Numbered from the stretch's first letter, positions 1 to 64,000 are shown. The stretch is DNA of 64,000 bases from an uncultured Thermoleophilia bacterium (GCA_963702475.1 CAVPCT010000009.1:224001-288000), one strand, 5' to 3'. The notes: generated by a model from the letters alone, not told the origin. Numbers and translations are program-made.

Positions 1-926
1 CGGCGTACCGCTACTGCACCAGTCTCCTCATCAAGGGTGAGTACCTGGACAAGGCGGCGTTCGAGAGGTTCCTTCTGCCCATCGGCGACAGCGCCCTGGT
101 GGTCGGCGACGAGCGCATGGTCAAGGTGCACGTGCACACCAACGATCCCGGTGTGGTGCTCACGCAGGCGCTCACCGTGGGCTCCATCGGCGAGGTCGAG
201 ATCAACGACATGCACGAGCAGACGCGCGCTCGAGACGAGCGCCTGCAGGACCGCGCGGCGCTGTCTGAGAACGGGACGGTGGTGGTCGCCGTGGTCGCCG
301 GAGAAGGCAACAAGGCGCTCTTCCGCGAGCTGGGCTGCGCCGCCATCGTCGACGGCGGTCAGTCCATGAACCCCAGCGCGGCGCAGCTGCTCGAGGCCGT
401 GGAGGCGCTGGGCGCCGAGGAGGCCGTCATCCTGCCCAATAACGGCAACGTCATCCTCACGGCCGAGCAGGCCGCGGGCATGAGCGCCAGCCACATCGCC
501 GTGGTGCCGTCGAGCTCCATCCCCGTCGGTCTCGCGGCCATGGTCGCGTTCGACCCGGACGCCGACGCCGTGGACAATGCCCGCCTCATGCAAGACGCCA
601 TCGCAGAGGTGCGTTCAGCCGAGGTCACCCACGCGGTGCGCGACTCCGAGCTCGACGGCGTGCAGGTCCTCAAGGACCAGGCCATGGGCCTTGTCGACGG
701 ACGTCTGGTGGCGGCCGCGGCGTCGCTCGAGGAGGCCTTCGCCGGCGTGCTCGAGGCGTTCGCCGAGGGTGGTGCGGAGTACATCACCGTACTCACCGCC
801 CTCAACGGCTGGGGCGTGTCGCACGAACGGCTCGCGGAGCTGGCCGCTGAGCTTGCGCCCGAGGCGGAGGTCCACTTCCACGAGGGCGGCCAGCCGCTCT
901 ATCCCATCCTTGCCAGCGCGGAGTGA
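1..926 (+). CDS. fakA: DAK2-domain fatty acid kinase subunit A (YloV/FakA), 5'-truncated by window edge
   Basis: KVHVHT, GGQSMNPS, ILPNN and GGQPLY motifs of the YloV C-terminal half; followed by degV and recG. Confidence 0.9.
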   Translation, partial: AYRYCTSLLIKGEYLDKAAFERFLLPIGDSALVVGDERMVKVHVHTNDPGVVLTQALTVGSIGEVEINDMHEQTRARDERLQDRAALSENGTVVVAVVAGEGNKALFRELGCAAIVDGGQSMNPSAAQLLEAVEALGAEEAVILPNNGNVILTAEQAAGMSASHIAVVPSSSIPVGLAAMVAFDPDADAVDNARLMQDAIAEVRSAEVTHAVRDSELDGVQVLKDQAMGLVDGRLVAAAASLEEAFAGVLEAFAEGGAEYITVLTALNGWGVSHERLAELAAELAPEAEVHFHEGGQPLYPILASAE

Positions 927-933
927 GGTCCTC

Positions 934-1794
934 ATGAACACCAGCCTCAGCCTCGACAACACGGCCATCGTCCTCGACTCCACCTCCGACCCCTCGGACG
1001 GCTTCTTCGACCGCCCCGGGCTTTTCATGGTCCCGCTCAAGGTGCACTTCGGCGACGAGACGTATCGTGACGGCGTCGACATGACCTACCAGGAGTTCTT
1101 CGCCAAGCTCGAGGCGTCGGAGGTGCTCCCCACCACGTCGCAGCCCACCGCGGGCGAGTTCGCCGCCGTGTACGAGGAGGCGCGCAGCACGTACGAGCAC
1201 GTCTTCTCGCTGCACATCTCGGGCGAGATGAGCGGTACCGTGCGCGCCGCGCGTCAGGCGGCGGAGGCCATCGACAACGTGTACGTGTACGACCTGCGCA
1301 CGGTCACGACGGCCCTGGCCCTGGGAGGCGAGCGCCTGCGCGCCCACCTCGAGCGGGGGTGCACGCTCGACGAGGCCAAGAGCTACATCGAGTACTTCAT
1401 CGAGCACCACGGCCTGCTCATCCACGCGGCCACGCTCGAGTACCTGCGCCGCGGCGGCCGCATCGGACGCGCCGCCTCGTTCGTCGGCGGCGTGTTCGAC
1501 ATCAAGCCGCTCATCACCGACGAAGAGGGGTTCCTCAAGGGCTACGCCAAGGTCCGCGGCACGAAGAAGGCGCTCGACGCCATGCAGCGCTTCGTCGAGG
1601 AGCGCAGCAAGCCCGACGACGAGGTGTACTTCTGCACGATCGACGCCATCAACTACGAAGAGCCCTCTCTCATCCGCGAGATGATCGAGCGCATCAGGCC
1701 CAACGCGCACTTCGTGCTGCACGGGCACGTGGCCGCGGTCGTCGGCACCCACATCGGCCCGGGCACGTCGGCGTTCGCCATCATCCCGGAGTAG
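934..1794 (+). CDS. DegV family fatty-acid binding protein (FakB)
   Basis: DSTSD, PTTSQP, ISGEMSGT, LRRGGRI and GTHIGPG motifs; ATG at 934 after GAGG. Confidence 0.92.
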   Translation: MNTSLSLDNTAIVLDSTSDPSDGFFDRPGLFMVPLKVHFGDETYRDGVDMTYQEFFAKLEASEVLPTTSQPTAGEFAAVYEEARSTYEHVFSLHISGEMSGTVRAARQAAEAIDNVYVYDLRTVTTALALGGERLRAHLERGCTLDEAKSYIEYFIEHHGLLIHAATLEYLRRGGRIGRAASFVGGVFDIKPLITDEEGFLKGYAKVRGTKKALDAMQRFVEERSKPDDEVYFCTIDAINYEEPSLIREMIERIRPNAHFVLHGHVAAVVGTHIGPGTSAFAIIPE

Positions 1795-3956
1795 TCACGC
1801 CAGACCAGCTTCCGCTCCGTTTCGGGGGCGGCCGGTACGCCGCACGGCCGCCCACCCCGCGACTCTGCTTCCGTCCCGGCGCGCTCGACCGTCCCCTCGC
1901 GGACCTCGACCACGTCACGCCGCACGTGGCCAGGCGCCTCGCCGCCTTCGGCCTCGAGACGGTCGGCGACCTCATCGACCACTTCCCGCGCCGCTACGAG
2001 GACTTCCGTGACCGCAAGCTCATCCGTGACCTCAAGGTCGGGGAAGAGGCGACCGTGCGTGGCGTGGTCGTCAGCGTCTCGGCCGAGCGCACCTCCCGCC
2101 GCCGGGTGGACGTCGTGCGTGCTGCGGTGCGCGATGAGACGGGCAGCGTCGAGGCCGTGTGGTTCAACCAGAGGTACCTGACGAAGGTCCTGGTCGAGGG
2201 CGTGCACGTCAGCCTGCGCGGCACGTACAGGCCGCGTGGCGGGCACGCCACCTTCACCGTCAAGAGCCACGAGATCCTCGAAGAGGAAGAGTCGGGTTCC
2301 GTCCACACCGAGGGCGTCGTGCCGGTGTACCCCGCCAGTGAACAGGTATCGGCGCGCCTGCTGCGCGGGCTCCTGCGTGAGGTGCTGCCCGAGATGCGCC
2401 GCCTGCCGGACCCGCTGCCCGCGTGGCTGCGGGCGCGCGAGCGCCTGCCGGGGCGGGCCGATGCGACCTTGGCCGTGCACGCGCCGTGGGACGTACACGC
2501 GGCGCGCGTGGCGCGCGCCAGGCTGGTCCTGGAGGAGCTGCTGCTCATGCAGACGGGCCTGCTGCTGCACAAGCAGCAGGAGCAGCGGCGCGTCAGCGCT
2601 CCCGAGTTCGCGCCGCCCGGCGACCTGGCCGCCGCCTTCCTCGACTCGCTCCCGTTCGAGCTCACCACGCACCAGCTCGAGGCCCTCGACGAGCTCGAGG
2701 GCGATCTGCGGCGCGACGTCCCGATGCGCCGGCTGCTGCAAGGCGACGTGGGTTCCGGCAAGACGGTCGTCGCCCTGTACTGTCTGGTGCGCGCCGCCGA
2801 GGCCGGCAGGCAGGGCGCGCTCATGGCGCCGACGGAGACGCTCGCGGCGCAGCATGCGGAGACGGCCGCGCGGCTGGTGGGCTCGCTCATGCCCACGGAG
2901 TTGCTCACGGCGTCGCTGGGCGTGCGCGAACGGCGCGAGACGCTGGAGCGCATCGCCTCGGGCGCCGCCGGTCTCGTGATCGGCACGCACGCGCTGCTCC
3001 AGGAGGACGTCGCGTTCTCACGTCTCGGCCTGCTCGTCGTGGACGAGCAGCACCGCTTCGGCGTGGAGCAGCGCGACGCGCTGGTGCGGCGCGCCGAGCA
3101 CGGCGGCCACGCGCCGCACGTCCTGCACATGACCGCCACTCCCATCCCGCGCACCCTGGCGCTCACCGTGTACGGCGACCTGGACGTGACGACGATCGCC
3201 GGGGTGCCGTCCGGGCGCCGACCTGTCGTCACCCGCTTGGTTGACGAGGCGCAGCGCGAGACGGGCTACGAGTTCGTGCGCGGACAGCTGGCCAGGGGCA
3301 GGCAGGTCTACGTGGTCTGCCCAGCCATCGATGAGTCTGACGCCTTCGACGCCACCACCGCCGTAGCCGAGGCGGAGCGCCTGCAGGCCGGGCCCTTCCG
3401 CGACGCGTGTGTCGCGGTGGTGCACGGCCAGCTCAAGGCCGCCGACCGTGATGCCGTCATGCGCGCCTTCAAGGCCGGGAAGGTCCACGTACTGGTGGCC
3501 ACCAGCCTCATCGAGGTCGGCATCGACGTGCCCAACGCCACCGTCATGATCGTGGAGGGCGCCGAGCGCTTCGGGCTGGCCCAGCTGCACCAGCTGCGCG
3601 GCCGCGTGGGGCGCGGCACCGAGAAGTCGTACTGCCTGCTCTTCTCGAACGCCGAGACCGGCGCGTCGCAGGCTCGACTCGAAGCCCTCCTCGAGACCAA
3701 CGACGGCTTCGTCCTCGCCGACCGCGACCTGGAGATCCGCGGGGAGGGCCAGGTGATGGGAGCGCGCCAGGCTGGTGTGCCCGACCTCAAGCTCGCCCGC
3801 CTGGCGCGCGACCGCAAGGCCCTGCTGCGTGCCCGCGAGCTGGCCGCGGAGATCCTCGCCGCCGACCCGCAGCTCTCGAGCTCCGTGAACGCGCCGCTCG
3901 CCGACGCAGTGCGCGGGGCCTTCGGCCACGAGCTCGCCTGGCTGTTGAAGGCTTGA
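1791..3956 (+). CDS. recG: ATP-dependent DNA helicase RecG (start uncertain; first in-frame canonical start after degV is GTG 1926)
   Basis: FPRRYED, QGDVGSGKT, DEQHRFG, MTATPIPRTL and QLHQLRGRVGRG motifs. Confidence 0.95.
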   Translation, partial: VVTPDQLPLRFGGGRYAARPPTPRLCFRPGALDRPLADLDHVTPHVARRLAAFGLETVGDLIDHFPRRYEDFRDRKLIRDLKVGEEATVRGVVVSVSAERTSRRRVDVVRAAVRDETGSVEAVWFNQRYLTKVLVEGVHVSLRGTYRPRGGHATFTVKSHEILEEEESGSVHTEGVVPVYPASEQVSARLLRGLLREVLPEMRRLPDPLPAWLRARERLPGRADATLAVHAPWDVHAARVARARLVLEELLLMQTGLLLHKQQEQRRVSAPEFAPPGDLAAAFLDSLPFELTTHQLEALDELEGDLRRDVPMRRLLQGDVGSGKTVVALYCLVRAAEAGRQGALMAPTETLAAQHAETAARLVGSLMPTELLTASLGVRERRETLERIASGAAGLVIGTHALLQEDVAFSRLGLLVVDEQHRFGVEQRDALVRRAEHGGHAPHVLHMTATPIPRTLALTVYGDLDVTTIAGVPSGRRPVVTRLVDEAQRETGYEFVRGQLARGRQVYVVCPAIDESDAFDATTAVAEAERLQAGPFRDACVAVVHGQLKAADRDAVMRAFKAGKVHVLVATSLIEVGIDVPNATVMIVEGAERFGLAQLHQLRGRVGRGTEKSYCLLFSNAETGASQARLEALLETNDGFVLADRDLEIRGEGQVMGARQAGVPDLKLARLARDRKALLRARELAAEILAADPQLSSSVNAPLADAVRGAFGHELAWLLKA

Positions 3957-4063
3957 GGGCCGCGGCGCCGGTGAAGCGGGCGGCGGCCGCCGAGGCGCCG
4001 TGCCGCGGCTGCGCGCGCACCCGCCGCCCCCTGGCCGCGCCCGGCCCGCCGGCGCGCCTCCCG

Positions 4064-4069
4064 TATACT
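4064..4069 (+). promoter_or_regulatory. -10 box TATACT 6 nt before ATG (probable leaderless transcript)
   Basis: ccgTATACTcaacacATG; no SD sequence. Confidence 0.65.
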
Positions 4070-4075
4070 CAACAC

Positions 4076-6679
4076 ATGCGCACGCCCGAGCTCATCGCCA
4101 CCCACACCAACACCGACTTCGACGCATTCGCGGCCATGGTGGCCGCCCGCAAGCTCTACCCCGAGGCGGCCGTCAGCCTGGGCGGTGCCGTGAACCGCAA
4201 CGTCCGTGAGTTCCAGGCGCTGTACGCCGATCTCATCCCTGTGGTGGACCCGGCGGACGTGGAACACGACAGCGTCCGCCGCCTCATCCTCGTCGACACC
4301 GTCCATGCCAACCGGCTCGGCGAGCTGAGCGACCTGTGCACGCGAGACGGGGTCCAGGTCGTCGCCTTCGACCATCACACCCACCTGGACGATCTGCCGG
4401 CCTTCCTCAGCCCCGACGCTCTCGTCACCTCTGCGGACGGCTCACTCGTCACCCTGTTCGTGCGCATCATCGCCGAGAGGGGCCTGCCCATCTCGGCGTT
4501 CGAGGCATCGGTGTTCGCGCTGGGCATCCACGAAGACACCGGTTCGCTCACGTTCTCCACCACGACGCCGGGCGACGCAGAGGCCCTGGCGCTGTGCATG
4601 CAGATGGGCGCGGACACCGTGTTGCTGGAGAAGTGGCTGGCCAACACGCTGACGCCGGCCCAGCGCCGCACCCTGGCCGGGGCGCTGCAGACCGCCGAGG
4701 AGCTGCCCGTCGAGGATGCCACGGTCCTGCTGTCCGCCCTGCGCCAGGACCTCTACGTGGAGGGCGTCAGCGTCGTGGCCCACCGCGTCATGGACCTCAC
4801 GGGCTGCGACGGCTACTTCCTGCTCGTGGCCATGGAGAACCGCGTCTTCGTCACCGCGCGGAGTCGCGGCAACCGGCTCGACGTGGCCCGCGCTCTGGCC
4901 GCCGTCGGCGGAGGCGGCCACCCTGCGGCCGCCTCGGCCGTCGTGAAGGACCGGACCCTCGAGGAGGTTGCCGCGGTCGTCAGGGCGGCCGTCCCCTCGT
5001 CCGTGATCCCCGTGCAGAAGGTCGAGGAGGTCATGGTCGCGGCGCCGCCGGTGGTGGACGCCGTCACGACCGTCGACGACGCCGCGCTGCTCTGCCGGCG
5101 GGAGGGGCTCGGCGGCACCCTGGTGGCCGACGAAGGCCGCCTCGTGGGCAAGGTCGCGCTGTCGGACCTCGAGCGTGCCTCGGCACACGGCCTCGGCCAC
5201 GCGCCGGTCAAGGCCGTGATGACGGCGCGGGTCACACTGGTGCCGGCGCGCATGTCCGTCGAGCGCGCCGCCGTTGCGGTCGCGCAGGAGGAGATCGGAT
5301 GGGCGCCGGTCACGCGCGGCGGTGCCCCGGAGCCGGCGCTTGACGAGGTGCTGGGCGCCGTGACGCGCAGGTCGCTGTCGGGGATGGCGCCCGTGACGCC
5401 GCCGGCACCGGTGGTCGCGAACCTCGCCGGAGAGCTGGGCGAGCTGGGGCTCGACCACCTCTTCCGCCAGATCCAGGCGGTCGCGGCCGGCGTGCGTGGC
5501 GTGTACCTCGTGGGCGGCGCCGTCCGCGACGTGCTGCTCCGCCAGCCGGGCTTCGACGTCGACATCGCCGTCGAGGGCGACGGCATCGCCTTCGCCGCCG
5601 ACCTCGCGGCCCGGCTCAAAGGACACGTGCGTCCCCACGAGAAGTTCGGCACGGCGGTCGTGGTCGCCGACGGCCCGGAGGGAGAGCACTGGCGCGTCGA
5701 CGTCGTCTCGACACGCTCGGAGTCCTACGAGCATCCGGGCGCCCTGCCCAAGGTCGAGCACGCCGGCATCCGCAGCGACCTGGCGCGCCGCGACTTCAGC
5801 ATCAACGCCATGGCCGTGTCGCTCAAGCCCGAGACCTTCGGCGACGTCCTCGACTACTACGGCGGCCTCGAAGACCTGCGGGCCCGCCGCATCGTCGTGC
5901 TCCACAACCTCAGCTTCATCGAGGACCCCACGCGCGTGCTGCGGGCGATCCGCTACGAGAACCGGTACGGCCTCCGCATGGACGGCCATACATACAACCT
6001 GGCGCGGGCGTGCTGCGCCATGGACCTGGTCGGCGACCTCTCCTCCGCGCGCCTGCGCGATGAGCTGGTCTCGCTGCTGGAGGAAGAGCGTGCCGACTTC
6101 TCGCTGCGACGCATGGAGGAGCTGGGCCTGACGCCATCGATCCACGGGCGTCTGCGCGCCGACCCGCACACCAGGGAGCTCATCAAGCGCAGCGACAGGC
6201 TGCGCTCTGCCCATCACCTCGAGAACGAGCTGCCTCGCTGGCGGCTGCGCCTCATCTGGATGCTCCGCGACCTGGAGCCGGAGGACATCGCCTTGTGGAC
6301 CGAACGGATGCGGATCAAGCGGCAGGACGCGGACGTGCTCGAACGCGGTCTCGTCCTGGGTCGCCGCCTGGCCGGCCGCGTACGCCGAGGCCCCGGGGAA
6401 GCGGAGCTCTACGATCTCGTGAGCGGCGAGCCGCTCGAGGCCGTGCTCGCCGCGATGACGCTGGACGAGACCGACGTGGCCGCGGCGCGCCTGGGGCGGT
6501 ACCTCGACGTGACCAGGCAGGTGCGGCTCGAGATCACCGGCGAGGATCTCCTCGCCCTCGGGTTCCCGACCTCGCCACAGATCGGCGAGGTCCTGCGCAG
6601 CGTGCTGCACCTCAAGCTGAACGGGGTGGTCCGCGGCCGGGAGCAGGAGCTTGAGGCGGCCGCGAGGATGCGCCCATGA
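4076..6679 (+). CDS. DHH-DHHA1-CBS-class II tRNA nucleotidyltransferase (A-adding/CCA-adding type)
   Basis: THTNTDFD, DHH, EDTG and GGGGH (DHH family); CBS pair; GGAVRD..DVDI, RRDFSINAMA and EDPTRVLR (PolyA_pol). Confidence 0.9.
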   Translation: MRTPELIATHTNTDFDAFAAMVAARKLYPEAAVSLGGAVNRNVREFQALYADLIPVVDPADVEHDSVRRLILVDTVHANRLGELSDLCTRDGVQVVAFDHHTHLDDLPAFLSPDALVTSADGSLVTLFVRIIAERGLPISAFEASVFALGIHEDTGSLTFSTTTPGDAEALALCMQMGADTVLLEKWLANTLTPAQRRTLAGALQTAEELPVEDATVLLSALRQDLYVEGVSVVAHRVMDLTGCDGYFLLVAMENRVFVTARSRGNRLDVARALAAVGGGGHPAAASAVVKDRTLEEVAAVVRAAVPSSVIPVQKVEEVMVAAPPVVDAVTTVDDAALLCRREGLGGTLVADEGRLVGKVALSDLERASAHGLGHAPVKAVMTARVTLVPARMSVERAAVAVAQEEIGWAPVTRGGAPEPALDEVLGAVTRRSLSGMAPVTPPAPVVANLAGELGELGLDHLFRQIQAVAAGVRGVYLVGGAVRDVLLRQPGFDVDIAVEGDGIAFAADLAARLKGHVRPHEKFGTAVVVADGPEGEHWRVDVVSTRSESYEHPGALPKVEHAGIRSDLARRDFSINAMAVSLKPETFGDVLDYYGGLEDLRARRIVVLHNLSFIEDPTRVLRAIRYENRYGLRMDGHTYNLARACCAMDLVGDLSSARLRDELVSLLEEERADFSLRRMEELGLTPSIHGRLRADPHTRELIKRSDRLRSAHHLENELPRWRLRLIWMLRDLEPEDIALWTERMRIKRQDADVLERGLVLGRRLAGRVRRGPGEAELYDLVSGEPLEAVLAAMTLDETDVAAARLGRYLDVTRQVRLEITGEDLLALGFPTSPQIGEVLRSVLHLKLNGVVRGREQELEAAARMRP

Positions 6680-7317
6680 ACGGCAACGAGCTCTTTCTGC
6701 GCTTCCTCCTCACTCTCCCGCTTCTGCTGCTCAGTCTCGTGGCGCACGAGCTCGCGCACGGGTGGGTCGCCGACAGGCTCGGCGATCCTACGCCACGCGA
6801 GCACGGCCGCCTGACCCTGAACCCCATCAAGCACCTGGACCTCTGGGGCACGGTGTTCCTCGTGGTCTCGTTCGTGGGCTCGGGCGGGCAGTTCTTCTTC
6901 GGCTGGGCCCGCCCGGTGCCCATCAGCCCGTGGCGCTTCAAGGACCCGCAGCGTGGGGAGATGCTCGTGTCGGTCGCGGGGCCGGCGGCCAACTTCGCGC
7001 TCGCCGCCGTCAGCTGCGGGGCCATCTGGCTCACCTACACCTGGAGCCTGTTCCTGGCCCAGGTCCTGCTCCTGTGTTTCGTGCTCAACGTCATCCTGGG
7101 GACCTTCAATCTGCTTCCCATCCCGGGGCTTGACGGCGGCGGCGTGGTGGGCGGGCTGCTGCCGCGCAAGGCCTGGCTGCGGTGGCTCGGCTGGAGCCGG
7201 TACGGCACGTGGGTGTTCATCGGCATCTTCCTGCTGCTCATGGCGTTCCCAGGCCTGTTCGACGCCACCATCGGCGCCGTGCTGCGCTGGTCGTACACGC
7301 TGCTCCCGGGTGGTTGA
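6676..7317 (+). CDS. Site-2 protease family (M50) membrane metalloprotease
   Basis: HELAH, AGPAAN and FNLLPIPGLDG motifs; hydrophobic. Confidence 0.92.
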   Translation: MNGNELFLRFLLTLPLLLLSLVAHELAHGWVADRLGDPTPREHGRLTLNPIKHLDLWGTVFLVVSFVGSGGQFFFGWARPVPISPWRFKDPQRGEMLVSVAGPAANFALAAVSCGAIWLTYTWSLFLAQVLLLCFVLNVILGTFNLLPIPGLDGGGVVGGLLPRKAWLRWLGWSRYGTWVFIGIFLLLMAFPGLFDATIGAVLRWSYTLLPGG

Positions 7318-8128
7318 CGTGGGCGCGGACGGAGGCTCGCTTGGCCCCTCAGGGGAGACCGCCTGGCGCGAGGCGGGCGCTCTGCGCTGGCTGGAATGGA
7401 GGGCCGGTGAAGCGGTCGCCGCGTTCCCCTCGCGCGAGGGCGGTGTCTCGGCGCCGCCCTTCGACAGCCTGAACCTCGGTCTGTCGGTCGGCGACGACCC
7501 CTCGGCCGTGCTCGTGAACCGGCGCCGGTTCTGGGGCGCGGTGGGGCTGGAGCCGGGGCGCGTGGTGGTGCCCGGGCAGGTGCACGGCACCACGCTGGGC
7601 TGGGTCGGGGAGGCCGAGGCGGGGCGCGGCGCCGCCGATCGCGAGAGCGTGCTCCACGAACACGACGCGCTTCTCACGGCCACGCCCGCGCTTGGGCTCG
7701 TGGTGAGCTACGCCGACTGCGTGCCGGTGGTGATCCTGGCGAGCGGCCCGCAGGGCCCCGCGCTCGCCACCGTCCACGCCGGCTGGCGCGGCATGCTGGC
7801 CGGTATCGTCGGGGCGGCGGCGCGCGAACTCGCGAGCCGCGGCCGTCTTGCGGCCGCGGTCGTCGGCCCCAGCATCGGGCCGTGCTGCTTCGCCGTGGAC
7901 GACGGGCTGCGCGCACAGTTCGAGGCGCGGTTCCCGGGCTCGGCCGGCGCCGAAACCGTCGACCTCTGGGCGTGCGCCCGGCGGGAACTGGAGGCCGCCG
8001 GCCTCCCGCGGGATGCGGTCATGCTCACGAGCCTCTGCACGGCATCGGACGGCAGGTTCTTCTCCCACCGCAGGGACCGCGGTGCGACCGGCCGTCATCT
8101 GGCGATAGCATGGCTGCAGGCATCGTGA
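7310..8128 (+). CDS. pgeF: YfiH/PgeF polyphenol-oxidase-like / purine nucleoside phosphorylase family
   Basis: SLNLG, QVHG, ADCVPV, HAGWRG, GPSIGPCC and FFSHR motifs. Confidence 0.9.
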   Translation: MVDVGADGGSLGPSGETAWREAGALRWLEWRAGEAVAAFPSREGGVSAPPFDSLNLGLSVGDDPSAVLVNRRRFWGAVGLEPGRVVVPGQVHGTTLGWVGEAEAGRGAADRESVLHEHDALLTATPALGLVVSYADCVPVVILASGPQGPALATVHAGWRGMLAGIVGAAARELASRGRLAAAVVGPSIGPCCFAVDDGLRAQFEARFPGSAGAETVDLWACARRELEAAGLPRDAVMLTSLCTASDGRFFSHRRDRGATGRHLAIAWLQAS

Positions 8129-8165
8129 AGCACGGACGCGCGCGAGCGCGGGGAGGAGGCTCGTA

Positions 8166-8858
8166 GTGGTCAGGCAGTTCGTGCCCAGAGTCGAGGTGGT
8201 CCGCGAGCGCTTCGCCGAAGTGGAGAGCCGGGTCGCCGCGGCCGCCGTGGCGGCCGGTCGCGACCCGGCCGACGTACGCGTGCTCGTCGCCACCAAGTAC
8301 GTGGCCGTCGAGCACCTGGGCGTGCTCGCCGAGGCCGGCGTGCGCCTGATCGGCGAGAACCGCGCCCAGGACCTCGTCGACAAGCACGAGCTCTACGGCG
8401 ACGTGTTCGAGTACCACTTCATCGGGCACCTGCAGAGCCGCAAGACCAGGACGGTGCTGCCCCTCGTCACGCTCATCCACTCCGTGGACGGCATGAGCGT
8501 GGTACAGGAGATACAGGCCCGGGCCGCGAACACCACAGACGTGCTGCTCGAGGTCAACATCGCCGGCGAAGAGACGAAGAGCGGCCTCGCCCTCGCGGAC
8601 GTGGACGCGTTCCTGGACGAGGCCGCCCACTGCGAGAAGGTCCGCTTCTGCGGCCTGATGTGCATGCCGCCGCTGGGCGACGACCCCGAGCACGCGCGCC
8701 CGTACTTCGCGCGCACCCGCGAGCTGGCCGAACGGCTTTCGGCAGCCTGGCGGGGCACATATACTTTCGGACAGCTGTCGATGGGCACAAGCGCCGACTA
8801 CGAGGTCGCGGCGCAAGAGGGCGCGACCGTCGTGCGTGTGGGCAGCGTGCTCTTCTGA
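8166..8858 (+). CDS. yggS: PLP homeostasis protein YggS
   Basis: VATKY, GENRAQ, HFIGHLQ, LSMGTS.DY and VRVGS motifs; GGAGG SD. Confidence 0.93.
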   Translation: MVRQFVPRVEVVRERFAEVESRVAAAAVAAGRDPADVRVLVATKYVAVEHLGVLAEAGVRLIGENRAQDLVDKHELYGDVFEYHFIGHLQSRKTRTVLPLVTLIHSVDGMSVVQEIQARAANTTDVLLEVNIAGEETKSGLALADVDAFLDEAAHCEKVRFCGLMCMPPLGDDPEHARPYFARTRELAERLSAAWRGTYTFGQLSMGTSADYEVAAQEGATVVRVGSVLF

Positions 8859-8876
8859 GACGGTAGGGAGGGACCC

Positions 8877-9440
8877 ATGGGCTTGGGCGATACGTGGCAC
8901 AAGGTGGCGGTGTACTTCGGTATCGCCGACGACGAGGACGACTACGACGAGGACGAGACGCTCGCCCCGCACGAGGAGCTCGAGCGCTCGTACCAGGAGC
9001 GTCCCAACGTCCGCAAGCTCGACAGCGCCGGCGGTCGCGGGCGCACCGACTACGACGACATCTTCGCCGACGAGCCGCGCCGCGGCAGCGGCGCGAGCGC
9101 GACTCGGGGCTCCTCCTCCGCTTCTCCGGTCGTGCGCGCCGTGCAGCCCGCGCGCCCGCCGCGTGTGGAGGTCCACCTCGTCATCCCCAAGAACTTCAAC
9201 GACGCGCAGCAGATCGCCGACAAGTTCAAGGTCGACGTGCCTGTCATCATCAACCTGCAAAGCTCCGACACCGAGCTGGCCAAGCGCCTCATCGACTTCT
9301 GCAGCGGGCTCACCTACGCCCTCGACGGCGGCATGCAGCGCGTGGGGGAGAAGATCTTCCTGCTCACGCCGCGCAACGTCGAGGTCTCGGCCGAGGAGCG
9401 TGCGCGCCTCATCGAGAAGGGCTTCTTCAATCAGTTCTGA
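8877..9440 (+). CDS. sepF: Cell division protein SepF
   Basis: PVIINL..AKRLIDFCSG..IFLLTP. Confidence 0.93.
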   Translation: MGLGDTWHKVAVYFGIADDEDDYDEDETLAPHEELERSYQERPNVRKLDSAGGRGRTDYDDIFADEPRRGSGASATRGSSSASPVVRAVQPARPPRVEVHLVIPKNFNDAQQIADKFKVDVPVIINLQSSDTELAKRLIDFCSGLTYALDGGMQRVGEKIFLLTPRNVEVSAEERARLIEKGFFNQF

Positions 9441-9454
9441 GCGGACCTCCTGAG

Positions 9455-10240
9455 ATGATCGTCGGCTTCATCGGCGCCGGGCACATCGCTCACGCCCTCG
9501 CCGAAGGGTGGAGCCGTCCCAGCCTTGCAGATCCACCCCAGCTGCGCTTCTTCGACGTCGACGCCGGTCGCGCGGCCGAGCTCGCCGCCGCCTGCGGCGG
9601 CGCGGTGGCCACCGCGCCCGGCGCGCTCGTCCGCGCCTCCGATCTGGTGCTGGTGTGCGTGCGTCCTCAGCACGTGGCCGAAGTGCTTTTCGGCATCGGC
9701 CCCGCGCTCGGCGACACGCCGCTTGTCTCCGTAGCCGCCGGCGTGACCCTGGACAGGGTCCTGGCGGCGTTGCCCGACGAGAGCCGCGTCGCGCGCGTGA
9801 TGCCGAACGTGGCCGCGGCCGTGGGCCTGGGCACGTTCCTGCTCGTGCCCGGAACGCTGGGGAGCGCCCAGGAGTCCGTCGAGGGTCTCTTCGCGCTCGC
9901 CGGCGAGGTCGTCACGATCGACGAGCGCCACTTCGACGCGGCCACGTCGGTGGCCGGCTGCATGCCGGGCATGCTGGGCCGCCTCGTCGTGGCCGTCGAG
10001 GCCGCAGGCGTCGCGCACGGCCTGCAGCCGCAGGTCGCCCGGCGCCTGGCCGTCTCCGGAGTGCACGGCGCGGCCGCCGTCATCGCCCGTGAGGGCGACC
10101 CGGCGGCCGTCGTCACCGCGACGGCGACGCCCGGCGGCATGACGGCCGCCGCTATCGAGGCCCTGGAAGAGCGCGACCTCGCTGCGGCGGTGCACGCCGC
10201 GGTCGCCGCCGCCACGGCCCGCGCGAGGGAGCTCGCGTGA
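9455..10240 (+). CDS. proC: Pyrroline-5-carboxylate reductase
   Basis: GFIGAG, SVAAGV, RVMPN and TPGGMT motifs; typical yggS-sepF-proC context. Confidence 0.88.
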   Translation: MIVGFIGAGHIAHALAEGWSRPSLADPPQLRFFDVDAGRAAELAAACGGAVATAPGALVRASDLVLVCVRPQHVAEVLFGIGPALGDTPLVSVAAGVTLDRVLAALPDESRVARVMPNVAAAVGLGTFLLVPGTLGSAQESVEGLFALAGEVVTIDERHFDAATSVAGCMPGMLGRLVVAVEAAGVAHGLQPQVARRLAVSGVHGAAAVIAREGDPAAVVTATATPGGMTAAAIEALEERDLAAAVHAAVAAATARARELA

Positions 10241-10310
10241 CCGCGTCGCTCACGGTCGCGCTCACCACGTCACATCACGACCGGCAGCGTGCCGGGGCTG
10301 GGGGGCCCGC

Positions 10311-11135
10311 ATGAAGCTCACACCGCTGGACATCCGTCACAAAGAGTTCAAGCGCGCGATGCGCGGCTACGCCGACGTCGAGGTAGACGAGTTCCTGGAC
10401 GAGGTGGCCGACGAGTTCGAGCGCATCTTCAAGGAGAACATCGACCTGCGCGACCGTCTCGAGGTGCTCGAGGACCAGGTCGCCGGCTACAAGCGCATCG
10501 AGGAGACGCTGCAGAAGACCCTGATCTCAGCGCAGGCCAGCGCCGACGAGCTCAAGCAGAACAGCACGCGCGAGGCTCAGCTTATCGTGCACGAGGCCGA
10601 ACTGCAGGCCCGGCAGCTGGTCAACGAGGCCTACACCGAGCGGCAGGGCATCGAGCAGGCCACGGCGCGCCTGCGGAGCGCCGAGCAGGATTTCCGCTTC
10701 AAGTTCCGCCAGCTGTTGCAGGGGTATCTGGCGCACATGGAGGGCGAGGCCCCGGTGACCGGCGAGGGCGACGCGGCGCAGACCGACTTCGAGCGCCGCG
10801 CCGAGGCCGTCAAGCAGGCCATCGAGCGGGATGAGGGCGAGGACGCGCCGCCGCCGGTCGAGACGCCCGTGGAGCCGGCGCCTGTGGCCGAAGAGCCGGC
10901 CGTCGCCGTCGACGACGCCCAGCCCGAACAGGTGGCTCCGGAGCGCGAACGCGATCTCGTGTTGCCCGGACCCGACGAGGTGACCGCCGGCGATATCGCC
11001 GAGTACATGCCGCCGCCGGCGTCGGCCGATCCGTCGCGCAAGATGCCTCCCGCGGAGCGCGTCACGCTGGGCGAGTCGGACGACCTGCTGGCCGACGTCG
11101 ACACTGGGGTGAACGAGAACGAGTTCAAGTGGTGA
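10311..11135 (+). CDS. divIVA: DivIVA domain protein
   Basis: LTPLDI..KEF...RGY...EVDEFLD N-terminus followed by coiled coil. Confidence 0.92.
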   Translation: MKLTPLDIRHKEFKRAMRGYADVEVDEFLDEVADEFERIFKENIDLRDRLEVLEDQVAGYKRIEETLQKTLISAQASADELKQNSTREAQLIVHEAELQARQLVNEAYTERQGIEQATARLRSAEQDFRFKFRQLLQGYLAHMEGEAPVTGEGDAAQTDFERRAEAVKQAIERDEGEDAPPPVETPVEPAPVAEEPAVAVDDAQPEQVAPERERDLVLPGPDEVTAGDIAEYMPPPASADPSRKMPPAERVTLGESDDLLADVDTGVNENEFKW

Positions 11136-11166
11136 CCCCGGGCCGCTGCGGCGGTCCGCGGATGGA

Positions 11167-11424
11167 GTGCACGTCAGTGTATGGGTGTCGCCGGGGGCGC
11201 GGCGCAGCGAGGTCGCGGGCGTCGCGGACGGCTGCCTGAAGGTGCGGGTGGCAGCTGCGGCTCACGAGGGGAAAGCCAACGCAGAGCTGGTGCGCTTCCT
11301 GGCCGCCCGGCTGGAGGTGCCACGCAGGACCGTCTCGCTGGTCGCCGGGGCGAGCGCGCGCCGCAAGCTGGTGCGCGTGGACGGACTCACGGAGGACGAA
11401 GTGAGGCGGAGACTCCGCCTCTGA
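11167..11424 (+). CDS. DUF167 (YggU) family protein
   Basis: V.PGA, LKVRVAA..EGKANAEL and G.SARRK motifs. Confidence 0.88.
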   Translation: MHVSVWVSPGARRSEVAGVADGCLKVRVAAAAHEGKANAELVRFLAARLEVPRRTVSLVAGASARRKLVRVDGLTEDEVRRRLRL

Positions 11425-11439
11425 ACGAGGGAGAGCCGC

Positions 11440-11604
11440 ATGGCCAAGCTCGCGTACTGCAAGACGTGCAGAGCCACGTACCCGCTCAACATCGTGTCAG
11501 GCGACGGAACGCGGTCGGGTAAGACCAGGGAGCCGGCGTGCCCCATGGGTCACGCCGACGTCGAGGAGCTGGACACGCCGCGCAGGCCACGTGCCAAGAA
11601 GTAG
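11440..11604 (+). CDS. 54-aa putative Zn-ribbon microprotein (not in the ORF track)
   Basis: GAGGGAG SD then ATG; MAKLAYCKTCRATYPL...ACPMGHADVEEL...KK*; fills the gap before lspA. Confidence 0.7.
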   Translation: MAKLAYCKTCRATYPLNIVSGDGTRSGKTREPACPMGHADVEELDTPRRPRAKK

Positions 11605-12040
11605 CCGCAGGCTCGGCCTGGCCTTCGCCGTCGCCGCGACGGTCGTCGCGGCCGACCAGGCCGTGAAATGGGTGGTGCGCGCCAACGCCGACCGGCTTCC
11701 ATGGCGTCTGTTCTCGGATGTCCGCATCGAGCTGAACTACAACTCGGGCATCTCGTTCGGGCGGCTGGCCGGCGCGGGCTGGATCGTCACGGCGCTGGTC
11801 AGCGCCGTCGCCGCCGGCGTCACCGTGGCGCTGTTCCTCGCCCCGCCGCGCTACCGCCTCGCCCTGGGCGTGATACTCGGCGGGGCCATCGGCAATCTCA
11901 TCGACCGCTTCCGCTTCGGTGGGGCGGTCGTCGACTACCTCGCCGTGTGGGGATGGCCGCCGTTCAACCTGGCCGACGCGGCGATCTTCATCGGGACGGC
12001 GATCCTTGTGATCCAGGTGTTCCGTGCCTTCAGGGACTGA
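11591..12040 (+). CDS. lspA: Lipoprotein signal peptidase
   Basis: DQ..K, N.GISFG, GGAIGNLIDR, VVDY and FNLAD motifs. Confidence 0.95.
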   Translation: MPRSSRRLGLAFAVAATVVAADQAVKWVVRANADRLPWRLFSDVRIELNYNSGISFGRLAGAGWIVTALVSAVAAGVTVALFLAPPRYRLALGVILGGAIGNLIDRFRFGGAVVDYLAVWGWPPFNLADAAIFIGTAILVIQVFRAFRD

Positions 12041-12998
12041 GGGACCGGACGTTCCCCGCCAGGTCGGCCCGAGAGGACCGCGCCGGCGGGACGGGCGGTT
12101 CACGGTGCGCGACGCCGAGGCAGGCACGCGTCTGGACGTCGTCCTCGCGGCGCGCGCCGGGCTCTCCCGTTCGGCCGCGCAGAGGCTCATTGACGAGGGC
12201 CGCGTGAGCGTCGCCGCCGGACCCGTGCGCAAGCGCCACACTGTCCACGCGGGCGACGAGGTGGTCTGGGAGCTCGGCCCGGAGCCCGAGATCCTGGTTG
12301 CGGAGCCCGTGTCGTACGATCTCGTGTACGAGGATGACTGGCTGCTGGTCGTGGACAAGCCGGCCGGCGTGGTGGTGCACCCCGCGCCCGGACACGAGCA
12401 CGGCACGCTCGCCCAGGGGCTGGTGGAGCGCGGGGCGCGCGGCGGGCACGAGGCGCGCCCCGGGATCGTCCACCGGCTGGACAAGGACACGTCCGGCCTG
12501 CTCATCGTGGCGCGCCGCGACGACGCGTACGCGGCGCTCGTCGCTTCCATGGAGCGCCGCGACATCCATCGCGTCTACGCGGCGCTGCTCCGCGGCGACC
12601 TGCGGCAGGACGAGGGCACGATCGACGCGCCGATCGGCCGGCACGTGCGCGACCGCACGCGCATGTCATTGCACACCACCGCCGGCAAGCGCGCCGTCAC
12701 GCACTTCCGTGTGCTGGGCCGGGCCGGGGGGTTCACGCTCGCGCGCGTACAGCTCGAGACCGGCCGCACACACCAGATCCGCGTGCACTTCGCGGCGCTC
12801 GGCCATCCGGTTGCCGGAGACGTGCAGTACGGCGGGCCGGCGCGCCCCGAGGGGCTCGAGCGCCAGTTCCTGCACGCCGCCCGCCTGGCGCTGCCGCACC
12901 CGGCCGACGGGCGGCACCTGAGCTTCGCCAGCGCGCTGCCGCCCGAGCTCTCTGCGTTCCTCGCCGGTCTTGGGCTGCCGCCGCAGCCGGAGCTCTGA
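12024..12998 (+). CDS. rluD: RluA/RluD family pseudouridine synthase (start may be 12105)
   Basis: S4 domain, VDKPAG.VVHP, HRLDKDTSG and TGRTHQIRVH motifs. Confidence 0.93.
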   Translation: MPSGTEGPDVPRQVGPRGPRRRDGRFTVRDAEAGTRLDVVLAARAGLSRSAAQRLIDEGRVSVAAGPVRKRHTVHAGDEVVWELGPEPEILVAEPVSYDLVYEDDWLLVVDKPAGVVVHPAPGHEHGTLAQGLVERGARGGHEARPGIVHRLDKDTSGLLIVARRDDAYAALVASMERRDIHRVYAALLRGDLRQDEGTIDAPIGRHVRDRTRMSLHTTAGKRAVTHFRVLGRAGGFTLARVQLETGRTHQIRVHFAALGHPVAGDVQYGGPARPEGLERQFLHAARLALPHPADGRHLSFASALPPELSAFLAGLGLPPQPEL

Positions 12999-13033
12999 GG
13001 AACCCGCCGTAACGAGGCGACCCATTCCAGTTC

Positions 13034-13084
13034 TTGACAGCGCCGCGGCTTGCCGAATACCGTCCATATTCACGGCGTATACAC
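13034..13084 (+). promoter_or_regulatory. sigma70-type promoter TTGACA-N18-TACCGT plus GTATAC palindrome (putative GntR operator)
   Basis: TTGACA 13034-13039, TACCGT 13058-13063, GTATACAC 13077-13084. Confidence 0.6.
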
Positions 13085-13136
13085 ACCGCTCCGCCTGACC
13101 ACTGTCCAGTCGCCGTCCTCCCGCCAGGAGAGAGCA

Positions 13137-14522
13137 GTGCCCGATCGAGTCTCGAGTGACGTGAGTCTGCGGCGCATGCTGTGGGCTCGAAGCGTGGCAG
13201 TGGTCGGCGCGTCCGCCGACCCCGGCAAGTTCGGCAACGTGCTCTTGAAGTCGCTCATCACGGGCGGGTTCGCCGGCGAGATCTACCCTGTGAACCCGCG
13301 GGCGGACGTGATCCATGGGCTGCAGTGCTATCCCCGTGTGGCGGACATCCCCTGCGACATCGATCTCGCCGTGATCATCGTGCCCGCGGCGGCCGTGCTG
13401 GACGTCGTCGAGCAGGCCAGCGAGAAAGGCGCCGCCGGCGTGTTCGTGCTCAGCGGCGGCTTCAAGGAGTCCGGCAAGCCCGAGCTCGAGGAGGCCTTGA
13501 TCGCCGCCGTTCGCGACAGGGGCATGCGCATGTTCGGACCGAACACGCAGGGAATAGCCTACGCCCCCAATCGCCTGTCGGCGGTCTTCTGGCCGGTCGT
13601 CGGCCTCCCTGGGCCGGTCGGCGTCGTCGGTCAGAGCGGTACGGTCGTCGCCGCCATCACGGACTGGGCCCTCGGCGAGGGGCTCGGCGTCAGCTGTTCC
13701 GTGAGCCTGGGCAACCAGGCCGACATCTGCGAGGCCGACGTGCTGCGGTTTCTGCAAGAGGACGAGCTGACGCGCTCCGTCGCGCTGTATCTCGAGGGAG
13801 TGAGCGATGGAACGCGCTTCGTGGAGGCACTGAGGGAAGTCGCGTGTTCACTGCCGACGGTGGTCCTGAAGTGCGGACACTCTCCGCGGGGCCGCGAGGC
13901 GGTCGCGTCGCACACGGGCTCGCTCGCCGGCGCCGACGAGGTGTTCGCCGGCCTGTGCCGCCAGTTCGGTGTCGTGCGAGCACGCGACACCGAGGAGCTC
14001 TACGACTACGCCAAGGTGCTCGCCACCATGAAGCCGCCAGACGGGCGCCGCGTCCTCGTGATGTCGTCGTCGGGCGGAAGCTGCGCCCTGGCTGCCGACG
14101 CCGCGTTCGATGCCGGCCTGGAGCTTCCGGAGCCGGCTCCCGAGGTGGTCGACGCGCTGAGGCGACTGGACCTGCCGGAGTGGGGCTCCTTCGCGAATCC
14201 GCTCGACCTCGGCGGCGTGTCTCTGGAGGCCTTTCGTGCCGCCGTCGAACTGATCGATGCGAGTGGCATGGCCGACGTCATCCTCCTCGTCTACGGCGAC
14301 CCCATCGAGGGCGCAGACGAGCTCGCCCTCGATCTCGCCCGCACCACGAAGGCGAGTATCTGCGCCGCCATCTTCGGCGGTGCGGCTGTGGAGAAGGAAC
14401 AGCGCTGGACGATGCAGCAAGGCGGCATCCCCGTATACCCGACGCCCGAACGTGCCGTCAAGGCCATCGCCGCGAGCTGCTGGTATCACGAACGGCGCAG
14501 GAGTCTGGAGGCGCGGCCGTGA
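13137..14522 (+). CDS. Acetate/acyl-CoA ligase (ADP-forming) alpha subunit
   Basis: VAVVGAS, YPVNP, GPNT, QSG and SLGN motifs; phospho-His ASHTGSLAG; AGGAG SD. Confidence 0.9.
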   Translation: MPDRVSSDVSLRRMLWARSVAVVGASADPGKFGNVLLKSLITGGFAGEIYPVNPRADVIHGLQCYPRVADIPCDIDLAVIIVPAAAVLDVVEQASEKGAAGVFVLSGGFKESGKPELEEALIAAVRDRGMRMFGPNTQGIAYAPNRLSAVFWPVVGLPGPVGVVGQSGTVVAAITDWALGEGLGVSCSVSLGNQADICEADVLRFLQEDELTRSVALYLEGVSDGTRFVEALREVACSLPTVVLKCGHSPRGREAVASHTGSLAGADEVFAGLCRQFGVVRARDTEELYDYAKVLATMKPPDGRRVLVMSSSGGSCALAADAAFDAGLELPEPAPEVVDALRRLDLPEWGSFANPLDLGGVSLEAFRAAVELIDASGMADVILLVYGDPIEGADELALDLARTTKASICAAIFGGAAVEKEQRWTMQQGGIPVYPTPERAVKAIAASCWYHERRRSLEARP

Positions 14523-15202
14523 ACGCCTTCACCGATGGGCCTCGGCGACTCATGCTCGAGCCGGACGCGGCGGCGCTCCTGACGGAGTACGAGATCGACT
14601 ACATCCGGCACGAGGTGGTCACGACACCCGAGGAGGCAGGGAGGGCTGCTGCCCGCATCGGCTTCCCCGTGGTCCTGAAGGTCGTCTCCCGCGACGTCGT
14701 GCACAAGAGCGACGTCGGCGGCGTCGTGCTGGATGTGGCGGACGAGATGGACGCTCGCGCACGGTTCGAGGAGCTGACCTCCCGGGTGAAGGCGTCAGTC
14801 CCCGGTGCGCTTGTCGACGGAGTGCTGGTCTGTCGTCAGGTCGCCGGCCCACGCGTGGAGCTCATCGTCGGGGGGCTCCGAGATGCCACGTTCGGCCCCA
14901 CGGTCATGCTCGGCGCCGGCGGTGTGTTCGCGGAGATGCTCGGCGATGTCGCGTTCCGCCTGGCGCCACTGTGCACGGACGACTGCCTTGACATGCTGCG
15001 GGAGCTGCGCGTGAGCCGGACGCTCACGGGATACCGCGACCTGCCGCCGCTGGACGTGGCCGCCGTGGCGCGGGTCGTCTCGGCGCTCGGCGATCTCCTG
15101 GTAGAGCATCCGGAGGTCGCCGAGGTGGACCTCAACCCAGTCCTCGTGCTGCCTGAGGGGTGTAAGGTCGTCGACGCGCGGATCATCACAGCAGCACGAT
15201 GA
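14519..15202 (+). CDS. Acetate/acyl-CoA ligase (ADP-forming) beta subunit, ATP-grasp
   Basis: GFPVVLK, HKSDVGGV, FGP.VM.G.GG.F.E, EVDLNP and VVDARI motifs; GTGA overlap with alpha subunit. Confidence 0.9.
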   Translation: MNAFTDGPRRLMLEPDAAALLTEYEIDYIRHEVVTTPEEAGRAAARIGFPVVLKVVSRDVVHKSDVGGVVLDVADEMDARARFEELTSRVKASVPGALVDGVLVCRQVAGPRVELIVGGLRDATFGPTVMLGAGGVFAEMLGDVAFRLAPLCTDDCLDMLRELRVSRTLTGYRDLPPLDVAAVARVVSALGDLLVEHPEVAEVDLNPVLVLPEGCKVVDARIITAAR

Positions 15203-15215
15203 ACAGGGAGACCTC

Positions 15216-15881
15216 ATGACCACGACGCGTTCCCCCCGACTGGCACCTCAGAGGGGTCGCGCCAGCGATCGCGTCCTCAGCGAACTGCGTCGCATGATCC
15301 TCACCCAGGAACTGCCTCCGGGCGCGGTGATCACCGAGGCCAGTCTCGTGAGCGTGCTCAAGTGCTCACGCACGCCGTTGCGGGAGGCACTCCAGCGCCT
15401 CAGTCACGAGCATCTCGTGGTCGCGGTGCCGGGGAGGGGCGTGTCGATCTCGGACCTGAGCATCCCGCAGTTCGGGGTCGTGCTGGAGGCGGAGGCAAGC
15501 GTCGAATCCTCCCTCGCGCGGCTCGCGGCCGAGCGCATCGACGACGCGTGCCTCTCGGCAGCGCAAGTACTGCTCGATCGCGCAACGGCGGCCGCGGAGG
15601 CTGGTGACGTTCCCGGGGTCGTGGACTGCGACTACCTCTTCCACACCACCTGGGGCGCAGCCGCGGGCAATCACCTGCTGCTGGAGTTCCAATCGATGCT
15701 GCTGCGGCTCCTCGCCCGCTACGTGTACCTCGGCTTCAATCACCCGGGCAACCCCGAAGGCGCTCTCAGCGACCACCGCAGGATCCTCGCGGCGCTTGAA
15801 CGGCACGACCCTGATGCCGCTGAGATCGCCACAAGGGAGCACATCGCGAACGGACGGGAGCGGATGCGCAGGGCGCTCTGA
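15216..15881 (+). CDS. GntR family regulator (FadR subfamily, FCD domain)
   Basis: SRTPLREAL HTH; D..FH...AGN and H..I..AL..D FCD motifs. Confidence 0.92.
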   Translation: MTTTRSPRLAPQRGRASDRVLSELRRMILTQELPPGAVITEASLVSVLKCSRTPLREALQRLSHEHLVVAVPGRGVSISDLSIPQFGVVLEAEASVESSLARLAAERIDDACLSAAQVLLDRATAAAEAGDVPGVVDCDYLFHTTWGAAAGNHLLLEFQSMLLRLLARYVYLGFNHPGNPEGALSDHRRILAALERHDPDAAEIATREHIANGRERMRRAL

Positions 15882-15906
15882 CTCCCGTGATCCGAGTCAT
15901 TCTACC

Positions 15907-15971
15907 TTGACCGTCCTTTGCCCCACGCCTAGTATGCCGACAATATACAGGGCGTATCGAATCCGTATCTT
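15907..15971 (+). promoter_or_regulatory. Promoter TTGACC-N17-TAGTAT with overlapping GTAT-type repeats (putative GntR sites)
   Basis: TTGACC 15907-15912, TAGTAT 15930-15935; gtatgc, atatac, ggcgtatcg and gtatct nearby. Confidence 0.6.
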
Positions 15972-16061
15972 GAGGGCGCGACACGCCCTGTCGCGCCAAA
16001 TCACTCCGTAGTGTGCTGGTTGCTGTCCGACACGTCGTCAAGACACGCAAGGGGGAAGCGC

Positions 16062-17699
16062 ATGAAGTCAGAGCGTGACAACGAAGGCATCGAAAGGCGC
16101 GGTCTCACGCGCAGGCAGCTGCTGCAGGCCGGTGCCGTGGCGGGCGTCGGCGGCACCATCCTGGGGAGCGCGTTCCTGGGCGCCGGGTGCGGGAGCAGCG
16201 AGGAGGGCGGGGGGTCGTCGGCGTCGCCGTCGTCCTCGGCGGCCGCCGGCAGCGTCGCGCCGGGCGGCACCTTCACGCTGGCCACCGATCAGCTGTTCCC
16301 CAAGGACAGCCTCGACACCCTGACCAACATCACCGACGGCGTGGACGCCCTTGAGGGGATGATCCGCGAAGGCCTCATCACCTACGACTTCAGCTTCACA
16401 CCCCAGCCTCGGCTGGCGGAGACATGGGACGTCAATGCGGACGCCACCGAGTACACCTTCCACCTGCGCCAGGGCGTCACCTGGCACGACGGAACGCCGT
16501 TCACGGCGAAGGACGTCGAGTTCTCTCTGCAGCGGATCCTGGACCCGGACAACGGTTCGGGCATGAACGACCGCCTGCTGTCCAGCTTCGGACCCGACGA
16601 CATCCAGGTCGTCGACGACGCCACGGTGACGCTCAAGCTCAAGCGCCCGGACTCGCTGCTGCTGCTCGCGCTCTCCAACCAGCAGTGCTATCTGACCAAG
16701 GCCGACGACGCCGACTTCGAGGCCGGCATCGGCACCGGTCCGTTCGTGCTCAAGTCCTGGGACCCCGGACGCAGCTACGAGGTGCAGAAGAACGCCGACT
16801 ACTGGATGCCCGACAGGCCATACCTGGACGTCGTCCGCGGCGTGAGCGTCGCGGAGCCGTCCACGAAGCTGCAGGGCGTGGCGACGGGCCAGTCCGACGT
16901 GACGCAGATCGCCTTCGACCAGCTGCCCGTGGTCCAGGCCAATCCCAAGCTGGTGATCAATCCGTACGAGAAGGGCATCATGTACTGCGCAGTGATGCTC
17001 ACGACGGCGGACCCGTGGACCGACGGACGCGTGCGCGAGGCCATCAAGCGTTCCCTCGATCGCGAGAAGGTCATGCAGGTCGCCTACGCCGGCCAGGCGT
17101 TCGCCTCGCCGGACTCGTGCGTGGCCATGGGCGACCCGTTCATGGACGACGCCCTCATCGCGCGCACGCAGATGGACCGCGACAAGGCCGTGCAGCTCAT
17201 GACCGAGGCCGGGTACCCGGACGGCATCGACCTCGAGCTCAAGTATCCGGGCGACCCGCTGCACGCCAACTTCGGCCTCGCAGTGGCCGAGGGCCTCAAG
17301 GGATCGCCGTTCCGCGTGACGCCCAAGGCAGTGCCGGCGGACACCTACTGGGACACGGTGTGGATGAAGGACCCGTTCTGCGTGGACGACTGGAACCGCC
17401 GTCATCCCGTCGAGACGATGACCCTACAGGTCAAGAGCAACGCCCCGTGGAACGAATCGCAGTGGAAGAGCCCGGAGATGGACGCCCTGCTCGAGAAGGC
17501 CTACGCGTCGCAGGGGGCTGAGCTCGAGGCCGTCACCACCGAGGCCTGTCTGTGGCAGTCCGACGGTGGCGGCGACGGCGGCAGCGGTGAACTGATCCCC
17601 GCCTACCTCAACCGTCTGTGGGTCTGCCGGACCGACACCGTGGTCGTACCGTGGACCTTCTCCATGCTCGACTTCCGCGAGTGTGGGTTCACTGCGTGA
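16062..17699 (+). CDS. ABC transporter substrate-binding protein, family 5 (Opp/Dpp/Nik), Tat-exported lipoprotein
   Basis: LTRRQLL twin-Arg, LGAGC lipobox, LAE.W, LRQGV.WHDG.PFTA.DV and GTGPF motifs. Confidence 0.92.
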   Translation: MKSERDNEGIERRGLTRRQLLQAGAVAGVGGTILGSAFLGAGCGSSEEGGGSSASPSSSAAAGSVAPGGTFTLATDQLFPKDSLDTLTNITDGVDALEGMIREGLITYDFSFTPQPRLAETWDVNADATEYTFHLRQGVTWHDGTPFTAKDVEFSLQRILDPDNGSGMNDRLLSSFGPDDIQVVDDATVTLKLKRPDSLLLLALSNQQCYLTKADDADFEAGIGTGPFVLKSWDPGRSYEVQKNADYWMPDRPYLDVVRGVSVAEPSTKLQGVATGQSDVTQIAFDQLPVVQANPKLVINPYEKGIMYCAVMLTTADPWTDGRVREAIKRSLDREKVMQVAYAGQAFASPDSCVAMGDPFMDDALIARTQMDRDKAVQLMTEAGYPDGIDLELKYPGDPLHANFGLAVAEGLKGSPFRVTPKAVPADTYWDTVWMKDPFCVDDWNRRHPVETMTLQVKSNAPWNESQWKSPEMDALLEKAYASQGAELEAVTTEACLWQSDGGGDGGSGELIPAYLNRLWVCRTDTVVVPWTFSMLDFRECGFTA

Positions 17700-18772
17700 C
17701 CGATCGGAGCGACCCAGCGTTCAAGATCGCGCCGGACCCTCTGCTTGCCGAGACTCAGCTCGGTCCGGAGTACGACGACGAAGGCCTGGCCGCCCCTCCC
17801 CCGAAGTGGGGAGGGGCGGCCTCGGGTGTCGTGCTCTTCTTGCGCGAGCGCATCCTCCCGATGATCCTCACGCTCTTCCTCATCTCGATCATCGTCTTCC
17901 TTTCCACGCATGTCCTCGGCATCGACGTGGCCATGCGCGTCCTCGGACGGCAGGCCACGCCGGAACAGCTGGCGGAGTTCAACCGCGCGCATGGCCTGGA
18001 CAAGCCCGTGCTCACGCAGTACACGTCCTGGCTGTGGGGTTTCGTGCGCGGCGACCTCGGCGTGTCCGCGCTGAACAACCGTCCGGTGGCAGACACGGTG
18101 CTGCCGCGCGCCGCCTACACCCTCATCCTGGCCCTGGCTTCCATCCTCGTAGCGCTGCCGTGCTCCATCCTGTTCGGCGTGTACCTTGCGCGGCCGGGAC
18201 GGCGCACGCGCGAGCTGGGGCTCTCGATCTTCAACGTGTCGCTCGCAGCCTTTCCGGTGTTCGTGATCGGCATCCTGCTCATCTACCTGTTCGGGGTCAC
18301 GCTCGGTTGGGCGCCGGTGGACAGCACCGGCATCGAGTTCGGCACGACGTCCGAGAAGATCGCCGCCTTCATCCTGCCGACTGCCACGTTGGCCATCACA
18401 CTCCTGCCGCACATCGCGCGGCTCACGCAGGTGTCCGTGCGTGAGACCATGACGACTCCCTACGCGCGCGCCGCCGTGCTGCGCGGCCTCTCGCGGCGCA
18501 CCATCACCTGGCGCCACCTCATGCCGAACGCGTCGGGTCCCATCATCAACGTCGTCGCCCTGGACCTCATCTGGCTGGTCGGCGGCGTCATCATCGTGGA
18601 GAACGTGTTCGGGTTCCCCGGCCTGGGCAGCCTGCTGGTGCAGTCCATCGCCGGCGGCGACCTCATCATGGTGCAGGCGGTGGCCATCCTGACCGGCGCG
18701 ATGTTCATCTGCATCGGCGTGGCCGCCGACCTGCTGGTCCTCCTGTTCAACCCGCGGCTGAGGAAGGGCTGA
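17696..18772 (+). CDS. Peptide/nickel ABC transporter permease (DppB-like)
   Basis: GLDKP..QY, GDLG.S, EAA-loop ARAAVLRGL and VENVFGFPGLG. Confidence 0.92.
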   Translation: MTDRSDPAFKIAPDPLLAETQLGPEYDDEGLAAPPPKWGGAASGVVLFLRERILPMILTLFLISIIVFLSTHVLGIDVAMRVLGRQATPEQLAEFNRAHGLDKPVLTQYTSWLWGFVRGDLGVSALNNRPVADTVLPRAAYTLILALASILVALPCSILFGVYLARPGRRTRELGLSIFNVSLAAFPVFVIGILLIYLFGVTLGWAPVDSTGIEFGTTSEKIAAFILPTATLAITLLPHIARLTQVSVRETMTTPYARAAVLRGLSRRTITWRHLMPNASGPIINVVALDLIWLVGGVIIVENVFGFPGLGSLLVQSIAGGDLIMVQAVAILTGAMFICIGVAADLLVLLFNPRLRKG

Positions 18773-18773
18773 C

Positions 18774-19664
18774 ATGGCTGCGGAGGCCACAGCGGGGACC
18801 GTCCTCGAGGCCCCGACCCGCAAGCGGGTCGGGCTCTGGCGGTCGGTCCTGCGCAGCGCTGAGGGGCGCATCGGCGTGTTCCTCGGCGTGTTCATGGTCG
18901 GCCTCATCGTGTGCGGCAGCATCTTCGCGCCGGAGACCACCTACGGCGCCGGGATGCCGGGGTCGCCCAGCTCGGCCGAGCACTGGTTCGGGACCGACGC
19001 TCTCGGCCGCGACGTGCTCCTGCGCTTTCTGCACGGCGGCGACACCGTGCTCCTCATCCCGCTCGTCGCCGTGACCCTGGCGCTGCTGCTGGGCGGCAGC
19101 CTCGGCCTGTTCGCCGCCTACTGGGGCGGACGCCCCGACGTGGTCATCTCGCGTGTGTTCGACGTGATGCTCACCATCCCGCCGTTGCTCGTGGTGCTGG
19201 TCGTCATCGGAGCCTTGGGTACGTCGAATGTGGTCCTCATCACGACGGTGGCCGTGGTGTACGCGCCGGCCCTGGGCCGCGTGGTCAGAGCCACGGCCCA
19301 GTCCGTCAAGGTCAATCCGTTCGTGTTGTCCGCACAGGCGCGGGGGGAGAGCGACCTCGCCATCATCTTCCGTGAGATCGTGCCCAACGTCTCCGGCCCT
19401 GTGCTGGCCGAGTTCGGCCTGCGTCTCACCTACGCCATCCTGTTCGTGGCCACCCTGAGCTTCCTCGGCCTGGGCGTCCAGCCGCCCTCCCCCGACTGGG
19501 GGCTCATGGTGGCGGAGAACCGCGGTCTGCTGACCATCGCGCCCTGGGGCACGATGCTCCCGGCTCTCGGTATCACCGCCTTGGCCGTGTCGTTCAACCT
19601 CATTGCCGATGCCGTGTCCAAGAGCCTGGCCGGCGATGAACTGAGCCGGCTGGCCGTGATATGA
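18774..19664 (+). CDS. Peptide/nickel ABC transporter permease (DppC-like)
   Basis: [11 protein letters not shown] and [15 protein letters not shown] motifs. Confidence 0.92.
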
Positions 19665-21589
19665 GCGCGCCCGTCGAGGTCAGCGGAGTCGCCTGCGACA
19701 CCGGCGGCGTGAACGTGCGTATCGTGCCCGGAGAGCCGGTGCTCGACGTGCGTGACCTGTCGGTGGGCTACCGCCAGCACCACGGGGACGTCCTTCGGGT
19801 CGCGGCCGGGGTCGACCTGGTGTTGCGCGGCGGGGAGGTGCTCGGTCTTGCGGGGGAGTCCGGTTGCGGCAAGAGCACGGCCGCCCTCGCTGCCGTCGGC
19901 TATCGCCACCCCGGCGGCGTGATCCTGAGCGGCCGTTCGCTGCTCGGCGACACCGACCTGCTGCAGCTGCCGCAGTCCTCGCTGCGGACGCTGTGGGGCG
20001 GCCGCGTGGCGTACATCTCACAGAACGCGGCCGCCTCTCTCGACCCGTCCATGACGATCACCCGGCACTTCGACGAGGTCCTGAGCAAGCATGCCGGCAT
20101 CAAGGGCCAGGCCGCCGCCGCGCGCAAGCTCGAGCTGCTCGAGCAGGTGCGCATACCGGACCCCCCGGGCGCGCTGCTGCGCTACCCGCATCAGCTGAGC
20201 GGCGGCCAGCAGCAGCGCGTGTCGCTGGCGCTCGCGTTCGCCTGCCACCCGGCCGCCCTCATCCTTGACGAGCCCACCACCGGCCTCGACGTGACCACGC
20301 AGACGCAGATCACGGCCCTTCTTCGCGCGCTGATCGCCGAGACGGGCGTGGCCGTGATGTACGTGAGCCACGACCTCGCGCTTCTCTCCACGGTGGCCAA
20401 CGACGTGGCGGTGATGTACGCAGGCGAGATCGTGGAGCGCGGGCCGGTACGGTCGCTGGTCACCGAGCCGCTCCATCCCTACACGCACGCACTGCTGCAT
20501 GCGGTGCCCAGTGCCCGCGGCCGCCAGGCGATCGCGGGCATCCCCGGCGAGCCCCCGGTGAGCGTCAGCGACACCAGCTGCTCGTTCGCGCCCCGCTGCC
20601 CGTATGCCCTCGACGGCTGCCGGGACGCTCACCCCGAGGCGCGTGAGCTCGCACCCGGCCGCACCGTGCGCTGCGTGCGCGCTGAGGAGGTGCACGAGGG
20701 TCTGCGCATCGTGTCCATGCCGACTCTTGCCGACGGGGGCGCGGCCGCCGGGGTCGCCACGGCGGTCGTTGACCTGCTGGAGGTGGACAAGGTCTCCTGC
20801 TACTACGGCACCGGTCGCCGCCGTGTGCGCGTGGTCCGCGATATCTCCTTCAGGCTCGGCGACGCCGAGGTGCTCGGCATCGTCGGCCTCAGCGGGAGCG
20901 GCAAGTCCACGCTGCTGCGCGCCATCGCCGGCGTGCTCGACGATGTGGAGGGCTCCATCGTCTTCCGCGGCGAGCCGCTGGCGCGCAGCGCCGTGAAGCG
21001 CCCGCGTGCGATCCGGCGACAGGTGCAGATCGTCTTCCAGGATCCCGCCTCGTCTCTCAACCCGCGCCACACCGTGGGGCAGATCATCGCGCGAGCCGTC
21101 TCGCTCTTCCGCGAGGACGTGCCCCACGACCGCACCGGCGAAGCCGTCGCCGAGCTCCTCGAGAGCGTGAAGCTCTCGCGCGCCTTCGTGGGCCGGTACC
21201 CTTCGGAGCTCAGTGGCGGCCAGCAGCAGCGCGTGGCCATAGCGCGCGCGTTCGCCGCTCGCCCAAGCCTTCTGCTCTGCGACGAGGTGACCTCCGCGTT
21301 GGACGTCTCGGTGGCCGCGACCATCATCGAGCTCCTCCGCGACCTCATCAGCCGATCCGGCACGGCCGTGCTGTTCGTCAGCCACGACCTGGCCGTGGTG
21401 CGCACCGTCGCCGACCGGGCCATCGTGATGCGCGACGGTCTGTTGTGCGAGGCCGGTTCCACTGAGGCCCTGTTCCTGCGTCCGCGCCACCCCTACACGG
21501 TGGAGCTGCTGTCCTCCATCCCCGACATCGCCGACGTGCGCTCACGCGTGCAGGCCGAGCGCGCGTCGCGGCCGGGAGGGAGCGCGTGA
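19661..21589 (+). CDS. Fused double ABC ATPase (DppD/F-like)
   Basis: Two Walker A motifs ([16 protein letters not shown]), two LSGGQQQR signatures, HPYT and C.FAPRC motifs. Confidence 0.93.
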
Positions 21590-22692
21590 GCGGCGGCGCT
21601 GTCGTCGTGGCCGGTGGCGGCGCCCAGGGGCTTGCACTGGCAGCCGGGCTCACACGCGCCGGGCACGAGGTGATCCTGTTCGAGACGGAGGCGCGCCGCG
21701 AGCGCATCGCGCCGTTTCTGAGCGGAGGTCCGATCACCGTGCTCGAGCGGAGCGAGGTCGCGGCCGTCTCACCCGCCATGGTCACCTGCGACCCTTTCGA
21801 GGCGTTCGCCGCCGCCGATGTGCTGCTCGTCATGGTACCGCCGCGCGAGCGCCGCGCGTTCGGAGAGCTGCTGTTGCCACTCGTCGAGCCTCGCCACGTG
21901 CTGGTGGTCGCCTCCGGCGGACTGGACGCACTGTTGTTCGCACACTGGCTGCTCGCCCGCGGGCGCTGGATCGACGGCTTGGCGACGTTCGCCGCCACGG
22001 ACCTCGAGCCGTACACGTGTCACAGGAGAGGACCGGATGCCGTGAGCGTGCACGGGCGGACGGCGCCGCTGGGGGTCGGGGTGTTCCCGGCTTCGCGGAC
22101 CCCGGGGGCGCTGCAGGTCCTCGAGCCGCTCCTGGGTCCGCTCAACGCCTACCCGCACGCTGCGGCTGCGGGTCTGTGTGACGCGGTCGCCCTGCTGCGC
22201 TTGGGCACGCTCGTGTTCAATGCTGCCCGCGTGGAGCGCGGCGCGGAAGCGTTCCTGCTGTACGAAGACGGGTTCACGCCCGGTGTGGCGGCCGTGCTCG
22301 AGGCGCTGGACGCCGAGCGCCGGGCAGTGGCGGCGGCCCTCGGATACGCAGCGCCGCGCCTCGAAGAGGTCCTCACTGCCGCGGGCCTGGGGCCGCGAGG
22401 CGACCTGTGGACCACCGTGCACGCCAGCCGCGTGCTCTCGCGCGTGCAGGCTCCGCGGGCACTCGATGGGCGCTGGCTGAGCGACGGCCTGGCCGCGGTA
22501 CGCGCATGGGTCGCGCTTGGAGAGCACCTGGACGTGCCGGTCCCGGGGCTGGCCGCCGCCGCGCGTCTCGCGAGCGCGCTGCTGGGCTCTGACGAGGCCG
22601 GCGGCGAGAGCCCGCTGGAGGCGCTGGGAGTGGAGCGCATGGATCGAGATGCGCTCCTGCGCTACTTGCAGGCGGGGGAGACCGGCCAATGA
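21586..22692 (+). CDS. NAD(P)-dependent octopine/opine dehydrogenase-fold protein, degenerate active site
   Basis: GGGAQG Rossmann motif; GVGVFPA and [28 protein letters not shown] of the Octopine_DH domain. Confidence 0.78.
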
Positions 22693-23798
22693 GCGGGGAG
22701 GGCGATATGGGCATCAGAGTGCACGCCGACGGGCAGTGGGTGAGGGGGCCTGCAGCGTGGCCCGGTCCCGTGATCGCCGACGCGCACAACGACCTGCTCG
22801 TGGAGGTCGGCGCCTTCGACCACGAGCCCCACGCCTTCCGCGACCGCTGGCTGCGCCAGCTCAGGGACGGCGGCGTGGCGCTGCAGTTCTGTCCCGTGTC
22901 AGTGGGCGTCGAGCAACTCCCCGAGTGGGGCCTCCGCATGGCCCTGCGTCAGGCTGCGGCGTGCCACCGCGCCGTCCTGGACGATCCCGCGGAGCTCGTG
23001 CTGGTGCGCGAGCGGCGCGATCTCGACGAGGCGGCCGCGAGCGCGCGCACGGCTCTTCTGCTGTCGATGGAGGGTGCGGAGCCGCTGGGCTACGACCCGT
23101 CCATGCTCGACGTGTTCTGGCTGCTCGGCGTGCGCGCGCTGGCTCTCACCTGGAACCGGCGCAATCCGTTTGCCGACGGCCTCAGCGAACAGACTGACGG
23201 CGGGCTCAGCGAGCTCGGCAGGGACCTCGTCGCTCGAGCCGCCCGCCTCGGCATGATCATGGACCTGGCTCACGCCTCACCTCGGACCTTCGACGAGGTC
23301 CTCGAGGGGGCCCCCGACGCCCCCGTCATCGTCAGCCACGCCGGCTGCCGGGCGGTGTTCGACACGCCGCGGAACTTGACGGATGAGCAGCTGCGGGTGC
23401 TCGCGGAGCGCGGCGGCGTGCTCGGCGTGATGGCGTTGCCCCTGACCGTGGACCTGCACGAGCCCACGCTCGAGCGGTTCCTCGACCACGTCGACCACGC
23501 GGTCGCCGTGATGGGCGCCGCACACGTCGGTCTCGGCGCCGATTTCATGGAGCAGATCGTGGCCTCGGGGGCCGAACCTGCCGTGCAGGCCACGAGCCTC
23601 ATGCCCGAGGGCCGGTCGTTCGCCGAAGCCATACCCGGCCTGGCCGGGCCGCTCGACTACCCGGCGCTTGCCGACGCGCTGGCCGGGCGCGGACACGACG
23701 AAAGCGTCGTGGCCGCCATCCTGGGAGGCAACCTTGTCCGGCTCGTGGCTGCGGCGCTCGACGCGGTCCCGGGCTCCGAGTGGAGGGAGGTCCAGTGA
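22689..23798 (+). CDS. Membrane/renal dipeptidase family (M19)
   Basis: DAHND, SMEG, LTWN, DLAH, SHA, RNLTD and GLGADF motifs. Confidence 0.92.
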   Translation: MSGEGDMGIRVHADGQWVRGPAAWPGPVIADAHNDLLVEVGAFDHEPHAFRDRWLRQLRDGGVALQFCPVSVGVEQLPEWGLRMALRQAAACHRAVLDDPAELVLVRERRDLDEAAASARTALLLSMEGAEPLGYDPSMLDVFWLLGVRALALTWNRRNPFADGLSEQTDGGLSELGRDLVARAARLGMIMDLAHASPRTFDEVLEGAPDAPVIVSHAGCRAVFDTPRNLTDEQLRVLAERGGVLGVMALPLTVDLHEPTLERFLDHVDHAVAVMGAAHVGLGADFMEQIVASGAEPAVQATSLMPEGRSFAEAIPGLAGPLDYPALADALAGRGHDESVVAAILGGNLVRLVAAALDAVPGSEWREVQ

Positions 23799-24463
23799 GC
23801 GCGGATGCGGAAGCATCGCTCGCCGCGATCGTGGCGGCGTTCACCGGCGGCGACTACGACGGCGTCTCCGGGCTCGTGCAGCGAGGTCTGGACCAGGGAC
23901 TCGCGCCACAGACACTGATGGACGACGGCCTCGTCGCGGGCATCCGCGAGGTGGGGGAGATGTTCCGTCGCGGTGAGGCGTACCTGCCGGAGCTGCTGCT
24001 GGCCGCCGAGGCGTGGGAGGCCGGCGTGGCGGTCCTCCGGCCGCACCTCGCCGACGCGCCTCTCGCCCAAGTGGCGGGCGTCGTCGTCATCGGGACGGTG
24101 AAAGGCGACATCCACTCGCTCGGCAAGGACATCGTCACGACCATGCTGCGCACCGCCGGGTTCGAGGTCGTGGATCTCGGGGTCGACGTCCCGGCGTCGC
24201 GATTCGTCACGGCTGCGGCAGAGGCGCACGCCGACGTCATCGCGGTCACCGCCCTGATGACCACCACGATGCCCCAGCAGCGCGAGGTGATCGCGCATCT
24301 CATCGCGAGCGGTCACAGAGACGACGTGGCTGTGCTCGTCGGCGGTGCGTCCACCACTGACGCATGGGCCGCCGAGATCGGCGCCGACGGGCACGGCGAG
24401 ACGGCGGCCGACGCCGTGAGCCTGGCGCAAGAGATTTGCGGACGGACGCGGAGGGGGGCCTGA
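23795..24463 (+). CDS. Methyltransferase cognate corrinoid (B12-binding) protein, MtmC/MttC-like
   Basis: B12 cap domain plus GTVKGDIHSLGK (DxHxxG), DLGVDVP, ALMTTT and VGG motifs. Confidence 0.93.
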   Translation: MSADAEASLAAIVAAFTGGDYDGVSGLVQRGLDQGLAPQTLMDDGLVAGIREVGEMFRRGEAYLPELLLAAEAWEAGVAVLRPHLADAPLAQVAGVVVIGTVKGDIHSLGKDIVTTMLRTAGFEVVDLGVDVPASRFVTAAAEAHADVIAVTALMTTTMPQQREVIAHLIASGHRDDVAVLVGGASTTDAWAAEIGADGHGETAADAVSLAQEICGRTRRGA

Positions 24464-25848
24464 TGCTCACCAACCTGGAGATCTTCCGGCGCGCGAGCGC
24501 GGGCGAGATCTGCGCACAGAAGGACTTCGACCTCAAGCGGTACATCCCCACGGTGCGGCGGCTGGCCAGGGAGTTCGGCATCAGCTACGACCCCGCCCAC
24601 CCGGTGCCGTCGGACGACGACCTTGCGGACCGGCTGTGGGAGGCCGGCAGGCGTCTGTTCCTCGAGGTCGGCGCCTATTGCGTCGACACCGAGCGGGTGA
24701 TCGCCTTCGAGGAGGCCGAGCTCGACCAGGCCCTGGCGCACGCACCGAGGACGGTGACACTCGGGACCGGTCAGTACGCGAGGACGATCCCGGCGCGCCG
24801 GCCGGAGAGCGATGTACTGCCGTTCTTCTCGCTGGGCGCCTGCGGCGCTCCGGTCTCGACTGACGACGTCTTCGTGAGCCTCTCACAGGCGTACTGCGAG
24901 ATCCCCTACGCCGACGCCCTCGCCGTGCCGTCCCTCACGCAGGTGGACGGCATGACCATCGTAGCGGGCAGCCCGCTCGAGGTGGAGGGGTGCGTCCGCA
25001 CCGTCACGATGGCGAGGGAGGCCGCGCGCCGCGCCGGCCGCGCCGGCATGGGCATCTCCAACACGGTGCCCACCGGCGTGCGCTCACAGGGCCACATCGC
25101 CGGCAACGCGGCCGCCGCCGACCAGTACGACATGATGGAGATCGGCGGCGTCGCCGAGCTGAAGATCGACTTCGACAGCATGAGCAAGATCGCGTACATG
25201 CTGGGGCGGGGCCGCACGATCCTCGGAGAGACGGGGCCCATCATCGGCGGCTACGCCGGCGGACCGGAGACCTGTGCCGTCACCCTGGTGGCCTATCACT
25301 TCTTCGCGCTGCTCGTCCTGCGGGCCAGCGTCCAGCATCCGTTCACGTCCCACTACCAGACGCAATCGTGCACGTCCAGGCAGGCCCTGTGGCTCACCGC
25401 GCTGGCTCTGCAGGCGATCACCCGGCACAGCCGCGTGCCGTGTCTGGAGACCGGGACTTTCGCGGGTGGAGCCGGCACGGAGATGAGCCTCTTCGAGGCG
25501 GCCGCCATGTCGGCCGCGACCGTGGTCTCCGGCGCCAACATCGAGGCCGCCCCCGCCGCCAGAGCCACGCGCATCGATCACCAGTGCCCGCTGACGAGCC
25601 TGTTCACGGCCGAATGCGGGCGCTCCGTAGCGGGCATGTCGCGCGCCGACGTGAACGCCATCGTCGTGCGACTGCTGGACCGGTACGAGCACCTCCTGGA
25701 CGACCCCCCGCCAGGGCGCCGCTACCAGGACTGCTTCGACATGGGGAGCAGGCGTCCCGACGCGGAGGCTCTGGCTGTGTACCGACACGCCCGTGACGAG
25801 CTCGAGGGCATGGGCCTTGAGTTCAGGGACCCGCCCTTCTATGCCTGA
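24463..25848 (+). CDS. MtmB (monomethylamine:corrinoid methyltransferase) family protein without pyrrolysine
   Basis: RRASAG....KDFD, VPSDDDLADRL, YCVDTERVI, AGRAGM, ELKIDF and IGGYAGGPE motifs; no in-frame TAG. Confidence 0.85.
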   Translation: MLTNLEIFRRASAGEICAQKDFDLKRYIPTVRRLAREFGISYDPAHPVPSDDDLADRLWEAGRRLFLEVGAYCVDTERVIAFEEAELDQALAHAPRTVTLGTGQYARTIPARRPESDVLPFFSLGACGAPVSTDDVFVSLSQAYCEIPYADALAVPSLTQVDGMTIVAGSPLEVEGCVRTVTMAREAARRAGRAGMGISNTVPTGVRSQGHIAGNAAAADQYDMMEIGGVAELKIDFDSMSKIAYMLGRGRTILGETGPIIGGYAGGPETCAVTLVAYHFFALLVLRASVQHPFTSHYQTQSCTSRQALWLTALALQAITRHSRVPCLETGTFAGGAGTEMSLFEAAAMSAATVVSGANIEAAPAARATRIDHQCPLTSLFTAECGRSVAGMSRADVNAIVVRLLDRYEHLLDDPPPGRRYQDCFDMGSRRPDAEALAVYRHARDELEGMGLEFRDPPFYA

Positions 25849-25956
25849 TGCACGCGACGCGTCTGAGTAGCTCCGCACGAGAGGCCGGCAGATGAGAACG
25901 ACAGGCGCGCAGTGCCTCGCCCGCGTGAGGCGCAGCAGCGCGAGGAGGATCAGATC

Positions 25957-26988
25957 ATGAGCGCAGCCGCGTACACGCCGCCGGCGGGCGCGGAGGTGGT
26001 CAGCACCATCGAAGCTCACGCCGCCGGGGAGCCTCTTCGCGTGATCGTCGAGGGCCTCCCGTCCATCCCCGGGCACACGATGCTGGCCAAGCGCCGTCAC
26101 GCCCAGGAGTACCTGGACACGTGGCGGCGCAGGCTCATGTGGGAGCCCCGGGGGCACGCCGACATGTACGGGGCCATCCTCACGGACCCGGTCCGTGAGG
26201 GCAGCACGTGTGGTGTGCTCTTCCTGCACAACGAGGGCTTCAGCACCATGTGCGGGCACGGCGTGATCGCACTCGCGACCGTACTCGTCGAGGCCGGGCT
26301 CGTGAGCGCGGACGACAGCCCCGTGGTCATCCCGATAGACACGCCGGCCGGCCTCGTCGTGGCGCGCGTCGAGCACGACGGCGGCCGCGTGCGCGACGTG
26401 GCGTTCACGAACGTGCCCTCCTTCGTGTACCGGCGGGGCATAGAAGTGGAGGTCCCCGGCCTCGGCGCCACCGTGTGCGACATCGCCTTCGGCGGCGCCT
26501 ACTACGCGTTCTGCGAGGCCGGCGACCTCGGCCTCTCGCTCGAGCCTTCGAAGCACGACCGCCTGATCGACGCGGGCAGGCAGGTGAAGGCCGCGGTGCT
26601 CGCCCAGGTGTCCATCGACGACCCGGTGGCGCCCGACCTGGGCTTTCTGTACGGGGTGATCTTCACGGGCCCTGCGGGCGAGGCCGGTCACCACAGCAGG
26701 CACGTCTGCGTCTTCGCGGAGGGCGAGGTGGACCGTTCGCCCACGGGCACCGGCGTGAGCGCCAGAGCCGCTCTGCTGTACGACGCGCGCGAGCTCGATG
26801 ACGGTGAGGCCATCGTCATCGAGAGCATCCTCGGCACCTGCTTCGGTGTCACGGTCGTCGGCCACGACTCCGTCGGGGCGCATCCGGCGGTCATACCCCA
26901 GGTGTCCGGGGAGGCGTTCATCACCGGCACGAGCACGTTCTTCGTCGACCCGAAGGATCCGCTGGGCGATGGCTTCATCTTTCGCTGA
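25957..26988 (+). CDS. Proline racemase family, Cys/Thr type (trans-3-hydroxy-L-proline dehydratase-like)
   Basis: H.AGEPLR, EPRGHADMYG, MCGHG and DRSPTGTG motifs; GAGGAGG SD. Confidence 0.88.
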   Translation: MSAAAYTPPAGAEVVSTIEAHAAGEPLRVIVEGLPSIPGHTMLAKRRHAQEYLDTWRRRLMWEPRGHADMYGAILTDPVREGSTCGVLFLHNEGFSTMCGHGVIALATVLVEAGLVSADDSPVVIPIDTPAGLVVARVEHDGGRVRDVAFTNVPSFVYRRGIEVEVPGLGATVCDIAFGGAYYAFCEAGDLGLSLEPSKHDRLIDAGRQVKAAVLAQVSIDDPVAPDLGFLYGVIFTGPAGEAGHHSRHVCVFAEGEVDRSPTGTGVSARAALLYDARELDDGEAIVIESILGTCFGVTVVGHDSVGAHPAVIPQVSGEAFITGTSTFFVDPKDPLGDGFIFR

Positions 26989-27050
26989 GTGACCGTCGTG
27001 TCATCAGTATCCAGAATGTATACACTGTGCATCTGCAGTGGATGCGATAC
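26989..27050 (+). promoter_or_regulatory. Internal promoter-like region (GTGACC-N17-CAGAAT) with perfect TGTATACA palindrome
   Basis: TGTATACA 27017-27024, preceded by agtatcc; AT-rich patch. Confidence 0.55.
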
Positions 27051-27103
27051 CTCGGACCCTGGCGCGCTTGACTGCGTCCACGGCCGGGCAGGGGGGTTGA
27101 CGC

Positions 27104-28060
27104 ATGGAAGAGTACATGTGGGACTATCGCGACCCGTACGAGTGGATGGCGCGCACCGCCAGGTTCCCTCCCATGATCGTCACGTGCGCCGTTGACGGCG
27201 GCATCCAGGGCAAAGAGAGCCATCCGGCGCTGCCCGAGCTGCCCCATGAGATCGCGCTCGAGTGCCAGGCCGCGTACGAGGCCGGCGCCACGGTGGTGCA
27301 CATCCACGGTCGCGACCCGGACAACTTCACGAATTGCACCGACGATCCGGAGGTGTACCGGGAGATCCTCGGCATGGTGCGCGAGAAGTGCCCAGAGCTC
27401 GTCCTCAACATCACCACCGGCGGTGGCCCCACCACCACCGACGAAGGCCGCTTCGCCGTGCTGGAAGCGGGCCCGGAGATGGCGACGCTCAACCTCGGCC
27501 CCGACATGGAGCGGTTCGAACTGGCCGAGCGAAAGCCACCGCTCCCGCATCCACGCGAGGCGATGGTGATCGACATGATCATGCCGTTCACCTACGGCTT
27601 CATCGACCGGCTGGCCGAGAAGATGCAGGCGAAGGGCATCAAGCCGGAACTGGAGATCTACCAGCCCGGGCAGTTCTGGGTGAGCCGCGGGCTGGCGGAG
27701 CGCGGGCTCATCACGCCGCCCTATTCGCACCAATTCGTCATGGGCGTCCAGACGGCCATGTACCCGACGCCCTGGAACGTGCTCGCCATGATCCGGGAGC
27801 TCCCGTCCGAGTCGCTGTTCACGATCGCCGCCATCGGCAAGTTCCAGTGGCCGTTGGTGACCATGGGCATCATCCTCGGCGGCCACGTGCGCGTCGGACT
27901 CGAAGACAACCTGTACGAGAGGCGCGGCCGCAAGCTCACTGGCAACGGGGAGGCGGTGCAGAAGGTGGTCCGCCTCGCCGCCGAGTTCGGCCGCGAGATC
28001 GCCACACCGGCGCAGGCGCGCGCGATGCTGGGTCTCTCGCCCACACCAAGCAGCTACTGA
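27104..28060 (+). CDS. Beta-keto acid cleavage enzyme (BKACE/Kce/DUF849)
   Basis: IVTCAV.G, AGA.VVHIH.RD, TTGG, KPELE and GHVRVGLEDN motifs. Confidence 0.92.
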   Translation: MEEYMWDYRDPYEWMARTARFPPMIVTCAVDGGIQGKESHPALPELPHEIALECQAAYEAGATVVHIHGRDPDNFTNCTDDPEVYREILGMVREKCPELVLNITTGGGPTTTDEGRFAVLEAGPEMATLNLGPDMERFELAERKPPLPHPREAMVIDMIMPFTYGFIDRLAEKMQAKGIKPELEIYQPGQFWVSRGLAERGLITPPYSHQFVMGVQTAMYPTPWNVLAMIRELPSESLFTIAAIGKFQWPLVTMGIILGGHVRVGLEDNLYERRGRKLTGNGEAVQKVVRLAAEFGREIATPAQARAMLGLSPTPSSY

Positions 28061-28073
28061 GAAGGGGGAGTCA

Positions 28074-29309
28074 ATGGACACGCAGAAGTCGGAGGTGCTG
28101 TTCGAGCGCCTGGCCCAGGTGATGCCCGGCGCCTCCACCCGCACGGTCACGCACTACGCCCCGATACCGATCGCGCTGCAGCGGGGCGAGGGATGTCGGC
28201 TGTGGGACGTCGACGGCAACAGCTTCGTAGACCTGCTCAACAACTACACGGCGCTGGTGCACGGCCACAACCACCCGGCCATCGTCGAGGCCATCGTGCG
28301 CACGGCGACGGGGGGGTTGAGCGCCGCCGTACCGGCGCCCATCGAGCTGCAGGGCGAGCTGGCGGAGCGGCTGTGCGCGCGTACCCCGTCCATGGACAGT
28401 GTGCGCTTCACCAACTCGGCCTCGGAGGCCGTCATGATGGCCGTGCGCGTGGCCCGCGCCTACACCGGCAAGGACGACTTCATCATGCCGGCCAACGGAT
28501 ACGGCGGGGGCTGGGACCAGGTGATGCTGGCCGGCACCGACGAGGAGCACCCGGAGGGCGCCCAGGGCGGCGTGCCGGCGGGCATCCCCCAGGTGCTCAC
28601 GGAGGTCGTCCACTTCGTGCGCTTCAACGACCTCGCCCACCTCGAGGAGCTCCTCGAGAAGCACGGGCCCACGACGGCCGCCGTGCTTCTCGAGCCGATC
28701 CTGGGGCACATCCTGGCACCGGCCGACCCGGACTTCATCCGTGGCGCCCTCGAGCTCGCGCATCGGCACGACGCCCTGCTCATCCTCGACGAGACCATCA
28801 CGTCGCGCGTGTACGTGGGCGGCTGGCAGGCGGAACACGGCATCGAACCCGACCTCACGACCCTTGGCAAGACCATCGGGGGCGGCATGCCGGTCGGCGC
28901 CTTCGGCGGCAAGGGGCACGTCATGCGGATACTGGACCCTCGCGCGGACGACGCGCTTGCGGCGCACGGGACCATGAACGGCAGTCCACTGTGCATGGCC
29001 GCGGGCTGCGCCAGCCTCGACCTGCTCACGCAGTCGGCAATAGACCGCATCAACGGTATGGGTGACTCCCTCGCATCCGAGCTCGACGTCGTCGGCAAGG
29101 AGGCGGGCGTGCGCGTGCACAACTACGGCTCCCTCCTGCAGGCGAACGCGCCGGACGCCCTCGCCTTGCACCGCGCGTGCCTGGAGGAGGGCCTGTACAT
29201 CGCCCCGCGCGGCAGCATGAACCTCTCCACGGTGATGGATGAAGAGGTCCTCGGGGAGATCTTGGCAGCGTGGACGCGCGCCGTGGACCGCGTGAGCGCC
29301 GTCCGCTGA
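28074..29309 (+). CDS. Class III PLP aminotransferase, GSA-aminomutase-like / beta-amino-acid transaminase type
   Basis: MPGASTR, DLLNNYTALVHGH, RFTNS.SEA, DE..T and LGKTIGGG.PVGAFGG motifs. Confidence 0.88.
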   Translation: MDTQKSEVLFERLAQVMPGASTRTVTHYAPIPIALQRGEGCRLWDVDGNSFVDLLNNYTALVHGHNHPAIVEAIVRTATGGLSAAVPAPIELQGELAERLCARTPSMDSVRFTNSASEAVMMAVRVARAYTGKDDFIMPANGYGGGWDQVMLAGTDEEHPEGAQGGVPAGIPQVLTEVVHFVRFNDLAHLEELLEKHGPTTAAVLLEPILGHILAPADPDFIRGALELAHRHDALLILDETITSRVYVGGWQAEHGIEPDLTTLGKTIGGGMPVGAFGGKGHVMRILDPRADDALAAHGTMNGSPLCMAAGCASLDLLTQSAIDRINGMGDSLASELDVVGKEAGVRVHNYGSLLQANAPDALALHRACLEEGLYIAPRGSMNLSTVMDEEVLGEILAAWTRAVDRVSAVR

Positions 29310-29335
29310 CGCGGTGCAGAGCGGAGGGCCGAGCC

Positions 29336-30781
29336 ATGGCGACCAAGAAGGTGTCCCTGCTGAGCACGGAGGCGCTGGACCGAATCCACGCCGGATCGCT
29401 GCGCATCCTCTCGGGTACCGGCGTGCGCGTGGAGAACGCCCGCTGCCGCGCCGTGCTGGTGAAGGCCGGGGCGAAGCAGGAGGGGCAGACCGACCTCGTG
29501 CGTCTGCCCGCCGCCATGGTCGAGGAGGCCATGGCGCAGCTCACCAAGGACTTCGACCTCGTGCACCCCGGCGGCGCGCGCATGCACACGCCGGACGGGC
29601 GCCAGCACGCCGGCGTGCGCCTCAAGATGCCCAAGGTGCTCGACTACGGCGCGCGCGAGTTGCGACCGCCGGCGCGTCGGGACGTCATCGACCTGAGCCG
29701 CATCATGAACGCCCTGCCGGGGGCCGAGTTCTCGGTGGCCATCCAGTACCCGTCGAGCGACGTGCCGCCGCAGATCGACGTCGCCGACACCCTGGGCCTG
29801 GTGCTGGCCATCACCGGCAAGCTCAGCCTGTGCGCCCCCCAGGACGTCGACGACGCTCGCACCTCCCTGGACGTGCTCATGGCCGGAGCGGGCACGGACG
29901 ACATGGACCGGGACCCCTGCACGTGGGTGGAGATCAACACGGCGACGCCGCTGGTGCTCGGCGACCGGGAGGGCAGCATCATCCTGCACGTCGCGGAGCG
30001 CCGGTGCCCCGTGGACCTCGGCCCCATGCCTATCGCCGGAGTCGCCACGCCGGCGACGCTGGCCGGCAACCTCGTGCTCGGCAACGCCGAGGCGTTGTTC
30101 CTGTGCACGCTGACCAACGCCATCTGGCCGGGAGCCAAGGTCCTTCACGCCACGACCGGTTCCCTGATGAACATGCGCACCGGCTACCTCTCCATGGGCT
30201 CGGCGGAGACCTGCCTCCTGAGCAGCGGCGAGATGGCGCTGGCCAAGTACTACGGCCTGCCCTCCACGCGCATGGGCGGCTACAGCGACTCGCAGTGGCC
30301 TGACGTGCAGGCCGGCATCGAGAAGGCCATGGCGCTGCTCATCCTGGCCCAGAGCGAGGCCGACTTCGTGACCATGGGCGGCCCTCTGGACAACGCCGCC
30401 CACCACAGCTATGAGCAGGTGGTGATCGACCACGACATCTGGGAGATGGCGCAGCGCCTCACCCGGGAGATCGAGGTGAACGATGAGACCCTGGCCGGCG
30501 ACGTCATCGCCAGGGTAGGCCCGGGTGGGTCCTTTCTGGGCGAGACGCACACGCGGCGGGCGGTGCAGGCCGGGGAGCACTACTACGGCGGGTCGTTCAA
30601 CCACATGGGCCGCGCCGGCGAGGAGTACACGATGCTGGCGCGGGCGCATCAGCGTGTGGAGGAGATCCTCGCGCAGCCGTTCGAGTACGTCGCCCCGCCT
30701 GACGCGGTGCAGCGCCTCAAGGACTGTGTGCGCGAGCACGCGATCCAGAAGAAGGTCGCGCCGCCGGAGTGGACGGAGTGA
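29336..30781 (+). CDS. MttB (trimethylamine methyltransferase) superfamily protein without pyrrolysine
   Basis: IH..SL.IL...G, G.ATPATLAG.LV..NAE.L, G..E and YGLP.....SDS..PD.QAG.EK motifs; no in-frame TAG. Confidence 0.9.
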   Translation: MATKKVSLLSTEALDRIHAGSLRILSGTGVRVENARCRAVLVKAGAKQEGQTDLVRLPAAMVEEAMAQLTKDFDLVHPGGARMHTPDGRQHAGVRLKMPKVLDYGARELRPPARRDVIDLSRIMNALPGAEFSVAIQYPSSDVPPQIDVADTLGLVLAITGKLSLCAPQDVDDARTSLDVLMAGAGTDDMDRDPCTWVEINTATPLVLGDREGSIILHVAERRCPVDLGPMPIAGVATPATLAGNLVLGNAEALFLCTLTNAIWPGAKVLHATTGSLMNMRTGYLSMGSAETCLLSSGEMALAKYYGLPSTRMGGYSDSQWPDVQAGIEKAMALLILAQSEADFVTMGGPLDNAAHHSYEQVVIDHDIWEMAQRLTREIEVNDETLAGDVIARVGPGGSFLGETHTRRAVQAGEHYYGGSFNHMGRAGEEYTMLARAHQRVEEILAQPFEYVAPPDAVQRLKDCVREHAIQKKVAPPEWTE

Positions 30782-30841
30782 GCGGCTCCGCCTGAGCCGT
30801 CCGCCGGGGGCACGAGCCGCCTCAGGGGAGGGAGAGAGCAG

Positions 30842-32068
30842 ATGAGCATGAGACACGTGGCTCCCGGCTTCCTGGCCGCGAGGCGAGTGGACCGCCTGGG
30901 CACGGAGCTGGTCTTCGCCGTGGCCGAGGAGGCGGCGGCGCTCGCCGCACAGGGCCGCGACGTCTACCCCTTCCACATGGGAGAGCTCGACTTCGAGACG
31001 CCCCCGAACATCGTGGAAGCGTGCGTGCGCGCCCTCCGCGACGGCAAGACGAAGTACACGCCCAACGGCGGCTTGCCAGAGCTGCGGGAGGCGCTCGCCG
31101 CCGACGTGGGCAGCGAGCGCGGCGTCGCCTACAGGCCGGAGAACGTCGCGGTCCAGCCGGCGGGCAAGCCGGTCATCGGCAAGTTCCTGCTGGCGCTCAT
31201 GGACCCGGGGGACGAGGTCCTCTATCCCAACCCCGGGTTCCCGATCTACTCGTCGCTGATCGAGTTCTTCGGCGGCGTCGCCGTCCCGTACGCCTACGTG
31301 GAGGGCGAGGACGGGTTCCGCATCGATCTCGACGACCTGGAGCGCCGCATCACCAGCCGCACCCGCCTGCTCATCGTGAACGACCACCACAATCCGACCG
31401 GGTCGAGGTGCACCGCGGAAGAGATGGAGCGACTCGCGCAACTGGTGGTCGAGCACGACCTGTTCGTGCTCAGCGACGAGGCGTACTTCGCCATCCGCTA
31501 CGGCGGCCGAAGCCTCTCAATCGTGTCGCGGCCGGAGATGCAGGAGCGCACGGTGATCCTGTACACGTTCGGCAAGAAGTACGCCATGACCGGCTTCCGC
31601 CTGGGCGCGGCCATCGGGCCGGCCCCGGTCATCGACATCATCGTGCGCCTCAACGTGAACTGGGAGGCGTGCTGCAACCACTTCGCGCAATACGGGGCCG
31701 TCGAGGCACTCACCTGCGCGGACAGCGGGCTGGACGGGCGCCTCGCGGCGCTGCGGGAGCGGCGCGACGCGGGCGTGGAGATCCTCAACAGCACGCCCGG
31801 TGTGCGCTGTCTGCGCCCCGACAGCACGTTCTATCTGTACCCGAACGTGACCGGAGCGGCGCGGCTCCTCGGGTGCGACGACCACGAGAGCTTCCGCCGC
31901 CTGGTCCTCGACGAGACGGGCGTGTCGTTCTCGACCCGCCCTCACTACGGGGAGCCCCTTCCGGACGAGACCGACCTGTACATCCGCGTGTCGTATTCGG
32001 GCATCCCCGTCGACCGCCTCAGGGAGGGCCTCGAGGTGTTCCGGGCGCTCGTCCTCTCGCGAGCCTGA
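30842..32068 (+). CDS. Class I/II PLP aminotransferase
   Basis: GELDF.TP, YTPNGG.PELR, HNPTG, SDEAY and FGKKYAMTGFRLG motifs. Confidence 0.92.
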   Translation: MSMRHVAPGFLAARRVDRLGTELVFAVAEEAAALAAQGRDVYPFHMGELDFETPPNIVEACVRALRDGKTKYTPNGGLPELREALAADVGSERGVAYRPENVAVQPAGKPVIGKFLLALMDPGDEVLYPNPGFPIYSSLIEFFGGVAVPYAYVEGEDGFRIDLDDLERRITSRTRLLIVNDHHNPTGSRCTAEEMERLAQLVVEHDLFVLSDEAYFAIRYGGRSLSIVSRPEMQERTVILYTFGKKYAMTGFRLGAAIGPAPVIDIIVRLNVNWEACCNHFAQYGAVEALTCADSGLDGRLAALRERRDAGVEILNSTPGVRCLRPDSTFYLYPNVTGAARLLGCDDHESFRRLVLDETGVSFSTRPHYGEPLPDETDLYIRVSYSGIPVDRLREGLEVFRALVLSRA

Positions 32069-32130
32069 GCCCGCCGCCGGCGGCAGAGGGTCCCGCTACC
32101 GCGGTCGCGGCGCCACAACGTCACGCGCCC

Positions 32131-32160
32131 TTGCCGCGGCCCGCCGCCAACTGCTACCAT
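32131..32160 (+). promoter_or_regulatory. pyr operon promoter TTGCCG-N18-TACCAT (extended TGn -10)
   Basis: ttgccg 32131-32136; tgcTACCAT ending 32160, directly before the PyrR leader. Confidence 0.6.
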
Positions 32161-32164
32161 ACCT

Positions 32165-32245
32165 TGGTCCTTTAACCACGTCCCGAGAGACGAAAAGGGG
32201 GTGCAGCGCTGCCGTACGCCTACAGGGCCGGTGGCGCGTTTTTTT
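32165..32245 (+). ncRNA. PyrR-binding attenuator leader with intrinsic terminator
   Basis: CCTTTAA...GTCCCGAGAGAC...AAGG matches the PyrR binding-loop consensus; GC hairpin gcgctgccg...cggtggcgc followed by T7. Confidence 0.85.
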
Positions 32246-32833
32246 ATGCCTGGATCCAGACCGGAGAACGAGGCCGTCGTCATGACGGCCGAGCAGCTGT
32301 CGCGCACGCTCACGCGCATCGCCCACGAGATCCTCGAGAAGAACCCCGGCGGGGAGCATCTCGCCGTGGTCGGCATCCATACGCGCGGCGCCTTCCTCGG
32401 CGCGCGCATCCACAAGCTGCTCTGCGAGGTGGGCGGGCAGCAGTACGCCAGCGGCGACATCGACATCTCGTTCTACCGCGACGACGTCGCCGCGCGAGGC
32501 GCGGTCGGAGTCATACCGAGCAGCACCCCCCAGCCGGTGGTGCGAGACAGCCACCTGCCGTTCGACATCGACGGCGCCCGTGTGGTGCTGGTCGACGACG
32601 TGCTCTACACCGGGCGCACCATCCGCGCCGCCATCGACGCGCTGTTCGACTTCGGGCGGCCGGCCTGCGTGCAGCTCGCGGTCCTCGTGGACCGCGGCCA
32701 CCGCGAGCTGCCGATCCGGCCGGACTATGTGGGCAAGAACCTGCCGACAGCCCCGCGCGAGCGCATCAGCGTGCGCGTGGCTGAGTGCGACAGCGTGGAC
32801 GAGGTCGTCCTCGTGCGCGCCAAGGAGGCCTGA
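32246..32833 (+). CDS. pyrR: Bifunctional pyr attenuation protein / uracil phosphoribosyltransferase PyrR
   Basis: RIAHEI.E, DI.FYRDD, LVDDVLYTGRT and DRGHRELPIRPDYVGKN motifs. Confidence 0.96.
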   Translation: MPGSRPENEAVVMTAEQLSRTLTRIAHEILEKNPGGEHLAVVGIHTRGAFLGARIHKLLCEVGGQQYASGDIDISFYRDDVAARGAVGVIPSSTPQPVVRDSHLPFDIDGARVVLVDDVLYTGRTIRAAIDALFDFGRPACVQLAVLVDRGHRELPIRPDYVGKNLPTAPRERISVRVAECDSVDEVVLVRAKEA

Positions 32834-32834
32834 C

Positions 32835-33776
32835 ATGCCCAAGCGGGACCTCATCAGCATCGAGGACCTCTCGCGCGCCGACGTCGAGCTCATCCTCGAC
32901 ACCGCGGAGAGCTTCCTGCCGGTGCTGGAGCGCGACATCAAGAAGGTACCGACCCTGCGCGGGCGCACCATCATCAACCTCTTCTGGGAAGCCTCCACCC
33001 GTACCTCGTCCAGCTTCGACCTGGCGGCCAAACGGCTCTCGGCCGACACCCTGGCTCTCAAGGCCAGCGGCTCGGCCGTGGAGAAGGGTGAGACGCTCAA
33101 GGACACGGCCATCACCCTGAGCGCCTACGCGCCCGACATCATCGTCATGCGGCACCCCTCGGCCGGCGCCTGCCAGACGCTCTCGGCCAACACCGAGGCG
33201 AGCGTCATCAACGCCGGCGACGGCAAGCACCAGCACCCCACGCAGTGCCTGCTGGACCTGTTCAGCATGCGCCAGAACCTGGGTCGGGACCTCACCGGCC
33301 TCAAGGTCTTCATCATCGGCGACATCCTGCACAGCCGTGTGGCGCGCAGCGACATCATGGGCTTCCAGATGCTGGGCATGGACGTCACCCTGGTCGCGCC
33401 GCCCACGCTCATGCCGCGCGGCATCGAGGCCATGGGCGTCAAGGTGGAGTACGACCTCGCGAACCTCAAGGACGCGGACGTCATCTACCTCCTGCGCATC
33501 CAGAAGGAGCGCATCAAGGCGGGCGCCAACTACCTGCCGTCGCTGCGCGAGTACAGCCGCCTGTGGGGCATCAGCCAGGCGCGGCTGCGGGCGGGGCAGC
33601 GGGTCATGCACCCCGGCCCCATCAATCGCGGCGTGGAGATCGCCAGCGACATCGCCGACGACGACGAGAACCTCATCGCCCACCAGGTGTTCAGCGGGCT
33701 GGCGGTGCGCATGGCCATCCTCTACAGGACCATCGTCGGCTACAGCGACAGCGCGGCGAACGAGGAGGTGCTCTGA
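32835..33776 (+). CDS. pyrB: Aspartate carbamoyltransferase
   Basis: EASTRT, NAGDG.HQHPTQ, GDILHSRVARS and MHPGP motifs. Confidence 0.96.
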   Translation: MPKRDLISIEDLSRADVELILDTAESFLPVLERDIKKVPTLRGRTIINLFWEASTRTSSSFDLAAKRLSADTLALKASGSAVEKGETLKDTAITLSAYAPDIIVMRHPSAGACQTLSANTEASVINAGDGKHQHPTQCLLDLFSMRQNLGRDLTGLKVFIIGDILHSRVARSDIMGFQMLGMDVTLVAPPTLMPRGIEAMGVKVEYDLANLKDADVIYLLRIQKERIKAGANYLPSLREYSRLWGISQARLRAGQRVMHPGPINRGVEIASDIADDDENLIAHQVFSGLAVRMAILYRTIVGYSDSAANEEVL

Positions 33777-35093
33777 TGGAACGCACCTGGTGCAAGAGCC
33801 TCCCGGCCGCCGACCTGCTGCTCAGCGGCGGCCGCGTCGTCGACCCAGCTTCCGGCCTCGACGGCGTCACGGACGTGCTGATCGCGAAAGGCAGGATCGC
33901 CGGAGTCGGCGACGGCCTCGAGGGCGGCAGGAACACCCGCGTGGTCGACGCCTCCGACATGCTGGTGCTGCCCGGCTTCGTCGACCTGCACGCGCACTTC
34001 CGCACGCCGGGGCGAGAGGACGAGGAGGACCTGGCCACGGGCTCGGCCGCTGCCGCGACCGGCGGCTACGTGGCCGCCTTCGGCATGGCCAACACCGACC
34101 CGGTCACCGACTCGGCGCCGCTTCTCCGTGGCCTCGCGGAGCAGGCCGGGACCGAGGCCGTGATCCCGCTCGGCTTCTGGGCCGCCGTCACCTGTGGCCT
34201 CGCCGGTGAGCAGCTCACCGAGATGGGCGAGCTGGGCGAGGCCGGCGCAGTGGGCTTCAGCGACGACGGCAAGCCGCTGCCCACCTCCGCGCTCACGCGC
34301 CGCGCCCTGCAGTACGTCAAGGTCAGCGGGCGCTTCGTCGGCATCCACGCCCAGGACGACTCGCTCTTCAAGGGTGGGCAGATGCACGAAGGTCCCGCCT
34401 CGGCCCGCCTCGGCCTCACGGGCATCCCGTCGCTCTGCGAAAGCCTGGACGTCTCGCGCTCACTGGATGTGTGCGCCTACGAGGACGCGCACCTGCACGT
34501 CCACCACGTGAGCACCGAGGCGTCGCTCGAGGCCATCGCCCGTGCCAAAGCAGCCGGCGTGAAGGTCACGATCGAGGCCACGCCGCACCACCTCACCATG
34601 AACGACGAGGCCGTCGCCTCGCTCGACCCCAACCTCAAGATGAACCCGCCGCTGCGCGCCGAGAGCGACCGCCAGGCGCTCGTCGCGGCGCTGAGGAGCG
34701 GTCTTGTCGACTGCGTCGCGACCGATCACGCGCCGCACGCGTCTGAAGAGAAGGACGTGCCGTACCGAGGAGGCGCCGTTCGGGTGCATCGGCCTGGAGA
34801 CCGCGTTCAGCGTGCTCTACGCCGGGCTCGTCGAGCCGGGCCTCCTCGATCTCGGCACGCTGGTGACACGCATGAGCACAGCTCCCGCCGGCATCGCCGG
34901 CCTCACGCCGCCGGCCGTCTGCGCCGGCGCTCCCGCAGACCTCTGCGTAGTCGATCCCCGCGCCACGTGGGCGGTCACCCCGCAGACCCTGCAGTCCCGT
35001 TCGTTCAACTCGCCGTGGCTCGGCAAGGAGCTCACGGCCAGGGTCAGGCTCACAGTCGCAGCGGGTCGTGTGGCCTGGGACGACCTTGCCTAG
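33776..35093 (+). CDS. pyrC: Dihydroorotase with a +1 frameshift at about 34765
   Basis: DLHAH, KMNPPLR and ATDHAPH in the first frame; EEAPFG.IGLET...NSPW.G continues in the shifted frame (ORF 34704-35093). Confidence 0.9.
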
Positions 35094-36188
35094 CCCGGCC
35101 GTCATCGTCCTCGAGGACGGGGCCCTGTTCCACGGCGAGGCTCTCGCCGGCGGCGGCTCCGTGGGCGGCGAGGTCGTGTTCAACACGAGCATGTCCGGCT
35201 ACCAGGAGATCGCCACCGACCCGTCCTACTGCGGGCAGCTGATCACGTACACGTTCCCGATGAACGGCAACTACGGGGCCGACCCGGACCGCGACGAGTC
35301 GGGCAAGGCGCACGCCCGCGCCATCATCACACGCGAGCTCACCAACTACCGCTACAACCGCGCTTCGCGCACCACCTGGCTCGACTGGCTGGCCGAGCAC
35401 GGCGTGCTGGCCGTGACCGGCGTCGACACGCGCGCCCTCACGCGACACATCCGCGAGGCGGGCGCCATGCGCGCCGTCGTCAGTACCGAGACGGCGGACA
35501 TCAAGCACCTGCGTCAGGCCGCCCAGAAGCTGCCGGTCATGGGCGGCCTCGACCTCGCCAAGGTCGTCACCTGCGGGGAGGCGTACGAGGCGCCGGCGCC
35601 CGCAGGGGCGGCGCCCGACCTGCACGTCGTGGCCTTCGACTACGGCATCAAGCGCTCCATGCTCGGCTACCTGGCGAACGCCGGCTTCCGCGTCACCGTT
35701 GTGCCGGCTGCCACGAGCGCGAAGGACGTGCTCAAGCGCGAGCCCGACGGCGTGTTCCTCAGCAACGGCCCGGGCGACCCGGCCGCCGTCGGCTACGCCG
35801 TCAAGACCATCGAGAGGCTGCTCGGCAAGGTGCCCTTGTTCGGCATCTGCCTCGGTCACCAGCTGCTCGCCCAGGCGCTCGGCCTGAGCACGTACAAGCT
35901 CAAGTTCGGGCACCGCGGCGCCAACCACCCCGTCAAGGACCTGCGCACCGGAGTGATCGAGATCACCACGCAGAACCACGGGTTCGCCGTGAAGAACGAG
36001 CCCGTGCCCGGCGCGGAGATCACCCACATCAACCTGAACGACGACACCGTCGAGGGTGTAGCGGCCCCCAACGACTACGCCTTCTCCGTCCAGTACCACC
36101 CGGAGTCGACGCCCGGTCCTCACGACTCGCTCTACCTGTTCGACCGCTTCCGCGACGAGATCGCGCGCTTCAAGAAGGGCGGTGTGTG

Positions 36189-36189
<1 letters not shown>
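35086..36189 (+). CDS. carA: Carbamoyl-phosphate synthase small subunit
   Basis: [31 protein letters not shown] and QYHPE motifs. Confidence 0.96.
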
Positions 36190-39386
<3,197 letters not shown>

Positions 39387-39406
39387 GACAGGGGGGCGAC
39401 GACGTG

Positions 39407-40195
39407 ATGAGCGGACCCGCGACAGAGCACACGCAGGGCGAGCAGTGGGCGGAGACGTCACACTGCCGGGTCGCCGGCGTCCGCCGGTTCGGCGTCTTCA
39501 CGGCGCTGGAGGTGGTGGCGCCGCGCGTCGCCGCGAAGGCGGCGCCCGGGCAGTTCGTCATGGTCGCCGTGCCCGGCGGCGGCTTCCTGCTTCGCCGCCC
39601 CGTCTCGCTCTTCAGCGTGCGCGCCGACAGGGTCGGCCTGTTCGTCGAGTCGCGGGGCGCCGGCAGCGAACGCATCGCTCAGGCGGAGGTGGGGGAGAGC
39701 CTGGATCTCGCCGGGCCGCTGGGCTCGGCCTTCCCGGTCGAGGGCGTCGCGAGCGCCCTGCTGATAGGCGGCGGCATCGGTTGCGCGCCCCTGCAGTACC
39801 TTGCCGACGAGCTGGCGGCGGCCGGCGGTCACGTCACCGCCGCCTTCGGCTTCCGCGACTTCCGCGCCGCCCGCGCCGCCGGGGCGTTCACCATCGAACG
39901 CCTGTGGGTCGCCACGGAGGACGGGAGCATCGGGCGGCGCGGCATGGTCCTGGATGTGCTCGCGGAACTGGACGTCCCGCCGCAGACCGTCGTGTACGCG
40001 TGCGGTCCGTCGGCGATGATCGGCGCCGTGCAGCGCTGGACGCTGGCGGAAGGGCTGCGCGGCTACGCGTCCCTCGAGGCGCACATGGCCTGCGGAACCG
40101 GCTCGTGCCACGGTTGCGTGGTCGAGACCACCAGAGGGGCGCTGCGCGTGTGCAGCGAGGGGCCTGTGTTCGCGCTCGATGAGGTGGTCGCGTGA
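39407..40195 (+). CDS. pyrK: Dihydroorotate dehydrogenase electron transfer subunit
   Basis: PGQF, LRRP.S, GPLG, GGGIG.AP, YACGP and MACG.G.C.GC..C.EGPVF motifs. Confidence 0.93.
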   Translation: MSGPATEHTQGEQWAETSHCRVAGVRRFGVFTALEVVAPRVAAKAAPGQFVMVAVPGGGFLLRRPVSLFSVRADRVGLFVESRGAGSERIAQAEVGESLDLAGPLGSAFPVEGVASALLIGGGIGCAPLQYLADELAAAGGHVTAAFGFRDFRAARAAGAFTIERLWVATEDGSIGRRGMVLDVLAELDVPPQTVVYACGPSAMIGAVQRWTLAEGLRGYASLEAHMACGTGSCHGCVVETTRGALRVCSEGPVFALDEVVA

Positions 40196-41166
40196 GAACT
40201 GCGCTACCCCCCGAGAGCGTCAGACTCGGCGTCGAGCTGGGCGGGCTGCACCTCGCCCACCCGCTCGTCGACGCCTCAGGTACGTTCGACGTGCTCGAGT
40301 ACGCGCGGCGCTTCGAAGGCGACTACTTCGCGTGCTTCCCGTACGCGGCCTACGTACCCAAGACGGTCACCGCGGACCCGCGCACCGGCAACCCGCCCCC
40401 GCGCGTCACCGAGACGCCGGCCGGCATGATCAACGCTATCGGCCTGGAGAACCCCGGCATCGATGCCTGGATAGTGCAGCTGCCGGAGTGGGCGCGGCTG
40501 GAGCAGCCGGTCATCGTCAGCGTCGGCGGCAACGCTCCCGAGCAGTACGCGGCCGTGGTCCGCCGCCTCGAGGAGCACCTGGCGTCAGCGGACGCGAGGA
40601 CCGTGCCGCCCATCGAAGGCTACGAGCTCAACGTGTCCTGCCCCAACGTCTCCGGCGGGCTGCAGATCGGCGCCGATCCCACCGCTACGGCGGCCGTCGT
40701 CGGCGCCGTCCGCGCCGAGACCGGACGGCTTCTGCTGGCCAAGCTCACACCCAACGTGGCGGATGTCGTCGCTGTCGCCCGCGCCGCCACGCTGGCGGGC
40801 GCGGACGGCCTCTCGCTCATCAACACCGTCAAGGCCATGGTGCTCGACCGCGACACCTTACGGCCGTTTCTGGGCAACCGCACCGGTGGCCTCTGCGGAC
40901 CGGCTATCAAGCCCATCGCCCTCCGCATGGTCGCGGAGGTGGCGCAGGCTCTGCCGGGCGTGCCGCTGGTAGGCATGGGTGGCGTCATGACCGGCCTCGA
41001 TGCGCTTGAACTCATCGCCTGCGGCGCCACGGCCGTGGCCGTCGGCGCCGCCAACTTCACCGGCATGGAGGCGCCGGCCCGGATACTCACAGAGCTGCGT
41101 CTGGAGCTGGCGGCGCGGGGCTTCGCGTCGCCGGCGGAGGCGCGGGGGGTGGCGCTGCGCGCCTGA
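40192..41166 (+). CDS. pyrD: Dihydroorotate dehydrogenase (family 1B)
   Basis: ASGT, NAIGLENPG, ELNVSCPN, KLTPN, INT and GGLCG motifs. Confidence 0.94.
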   Translation: MRTALPPESVRLGVELGGLHLAHPLVDASGTFDVLEYARRFEGDYFACFPYAAYVPKTVTADPRTGNPPPRVTETPAGMINAIGLENPGIDAWIVQLPEWARLEQPVIVSVGGNAPEQYAAVVRRLEEHLASADARTVPPIEGYELNVSCPNVSGGLQIGADPTATAAVVGAVRAETGRLLLAKLTPNVADVVAVARAATLAGADGLSLINTVKAMVLDRDTLRPFLGNRTGGLCGPAIKPIALRMVAEVAQALPGVPLVGMGGVMTGLDALELIACGATAVAVGAANFTGMEAPARILTELRLELAARGFASPAEARGVALRA

Positions 41167-41247
41167 CCCGCGCCGCCGCTTCCGGGCCCGCGGCGTCCCT
41201 GGCCGAGAAAGTACCAGCTAGCGGCCTCATTCGTCCCCGCCCGTCTG

Positions 41248-41277
41248 TTGAACTGCGCGAGAGCCTTCACATATACT
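41248..41277 (+). promoter_or_regulatory. Promoter TTGAAC-N18-TATACT for mihF (near-leaderless)
   Basis: TTGAAC 41248-41253, TATACT 41272-41277, ATG 8 nt downstream, no SD. Confidence 0.65.
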
Positions 41278-41285
41278 CTCGCGCG

Positions 41286-41621
41286 ATGTCCACCACCTCA
41301 GCCAGGCAGTCCAACACAGCCCCCGAGCGCTCACTGGGCCAGCGCATGGACGCGCTGGGCAGAGCGAACGAGGTCCGCAGCCGTCGCGCCGCCCTCAAGG
41401 CCGACCTCAAGCGCGGCGCCGTCGGCATCAAGGATGTCCTCCAGGCGCCTCCTGAATTCCTGCTCACCGCCAAGGTCCAGGACCTTCTGATGGCGGCGCC
41501 CAAGTGCGGACGCGTGAAGTCCGCCAAGATCATGGAGCAGTGTCGCATCAGCCCGAGCAAGACCGTCGGCGGTCTCTCGGAGCGCCAGCGCACCGAGTTG
41601 CTCGCTCACTTCGGAGGCTGA
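41286..41621 (+). CDS. mihF: Actinobacterial integration host factor (mIHF/sIHF)
   Basis: QR.DAL.RA..R..RA.LK..LK.G and KV..LL...P..G.VK...IM....IS....GL..RQ patterns; upstream of gmk. Confidence 0.88.
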   Translation: MSTTSARQSNTAPERSLGQRMDALGRANEVRSRRAALKADLKRGAVGIKDVLQAPPEFLLTAKVQDLLMAAPKCGRVKSAKIMEQCRISPSKTVGGLSERQRTELLAHFGG

Positions 41622-41633
41622 CCCATCCCCGCC

Positions 41634-42185
41634 GTGTTCGTCATCTCGGGGCCTTCGGGCGCCGGGAAGGGCACCGTCATCGCGCTCGTCAGGGAACAGC
41701 TGGACCACGTGGTGACGTCGGTGTCGGCCACTACGCGGCCGCCGCGGCCCGGTGAGGTGGACGGTGGGGAGTACTACTTCTTGCAGCGGGCGGCCTTCGA
41801 ACGCGGCGTCGAGGCGAGGGAGTTCCTGGAGTGGGTAGAATACAGCGGCAACCTGTACGGCACGCTGCGCCGCGACGTCATGGCCAAGCTTGCGGCCGGC
41901 AACGACGTCATCCTCGAGATCGAGCTCGTGGGGGCTCGTGCCGTACGGACGACCATGCCCGAGGCGGTGAGCGTGTTCATCGCGCCGCCGTCCATGGCCG
42001 AGCTGGCGCTGCGGCTCCGCGGTCGCGCGACCGAGACGGACGAGGCCATCGCCCGCCGCCTGCACAGGGCGGTGACCGAGGTGGCGGCGGCCGGTGAGTT
42101 CGACCACGTGGTGGTCAACGACGACGCAAAGCGGGCGGCCGCAGAGGTGGCCGCCATCATCGCAGACAGACGAAAGGGAACCTAA
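41634..42185 (+). CDS. gmk: Guanylate kinase
   Basis: SGPSGAGKGT, SATTR.PRPGEVDG and YGT motifs. Confidence 0.95.
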   Translation: MFVISGPSGAGKGTVIALVREQLDHVVTSVSATTRPPRPGEVDGGEYYFLQRAAFERGVEAREFLEWVEYSGNLYGTLRRDVMAKLAAGNDVILEIELVGARAVRTTMPEAVSVFIAPPSMAELALRLRGRATETDEAIARRLHRAVTEVAAAGEFDHVVVNDDAKRAAAEVAAIIADRRKGT

Positions 42186-42425
42186 GTGGACAAGCCCCGC
42201 ATCGACGAGCTCTTGCCGCACGCCGACGGCTCACGGTACGAGCTGGTCATGATCGCCGCCAAGCGCGCGCGCCAGATCAACAGCTACTACCACAGCCTCG
42301 GCGAGAACACGATGGGCATCGAGGACCTCACCCCGCCGCTCATCAACACACGCAGCACGAACCTCCTCACCATCGCCTTCGAGGAGATCGTCGACAACAA
42401 GATCGAGCACACCTGCCCCGAGTGA
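42186..42425 (+). CDS. rpoZ: RNA polymerase omega subunit
   Basis: SRYELV.IAAKRARQI and L.IA.EEI motifs. Confidence 0.93.
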   Translation: MDKPRIDELLPHADGSRYELVMIAAKRARQINSYYHSLGENTMGIEDLTPPLINTRSTNLLTIAFEEIVDNKIEHTCPE

Positions 42426-42432
42426 ACCGGGC

Positions 42433-43650
42433 ATGAGCGACGGCGGCCAGCACGCGGCCGGCGGCGGCCGCAGCGTCCTCGTCGGCGTCACCGGCGGCAT
42501 CGCCATCTACAAGGCGGTCGACCTGGTGCGCGGGCTGGTGAAGGACGGCTTCGAGCCGTTCGTGGTCACCACCGAGGCGGCGCAGCGGTTCGTCATGCCG
42601 CTCACGTTCGCTGCCGTCTCGCAGGCCCCGGTGCTCGACGACTCCAGCGCCTGGCAGGCGAGCGGCGGCTGGTTCCAGCACATCGAGGCGGCCCGCTCGG
42701 CGCGCGTCATGGTGGTCGCCCCCGCGACCGCCAACACCATCGCCAAGATGGCCGCCGGGCAGGCCGACAACCTGCTCACCGCCATCTACCTCGCCTTCCG
42801 GGGACCCGTCATCGTGGCGCCGACCATGAACTGGGCCATGAACGAGCACCCGGCGACCGTGGACAACCTGCGGGTGCTCGCGGAGCGCGGTGTGGAGGTG
42901 CTGCCCACCGAGACCGGCGAGCTGGCCTGCGGCGAGGAGGGCTCGGGCCGCATGGCTTCGCCCGACGCCATCCGCATGGCCGTGCGGCGCGCCTTCGCGA
43001 GCACGGCCACGGGACCCCTCGCGGGAAAGAAGGTCGTCGTCACCTCCGGCGGGACGCGCGAGCATATTGACGCGGTGCGCTTCATCGGTAACCGCTCCAG
43101 CGGCAAGATGGGCCGCGCGGTGGCCGACGAAGCCTACCTGCGCGGCGCCCGCGTGGCGCTCGTCACCACGCAGCCGGCCTCGGGCGTGCCGTACGACATC
43201 GTGCCGGTGGAGAGCGCCGACGACATGGCCGCGGCCGTCGGCCGGGAACTGGAGGACGCCGACGTGCTCGTCATGGCCGCCGCCGTGGCCGACTTCCGGC
43301 CCAGGGAGGTCGACGGCGGTAAGATCCCGCGCGGTGACCGCGATACGCTCACGCTCGAGCTCGTGCGCACGGTCGACGTGCTCGCCGGCACCGCGCGTCC
43401 CGGTCTCTTCCGCGTCGGCTTCGCCGCCGAGGCCGGCCCGCAGCTGCAGCGCGCTCGCGAGAAGAAGGCGGCGAAGGCCGTCGACCTCCTGGTGTTCAAT
43501 GACATCCTCGCCGAGGGCGTCGGCATCGGCGCCGACGAGAACGAGATCACCATCATCGGCGCACTCGGCGAGACCCACGTGCCGCGCACGAGCAAGTCGG
43601 TCTGCGCGGCCGCCATCGTCGATCACATCGAACGGGGACTGGCGACATGA
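42433..43650 (+). CDS. coaBC: Bifunctional phosphopantothenoylcysteine decarboxylase/ligase
   Basis: GVTGGIA.YK, APATAN, LACG, N.SSGKMG, AAVADF and GFAAE motifs. Confidence 0.95.
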   Translation: MSDGGQHAAGGGRSVLVGVTGGIAIYKAVDLVRGLVKDGFEPFVVTTEAAQRFVMPLTFAAVSQAPVLDDSSAWQASGGWFQHIEAARSARVMVVAPATANTIAKMAAGQADNLLTAIYLAFRGPVIVAPTMNWAMNEHPATVDNLRVLAERGVEVLPTETGELACGEEGSGRMASPDAIRMAVRRAFASTATGPLAGKKVVVTSGGTREHIDAVRFIGNRSSGKMGRAVADEAYLRGARVALVTTQPASGVPYDIVPVESADDMAAAVGRELEDADVLVMAAAVADFRPREVDGGKIPRGDRDTLTLELVRTVDVLAGTARPGLFRVGFAAEAGPQLQRAREKKAAKAVDLLVFNDILAEGVGIGADENEITIIGALGETHVPRTSKSVCAAAIVDHIERGLAT

Positions 43651-44207
43651 GTGCGTCGACGCGCGACCAGGTGCTCGCCTTGCTCGAGCAGCGTGTCGCG
43701 AACGACCACCTGCGCCGCCACATGTTCGCCACCGAGGCCATCATGAGAGCTGTCGCCGTCCGGCTCGGTGAGGACGAGGCGCTCTGGGGCATCGCCGGTT
43801 TGGCCCACGACCTCGACTCGGAGGAGACCGACGACGACTTCGCGCAGCACGGTGTCGGTGCGGCGCAGGCCCTGCGCGACCTCGGGGTGTCGGAGGAGGC
43901 GGCGCACGCCGTGGCTGCGCACAACCCCGACACCGGCGTGCTCGCCGGCACGCGGATGGACGTCGCACTCATCGCCGCCGACCAGCTGAGCGGGCTCATC
44001 ACAGCCGCGGCGTTGGTGCGCCCGGACAGGGATCTCGCCGGGGTGCAGCTCAAGTCGGTGCGCAAGCGCTATCGCGAGGGCGCGTTCGCGCGCGGGGTCG
44101 ACCGCGCCTCCATCGCGCGCTGCGCGGAGCTCGGTCTGGCGCTCGACGACTTCATGGCGCTCGGCCTCCAGGCCATGCAGGGTATCGCCCCGGAGCTGGG
44201 GCTGTAG
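43647..44207 (+). CDS. HD/HDIG domain metal-dependent phosphohydrolase
   Basis: H...HDLD...HG...H, D.LSGLI.A.ALVRP and FARGVDR motifs. Confidence 0.85.
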   Translation: MSASTRDQVLALLEQRVANDHLRRHMFATEAIMRAVAVRLGEDEALWGIAGLAHDLDSEETDDDFAQHGVGAAQALRDLGVSEEAAHAVAAHNPDTGVLAGTRMDVALIAADQLSGLITAAALVRPDRDLAGVQLKSVRKRYREGAFARGVDRASIARCAELGLALDDFMALGLQAMQGIAPELGL

Positions 44208-44220
44208 CCTCACGCGGCAG

Positions 44221-44613
44221 ATGGACGACCGCATCCGGCGAGAGCCGGCCTTCGAGCCGGAGAGCGAGGCCTACGATCTCTTCACCCGCGGCATGGCCTT
44301 TCTGCGCGACAAGCACCCGCCGCAGGCCGCCATGCTCCTTCGCCGCGCGCTCGAGCTGGAGCCCGGCCGCAACTCCATCCGCGAGGGCCTGGGCCGGGCC
44401 GAGTTCGCGCTCGGCCGCCACCAACAGGCCGCCGAGCTGTTCGGCGCCCTGCTCGCCGACTGCCCCGACAACGACTACGCGCACTACGCACGGGGGCGCT
44501 GCCTGCTGGCTCTTGGCTGCGACGACGAAGCGCGGGCGCATCTGCGTCTGGCCCGCGCTCTCGCGCCACACAGCGACCTGTATCGCGCGACGCTCGCCGG
44601 GGCGGAGGGCTGA
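44221..44613 (+). CDS. Tetratricopeptide repeat protein
   Basis: Helical repeats A..LEP, LGRA.F and P.NDYAHY..G. Confidence 0.8.
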   Translation: MDDRIRREPAFEPESEAYDLFTRGMAFLRDKHPPQAAMLLRRALELEPGRNSIREGLGRAEFALGRHQQAAELFGALLADCPDNDYAHYARGRCLLALGCDDEARAHLRLARALAPHSDLYRATLAGAEG

Positions 44614-44622
44614 GGAGCGGCC

Positions 44623-44642
44623 GGAGCGACGCACGTCGCTCC
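44623..44642. terminator. Hairpin between convergent genes
   Basis: GGAGCGAC-gcac-GTCGCTCC; no U tract. Confidence 0.45.
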
Positions 44643-44664
44643 CTGTCGGTCGCCGGCCGCCCGG

Positions 44665-45738
44665 TCAGTGAGGCACGACGGGGGGTGGAGGCCCGCTGCG
44701 GCCGCCCGCGGGCGGCACGACCGGCAGCACCGCGGGCACCGGCGGGGATGTGTGAGCGGCCGCCGCGGCGTCGTCCGCGATGCCCTGCCGGCTGCGAGTG
44801 AGGGCGTCCGGATCGGCGTGCGCCATCTCCAGCAGGATGGCGATGCGCTTCTGGATCGGCGGGTGGGTGTCGAACAGGCCCGCCGACTCCTTGAGCTTCT
44901 TGCCCTTCAGCGGGTTGGCGATGAACAGGTGCGCCGTGGCCCGGTTCGCGCTGCGCAACGGCTGTGGGTCTGTGGCGATCTCGTTGAGGGCCCGCGCCAG
45001 GCCCAGGGGGTTGCGCGTGAGTTGCACGGCCGTGGCGTCGGCGAGGTACTCACGGCGCCGCGAGATGGCGAACTGCACCATGTAGGCGGCCAGGGGCGCG
45101 AGGATGGCCAGCACGATGGCGACGATCATGAAGATCATCTGGCCCTGGTCGCCGCCGCCGCTGTCGCTGCCGCGGCGGCGTCCCATGCCGCCCCAGAAAG
45201 TCCAGCGCAGGAAGAAGTCGGCGACGAGCGCGACCATGCCCACCAGCACGCCGACGAGCATGGCGAAGCGGATGTCGTAGTTGCGCACGTGCGAGAGCTC
45301 GTGGGCGAGGACACCCTGCAGCTGCTCGCGGTCGAGCCGCCTCAGGAGGCCGCGCGTCACCGCGACCGCCGCATGCTTGGGGTCACGGCCGGTAGCGAAC
45401 GCGTTGAGCGCCTGGTCCTCGATCACGTACACCGCCGGGGGCGCTGCGAGGCCGGCGGCGATGCTGACCTCCTCCACCACGTTACAGAGCTGCGGCTCGT
45501 CGTCGTGGGTCACGTGGTGGGCGCCGCTCGCGGCCAGGACCATCTTGTCGCCGGCGTAGTAGCCGATGAGGCTCCAGGCGATGGCCGCCACGCCGAACAC
45601 GCCGAGCAGACCCAGGCCTCCGGTGCTGTCGCCGGCCACGGCGTAGCCGATCACAAAGCCGAGCGCGGCGAGTATGGCGACCACGAGCCCCATGAGGAGC
45701 CACGAGGCCCGCTGGTTGCGGGCGATCTGTTCGTACAT
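44665..45738 (-). CDS. htpX: HtpX-like M48 zinc metalloprotease
   Basis: NAFATG, HELSH, SR.REYLAD and THPP motifs. Confidence 0.92.
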   Translation of the reverse strand: MYEQIARNQRASWLLMGLVVAILAALGFVIGYAVAGDSTGGLGLLGVFGVAAIAWSLIGYYAGDKMVLAASGAHHVTHDDEPQLCNVVEEVSIAAGLAAPPAVYVIEDQALNAFATGRDPKHAAVAVTRGLLRRLDREQLQGVLAHELSHVRNYDIRFAMLVGVLVGMVALVADFFLRWTFWGGMGRRRGSDSGGGDQGQMIFMIVAIVLAILAPLAAYMVQFAISRRREYLADATAVQLTRNPLGLARALNEIATDPQPLRSANRATAHLFIANPLKGKKLKESAGLFDTHPPIQKRIAILLEMAHADPDALTRSRQGIADDAAAAAHTSPPVPAVLPVVPPAGGRSGPPPPVVPH

Positions 45739-45758
45739 GGCGGTGAGCTACGCGGCGC

Positions 45759-46319
45759 TCAGCGCAGGTTGACCGTGGGCACCTCGCGGTCGCCGGCGGG
45801 CGCCTCGAAGAACTGGCGGGCGCTGAAGTTGAACATGCCCGCGATGATGTTGCTGGGGAACATCTGGATCTTGTTGTTGTAGGTGAGCACGCTGTCGTTG
45901 TAGAACTGGCGCGCGAACGAGATCTTGTTCTCGGTCGCGGTGAGCTCCTCTTGCAGACTCAGGACGTTCTGGTTGGCCTTGAGGTCGGGGTAGTTCTCAA
46001 CGACGGCGAACAGCGACTTGAGAGTACCCGTGAGCACGTTCTCGGCCTCGGCCTGCGCCTGGGGCCCGGCGTCGCCCGCCTGGATGGCCGCCGCCCGCGC
46101 GTTGGTGACGTTGGTCAGCGTCTCCTGCTCGTAGGACATGTAGTCCTTGACGGCCTCGACGAGGTTGGGGATGAGGTCGTGCCGGCGCTTGAGCTGCACG
46201 TCGATCTGGCTCCACGCGTTGTCGACCTGGTTGCGCCGTTTGACGAGGCTGTTGTACATGCCCGCCACGATGATGCCGAGCACGACAAGCACCACGATGA
46301 TGATGATGACGGCGACCAC
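45759..46319 (-). CDS. lemA: LemA family protein
   Basis: N-terminal TM; [23 protein letters not shown] and FPSN motifs; AAAGGAG SD. Confidence 0.95.
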
Positions 46320-46496
46320 TGGGCTCCTTTCGTCGAGTGCAGCGCTGAGTCAGTAGAGTATGCCACCGCGGGGCCCGGCCCATGCGCGGGGAGGAGAACA
46401 CGCCGTGCCGTCCCGCGCGAGGGACGATGAACGCGGCTGCGGCTGCCGGTGCGCCCGGCGTTTGTCGGCCCTCCGGGGGTCCAGTATCCTTGAACG

Positions 46497-47291
46497 ATGA
46501 ACGGTCGCGTGACCACCATCCTCCTGACCGTCGCGGCGGTCGCAGCCGTGGTGGCTATGGGGCTCGCCGGCTACGGCGTCGTGCGCGCCCGGGCGCAAGG
46601 TCTCCAGCCCCGACAGGTGCTCGCGCCAGTCGAGCTGCCCTCCGTGCCGCCCTCGGCGAGCGCGGCGCCCGAGCCTCAGTACGAGCGCTGGACGGTGGGC
46701 GTCGCAAGGCGTCAGGTCACGGTACACAAGCGCCCGGACAAGGACTCCAGGGTCGTGGAGAGGTTCGCCGTCCGTTCCGTGGCCGACTACCCCACCCTCT
46801 TCCTGGTCGACACGGTCCGCACTGTGGACGGCTCGCCTTGGTACAAGGTCTGGCTGCCGGCGCCGCCCAACGGCTCTCAAGGCTGGGTCGCCGACGGGGA
46901 GCTGGCCTTCTACCGGACGAGCTCCAGGATCGAGATCGACCTCTCGGAGCGGCGTCTCACCGTGGTCCGAAGGGGAGCCGAAGAGGGCAGTTGGCCGGTC
47001 GCCGTCGGCCGGCCCGGCCTTGAGACACCCACGGGCACGTTCTTCGTGACGCTCAAGCTCAGGCCGCCCGACCCAGGGGGAGTCTATGGCGCCGTCGCCC
47101 TCGGCACCAGCGCCTACCAGGCCGAGCTCAGCGACTGGGAGGGGGGCGGCATCGTCGCCATCCACGGCACCAACGAGCCGTGGCTCATCGGCGAGGCCGT
47201 CAGCCACGGCTGCGTGCGCATGAAGAACACGGCCATACTCAAGGTGAACAAGCTGGTGCCCGCCGGGAGCCCTATCTTCATCCGGGAGTAG
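46497..47291 (+). CDS. L,D-transpeptidase (YkuD family) with N-terminal anchor
   Basis: VAVG....TP.G and IHGTN...SHGCVRM motifs; TATCCT -10 at 46485-46490, 6 nt before ATG. Confidence 0.9.
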   Translation: MNGRVTTILLTVAAVAAVVAMGLAGYGVVRARAQGLQPRQVLAPVELPSVPPSASAAPEPQYERWTVGVARRQVTVHKRPDKDSRVVERFAVRSVADYPTLFLVDTVRTVDGSPWYKVWLPAPPNGSQGWVADGELAFYRTSSRIEIDLSERRLTVVRRGAEEGSWPVAVGRPGLETPTGTFFVTLKLRPPDPGGVYGAVALGTSAYQAELSDWEGGGIVAIHGTNEPWLIGEAVSHGCVRMKNTAILKVNKLVPAGSPIFIRE

Positions 47292-47305
47292 CTCCGGTCG
47301 TCTCA

Positions 47306-47339
47306 CGGTGCGGCCGGCGTGAGCCGACCCGCCGCACCG
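47306..47339. terminator. Hairpin between convergent genes
   Basis: CGGTGCGGC...GCCGCACCG 9-bp inverted repeat. Confidence 0.5.
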
Positions 47340-47349
47340 CCTCCGCGGC

Positions 47350-47634
47350 TCACCAGTAGTCGCCCTGGTGCAGCAGCATGTCGTGGGCCTTGCACTTCGG
47401 GCAGGTGTACGACGACGACTTGTCGAGAAAGAACAGCTCGCTGCCGCACATGACGCAGGGGAACTCGTCGACGTGGATGTCTGCCCCGGTCAGGTCGACC
47501 TCGACGATGATGCCGCACTCCACACAGTAGGCCGGCATGAACCGCCGCCTGGGGTCCAGGACGCCGACCCCCCAGCGGATGCGTTCGGCACGATAGCCGC
47601 ACTCCCGACACTCGAACGTGGTGTACTCGCCCAT
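47350..47634 (-). CDS. 94-aa hypothetical protein with four CxxC motifs (double Zn ribbon)
   Basis: CREC, CVEC, CVMC and CPKC; GAGGGGAG SD. Confidence 0.75.
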   Translation of the reverse strand: MGEYTTFECRECGYRAERIRWGVGVLDPRRRFMPAYCVECGIIVEVDLTGADIHVDEFPCVMCGSELFFLDKSSSYTCPKCKAHDMLLHQGDYW

Positions 47635-47705
47635 CGCACTCCCCTCAGCTGCCTGGGGTGCGTATCGGCAGGGTCCGCCCGCCTGTTGAGCGCTTTCAGG
47701 GTTCC

Positions 47706-47735
47706 TTGAACGGCAGGGCGCCGACGGTATATACT
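47706..47735 (+). promoter_or_regulatory. rimP operon promoter TTGAAC-N18-TATACT
   Basis: Same hexamer pair and spacing as at mihF. Confidence 0.7.
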
Positions 47736-47775
47736 TCTTCGGCTGGAAACACACCACGAGGCGGACTCTTGCGCG

Positions 47776-47800
47776 AAAAGTCGGTGGGTAACCGACTTTT
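47776..47800 (+). promoter_or_regulatory. rimP leader terminator/attenuator hairpin
   Basis: AAAAGTCGGT-gggta-ACCGACTTTT perfect stem ending in T4, located in the 5' leader. Confidence 0.75.
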
Positions 47801-47819
47801 GTCTTGTCAGGGGTCGTGT

Positions 47820-48284
47820 ATGGGCGGAAGAAGAGAGGAACTGGAGACGATGGTCGAGGCCATGTTGGCCGAGCGCTTCCCGGAGGTCGAACTCATCGAC
47901 CTCGAGGTGCGCGGCGGCGCCGCGGCCACGCTGACGCTGTTCATCGACAGCCCCGGCGGCGCCGACCTGGATCTGTGCGCAGCCGTCAGCGAGTCGCTGG
48001 AGGACATCCGCGAGCGGTACGCGCTCGAGGTGTCGTCTCCGGGCCTCGACCGCAGGCTGCGCAAGCCGGCGCATTTCGCCGCCGCGCTCGGTCGCGACGT
48101 GGCGATCATGCTCACGGCGCCGCAGGACGGCCGCCGCAACTTCCGCGGCGAGCTCACGGCGGCCGGCGAGAGCAGCGTCACGCTCGTGCTTGCAGAAGGC
48201 GGCGAGGTCACGCTGCCGATCGCCGCGGTCGCCCGCGCCCACGTGGTCCACAACTTTGACAGTGACGGAGGCCGTCGTGAGTAG
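47820..48284 (+). CDS. rimP: Ribosome maturation factor RimP
   Basis: L.LFID..GG..LD.C..VS and Y.LEVSSPGLDR.L motifs. Confidence 0.93.
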   Translation: MGGRREELETMVEAMLAERFPEVELIDLEVRGGAAATLTLFIDSPGGADLDLCAAVSESLEDIRERYALEVSSPGLDRRLRKPAHFAAALGRDVAIMLTAPQDGRRNFRGELTAAGESSVTLVLAEGGEVTLPIAAVARAHVVHNFDSDGGRRE

Positions 48285-49557
48285 AGAGATCATCGAGGCG
48301 CTGCGCCAGATCGAGAAGGAGAAGGGCATCGCCTTCGCGGCCCTCGTGGAGGCTCTCGAGGACGCCCTGCTCTCGGCGTACAAGAAGACCCCGAACGCCG
48401 TGGAGCACGCCAAGGTCGAGGTCGACACCGAGACCGGCGACATGCGCGTGTACGAACTCATCTTCCCCGAGCACATCGACGTCGAGGCGCTCAAGGTCCA
48501 CGACGACGAGACCGGCGAAGAGATCGGGCTCGACCTCTCGAGCGTCGACATGAGTGAGGTCGAGCGCGTGGAGGTCACCCCCGACGACTTCGGCCGCATC
48601 GCCGCGCAAACGGCCAAGCAGGTCATCCTGCAACGCATCCGCGAGGCCGAGCGCGACCTCATGTACGAGGAGTACATCGACCGCATCGGGGAGCTCGTCA
48701 CCGGCATCGTGCAGCAGAGCGACCCTCGGCACAACACGCTCGTCGAGCTCGGCCGCGTGGAAGCCGAGCTGCCTCGCGGCGAGCAGATCGAGACCGAGCA
48801 CTACGACCACGGCGCCCGCATCAAGGCGGTCATCATGCGCGTCGAAGACTCGGCCAAGGGCCCGCAGGTCAAGCTGTCGCGCCGCAGCGAAGAGCTCGTG
48901 CGCAAGCTGTTCGAGCTGGAGGTGCCCGAGATCGCCGACGGCCTGGTCGAGATCAGGCAGGTCGCCCGCGAGACCGGCTATCGCGGCAAGGACGGCAAGC
49001 CGGTCCCCGGCCGCTGCAAGATCGCAGTGATATCGCACGCCGACGGCGTCGACCCGGTGGGGGCGTGCGTGGGCCCACGCGGCTCGCGCGTCCGCATGGT
49101 CGTCAGCGAGCTGCGCGGCGAGCGCATCGACATCATCCCGTACAACGACGACGCGGCGCGCTTCGTGGCCAAGGCGCTCTCGCCGGCCCGCGTGCGCGAG
49201 GTCATCGTCGACGACGAGGAGAAGACGGCTACCATCATCGTGCCCGACGACCAGCTGTCTCTGGCCATCGGCAAGGAGGGTCAGAACGCGCGCCTGGCGA
49301 GCAAGCTCACCGGCTGGCGCATCGACATCAAGAGTCAGCAGCAGATGGCTGAGGCCGAGAGCGCCCTGGAGTTCGGCGACGACGAAGGCGTGGACGGCCA
49401 GTGTCAGGCCGTCATGCGCAACGGCAAACGCTGCCCGAACCAGGCCGAGCCGGGCTCGCGCTACTGCAGTCTCCACAAGGACTACGTCGAGCCCGAGCGG
49501 CCGGCGCCGGCCGAGGCCACTGAGGCGGCGGCGGAGCCGGAGGCCGGCGAGGAGTGA
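48277..49557 (+). CDS. nusA: Transcription factor NusA with a C-terminal C3H motif
   Basis: [31 protein letters not shown] and [12 protein letters not shown] motifs. Confidence 0.96.
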
Positions 49558-49832
49558 CGCCGGTGGCGGTCCCTGAACGCACCTGCGTAGGCTGCCGCAC
49601 GCGGCGGCCGCAGGCCGCGCTCGTGCGCGTCGTCCTGCGGCACGGCGCCGTGGTGCCGGCCGGAAAGGGAGTGCCGGGGCGCGGGGCGTACCTGTGCCCC
49701 GACCACGAGTGTCTGGCGGCCGCGCAGAAGCGACGCGCGTTCACGCGCGCTTTTCGCGCCGCTGCCGTGATGGAGCATGAGGCCGAGCAGGCCATTGCAC
49801 AGACGATTGAGTCACGAAAGGCGGTGAGGTGA
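49554..49832 (+). CDS. ylxR: YlxR/RnpM family protein (DUF448)
   Basis: PERTCVGCR and GRGAYLC motifs. Confidence 0.9.
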
Positions 49833-51903
<2,071 letters not shown>

Positions 51904-51914
<11 letters not shown>

Positions 51915-52227
51915 CGCCTGCCTCGGCGTCCTGCTGGCGGAGCTGCACTTCCCGCAGAGCAGGTCGCTGAAGGAGAAGCGCGCGCCCCTCGCGTCGCTCC
52001 GCGACGCGGTCCACGCGCGCTTCAAGGCGTCCTTCAGTGAGGTCGGCCTGCACGACGTGTGGCAGCGCTCGCGCGTGCTCGTCGTGCTGGCGGCATCCTC
52101 GCTGCAGCAGGCCTCCCAGCAGATAGACGAGGTCGACCGGCATCTTCACTCCCAGGAGTTCGAGGTGTCGCGCGTCCTCCTCAAGAGCACAGACACGGTG
52201 GACACCCTGTGGGACATCGACTTCTGA
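51904..52227 (+). CDS. DUF503 (YlxP) family protein
   Basis: SLKEKR...RF..S.SEVG.HD.WQR pattern; position between infB and rbfA. Confidence 0.85.
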
Positions 52228-52664
52228 GGATCAACGAGAGCATCAAGGAGATCGTGTCGTCCGTCATCACGGCCGAGGGTCTCAAAGACCCGCGCGTCGG
52301 GTTCGTCACGGTCACGGGCGTGGAGACGTCGCGGGACCTCAGGTACGCCAAGGTGTACGTCAGCGTGCTCGGCAAGCAGGCGGAGCGCGACGCGTGCATG
52401 GATGCCCTCGAGCACTCGCGCGGGTACCTGCAGGCGCGACTCAACGCTGTGTCGCACATGAGGCGCACGCCGCAGCTCGAGTTCCTGTACGACAGCACGC
52501 TGGACGACGCGCTGCACCTTGACGAGGTGATGCGGCGCGAGGAAGCTGCGCTCGGCGCCGAGCCGCGCGAGATCCCGGTGCCGGGCGCCGCCCTGCGTGA
52601 CGAGTCCCCTGCCGACGACTGGGACGACGAGCCCGTGGACGTCGACGACGAGGAGCCCGCGTGA
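52209..52664 (+). CDS. rbfA: Ribosome-binding factor A
   Basis: KDPR.GFVTVT.V..S.DL..AKVY and RRTP.L.F..D motifs. Confidence 0.94.
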   Translation: MGHRLLRINESIKEIVSSVITAEGLKDPRVGFVTVTGVETSRDLRYAKVYVSVLGKQAERDACMDALEHSRGYLQARLNAVSHMRRTPQLEFLYDSTLDDALHLDEVMRREEAALGAEPREIPVPGAALRDESPADDWDDEPVDVDDEEPA

Positions 52665-53638
52665 AGGCTCTCCCGGCCGACCTCGCCGCCGTGTGCCGGC
52701 GCATGCGTGCCGACTCGCGCGTGGCTCTCGGCGTGCACGAGAAGCCGGACGCCGACGCCCTGGGCGCGGCCGGTGGCATGCTCGACCTGTTCGCACAGCT
52801 GGGTCGCGAGGCCCGCCTGTACGTGGACGAGGGCGAGCTCCTGCCGTTGCAGCACCTGCTCCTGCCGGAGGGAGCCGTCGTCCGCGGCCTGCCGCCCGCG
52901 GGACTGCCTCTCTACGCATTGGACTGCGGGTCGTTCGCCCGGCTCGCCCTGGCTATCGATTCCTGGGAGGGCCCTCTCGTCGACATCGACCACCACCACG
53001 ACAACGCGGGGTTCGGCCACACCGTGCTCCTCCGCCCCGACGCCAGCAGCACGTGCGAGATCGTCTGCGAGATCGCGCGGGCTCTGGGCCTCACACCGTC
53101 GCTCGCTGCCGCCACCGCGCTGTACGCCGGCATCTCGTTCGACTCGGGCCACTTCCATCACGGCAGCACAAGCGCCGACACGTTCCGCTGCGCCGCGTGG
53201 CTGCGCGAGCTCGGTGTCGACGTGACGGCGGTCTATGGCGAGTTGTACGAACGGCGCACCCTGGGCGCCGTGCGCCTGTGCGCCCTCGCCGTCGGTGGAG
53301 CGCTGCAGGTGGACGGCGGCCGCGCCCTCGTCGCCACGCTGACGCGTGACGACTACCTGGCCGCGGGGGCCGGTGAAGACGAGACCGAGGGCATCGTCGA
53401 GACCCTGCGCGCCGTGGGCGGCGTGGAGGCGGCCGCCCTTGTCAGAGAACAGTCCTCCGGAGCGCGTGTGCGCGTCAGTCTCCGGTCGCGGGCGGTGGAC
53501 GTCAGCGCCATCGCCGCCGCCCGCGGCGGCGGCGGCCACCGGCTCGCCGCCGGCTTCTCCAGCGCCGACGCTCCTGAGGAGGTGAGCGCGTGGGTCAGTT
53601 CCGAACTCGCAAAGTCCCTCTCGACGGCGTCCTCCTGA
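52661..53638 (+). CDS. nrnA: DHH family oligoribonuclease/PAP phosphatase NrnA
   Basis: H.KPD.DA.G, IDHH, DSG.F and GGGGH..AAG motifs. Confidence 0.9.
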   Translation: MKALPADLAAVCRRMRADSRVALGVHEKPDADALGAAGGMLDLFAQLGREARLYVDEGELLPLQHLLLPEGAVVRGLPPAGLPLYALDCGSFARLALAIDSWEGPLVDIDHHHDNAGFGHTVLLRPDASSTCEIVCEIARALGLTPSLAAATALYAGISFDSGHFHHGSTSADTFRCAAWLRELGVDVTAVYGELYERRTLGAVRLCALAVGGALQVDGGRALVATLTRDDYLAAGAGEDETEGIVETLRAVGGVEAAALVREQSSGARVRVSLRSRAVDVSAIAAARGGGGHRLAAGFSSADAPEEVSAWVSSELAKSLSTASS

Positions 53639-54501
53639 TCGACAAGCCGGCGGGCGCCACGTCCCACGACGTGGTGGCGCGTGTGCGCCGTCTGCTGCGC
53701 CCCGCCGTCAAGAAGGTCGGCCATGCCGGCACCCTGGACCCGTTCGCCACAGGCCTGCTCGTGGTCCTCGTGGGGCGCGCGACGAAGCTGGCGCGCTTCT
53801 TCGTCGATTTGCCCAAGGAGTACGAGTGCACTGTGCAGTTCGGCGTGCGCTCGGACAGCGGCGACCTCACAGGGCAGCTGGAGGCGACCGGCCGGACCAC
53901 CACACTGGACGCGGTCGAGGCCGTGCTGCCCGCGTTCCTCGGACTCATCATGCAGTCAGTGCCCATGACGTCGGCGGTCAAGGTCGACGGGGAGCGCCTC
54001 TACAAGAAGGCGCACCGCGGTGAGGTCGTGGAGACCCCGGTCAAGGAGGTCGAGATCGAGTCCATCGAGCTGTTGGGGTTCGACGAGACGTCCCAGCAGC
54101 TGCGCTGCCGCATCGCCTGCTCCAAGGGCACGTACGTGCGACAGCTGGCCATCGACATCGGTGAGGCTGTGGGCGCCGGGGCGCACCTGGTGCAGCTGGC
54201 GCGTACGGCCACCGGCGAGCTGCACCTGGACGACGCCCAGACACTCGCCGGGTTCGAGCAGGCGGTCGGCTCACGAGAGCCGGGCGACGAGCACATCCCC
54301 GGCCTTGTGCAGCCGTCGGCCGCGCTGCAGTTCATGCCGGCCATCGAGCTCTCGGCGGCCCAGGTGACCGCCGCTCGCAACGGCGCCCGCCTGCCGGGCG
54401 GCCCGCCGGAGCCCGTGCGCCTCACGTTCCGTGGCGAGCTGGTGGCGATCTACGGCCCTGCGGAAGAGGGGCACTCGCTCAAGCTGCTCGTCAAGCTCTG
54501 A
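53590..54501 (+). CDS. truB: tRNA pseudouridine(55) synthase
   Basis: DKP.G.TSHDVV, GHAGTLDP.ATG and CSKGTYVR motifs; GAGGAGG SD. Confidence 0.95.
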   Translation: MGQFRTRKVPLDGVLLIDKPAGATSHDVVARVRRLLRPAVKKVGHAGTLDPFATGLLVVLVGRATKLARFFVDLPKEYECTVQFGVRSDSGDLTGQLEATGRTTTLDAVEAVLPAFLGLIMQSVPMTSAVKVDGERLYKKAHRGEVVETPVKEVEIESIELLGFDETSQQLRCRIACSKGTYVRQLAIDIGEAVGAGAHLVQLARTATGELHLDDAQTLAGFEQAVGSREPGDEHIPGLVQPSAALQFMPAIELSAAQVTAARNGARLPGGPPEPVRLTFRGELVAIYGPAEEGHSLKLLVKL

Positions 54502-55475
54502 TGCGCGTCCTCCGCGACCTCGCCGAGCTCGAGCCGCGGCCGCGCGCGCTGGCGATCGGCACCTTCGACGGCGTGCACGTCGGCCACCAGGCCGTGATCG
54601 GACGCGCCGTCGAGCTCGGCACGCAGCGCGACCTCCTCACCACCGTCGTCACGTTCGATAGGCACCCGCTGTCCGTCGTGGACCCGGCGCACGTGCCGCG
54701 GCTGCTCACGCCGCTCACCGAGAAGGTGCGCCTCATCGAGGCGCTCGGCCCCCGGGAGCTGGTCCTGCTCCCGTTCGACCTCCGGCTCGCAGCCCTCACC
54801 GCGCAGGAGTTCTGCGGGCAGATCCTCGCCGGCGCCCTGCAGGCGCGAGTGGTCGTCGTGGGCGAGAACTTCAACTTCGGCGCCGGCGGCGCGGGCGACG
54901 CAGCCGTGCTTCGCGCGTGCGGAGCCGCCCGGGGCTTCGAGACGGTGGCCTTGCCTCTCGTCACGGAGCACGGCAAGACGATCAGCTCGACGCGCATCCG
55001 CCGACTGCTGCACGAGGGCGAGCTCGAGGAGGTCCGCGAGATCCTGGGCCGGCCGCCGTCGGCCACCGGCCGTGTGGTGGCCGGTGACCAGCGCGGCCGA
55101 ACCCTCGGCGTACCTACCGCCAACATCGACGTCGAGGCTGGGACCATATTCCCCGGACGCGGCGTGTACGCCACGCGCGTGCACGTGCGCGAACGTTGGT
55201 ACCGCGGCGCCGTGAACATCGGTCACAACCCGACGTTCCGCAGTCGTGAGGAGGAGACCGCCCACGTCACAGTCGAGGCCTTCCTGCTCGACTTCAGCGG
55301 GGACATCTACCATTGCGACATCCGCGTGGACTTCCTTCACCGCATCCGCGAGGAGAGGCGCTTCGCCTCGGTGGACCAGCTCGTGGAGCAGATGCGCAGC
55401 GACATCGCCGTCACGGCCGACCTCGGCGACCCCGCGTTCGCCGAGGTGGGTCTGGCGACGGGCGGCGCGGCCTGA
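54501..55475 (+). CDS. ribF: Bifunctional riboflavin kinase/FAD synthetase
   Basis: GTFDGVH.GH, ISSTRIR, G.PTAN and GVY motifs. Confidence 0.95.
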
Positions 55476-55559
55476 GCGGTCGCCTGCGCGCCCGGCCTGC
55501 GCCTTCGAACGCCGGGCGCGGTGCCGAACGAGCCTACGGTTTCGCCGCGCCCTACCCTG

Positions 55560-55648
55560 TGCTACCCTACCTCGACCGTTTTCTCGGTTGCGGGCGGCCT
55601 ACCCGCTACTGGGTTCCCGGACACCCCTGTGAAGGAGGTGAACACCAC
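55560..55648 (+). promoter_or_regulatory. rpsO promoter (TGn-TACCCT) and structured leader (candidate S15 autoregulatory RNA)
   Basis: tgcTACCCT; internal stem GCGGG...CCCGC; AAGGAGGTGA SD. Confidence 0.45.
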
Positions 55649-55918
55649 ATGGCAATCACCAAAGACGTCAAAGAGACGATCATCGCCAAGCACGCCAAGC
55701 ACGAAGGCGACACCGGCTCCCCCGAGGTACAGATCGCGATCCTGACCGCGCGTATCGAGACCCTCACCGAGCACCTCAAGACGCACAAGAAGGACCACCA
55801 CAGCAGGCGCGGCCTGCTCAAGATGGTCGGTCAGCGCCGGCGCCTGCTCAATTACCTGCAGGCCCGTGACCTGGAGCGCTACCGCGCCCTGGTCAAGGAG
55901 CTCGAGCTCCGCAAGTAG
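55649..55918 (+). CDS. rpsO: 30S ribosomal protein S15
   Basis: [10 protein letters not shown] and [12 protein letters not shown] motifs. Confidence 0.97.
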
Positions 55919-56031
55919 GCAGCACCGATGCGGCGCCCGACGCGCCGTCACCGTCGTCCTCGCGCGCCCGCGCGCGGACGGACAAGTACCCGCGCGCAAT
56001 GGGGCGCCGGGTCCGAAGGTCGAAGGAAGAA

Positions 56032-58128
56032 ATGAACACAGTAGAAGTCGACGTCGCCGGCAAGACGATCACCCTCGAGACCGGCCGCATGGCCAAGCAG
56101 GCAAACGGAGCCGTGCTGGTCCGCTGCGGCGACACCACGGTGCTGGTCACCGCGGTCGGTCGCACCGAGGGCCGCGAGGGGCAGGATTTCTTCCCCCTCA
56201 CGGTCGACGTCGAGGAGCGGCACTACGCCGCGGGCAAGATCCCCGGCGGCTTCATCAAGCGCGAGTCGCGACCCAGCGAGAAGGCCACGCTGGCGGCACG
56301 CCAGATCGACAGGCCCATCCGGCCTCTGTTTCCCAAGGGCTACATGAACGAAGTGCACGTGGTCGCCACCGTGCTGTCCGTGGATCTGGAGAACAGCTAC
56401 GACACGCTGGCCACCATCGGCGCCTCCGCGGCTCTCACGCTGAGTGAGATCCCGTTCAGCGGTCCGGTCGCGTCCGTGCGCGTCGGTCGCATCGAAGACG
56501 AGTTCGTCATCAATCCCACGCTCGTCCAGATCCAGGACGAATCCGAGATGGACCTCGTGGTCACGGGGACCAAGGACGCCATCGTGATGGTGGAGGCCGG
56601 CGCCCAGCAGGTGTCGGAGGACATCGTCGTCGACGCGCTTCGCCTGGCTCACGACGAGATCAAGAGGATCATCGACGTCCAGTTAGAGTTGCAGCGGCTC
56701 GCGGGCAAGCCCAAGTGGGACGTGCCTGAGTGGGTCGTGGACGAGGGCGTCCTCGCCGAGGTCCAGGGCCAGTTCGGCGCCGCGCTCGACGCCGCCACCC
56801 AGGTGCCCGGCAAGATGGAGCGCATGCAGGCCACCGGCGCCGTCAAGGACTCCGTGTACGCGGCGCTCATCGGCGAAGACGCCGATCCCGCGCGCGTCGC
56901 GCAGGTCAAGCGCGCCTTCGCCAAGCTGGAGAAGGACATCATCCGCCGGCGTATCGCCGTGGAGAAGGTGCGTCCCGACGGGCGCGCCACCGACCAGGTC
57001 CGGCCCATCAGCTGTGAGGTCGGCGTGATCCCGCGCGTGCACGGCAGTGCCCTCTTCACGCGCGGCGAGACCCAGGCCCTGAGCCTGCTCACTCTCGGCG
57101 GGACCGGCGAGTTCCAGCGCATCGACGGCCTCGGCATCGAGGACAAGAAGCGCTACATCCACCACTACAACTTCCCGCCCTTCTCGGTGGGTGAGACCGG
57201 CTTCATGCGCGGCCCCAAGCGCCGCGATATCGGCCACGGCGCCCTCGCCGAGCGCGCGCTTCTGCCTGTCCTTCCGGACGAGGTCGCGTTCCCGTACACC
57301 ACACGCATCGTCTCCGAGATCCTCGAGAGCAACGGCTCGTCGTCGATGGCCAGCGTGTGCGGCTCGACCCTGTCGCTCATGGACGCCGGCGTGCAGATCA
57401 AGGCTCCGGTGGCGGGTACGGCCATGGGCCTCATCAAGGAGGGCGACGCCTACACCGTCCTCACCGACATCGCCGGCGTCGAGGACCACCTCGGCGATAT
57501 GGACTTCAAGGTGGCCGGCACGGCCACCGGCATCACGGCGCTGCAGATGGACATCAAGATCAGCGGCGTGACCTTCGAGATCCTCACCGAGGCCCTCGAG
57601 CAGGCCCGCAAGGCTCGCCTGCACATCCTCGGCAAGATGCTCGAGACCATCGCGGAGCCGCGCAGCGAGCTCTCCGAGTGGGCGCCGCGCATCTTCAGCA
57701 TCCAGATCAACCCGGACCAGATCGGGCTCATCATCGGCAAGGGCGGCGAGACCATCCGCGGCATGACCGACGAGTTCGGCGCCGACATCGACATCCAGGA
57801 GGACGGCACGATCTTCATCTGTGCCCCCGATCAGGAGTCGGCGGAGGGAGTCATCAACCGCATCCAGTCGATGACCAAGGAGATCGAGGTCGGTGACGTG
57901 TTCACCGGCCGCGTGGTCAAGACCACCGACTTCGGAGCGTTCGTCGAGCTCAAGAAGGGCACCGACGGCCTGCTCCACATCTCGCGCCTTGCCCCCAAGG
58001 GCGAGCGCGTGAAGTCCGTGGACGATGTGGTCAAGCGCGGTGACTCGGTGACCGTCGAGGTCGTCGAGATCGACAAGGCGCGCAACCGCATCGGGCTCCA
58101 GCTCCTCAAGGGTCCCGGCGACGACTGA
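56032..58128 (+). CDS. pnp: Polyribonucleotide nucleotidyltransferase (PNPase)
   Basis: DFFPLTV, IDRPIRPLFP, ESNGSSSMAS and GDMDFKVAG motifs; KH and S1 domains. Confidence 0.97.
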   Translation: MNTVEVDVAGKTITLETGRMAKQANGAVLVRCGDTTVLVTAVGRTEGREGQDFFPLTVDVEERHYAAGKIPGGFIKRESRPSEKATLAARQIDRPIRPLFPKGYMNEVHVVATVLSVDLENSYDTLATIGASAALTLSEIPFSGPVASVRVGRIEDEFVINPTLVQIQDESEMDLVVTGTKDAIVMVEAGAQQVSEDIVVDALRLAHDEIKRIIDVQLELQRLAGKPKWDVPEWVVDEGVLAEVQGQFGAALDAATQVPGKMERMQATGAVKDSVYAALIGEDADPARVAQVKRAFAKLEKDIIRRRIAVEKVRPDGRATDQVRPISCEVGVIPRVHGSALFTRGETQALSLLTLGGTGEFQRIDGLGIEDKKRYIHHYNFPPFSVGETGFMRGPKRRDIGHGALAERALLPVLPDEVAFPYTTRIVSEILESNGSSSMASVCGSTLSLMDAGVQIKAPVAGTAMGLIKEGDAYTVLTDIAGVEDHLGDMDFKVAGTATGITALQMDIKISGVTFEILTEALEQARKARLHILGKMLETIAEPRSELSEWAPRIFSIQINPDQIGLIIGKGGETIRGMTDEFGADIDIQEDGTIFICAPDQESAEGVINRIQSMTKEIEVGDVFTGRVVKTTDFGAFVELKKGTDGLLHISRLAPKGERVKSVDDVVKRGDSVTVEVVEIDKARNRIGLQLLKGPGDD

Positions 58129-58135
58129 TGACGAG

Positions 58136-59422
58136 ATGAGCGGAGGGACGGGCGCGGTCACGTACCGGTTCTCGACGCTCGACAACGGCCTTCGGGTGGC
58201 CACCGAGCGCATGGACAACGTGCGCTCGGTGGCCCTCGGGCTGTGGATCGCCGCCGGCTCGCGGCAGGAGCCGCGAGAGCTGGGCGGCGTTTCCCACTTC
58301 ATCGAGCACCTCATCTTCAAAGGCTCCGACAGGTACACGGCCTGGGACATCGCCCGCATCTTCGACGACATCGGCGGCGAGCCCAACGCCTCCACATCCA
58401 AGGAGCACACGCTCGTCAACGCGCGCTTTCTCGATGATGACCTCGAAAAGGCGTTCGAGGTCATCGCCGAGATGGTCGCGCGACCGAGCTTCGCGGATCT
58501 CGACCAGGAGCGCGAGGTCGTCCTCGAAGAAGTGGCCATGTACGAGGACTCGCCGCAGGAGCTCATCCACGACGACATGAGCGAGGTCCTCTTCCGTGAC
58601 CACCCGCTCGGACGGCCCATCATCGGTCACGTCGAGAGCCTGGAGCGGCTGGACCTCGACACGGTCCGCGCGTACCACGACGGCCACTACGTGAACCCGG
58701 CCATCGTGGTGTCGGCGGCCGGGCACGCCGAGCACGACCGGCTCTGCGAACTGGCTGCGCGGCACTTTCTCCCGGAGCCCGGCGCCGTGGTGCCCGAGCC
58801 CGAGCTCAGCCAGCCGGGTTTCCGCCACGTGGCCAGCTTCCGGGAGAAGGACACCGAGCAGTACCACGTGTGTCTGGGGGGTCCGGGCCCTCGCCGCGGC
58901 GACCCGGACCGCTACGCCGTGTTCGTCGTCGACACCATCCTGGGGAGCTCGTGGAGCTCGCGCCTCTTCCAGGAGGTGCGCGAGAAGCGCGGTCTCGCCT
59001 ACTCCGTGTACTCGTACGTGTCGTTGTACGCCGATGCGGGGCTCACCGGCATCTACTGCGGCTCTCGAGAGGAGGCCATGGAAGAGGCCATGGACGTCGT
59101 CCTCGGAGTGCTGCACGATTTCGAGGAGGACGTCGCCGACGAGGCCATCCAGCGCGCCAAGAACCACCTCAAGGGCCAGCACGTGCTCAGCATGGAGAGT
59201 CCAGGCGCGCGCATGCAGTCGCAGGGCCGCGCCGTCCTCACCGGCCAACCCGTGCTCACCGTCGACGAGGTCCTCTCGCGGATCGACGCGGTCACGCACG
59301 ACGACGTCATGACCGCGGTGCACCGCTACTACGACCAGCAGAAGTGGTCCACCGTCTGTATCGGCCCGCGGCCGGAGCCGTTCCGGGCCGTCACCGAGGG
59401 CTTCGAGTGGGAGGAGCGATAA
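58136..59422 (+). CDS. M16 (pitrilysin) family zinc peptidase
   Basis: HFIEH inverted zincin motif; SSRLFQEVREKRGLAYSV. Confidence 0.93.
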   Translation: MSGGTGAVTYRFSTLDNGLRVATERMDNVRSVALGLWIAAGSRQEPRELGGVSHFIEHLIFKGSDRYTAWDIARIFDDIGGEPNASTSKEHTLVNARFLDDDLEKAFEVIAEMVARPSFADLDQEREVVLEEVAMYEDSPQELIHDDMSEVLFRDHPLGRPIIGHVESLERLDLDTVRAYHDGHYVNPAIVVSAAGHAEHDRLCELAARHFLPEPGAVVPEPELSQPGFRHVASFREKDTEQYHVCLGGPGPRRGDPDRYAVFVVDTILGSSWSSRLFQEVREKRGLAYSVYSYVSLYADAGLTGIYCGSREEAMEEAMDVVLGVLHDFEEDVADEAIQRAKNHLKGQHVLSMESPGARMQSQGRAVLTGQPVLTVDEVLSRIDAVTHDDVMTAVHRYYDQQKWSTVCIGPRPEPFRAVTEGFEWEER

Positions 59423-59474
59423 GCGGAATGTATCCCCGGTGTCCCCCTTGTGTACGCCGGAAGACAGGGGCGTC

Positions 59475-60233
59475 ATGACCGACGTCCTCGTCACCGGCGC
59501 GGCCGGCAAGATGGGCAGTATCAGCGTCCAGACCATCGCCGCACAGGACGACTTCGAGGTCGTCGCCCTGGTCGACCCCAGGGGTGGCGCCAAAGCCGGG
59601 GGAGAGGCGCCGTGCTTCGCGACCGTCGAGCAGGCCCTCGCCCTCACCTCGCCGCAGGCGGCGCTCGAGTTCAGCGTTCCGGGGGCCGTGTTCGACAACA
59701 CGCGGCGCCTTCTCGAGGCCGGCGTGCCCACCGTGGTGGGGGCCACCGGCCTCAGCGACGTACAGGTCGGCGAGCTCTCGGCCGCTGCCGCGGCCTCCGG
59801 CGTCGGCCTCGTCATCGTCCCGAACTTCGCTCTCGGCGCGGTGCTCCTCATGCGCTTCGCGGCGGAAGCGGCGCGGTATTACGAGCGCGCCGAGATCATC
59901 GAGCTCCACGAGGCCGGCAAGCTGGACGCGCCGTCGGGCACCAGCCTCCGCACCGCGCGTCTCATGGCCGACGCGCAAGGCTCCGCCCTTCAGGATGGCT
60001 CCGGCGACCAGCCGTCGCGCGGCCTCGCGGCCGACCGCGTCCGCATCCACAGCGTGCGTCTGCCGGGCGTCGTCGCGCACCAGGAGGTCCTCTTCGGCGG
60101 CGACGACGAGCTGCTCACCATCCGCCACGACTCGCTCTCACGCCGCTCGTTCATGAGCGGCGTGCTCCTCGCCCTCCGCAAGGTCACGTCGGTGCAAGGG
60201 GCTGTCGTCGGGCTGGAGAACCTCCTAGACTAG
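59475..60233 (+). CDS. dapB: 4-hydroxy-tetrahydrodipicolinate reductase
   Basis: GAAGKMG, PNF..G and E.H...K.DAPSGT motifs. Confidence 0.94.
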   Translation: MTDVLVTGAAGKMGSISVQTIAAQDDFEVVALVDPRGGAKAGGEAPCFATVEQALALTSPQAALEFSVPGAVFDNTRRLLEAGVPTVVGATGLSDVQVGELSAAAAASGVGLVIVPNFALGAVLLMRFAAEAARYYERAEIIELHEAGKLDAPSGTSLRTARLMADAQGSALQDGSGDQPSRGLAADRVRIHSVRLPGVVAHQEVLFGGDDELLTIRHDSLSRRSFMSGVLLALRKVTSVQGAVVGLENLLD

Positions 60234-60354
60234 TGGCCGGAAGCGGCACTGAGCGCGTCGCGGGACGCAGGGCCCAGCGCGAGGCGGACCAGGCGGGCTC
60301 GTCGTCGCGTACCCGGAGCAACCACCAGAGTCGGCAGCAGTAAGGAGACACGCC

Positions 60355-61236
60355 GTGCCACAGAGCCTGGGGACCATCCTCACCGCCATGGTGACGCCGT
60401 TCGACGTCGACCTCGCCGTCGACCATCGCCGCCTCGCGGGGTTGGCGGCGTACCTGCTCGACAACGGCTCCGACGGCCTCGTGGTGGCCGGCACCACCGG
60501 AGAGTCGCCCACTCTCACCGACGCCGAGAAGCTGGCGATGTTCCGCACGGTGGTCGAGGCCGTGGGCGACCGGGCTCCCATCGTGGCCGGCACCGGCAGC
60601 AACGACACGGCTCACTCGGTCGAGCTCACCCGCAACGCGGAGAGCTGCGGCGTCGACGCCGTGCTCGTGGTCACCCCCTACTACAACAAGCCGCCGGAGC
60701 GCGGACTCATCGCGCACTTCCGCGCCGTGGCGGCGGCCACGAGCCTTCCGGTGATCGTCTATAACATCCCCGGACGCTGCGTGGTCAACCTCTCGCCTGA
60801 CACACTCGCCGAGCTGGCCGCGGTGGAGAACATCGTGGCCGTCAAGCAGGCCGACCCCGACATCGAGCACACGCGCCGGCTGCGCGAGCTCTGCGACCTC
60901 CAGGTGTACGCCGGCAACGACGACATGCTGCTCGACGTGCTGGAGCTGGGTGGCGCCGGCGGCATCTGCGTGGCCAGTCATCTGGTGGGCCGTCAGCTCG
61001 CCGAGATGGCCCGGCTCGTCCGCGCCGGCGAGCACGAGAAGGCGCGCGTCCTCGACGGATCCCTGCGGGAGCTGTACCGCGTCCTCTTCATCACCGCCAG
61101 CCCCATCCCCGTGAAGACGGCGTTGAACCTGCTGGGGCAGGAGGTCGGAGACCTTCGCCTGCCCCTCGTCCCGGCCACGGATTCGGAGACGGCGGCGGTG
61201 GCGGCCGAGCTCCGGCGTCTGGACCTGCTTTCGTGA
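60355..61236 (+). CDS. dapA: 4-hydroxy-tetrahydrodipicolinate synthase
   Basis: GTTGES, TPYYNKP, YNIPGR and VKQA motifs. Confidence 0.94.
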   Translation: MPQSLGTILTAMVTPFDVDLAVDHRRLAGLAAYLLDNGSDGLVVAGTTGESPTLTDAEKLAMFRTVVEAVGDRAPIVAGTGSNDTAHSVELTRNAESCGVDAVLVVTPYYNKPPERGLIAHFRAVAAATSLPVIVYNIPGRCVVNLSPDTLAELAAVENIVAVKQADPDIEHTRRLRELCDLQVYAGNDDMLLDVLELGGAGGICVASHLVGRQLAEMARLVRAGEHEKARVLDGSLRELYRVLFITASPIPVKTALNLLGQEVGDLRLPLVPATDSETAAVAAELRRLDLLS

Positions 61237-61269
61237 GCAGGCGCCGCTCGGTGGTAAGGATGGACACGC

Positions 61270-62931
61270 ATGGCTGACACCGTCCGCATCACTCCCCTCG
61301 GCGGGCTGGGCGAGATCGGCAAGAACATGACCGCCTTCGAGCACCGTGGCAAGATCGTCGTCGTCGACTGCGGGGTCGAGTTCCCGCGCGACGAGATGCT
61401 CGGCATCGACCTCGTGCTTCCCGACATCACCTGGTTGCTCGAACGCCGAGACGACGTGCTGGGTTTTGTGATCACCCACGGGCACGAGGATCACATCGGA
61501 GCGCTCCCCTTCGTGCTCCGCCAGCTGAACGTGCCCGTGTACGCGAGCCGCTTCACGCTTGCGCTCATCAAGTCGAAGCTGGACGAGCACGGGCTGCTGC
61601 GTACGGCGGACGTCAACGAGGTGAGCGAGCGGTCGCGGGTGGCGCTCGGGCCCTTCGACATCTCGTTCGTGGCCGCAAGCCACAGCGTTCCGGACGCGCT
61701 CTCCATCGTGCTCGGCACGAGCCTCGGCCGCGTGGTCGTCACTGGTGACTACAAGTTCGACCACACGCCCATCGATGGGCGCATCACCGACGTCAACACG
61801 TTCGCGCGGCTGGGCCAGGAGGGTGTCCTGGCGCTCCTGGCCGACTCCACCAACGCCGAGACCGCGGGTTCCACGCCGTCAGAGGCCATCGTCGGTCAGG
61901 CCTTCCACCAGATCTTCGCCGAAGCCGAAGGACGGGTCATCGTCGCCTGCTTCGCCTCGCACGTGCACCGGGTCCAGCAGGCCATCCAGATCGGCCACCT
62001 GCACGGACGCAGGTTCGCGGTGTCCGGCCGGTCGATGCAGAAGAACGTCAACATCGCCAAGAGCCTCGGGCTCCTGCAGATCCCCGAAGGCGCCATGATC
62101 AAGCTCACCGAGATCGACGCCTACCGGCCGGAGGAGATCCTCGTGCTCGCCACCGGCAGTCAGGGCGAACCCCTCTCGGCGCTCACCCGCATGGCCTTCG
62201 ACGACCACCCGCAGGTGGCCCTGCACGAGGGCGACACGGTCGTCATCTCGGCCACCCCCATCCCCGGCAACGAAGTGAGCGTGATGACCACCGTCAACCG
62301 CCTGCTCAAGGTCGGCGCCACGGTCATCTACGGCCGGGAGAGCGGCGTTCACGTGTCTGGCCACGCCGCCCAGGAAGACATGCGCATGATGCTCAACCTC
62401 GTGCGGCCGCAGTACTTCGTGCCCGTCCACGGAGAGTACCGGCACCAGCACATCCACGCAGGGCTGGCCCGGCAGGCAGGACTGGGCGACGAGCAGATCT
62501 TCATCCTCGAGAACGGCGACGTGCTCGAGATAGAGGAGGACAACGCCGAGATCGTCGACAAGGTGCCCACGGGCATGGTCTTCGTCGACGGGTACGAGAT
62601 CGGCGAGGCCGGAGGGCTGGTGCTGCGCGACCGCCAGCAGCTCGCCGGCGACGGCATCCTCATCGCCGTCGTCACCATCGATGCCCAGTCGGGCGACACG
62701 GTGGCGGCGCCCGAGCTCGTGGGGCGCGGGTTCCTTCACGACGACGAGCGGCTCAAAGACGTCCTCGAAGAGTGCACCACCACGCTCGACGACCTCATGG
62801 AGGAGCTGGGTCAGGTGCACGTCACGGGCCAGCGCCTCATCAAGGAAGACATCAAGGAGAAGCTCTCCGAGCTGGTGTATGCGCGCACCCGGCGCCGCCC
62901 GCTCATCCTGCCGGTCGTGGTCGAAGTCTGA
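61270..62931 (+). CDS. rnj: Ribonuclease J
   Basis: GGLGEIGKN, THGHEDHIG, HVSGHA and PVHGE motifs. Confidence 0.96.
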   Translation: MADTVRITPLGGLGEIGKNMTAFEHRGKIVVVDCGVEFPRDEMLGIDLVLPDITWLLERRDDVLGFVITHGHEDHIGALPFVLRQLNVPVYASRFTLALIKSKLDEHGLLRTADVNEVSERSRVALGPFDISFVAASHSVPDALSIVLGTSLGRVVVTGDYKFDHTPIDGRITDVNTFARLGQEGVLALLADSTNAETAGSTPSEAIVGQAFHQIFAEAEGRVIVACFASHVHRVQQAIQIGHLHGRRFAVSGRSMQKNVNIAKSLGLLQIPEGAMIKLTEIDAYRPEEILVLATGSQGEPLSALTRMAFDDHPQVALHEGDTVVISATPIPGNEVSVMTTVNRLLKVGATVIYGRESGVHVSGHAAQEDMRMMLNLVRPQYFVPVHGEYRHQHIHAGLARQAGLGDEQIFILENGDVLEIEEDNAEIVDKVPTGMVFVDGYEIGEAGGLVLRDRQQLAGDGILIAVVTIDAQSGDTVAAPELVGRGFLHDDERLKDVLEECTTTLDDLMEELGQVHVTGQRLIKEDIKEKLSELVYARTRRRPLILPVVVEV

Positions 62932-62974
62932 CGCGCGCCTAGGGAATGGCGCGCGCGCGTTGAATAGACGACGC

Positions 62975-64000
62975 ATGGCGACTGCACGCCCCAAGTCCAC
63001 ACGGAGGCGCGCGGGCCCTGCGTCGCGTCCCCGGTCGCGCGCGTCCGCAGCCAAGCCGAGCCAGAAGAGCACGCCCTCCGGGCATGGCCGCGAGCTCGCG
63101 GCCATCGCCTGCGTCGCCGTGGCCGTCTTTCTCGCCTTCGTCATCTACCTCGGCTGGGACGGCGGCGTCCTGGGCCGCTGGGCCGGCGACGCCGCCCGCT
63201 GGCTGGTCGGCGTGCTCGTGTACGCCCTTCCGCTGCTGCTGTGCTTCGCCGCCTACCTGCTGCTGGCCCGCGGCGAGCAGCGCCCGCGCCGCGGCCTCAC
63301 GTGGGGACTCGGGACTCATCGTCGCGGCCTTCCTCCTCGCGGCGGCGGCAGACGCCTTTGGCCTCTTCGCCGGCGACCGCCCCGCTGCTCTGTACCGCGA
63401 CTCGTACATGGCCGCCCACGGCGGTGTGACGGGGGAGACCCTGTGGGCGGTGACGCACCCGTTCGTAGGCGGCGTCGGGGTGGACGTGCTCGTGTTGTCC
63501 CTGTTCGTCGCCGGCGTGCTCCTGGTGACCGGCTCGTCGTTGCGGCAGTGGGCGGGGCACTCGCGGCGCGGCGTCGCGGCCGCCGGGCGCGCCGCCCGCA
63601 GCCAGGCCGAAGCGCTCGGGGCGCGACACCGCGACGCCGCCGTCACCCGTGTGCTCGAACCCGACGAGAGCCCTACGCTAGACGGCTCGGAGCACGTGCG
63701 GACCAGCGTCATCACCGTCCCCGAGTTCGACCAGGTGCCCGAGTACCTTCCGCCGGCACCGCCGGAGACCAGGCCGCAGACCCGAGGCCCGCAGCTCATC
63801 GACGGCGTCTACACGGCGCCGGAGATCTTCGGTGGGCCGCCAGACACGCCGCAGGATCCCCACGAGCCGCGACCCCGCAGCGCCCACGAGCCGCCCCCGG
63901 ACCACGAGGCCACGTCGGCCGAGGGCGCCGAGCAGCTCTCGCTCGCCGACGCCGCCGGGGCCGAGCCGGAGGCACAGGCGGCGGCCGTCTCCTTCCACGA
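62975..64000 (+). CDS. ftsK: FtsK/SpoIIIE DNA translocase N-terminus (4TM + linker), 3'-truncated by window edge, +1 frameshift at about 63312
   Basis: Basic N-tail, GG..G TM segments, HGG..G..L, Pro/Glu linker; conserved rnj-ftsK order; motor domain lies outside the window. Confidence 0.75.
   Translation, partial: MATARPKSTRRRAGPASRPRSRASAAKPSQKSTPSGHGRELAAIACVAVAVFLAFVIYLGWDGGVLGRWAGDAARWLVGVLVYALPLLLCFAAYLLLARGEQRPRRGLTWGLGTHRRGLPPRGGGRRLWPLRRRPPRCSVPRLVHGRPRRCDGGDPVGGDAPVRRRRRGGRARVVPVRRRRAPGDRLVVAAVGGALAARRRGRRARRPQPGRSARGATPRRRRHPCARTRREPYARRLGARADQRHHRPRVRPGARVPSAGTAGDQAADPRPAAHRRRLHGAGDLRWAARHAAGSPRAATPQRPRAAPGPRGHVGRGRRAALARRRRRGRAGGTGGGRLLPR

Follow-up and report, generated by a model that had tools for sequence, protein, structure and literature searches.

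A conserved 19-kb gene set of a high-GC soil-type actinobacterium, most likely for import, B12-dependent demethylation and breakdown of an N-methylated amino compound

Results

Gene content of the cluster

ORF, Pfam and NCBIfam searches of the window (the whole 64-kb stretch of DNA that was analysed) revealed 16 co-oriented genes between rluD and pyrR, and all 16 lie on the + strand with the order and the families that a preliminary description of this DNA had given. Gene starts were refined from the sequence. Every equivalog-level NCBIfam cut-off was missed by the cluster proteins.

12024-12998: flank, rluD (family-level confirmation, Pfam)
13034..13084, +: upstream region of the ACD operon, TTGACA and operator-like GTATACAC at 13077-13084
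13137..14522, +: ACD alpha, ADP-forming acyl-CoA synthetase, CoA-binding/ligase domains (TIGR02717, 402 bits, below the 567 cut-off)
14519..15202, +: ACD beta, ATP-grasp_5 (PF13549, 230 bits); GTGA overlap with the alpha stop codon
15216..15881, +: GntR/FCD-family transcription regulator (PF00392 and PF07729)
15907..15950, +: upstream region of the transporter operon, promoter-like TTGACC-17-TAGTAT, then operator-like ATATACAG
16062..17699, +: SBP, family-5 solute-binding protein of an ABC importer (SBP_bac_5; PF00496, 231 bits)
17696-18772 and 18774-19664, +: two ABC permeases (PF00528); GTGA overlap with the SBP stop codon
19661..21589, +: fused double ABC ATPase, Dpp/Opp/Nik type (two ABC_tran stretches and oligo_HPY); ATGA overlap with the preceding gene
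21586..22692, +: OpDH, opine-dehydrogenase-fold NAD(P) oxidoreductase (Octopine_DH, PF02317, 65 bits, and ApbA); GTGA overlap
22689..23798, +: M19, renal-dipeptidase-family metallohydrolase (Peptidase_M19, PF01244, 270 bits); ATGA overlap
23795..24463, +: corrinoid (B12-binding) protein (PF02607 and PF02310; TIGR02370, 201 bits, below the 215 cut-off); GTGA overlap with M19
24463..25848, +: MtmB-like protein, pyrrolysine-free, 461 aa (PF05369, 279 bits); TGATG overlap with the corrinoid gene
25957..26988, +: PRS, Pro_racemase homologue (PF05544, 357 bits; NF045511, 370 bits, below the 540 cut-off)
26975..27040, +: promoter/operator-like region upstream of BKACE, CAGTAT-N7-GTATACAC
27104..28060, +: BKACE (PF05853, 287 bits; Kce model, 244 bits, below the 382 cut-off)
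28074..29309, +: AT3, class-III aminotransferase (Aminotran_3), GSAM/beta-transaminase branch (PF00202, 181 bits)
29336..30781, +: MttB-like protein of the MttB superfamily, pyrrolysine-free, 481 aa (PF06253, 218 bits)
30842..32068, +: AT1, class-I/II aminotransferase (Aminotran_1_2, PF00155, 179 bits); co-oriented, not conserved with the cluster
32201-32833: flank, PRTase-domain gene read as pyrR (family-level confirmation, Pfam)

The ORF of ACD alpha opens at 13050, and a GTG at 13137, which follows AGGAGAG, is the probable start; the SBP starts with an ATG at 16062 that is preceded by GGGGGAAG. The best solved relative of the SBP is AgaA (6hlx; 122 bits), a binder of the opine agropinic acid. 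For OpDH, in which a GxGxxG motif is present, the sole solved relative was CENDH (1bg6; 71 bits) and the top Atlas clusters were all Octopine_DH. The M19 protein scored about 105 bits against solved M19 dipeptidases. Solved relatives of AT3 were 6k8h (251 bits), ForI (229 bits) and GSAM (about 219 bits), and, of the beta type, beta-Phe aminotransferase 4ao9 (219 bits) and beta-transaminase 2yku (202 bits).

The locus had been called an island that ends at a pyr leader. The gene cluster stands; its island character is weakly supported, with a GC content of 0.67-0.73 inside versus 0.69-0.73 in the flanks, no integrase found and no tRNA at the cluster borders. The pyr leader was not confirmed: the whole window had no Rfam hit at the gathering threshold, and 31950-32350 had none even at E<=1.

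Methyltransferase homologues and corrinoid protein

Alignment to the solved Pyl enzymes places Ser ('GMGISNTV') at the Pyl position of the MtmB-like protein and Tyr ('MGGYSDS') at that of the MttB-like protein, and both ORFs are uninterrupted, as expected from their earlier designation as pyrrolysine-free. The MtmB-like protein matches M. barkeri MtmB with 217 bits over nearly the whole length, and Pyl-MttB (7xcl) and MtgB (9yce) each score about 144 bits with the MttB-like protein. Only one B12-binding gene was detected by the Pfam search of the island, in agreement with the suggestion that two methyltransferase homologues share one corrinoid protein; its DxHxxG motif reads 'GDIHSLG'. In Eubacterium limosum one corrinoid protein is common to several MttB-family enzymes, and MtgBCD is run by aerobic bacteria (excerpt of PMC12478193).

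The preliminary description knew of no established substrate for non-Pyl MtmB proteins, to which there is now a single exception: in Methanococcoides methylutens Q3c, MtqB methylates its corrinoid protein with tetramethylammonium and choline (excerpt of PMC13044021). As MtqB, the sole characterised non-Pyl MtmB according to that excerpt, acts on quaternary amines and not on N-monomethyl amines, it counts against the role proposed below for the MtmB-like protein. Genes for a methyl-corrinoid:tetrahydrofolate methyltransferase (MT2) and for a reductive activase are both missing from the 64-kb window, and none was found among the ORFs scanned within +/-10 kb of four syntenic clusters; the route is therefore not the complete one that had been proposed.

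Operon structure and synteny

From SBP to MtmB, seven consecutive junctions are GTGA, ATGA or TGATG overlaps (1-4 nt) or a 1-nt gap. The pattern RTATACAS, chosen post hoc, has three matches in the 64 kb where 0.27 would be expected (0 of 100 shuffles reached 3), all of them intergenic within the island and only upstream of ACD, SBP and BKACE. The layout TTGAC-N17-TAGTAT-N7-8-GTATACA is conserved ahead of BKACE in three relatives (L001, L002 and L007), and L007 also has it ahead of SBP. This promoter/operator-like motif marks three putative transcription units, which would be ACDab-GntR, SBP-permeases-ATPase-OpDH-M19-corrinoid-MtmB(-PRS) and BKACE-AT3-MttB(-AT1), and the GntR/FCD regulator probably controls the whole regulon.

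Four MAGs from the Actinomycetota (L001, L002, L004 and L007), three of which are Thermoleophilia, are syntenic with the cluster. In L001, the closest relative, the order from ACD beta to MttB is the same (52-86% identity) and other genes, PutA and PanB, follow after MttB. L002 has the cluster without PRS and ends right after MttB, OpDH and M19 are absent from L004, and L007 keeps the core, also without OpDH and M19. GntR orthologues were found in L001 (66%) and L004 (50%). AT3 lies directly after BKACE in the window, L001, L002 and L007, and BKACE-AT3-MttB, with its own conserved promoter, is the most tightly conserved block. AT1, which had been counted as a member of the cluster, does not belong to its conserved part, with an orthologue in none of the four loci, though L002 breaks off before the place where it would stand. 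The accompanying dehydrogenase is Octopine_DH/ApbA in the window, L001 and L002, of 3HIBDH type beside GntR and BKACE in L004, and 3HCDH in L007. Also, an Anaerolineales MAG of the Chloroflexota (L003) carries a reduced set of ACD, a PRS member, BKACE, corrinoid protein and MtmB (63%), its PRS having Ser/Cys in contrast to Cys/Thr in the window. All four close relatives belong to the Actinomycetota and owe their synteny partly to shared ancestry, so that two independent lineages are effectively represented.

The genes are found together elsewhere, and the notion that they never co-occur in other genomes fails because of the full or near-full synteny in the four MAGs. The cluster is no random mosaic. 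A functional mosaic, in which importer, OpDH and M19 form a peptide/opine utilisation unit and the methyltransferases, PRS, BKACE-AT3 and ACD belong to unrelated pathways that are merely neighbours, is in our judgement very unlikely. In its favour are the accessory genes that vary among relatives (OpDH/M19, 3HIBDH, 3HCDH and ILVD_EDD, M20, PutA, AT1) and the fact that the close relatives are one lineage; to our knowledge, moreover, no single compound requires PRS, BKACE, AT3, M19 and OpDH together, and no known compound explains all genes. However, start/stop codon overlaps join transporter, OpDH, M19, corrinoid gene and MtmB, the upstream motif is common to three units and kept in relatives, and ACD, PRS, BKACE, corrinoid protein and MtmB occur together in another phylum.

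Proline racemase homologue, BKACE and possible betaine routes

The claimed Cys/Thr pair of PRS was confirmed, with Cys in 'STMCGHG' and Thr in 'DRSPTGTG', and the t3Hyp dehydratase of T. litoralis (6r76, 386 bits; PMC9309405) is its best solved relative. BKACE aligns with Kce 2y7d at the motifs HxH, ELEIY and RVGLEDN.

PRS might belong to a (hydroxy)proline-betaine route, which we consider unlikely. The MttB-like protein would act as MtpB does and turn the betaine into an N-methyl imino acid, the MtmB-like protein would take the second methyl, PRS would dehydrate trans-3-hydroxyproline to pyrroline-2-carboxylate and OpDH would reduce this to proline, while BKACE, AT3 and ACD would handle a second substrate as a co-regulated module of their own. 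Two points in favour of such a route are that alpha-imino acids are reduced by opine dehydrogenases and that PutA lies directly after the cluster in L001. PRS is nearest to proven t3Hyp dehydratases and has their Cys/Thr pair (excerpt of PMC4113996), and proline betaine is demethylated only once by MtpB (excerpt of PMC12478193), so that a role is left for a second enzyme. However, PRS is absent in L002 and OpDH in L004 and L007, none of the known Pyr2C reductase families (OCD, Ldh_2) was found by Pfam in the window and the syntenic loci, and PutA adjoins the cluster in only one of four loci, the aldehyde dehydrogenase of L007 not being PutA (33% identity). The conservation of the BKACE-AT3-MttB block and its own promoter argue against BKACE and AT3 as a side module.

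In a carnitine-type route, OpDH as a 6PGDH-like enzyme would oxidise a beta-hydroxy-gamma-(trimethylammonio) acid, BKACE with acetyl-CoA would give betainyl-CoA and acetoacetate, ACD would yield betaine and ATP, and only then would the MttB- and MtmB-like proteins demethylate the glycine-betaine-type product. Each syntenic locus has a dehydrogenase of related fold, 3HCDH, seen in L007, being the family of carnitine dehydrogenase, and ACD could stand in for the thioesterase. CDH and BKACE form a known Pseudomonas route from carnitine to glycine betaine (excerpts of PMC12482172 and of a NetSyn preprint on BKACE group G5), and both compounds are demethylated by MttB-family enzymes (excerpt of PMC12478193). 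In contrast, the glycine-betaine-binding residues Y97, F356, R312 and H348 of MtgB (excerpt of PMC13080624) are replaced by Leu, Ala, Thr (then Arg) and a gap in the MttB-like protein, and BKACE, although its best score is with the Kce model, has Ile in place of the Glu of Kce 'GAETTR'. As this route also gives PRS, AT3 and M19 no role and does not provide the dimethylglycine step, we assign it a low probability.

Neighbourhoods across the MtmB-like family

In a survey of 70 MtmB-like loci, Aminotran_3 was the commonest non-methyltransferase neighbour (36 genes in 23 loci); at 13 of these 23 loci it was the immediate same-strand neighbour of MtmB or of the corrinoid gene. Recurring strings were Corr-MtmB-(MtmB)-AT3-AFOR (L021, L047), Aldedh-Corr-MtmB-Aldedh-AT3-MttB (L051) and Corr-MtmB-AT1. 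The frequency of Aminotran_3 fits demethylation to a free amine, then transamination, and the neighbourhoods across the family agree with the earlier idea that backbone breakdown follows demethylation. BKACE occurs in five of the 70 loci, all in the MtmB subclade of the window (support 86, inside a clade of eight with support 100); this perfect association (6/6 members including the window versus 0/65 other loci) also speaks against a functional mosaic. If equal size is taken to mean the same contig, seven metagenomic contigs are common to MtmB and MttB matches (sizes 21404, 44094, 22393, 52101, 10250, 47037 and 311404), of which 22393 also occurs among the BKACE matches; these have three further sizes, 10175, 4268 and 15230, in common with MttB.

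Beside some MtmB-like clades, enolase and glycerate kinase were found instead of aminotransferases (L005, L006, L018), and the donors of the family may therefore be diverse. The methyltransferases of the window could act on O- or S-methyl donors instead of N-methyls of the imported compound, or mainly feed methionine/C1 metabolism as MtgBCD, and in Ruegeria MtgC and MtgD connect betaine demethylation with methionine synthesis (excerpt of PMC12478193). This seems quite improbable, as methylated amines are the substrates of all characterised members of both families covered by the excerpts of PMC13044021 and PMC12478193, aminotransferases dominate the MtmB neighbourhoods, and profile searches revealed no homocysteine-binding or pterin-binding gene in the window.

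Proposed pathway

The combination of genes had not been recognised as a described pathway, and no paper on it was found in the literature searched. We infer all chemical steps, their order and the substrate as follows. A peptide-like, opine-like or betaine-type solute would be imported by the family-5 ABC importer, and its methylated moiety would be released or converted by the M19 hydrolase and OpDH, which appear translationally coupled to the transporter. A quaternary or tertiary nitrogen would lose a methyl via the MttB-like enzyme and the last N-methyl would be taken off by the MtmB-like enzyme, both loading the single DxHxxG corrinoid protein, whereas unloading of the methyl-corrinoid to tetrahydrofolate and re-reduction of the cofactor would be left to proteins encoded elsewhere. 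A trimethylammonium group needs three demethylations, and the presence of only two methyltransferases counts against this scheme, as do the MT2 and activase genes missing from the window and from the ORFs scanned near the syntenic clusters, the variable accessory genes and the NCBIfam cut-offs that were missed. The GSAM/beta-transaminase-like AT3 could then remove the freed amine, BKACE could convert the beta-keto acid and acetyl-CoA to acetoacetate and acyl-CoA, and the two-subunit ACD could turn acyl-CoA into acid and ATP. The Cys/Thr PRS may dehydrate a ring of the 3-hydroxyproline type, and the pyrroline-2-carboxylate so formed may be reduced to proline by an imine reductase, for which OpDH is the candidate.

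The best explanation for the whole is a single catabolic regulon for an imported N-methylated amino compound, for which we see about an even chance. As substrates, betaines or N-methyl derivatives of beta-amino acids or 3-hydroxy-imino acids are the likeliest class, perhaps taken up in the form of a small conjugate; hydroxyproline betaine and a methylated beta-amino acid, which had been named earlier, are guesses. In this high-GC soil-type actinobacterium, the conserved 19-kb gene set most likely serves the import, B12-dependent demethylation and breakdown of an N-methylated amino compound.

Organization of the gene cluster

ORF listing together with Pfam and NCBIfam scans revealed 16 co-oriented genes between rluD and pyrR, in a window with a GC content of about 70%:

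12024-12998: rluD, left border of the 16-gene cluster
13030-32068, + strand: the 16-gene cluster
32201-32833: PRTase-domain gene read as pyrR, right border of the 16-gene cluster

The cluster begins with the genes for the alpha and beta subunits of an ADP-forming acyl-CoA synthetase (ACD), a GntR/FCD regulator, a family-5 solute-binding protein (SBP), two permeases and a fused double ATPase. [quoted passage not shown] Housekeeping genes (recG, sepF, divIVA, lspA, pyr/car genes, nusA-infB, pnp and dapBA) fill the remaining window. These scans, and the motifs at both pyrrolysine (Pyl) positions, bear out the gene assignments of the preliminary description apart from its pyr leader, for which Rfam gave no match at 32069-32200 upstream of pyrR, even at E ≤ 1. 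Neither a cobalamin riboswitch nor a PyrR element was detected with Rfam, the sole match being a chance lncRNA (E = 0.17).

The ACD alpha and beta genes overlap by GTGA and the GntR gene starts 13 nt downstream of ACD beta. From SBP to MtmB, seven consecutive junctions consist of a GTGA, ATGA or TGATG overlap or of a 1-nt gap, with TGATG joining the corrinoid gene to the MtmB-like gene, and therefore importer, OpDH, M19 peptidase, corrinoid protein and MtmB-like protein are encoded in one translationally coupled unit. The view that composition points to a horizontally acquired island was considered and rejected, since GC is flat and mobile genes as well as a border tRNA are absent.

Two other features of the window were recorded. 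ARAGORN called a 93-nt tRNA-Arg(TCG) at 42519-42611 (+) inside the ORF 42433-43650 (Flavoprotein and DFP domains, CoaBC-type), which is probably a false call. With the GC3-based ORF choice, about 800 bases (39386-40192) between the carB-like and DHO_dh genes are left without a called gene.

Conservation of the cluster in other genomes

Synteny was studied by tblastn of the window proteins against 70 loci around MtmB-like genes of other genomes (denoted by L and a number), which had been fetched from one-genome-per-species contigs with an alignment of 26 MtmB-like proteins. In a Thermoleophilia MAG (L001), gene order is unchanged between ACD beta and MttB, with identities of 52-86%. Another Thermoleophilia locus (L002) contains the cluster without PRS, an Actinomycetes MAG (L004) has a rearranged version without OpDH and M19, and a further Thermoleophilia locus (L007) encodes SBP, MtmB, PRS, BKACE, AT3 and MttB. 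In an Anaerolineales locus (L003), ACD, a PRS member, BKACE, a corrinoid gene and MtmB (63% identity) are found. With its genes recurring in these four close relatives and in another phylum (L003), the cluster is not a chance mosaic; one caveat is that the four relatives represent a single phylum, which leaves in effect two independent lineages. A functional mosaic is one rival explanation. Several observations weigh against a neat single pathway: the set of accessory genes differs from relative to relative, PRS is missing in L002, the PRS of L003 has a Ser/Cys pair, and PutA adjoins the cluster in L001 only.

BKACE is encoded in 5 of the 70 MtmB loci and, in a FastTree phylogeny of 102 proteins, the MtmB-like proteins of these five loci group with that of the window in a single subclade (support 86) within a clade of eight (support 100). 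If equal contig size in the metagenomic match lists is read as the same contig, which we infer, MtmB and MttB share seven contigs, BKACE lies with both of them on a contig of size 22393, and three more contigs are common to BKACE and MttB.

The PRS member of L003 (5676-6728), situated beside ACD, BKACE and MtmB, shows only 34% identity, and another type of PRS activity may occupy this position. A flanking PutA in two relatives was rejected, as the aldehyde dehydrogenase of L007 and the PutA domain of L001 share only 33% identity. In L001, MttB is split into two frames (14800-16244), and AT3 and MttB are likewise split in L004 (12549-14573); these are either assembly frameshift errors or pseudogenes.

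Promoter and putative operator motif

K-mer comparison and reading of intergenic sequence disclosed a motif shared between upstream regions. A sigma-70-like promoter (TTGACC-17-TAGTAT) precedes SBP, and the octamer RTATACAS, a pattern defined post hoc after the sites had been seen, occurs three times in 64 kb, exclusively upstream of ACD, SBP and BKACE, with 0.27 sites expected and none of 100 shuffles reaching three. A repeat search in two intergenic regions yielded local hairpins only. The layout TTGAC-N17-TAGTAT-N7-8-GTATACA also precedes BKACE in L001, L002 and L007 as well as SBP in L007, and such conservation lends independent support to the post hoc motif. In L004, the palindrome CGTATACG is located upstream of the GntR-BKACE unit. 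Operators of the GT-N-AC type are known for the GntR/FCD family, and the palindrome fits this type. Judged from sequence, the shared motif is probably a promoter combined with a putative operator for the GntR/FCD protein.

The MtmB-like protein and its family

The MtmB-like protein matches PF05369 with 279 bits (cut-off 25) and M. barkeri MtmB with 217 bits, where query residues 6-454 align with chain residues 11-458. Its ORF is unbroken, has no in-frame UAG at the active site and encodes Ser at the Pyl position, which is occupied by Ser, Ala or Gly within the close MtmB clade. Non-Pyl MtmB homologues have long been known and, to our knowledge, a function has been proven for only one of them, in a publication of 2026. 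This enzyme is MtqB from Methanococcoides methylutens Q3c, which together with the corrinoid protein MtqC uses tetramethylammonium and choline (excerpt of PMC13044021). MtqB, known here by description, resembles the window protein in being a Pyl-free MtmB-family enzyme encoded beside its own corrinoid gene. Characteristic of the MtqB clade are Met/Cys/aromatic positions conserved in the active site. However, MtqB is archaeal and has coenzyme M as methyl acceptor, whereas the host of the window is an actinobacterium, and unlike MtqB the window protein is encoded in a catabolic operon with importer, M19 peptidase, OpDH, PRS, BKACE and aminotransferases. That the sole characterized non-Pyl MtmB acts on quaternary amines, as stated in the same excerpt (PMC13044021), weighs against a neat single pathway.

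A corrinoid gene is present in 62 of the 70 loci by tblastn and in 51 by clustering of the 829 ORFs called across them. Aminotran_3 is represented by 36 genes in 23 loci, in 13 of which it is the immediate same-strand neighbour of the MtmB or the corrinoid gene; further neighbours are ABC ATPase (18), SBP_bac_5 (17) and MttB (14). Recurring strings are Corr-MtmB-MtmB-AT3-AFOR (L021, L047), Aldedh-Corr-MtmB-Aldedh-AT3-MttB (L051) and Corr-MtmB-AT1 (L062, L063, L066). The simplest reading of these neighbourhoods is that MtmB-like enzymes would free an amine that is later transaminated and oxidized; a rival explanation, to be set against this frequency of aminotransferase genes, is that the methyl donors are non-nitrogen compounds. 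The MtmB tree contains context-specific clades, for example with AT1, with M24 and PALP, with AFOR/AT3, with PTE/MR_MLE or with enolase, and this suggests many substrate specificities. As a whole the family is of small size, since 1.84 billion representatives yielded 933 clusters (50% identity, E ≤ 1e-3), and in the same set the clade of the window protein has one full-length representative.

Other clades have gene contexts of their own. In the sister clade of the window protein, from Anaerolineae MAGs (L005 7929-12725; L006 230-4425; L018), the neighbours are enolase, a DUF4147/MOFRL protein (presumably glycerate kinase-like), an MFS transporter and a LarA-like gene, with no aminotransferases alongside, a context that may point to another methylated substrate, of the glycerate or serine type. 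Loci of Desulfobacterales type (L019, L023, L031, L032, L033, L039), whose MtmB proteins form a separate clade (support 100), carry a recurrent, conserved string of sigma-54 activator, PALP enzyme, M24/creatinase-like peptidase, corrinoid protein, MtmB, a D-Glu cyclase-like protein and SBP_bac_5, possibly for a creatine/sarcosine-type route. In Dehalococcoidia (L014, L017, L024, L027, L030, L043), two to three tandem MtmB paralogues constitute another context-specific clade, with a phosphotriesterase-family protein, an MR_MLE (enolase-superfamily) protein, an alpha/beta hydrolase and an aldo-keto reductase as neighbours. In the protein collection, the window MttB (29336-30781) was recovered at 100% identity (P0126, on a contig of 370,007 bases) and the window MtmB (24463-25848) at 93% at best; one extra N-terminal residue in the MtmB query is an insufficient cause for this value, and gene calling at the source may differ.

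The MttB-like protein and the corrinoid system

The MttB-like protein matches PF06253 with 218 bits (cut-off 25) and is equidistant from Pyl-containing MttB (7xcl) and MtgB (9yce), with about 144 bits to each. Its score of 255 bits with the model for Pyl-dependent trimethylamine methyltransferase MttB (TIGR02369) lies below the cut-off of 525, and the unbroken ORF encodes Tyr at the Pyl position. The glycine-betaine-binding residues of MtgB are Y97, F356, R312 and H348 (excerpt of PMC13080624). Identity with MtgB was rejected because, in the alignment with 9yce, these residues correspond to Leu, Ala, Thr (followed by Arg) and a gap, respectively, as mapped by hand with paper number = chain index + 2 and with a poor alignment near Y97.

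Quaternary-amine enzymes of the MttB superfamily comprise MtgB, MtpB, MtcB, MtyB and MthB of Eubacterium limosum and the MtgBCD system of Ruegeria pomeroyi (excerpts of PMC12478193 and PMC13080624), and several of the E. limosum enzymes use one corrinoid protein (PMC12478193, same excerpt). The window shares with these systems a Pyl-free MttB homologue and a small corrinoid protein with DxHxxG; in them, the corrinoid protein can be shared, aerobes are possible hosts, and the genes for the methyl-corrinoid:THF methyltransferase (MT2) and for reactivation can be located elsewhere. In contrast to them, the MttB-like protein of the window occurs together with an MtmB homologue, which is absent from those systems. 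Modelling a complex of the MttB-like with the corrinoid protein gave scores of 0.20 and 0.13 (mark 0.32), which speak neither in favour of the sharing of one corrinoid protein nor against it.

Methyltransferases, two only, which weighs against a neat single pathway, and the DxHxxG corrinoid protein are present in the cluster. No Pfam family of a methyl-corrinoid:THF (or CoM) methyltransferase or of a RamA-type activase was detected among the 53 window proteins, nor were MT2 or activase encountered among the scanned ORFs of L001, L003, L004 and L007 or among proteins representing the 45 most frequent neighbour clusters. The route had been proposed to be complete, and in this respect the proposal does not hold, with MT2 and reductive activase missing from the window and from the scanned surroundings of the syntenic clusters. 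In Ruegeria, the MttB-family enzyme MtgB works with MtgC, MtgD and reactivation proteins (excerpt of PMC12478193), and because of the Ruegeria and E. limosum precedents described there the missing components are not fatal to the proposal.

Candidate enzymes for backbone breakdown and the importer

The PRS of the window displays a Cys/Thr pair ('STMCGHG' and 'DRSPTGTG') that is kept in L001 and L007 and corresponds to the rule for trans-3-hydroxy-L-proline (t3Hyp) dehydratases (excerpt of PMC4113996). Its best solved relative (6r76, 386 bits) is the proven t3Hyp dehydratase of T. litoralis (excerpt of PMC9309405), followed by human L3HYPDH (279 bits). With NF045511 it scored 370 bits, against an equivalog cut-off of 540. 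In bacteria, archaea and human, the t3Hyp pathway reportedly consists of t3Hyp dehydratase and Pyr2C reductase. The Cys/Thr pair and the closeness to the T. litoralis enzyme agree with that pathway and with a rival explanation, a (hydroxy)proline-betaine route to which BKACE and AT3 would be a side module; however, the window has neither an OCD-type nor an Ldh_2-type Pyr2C reductase, and its PRS sits among methyltransferases and BKACE.

BKACE (PF05853, 287 bits) possesses HxH, ELEIY and R..ED motifs that align with those of the 3-keto-5-aminohexanoate cleavage enzyme Kce (2y7d) of lysine fermentation. These motifs account for metal binding and catalysis. The catalytic Glu has been described for BKACE15 (excerpt of PMC11961710). 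Among the NCBIfam models Kce also scores best, but with 244 bits it stays below its cut-off of 382. However, unlike the Kce system, the window is devoid of lysine aminomutases and Kdd, and the beta-keto acid would come from a transaminase, not from a dehydrogenase. Another rival explanation is a carnitine-type order of steps, for which the carnitine dehydrogenase/BKACE route of Pseudomonas and Sinorhizobium provides the example of a BKACE in quaternary-ammonium catabolism with a dehydrogenase gene nearby. In contrast, neither a 3HCDH-type carnitine dehydrogenase nor a thioesterase is found in the window, the conserved partner of its BKACE is a beta-transaminase-like gene, and demethylation would be B12-dependent, whereas it is oxidative in the carnitine/BKACE route to glycine betaine.

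This partner is AT3, whose gene comes directly after that of BKACE in the window and in L001, L002 and L007. AT3 falls into the GSAM/beta-transaminase branch, and among the solved structures related to it are beta-phenylalanine aminotransferase and a beta-transaminase. A chain of beta-alanine transaminase and BKACE works in vivo in engineered E. coli, and malonate semialdehyde is accepted by more than 20 of 124 BKACEs (excerpt of PMC11961710); the AT3-BKACE pairing is therefore chemically sound. Both ACD subunits are present, alpha (CoA-binding/ligase) and beta (ATP-grasp_5), and the acetate-specific model TIGR02717 was matched with 402 bits, below its cut-off of 567. OpDH (PF02317, 65 bits; cut-off 30) has Octopine_DH helical and Rossmann domains and a GxGxxG motif, and its Atlas neighbours are all Octopine_DH proteins; with CENDH as the only solved relative found by sequence (71 bits), this putative opine dehydrogenase, which as such would act on N-(carboxyalkyl) amino acids, is a distant relative of a characterized enzyme. 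The best solved relative of SBP is AgaA, which we take to be an agropinic-acid binder.

A possible demethylation and cleavage pathway

We give an even chance to the proposal that the cluster forms one regulon dedicated to an N-methylated amino compound; every chemical step in it is what we infer. The ABC importer would take up this compound, and the M19 peptidase and the opine-dehydrogenase-fold enzyme would release or convert it after uptake. The MttB-like protein would transfer a methyl group at the quaternary/tertiary stage and the MtmB-like protein the last one, both onto one corrinoid protein. After demethylation, transamination by AT3, cleavage by BKACE and ATP formation by ACD would follow, and the Cys/Thr PRS would handle a 3-hydroxyproline-type ring. 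A more far-reaching version, which we put forward as tentative and rather doubtful, states jointly that the two Pyl-free enzymes, with one corrinoid protein between them, remove all methyl groups from an imported betaine or N-methyl amino acid and leave the free amine, that the MtmB-like protein would be the first methyltransferase to act non-oxidatively on a secondary (N-monomethyl) amine, and that a natural beta-transaminase/BKACE/ACD chain conserving ATP follows. In this version, soil Actinomycetota and Chloroflexota would possess a new oxygen-independent mineralization of methylated nitrogen compounds.

Corrinoid-dependent demethylation of methylamines and quaternary amines is known already; the cluster of the window differs in that both Pyl-free families are combined with a backbone part made up of beta-transaminase, BKACE and ACD, and in that the host belongs to the Actinomycetota. 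In the excerpts that the literature searches returned, no cluster of MtmB, MttB, BKACE and PRS is described, and MttB together with BKACE appears only as a mention in an introduction. The searches returned nothing on N-methylproline with a corrinoid methyltransferase and nothing relevant on Mtt/Mtm in Thermoleophilia. The available main text of the NetSyn BKACE preprint contains no corrinoid, methyltransferase or proline-racemase context, although its supplements might list one.

A bacterial MtmB clade is now placed in an interpretable catabolic context of importer, hydrolase, transaminase, BKACE and ACD, which reduces the candidate substrates to a panel open to testing. If the proposal is true, B12-dependent demethylation would take a betaine right down to the primary amine, and would do so in uncultured soil members of the Thermoleophilia, a mostly aerobic class. 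BKACE and beta-transaminase would then be a natural pair, and the genes would provide a marker set for the turnover of methylated nitrogen in soils.
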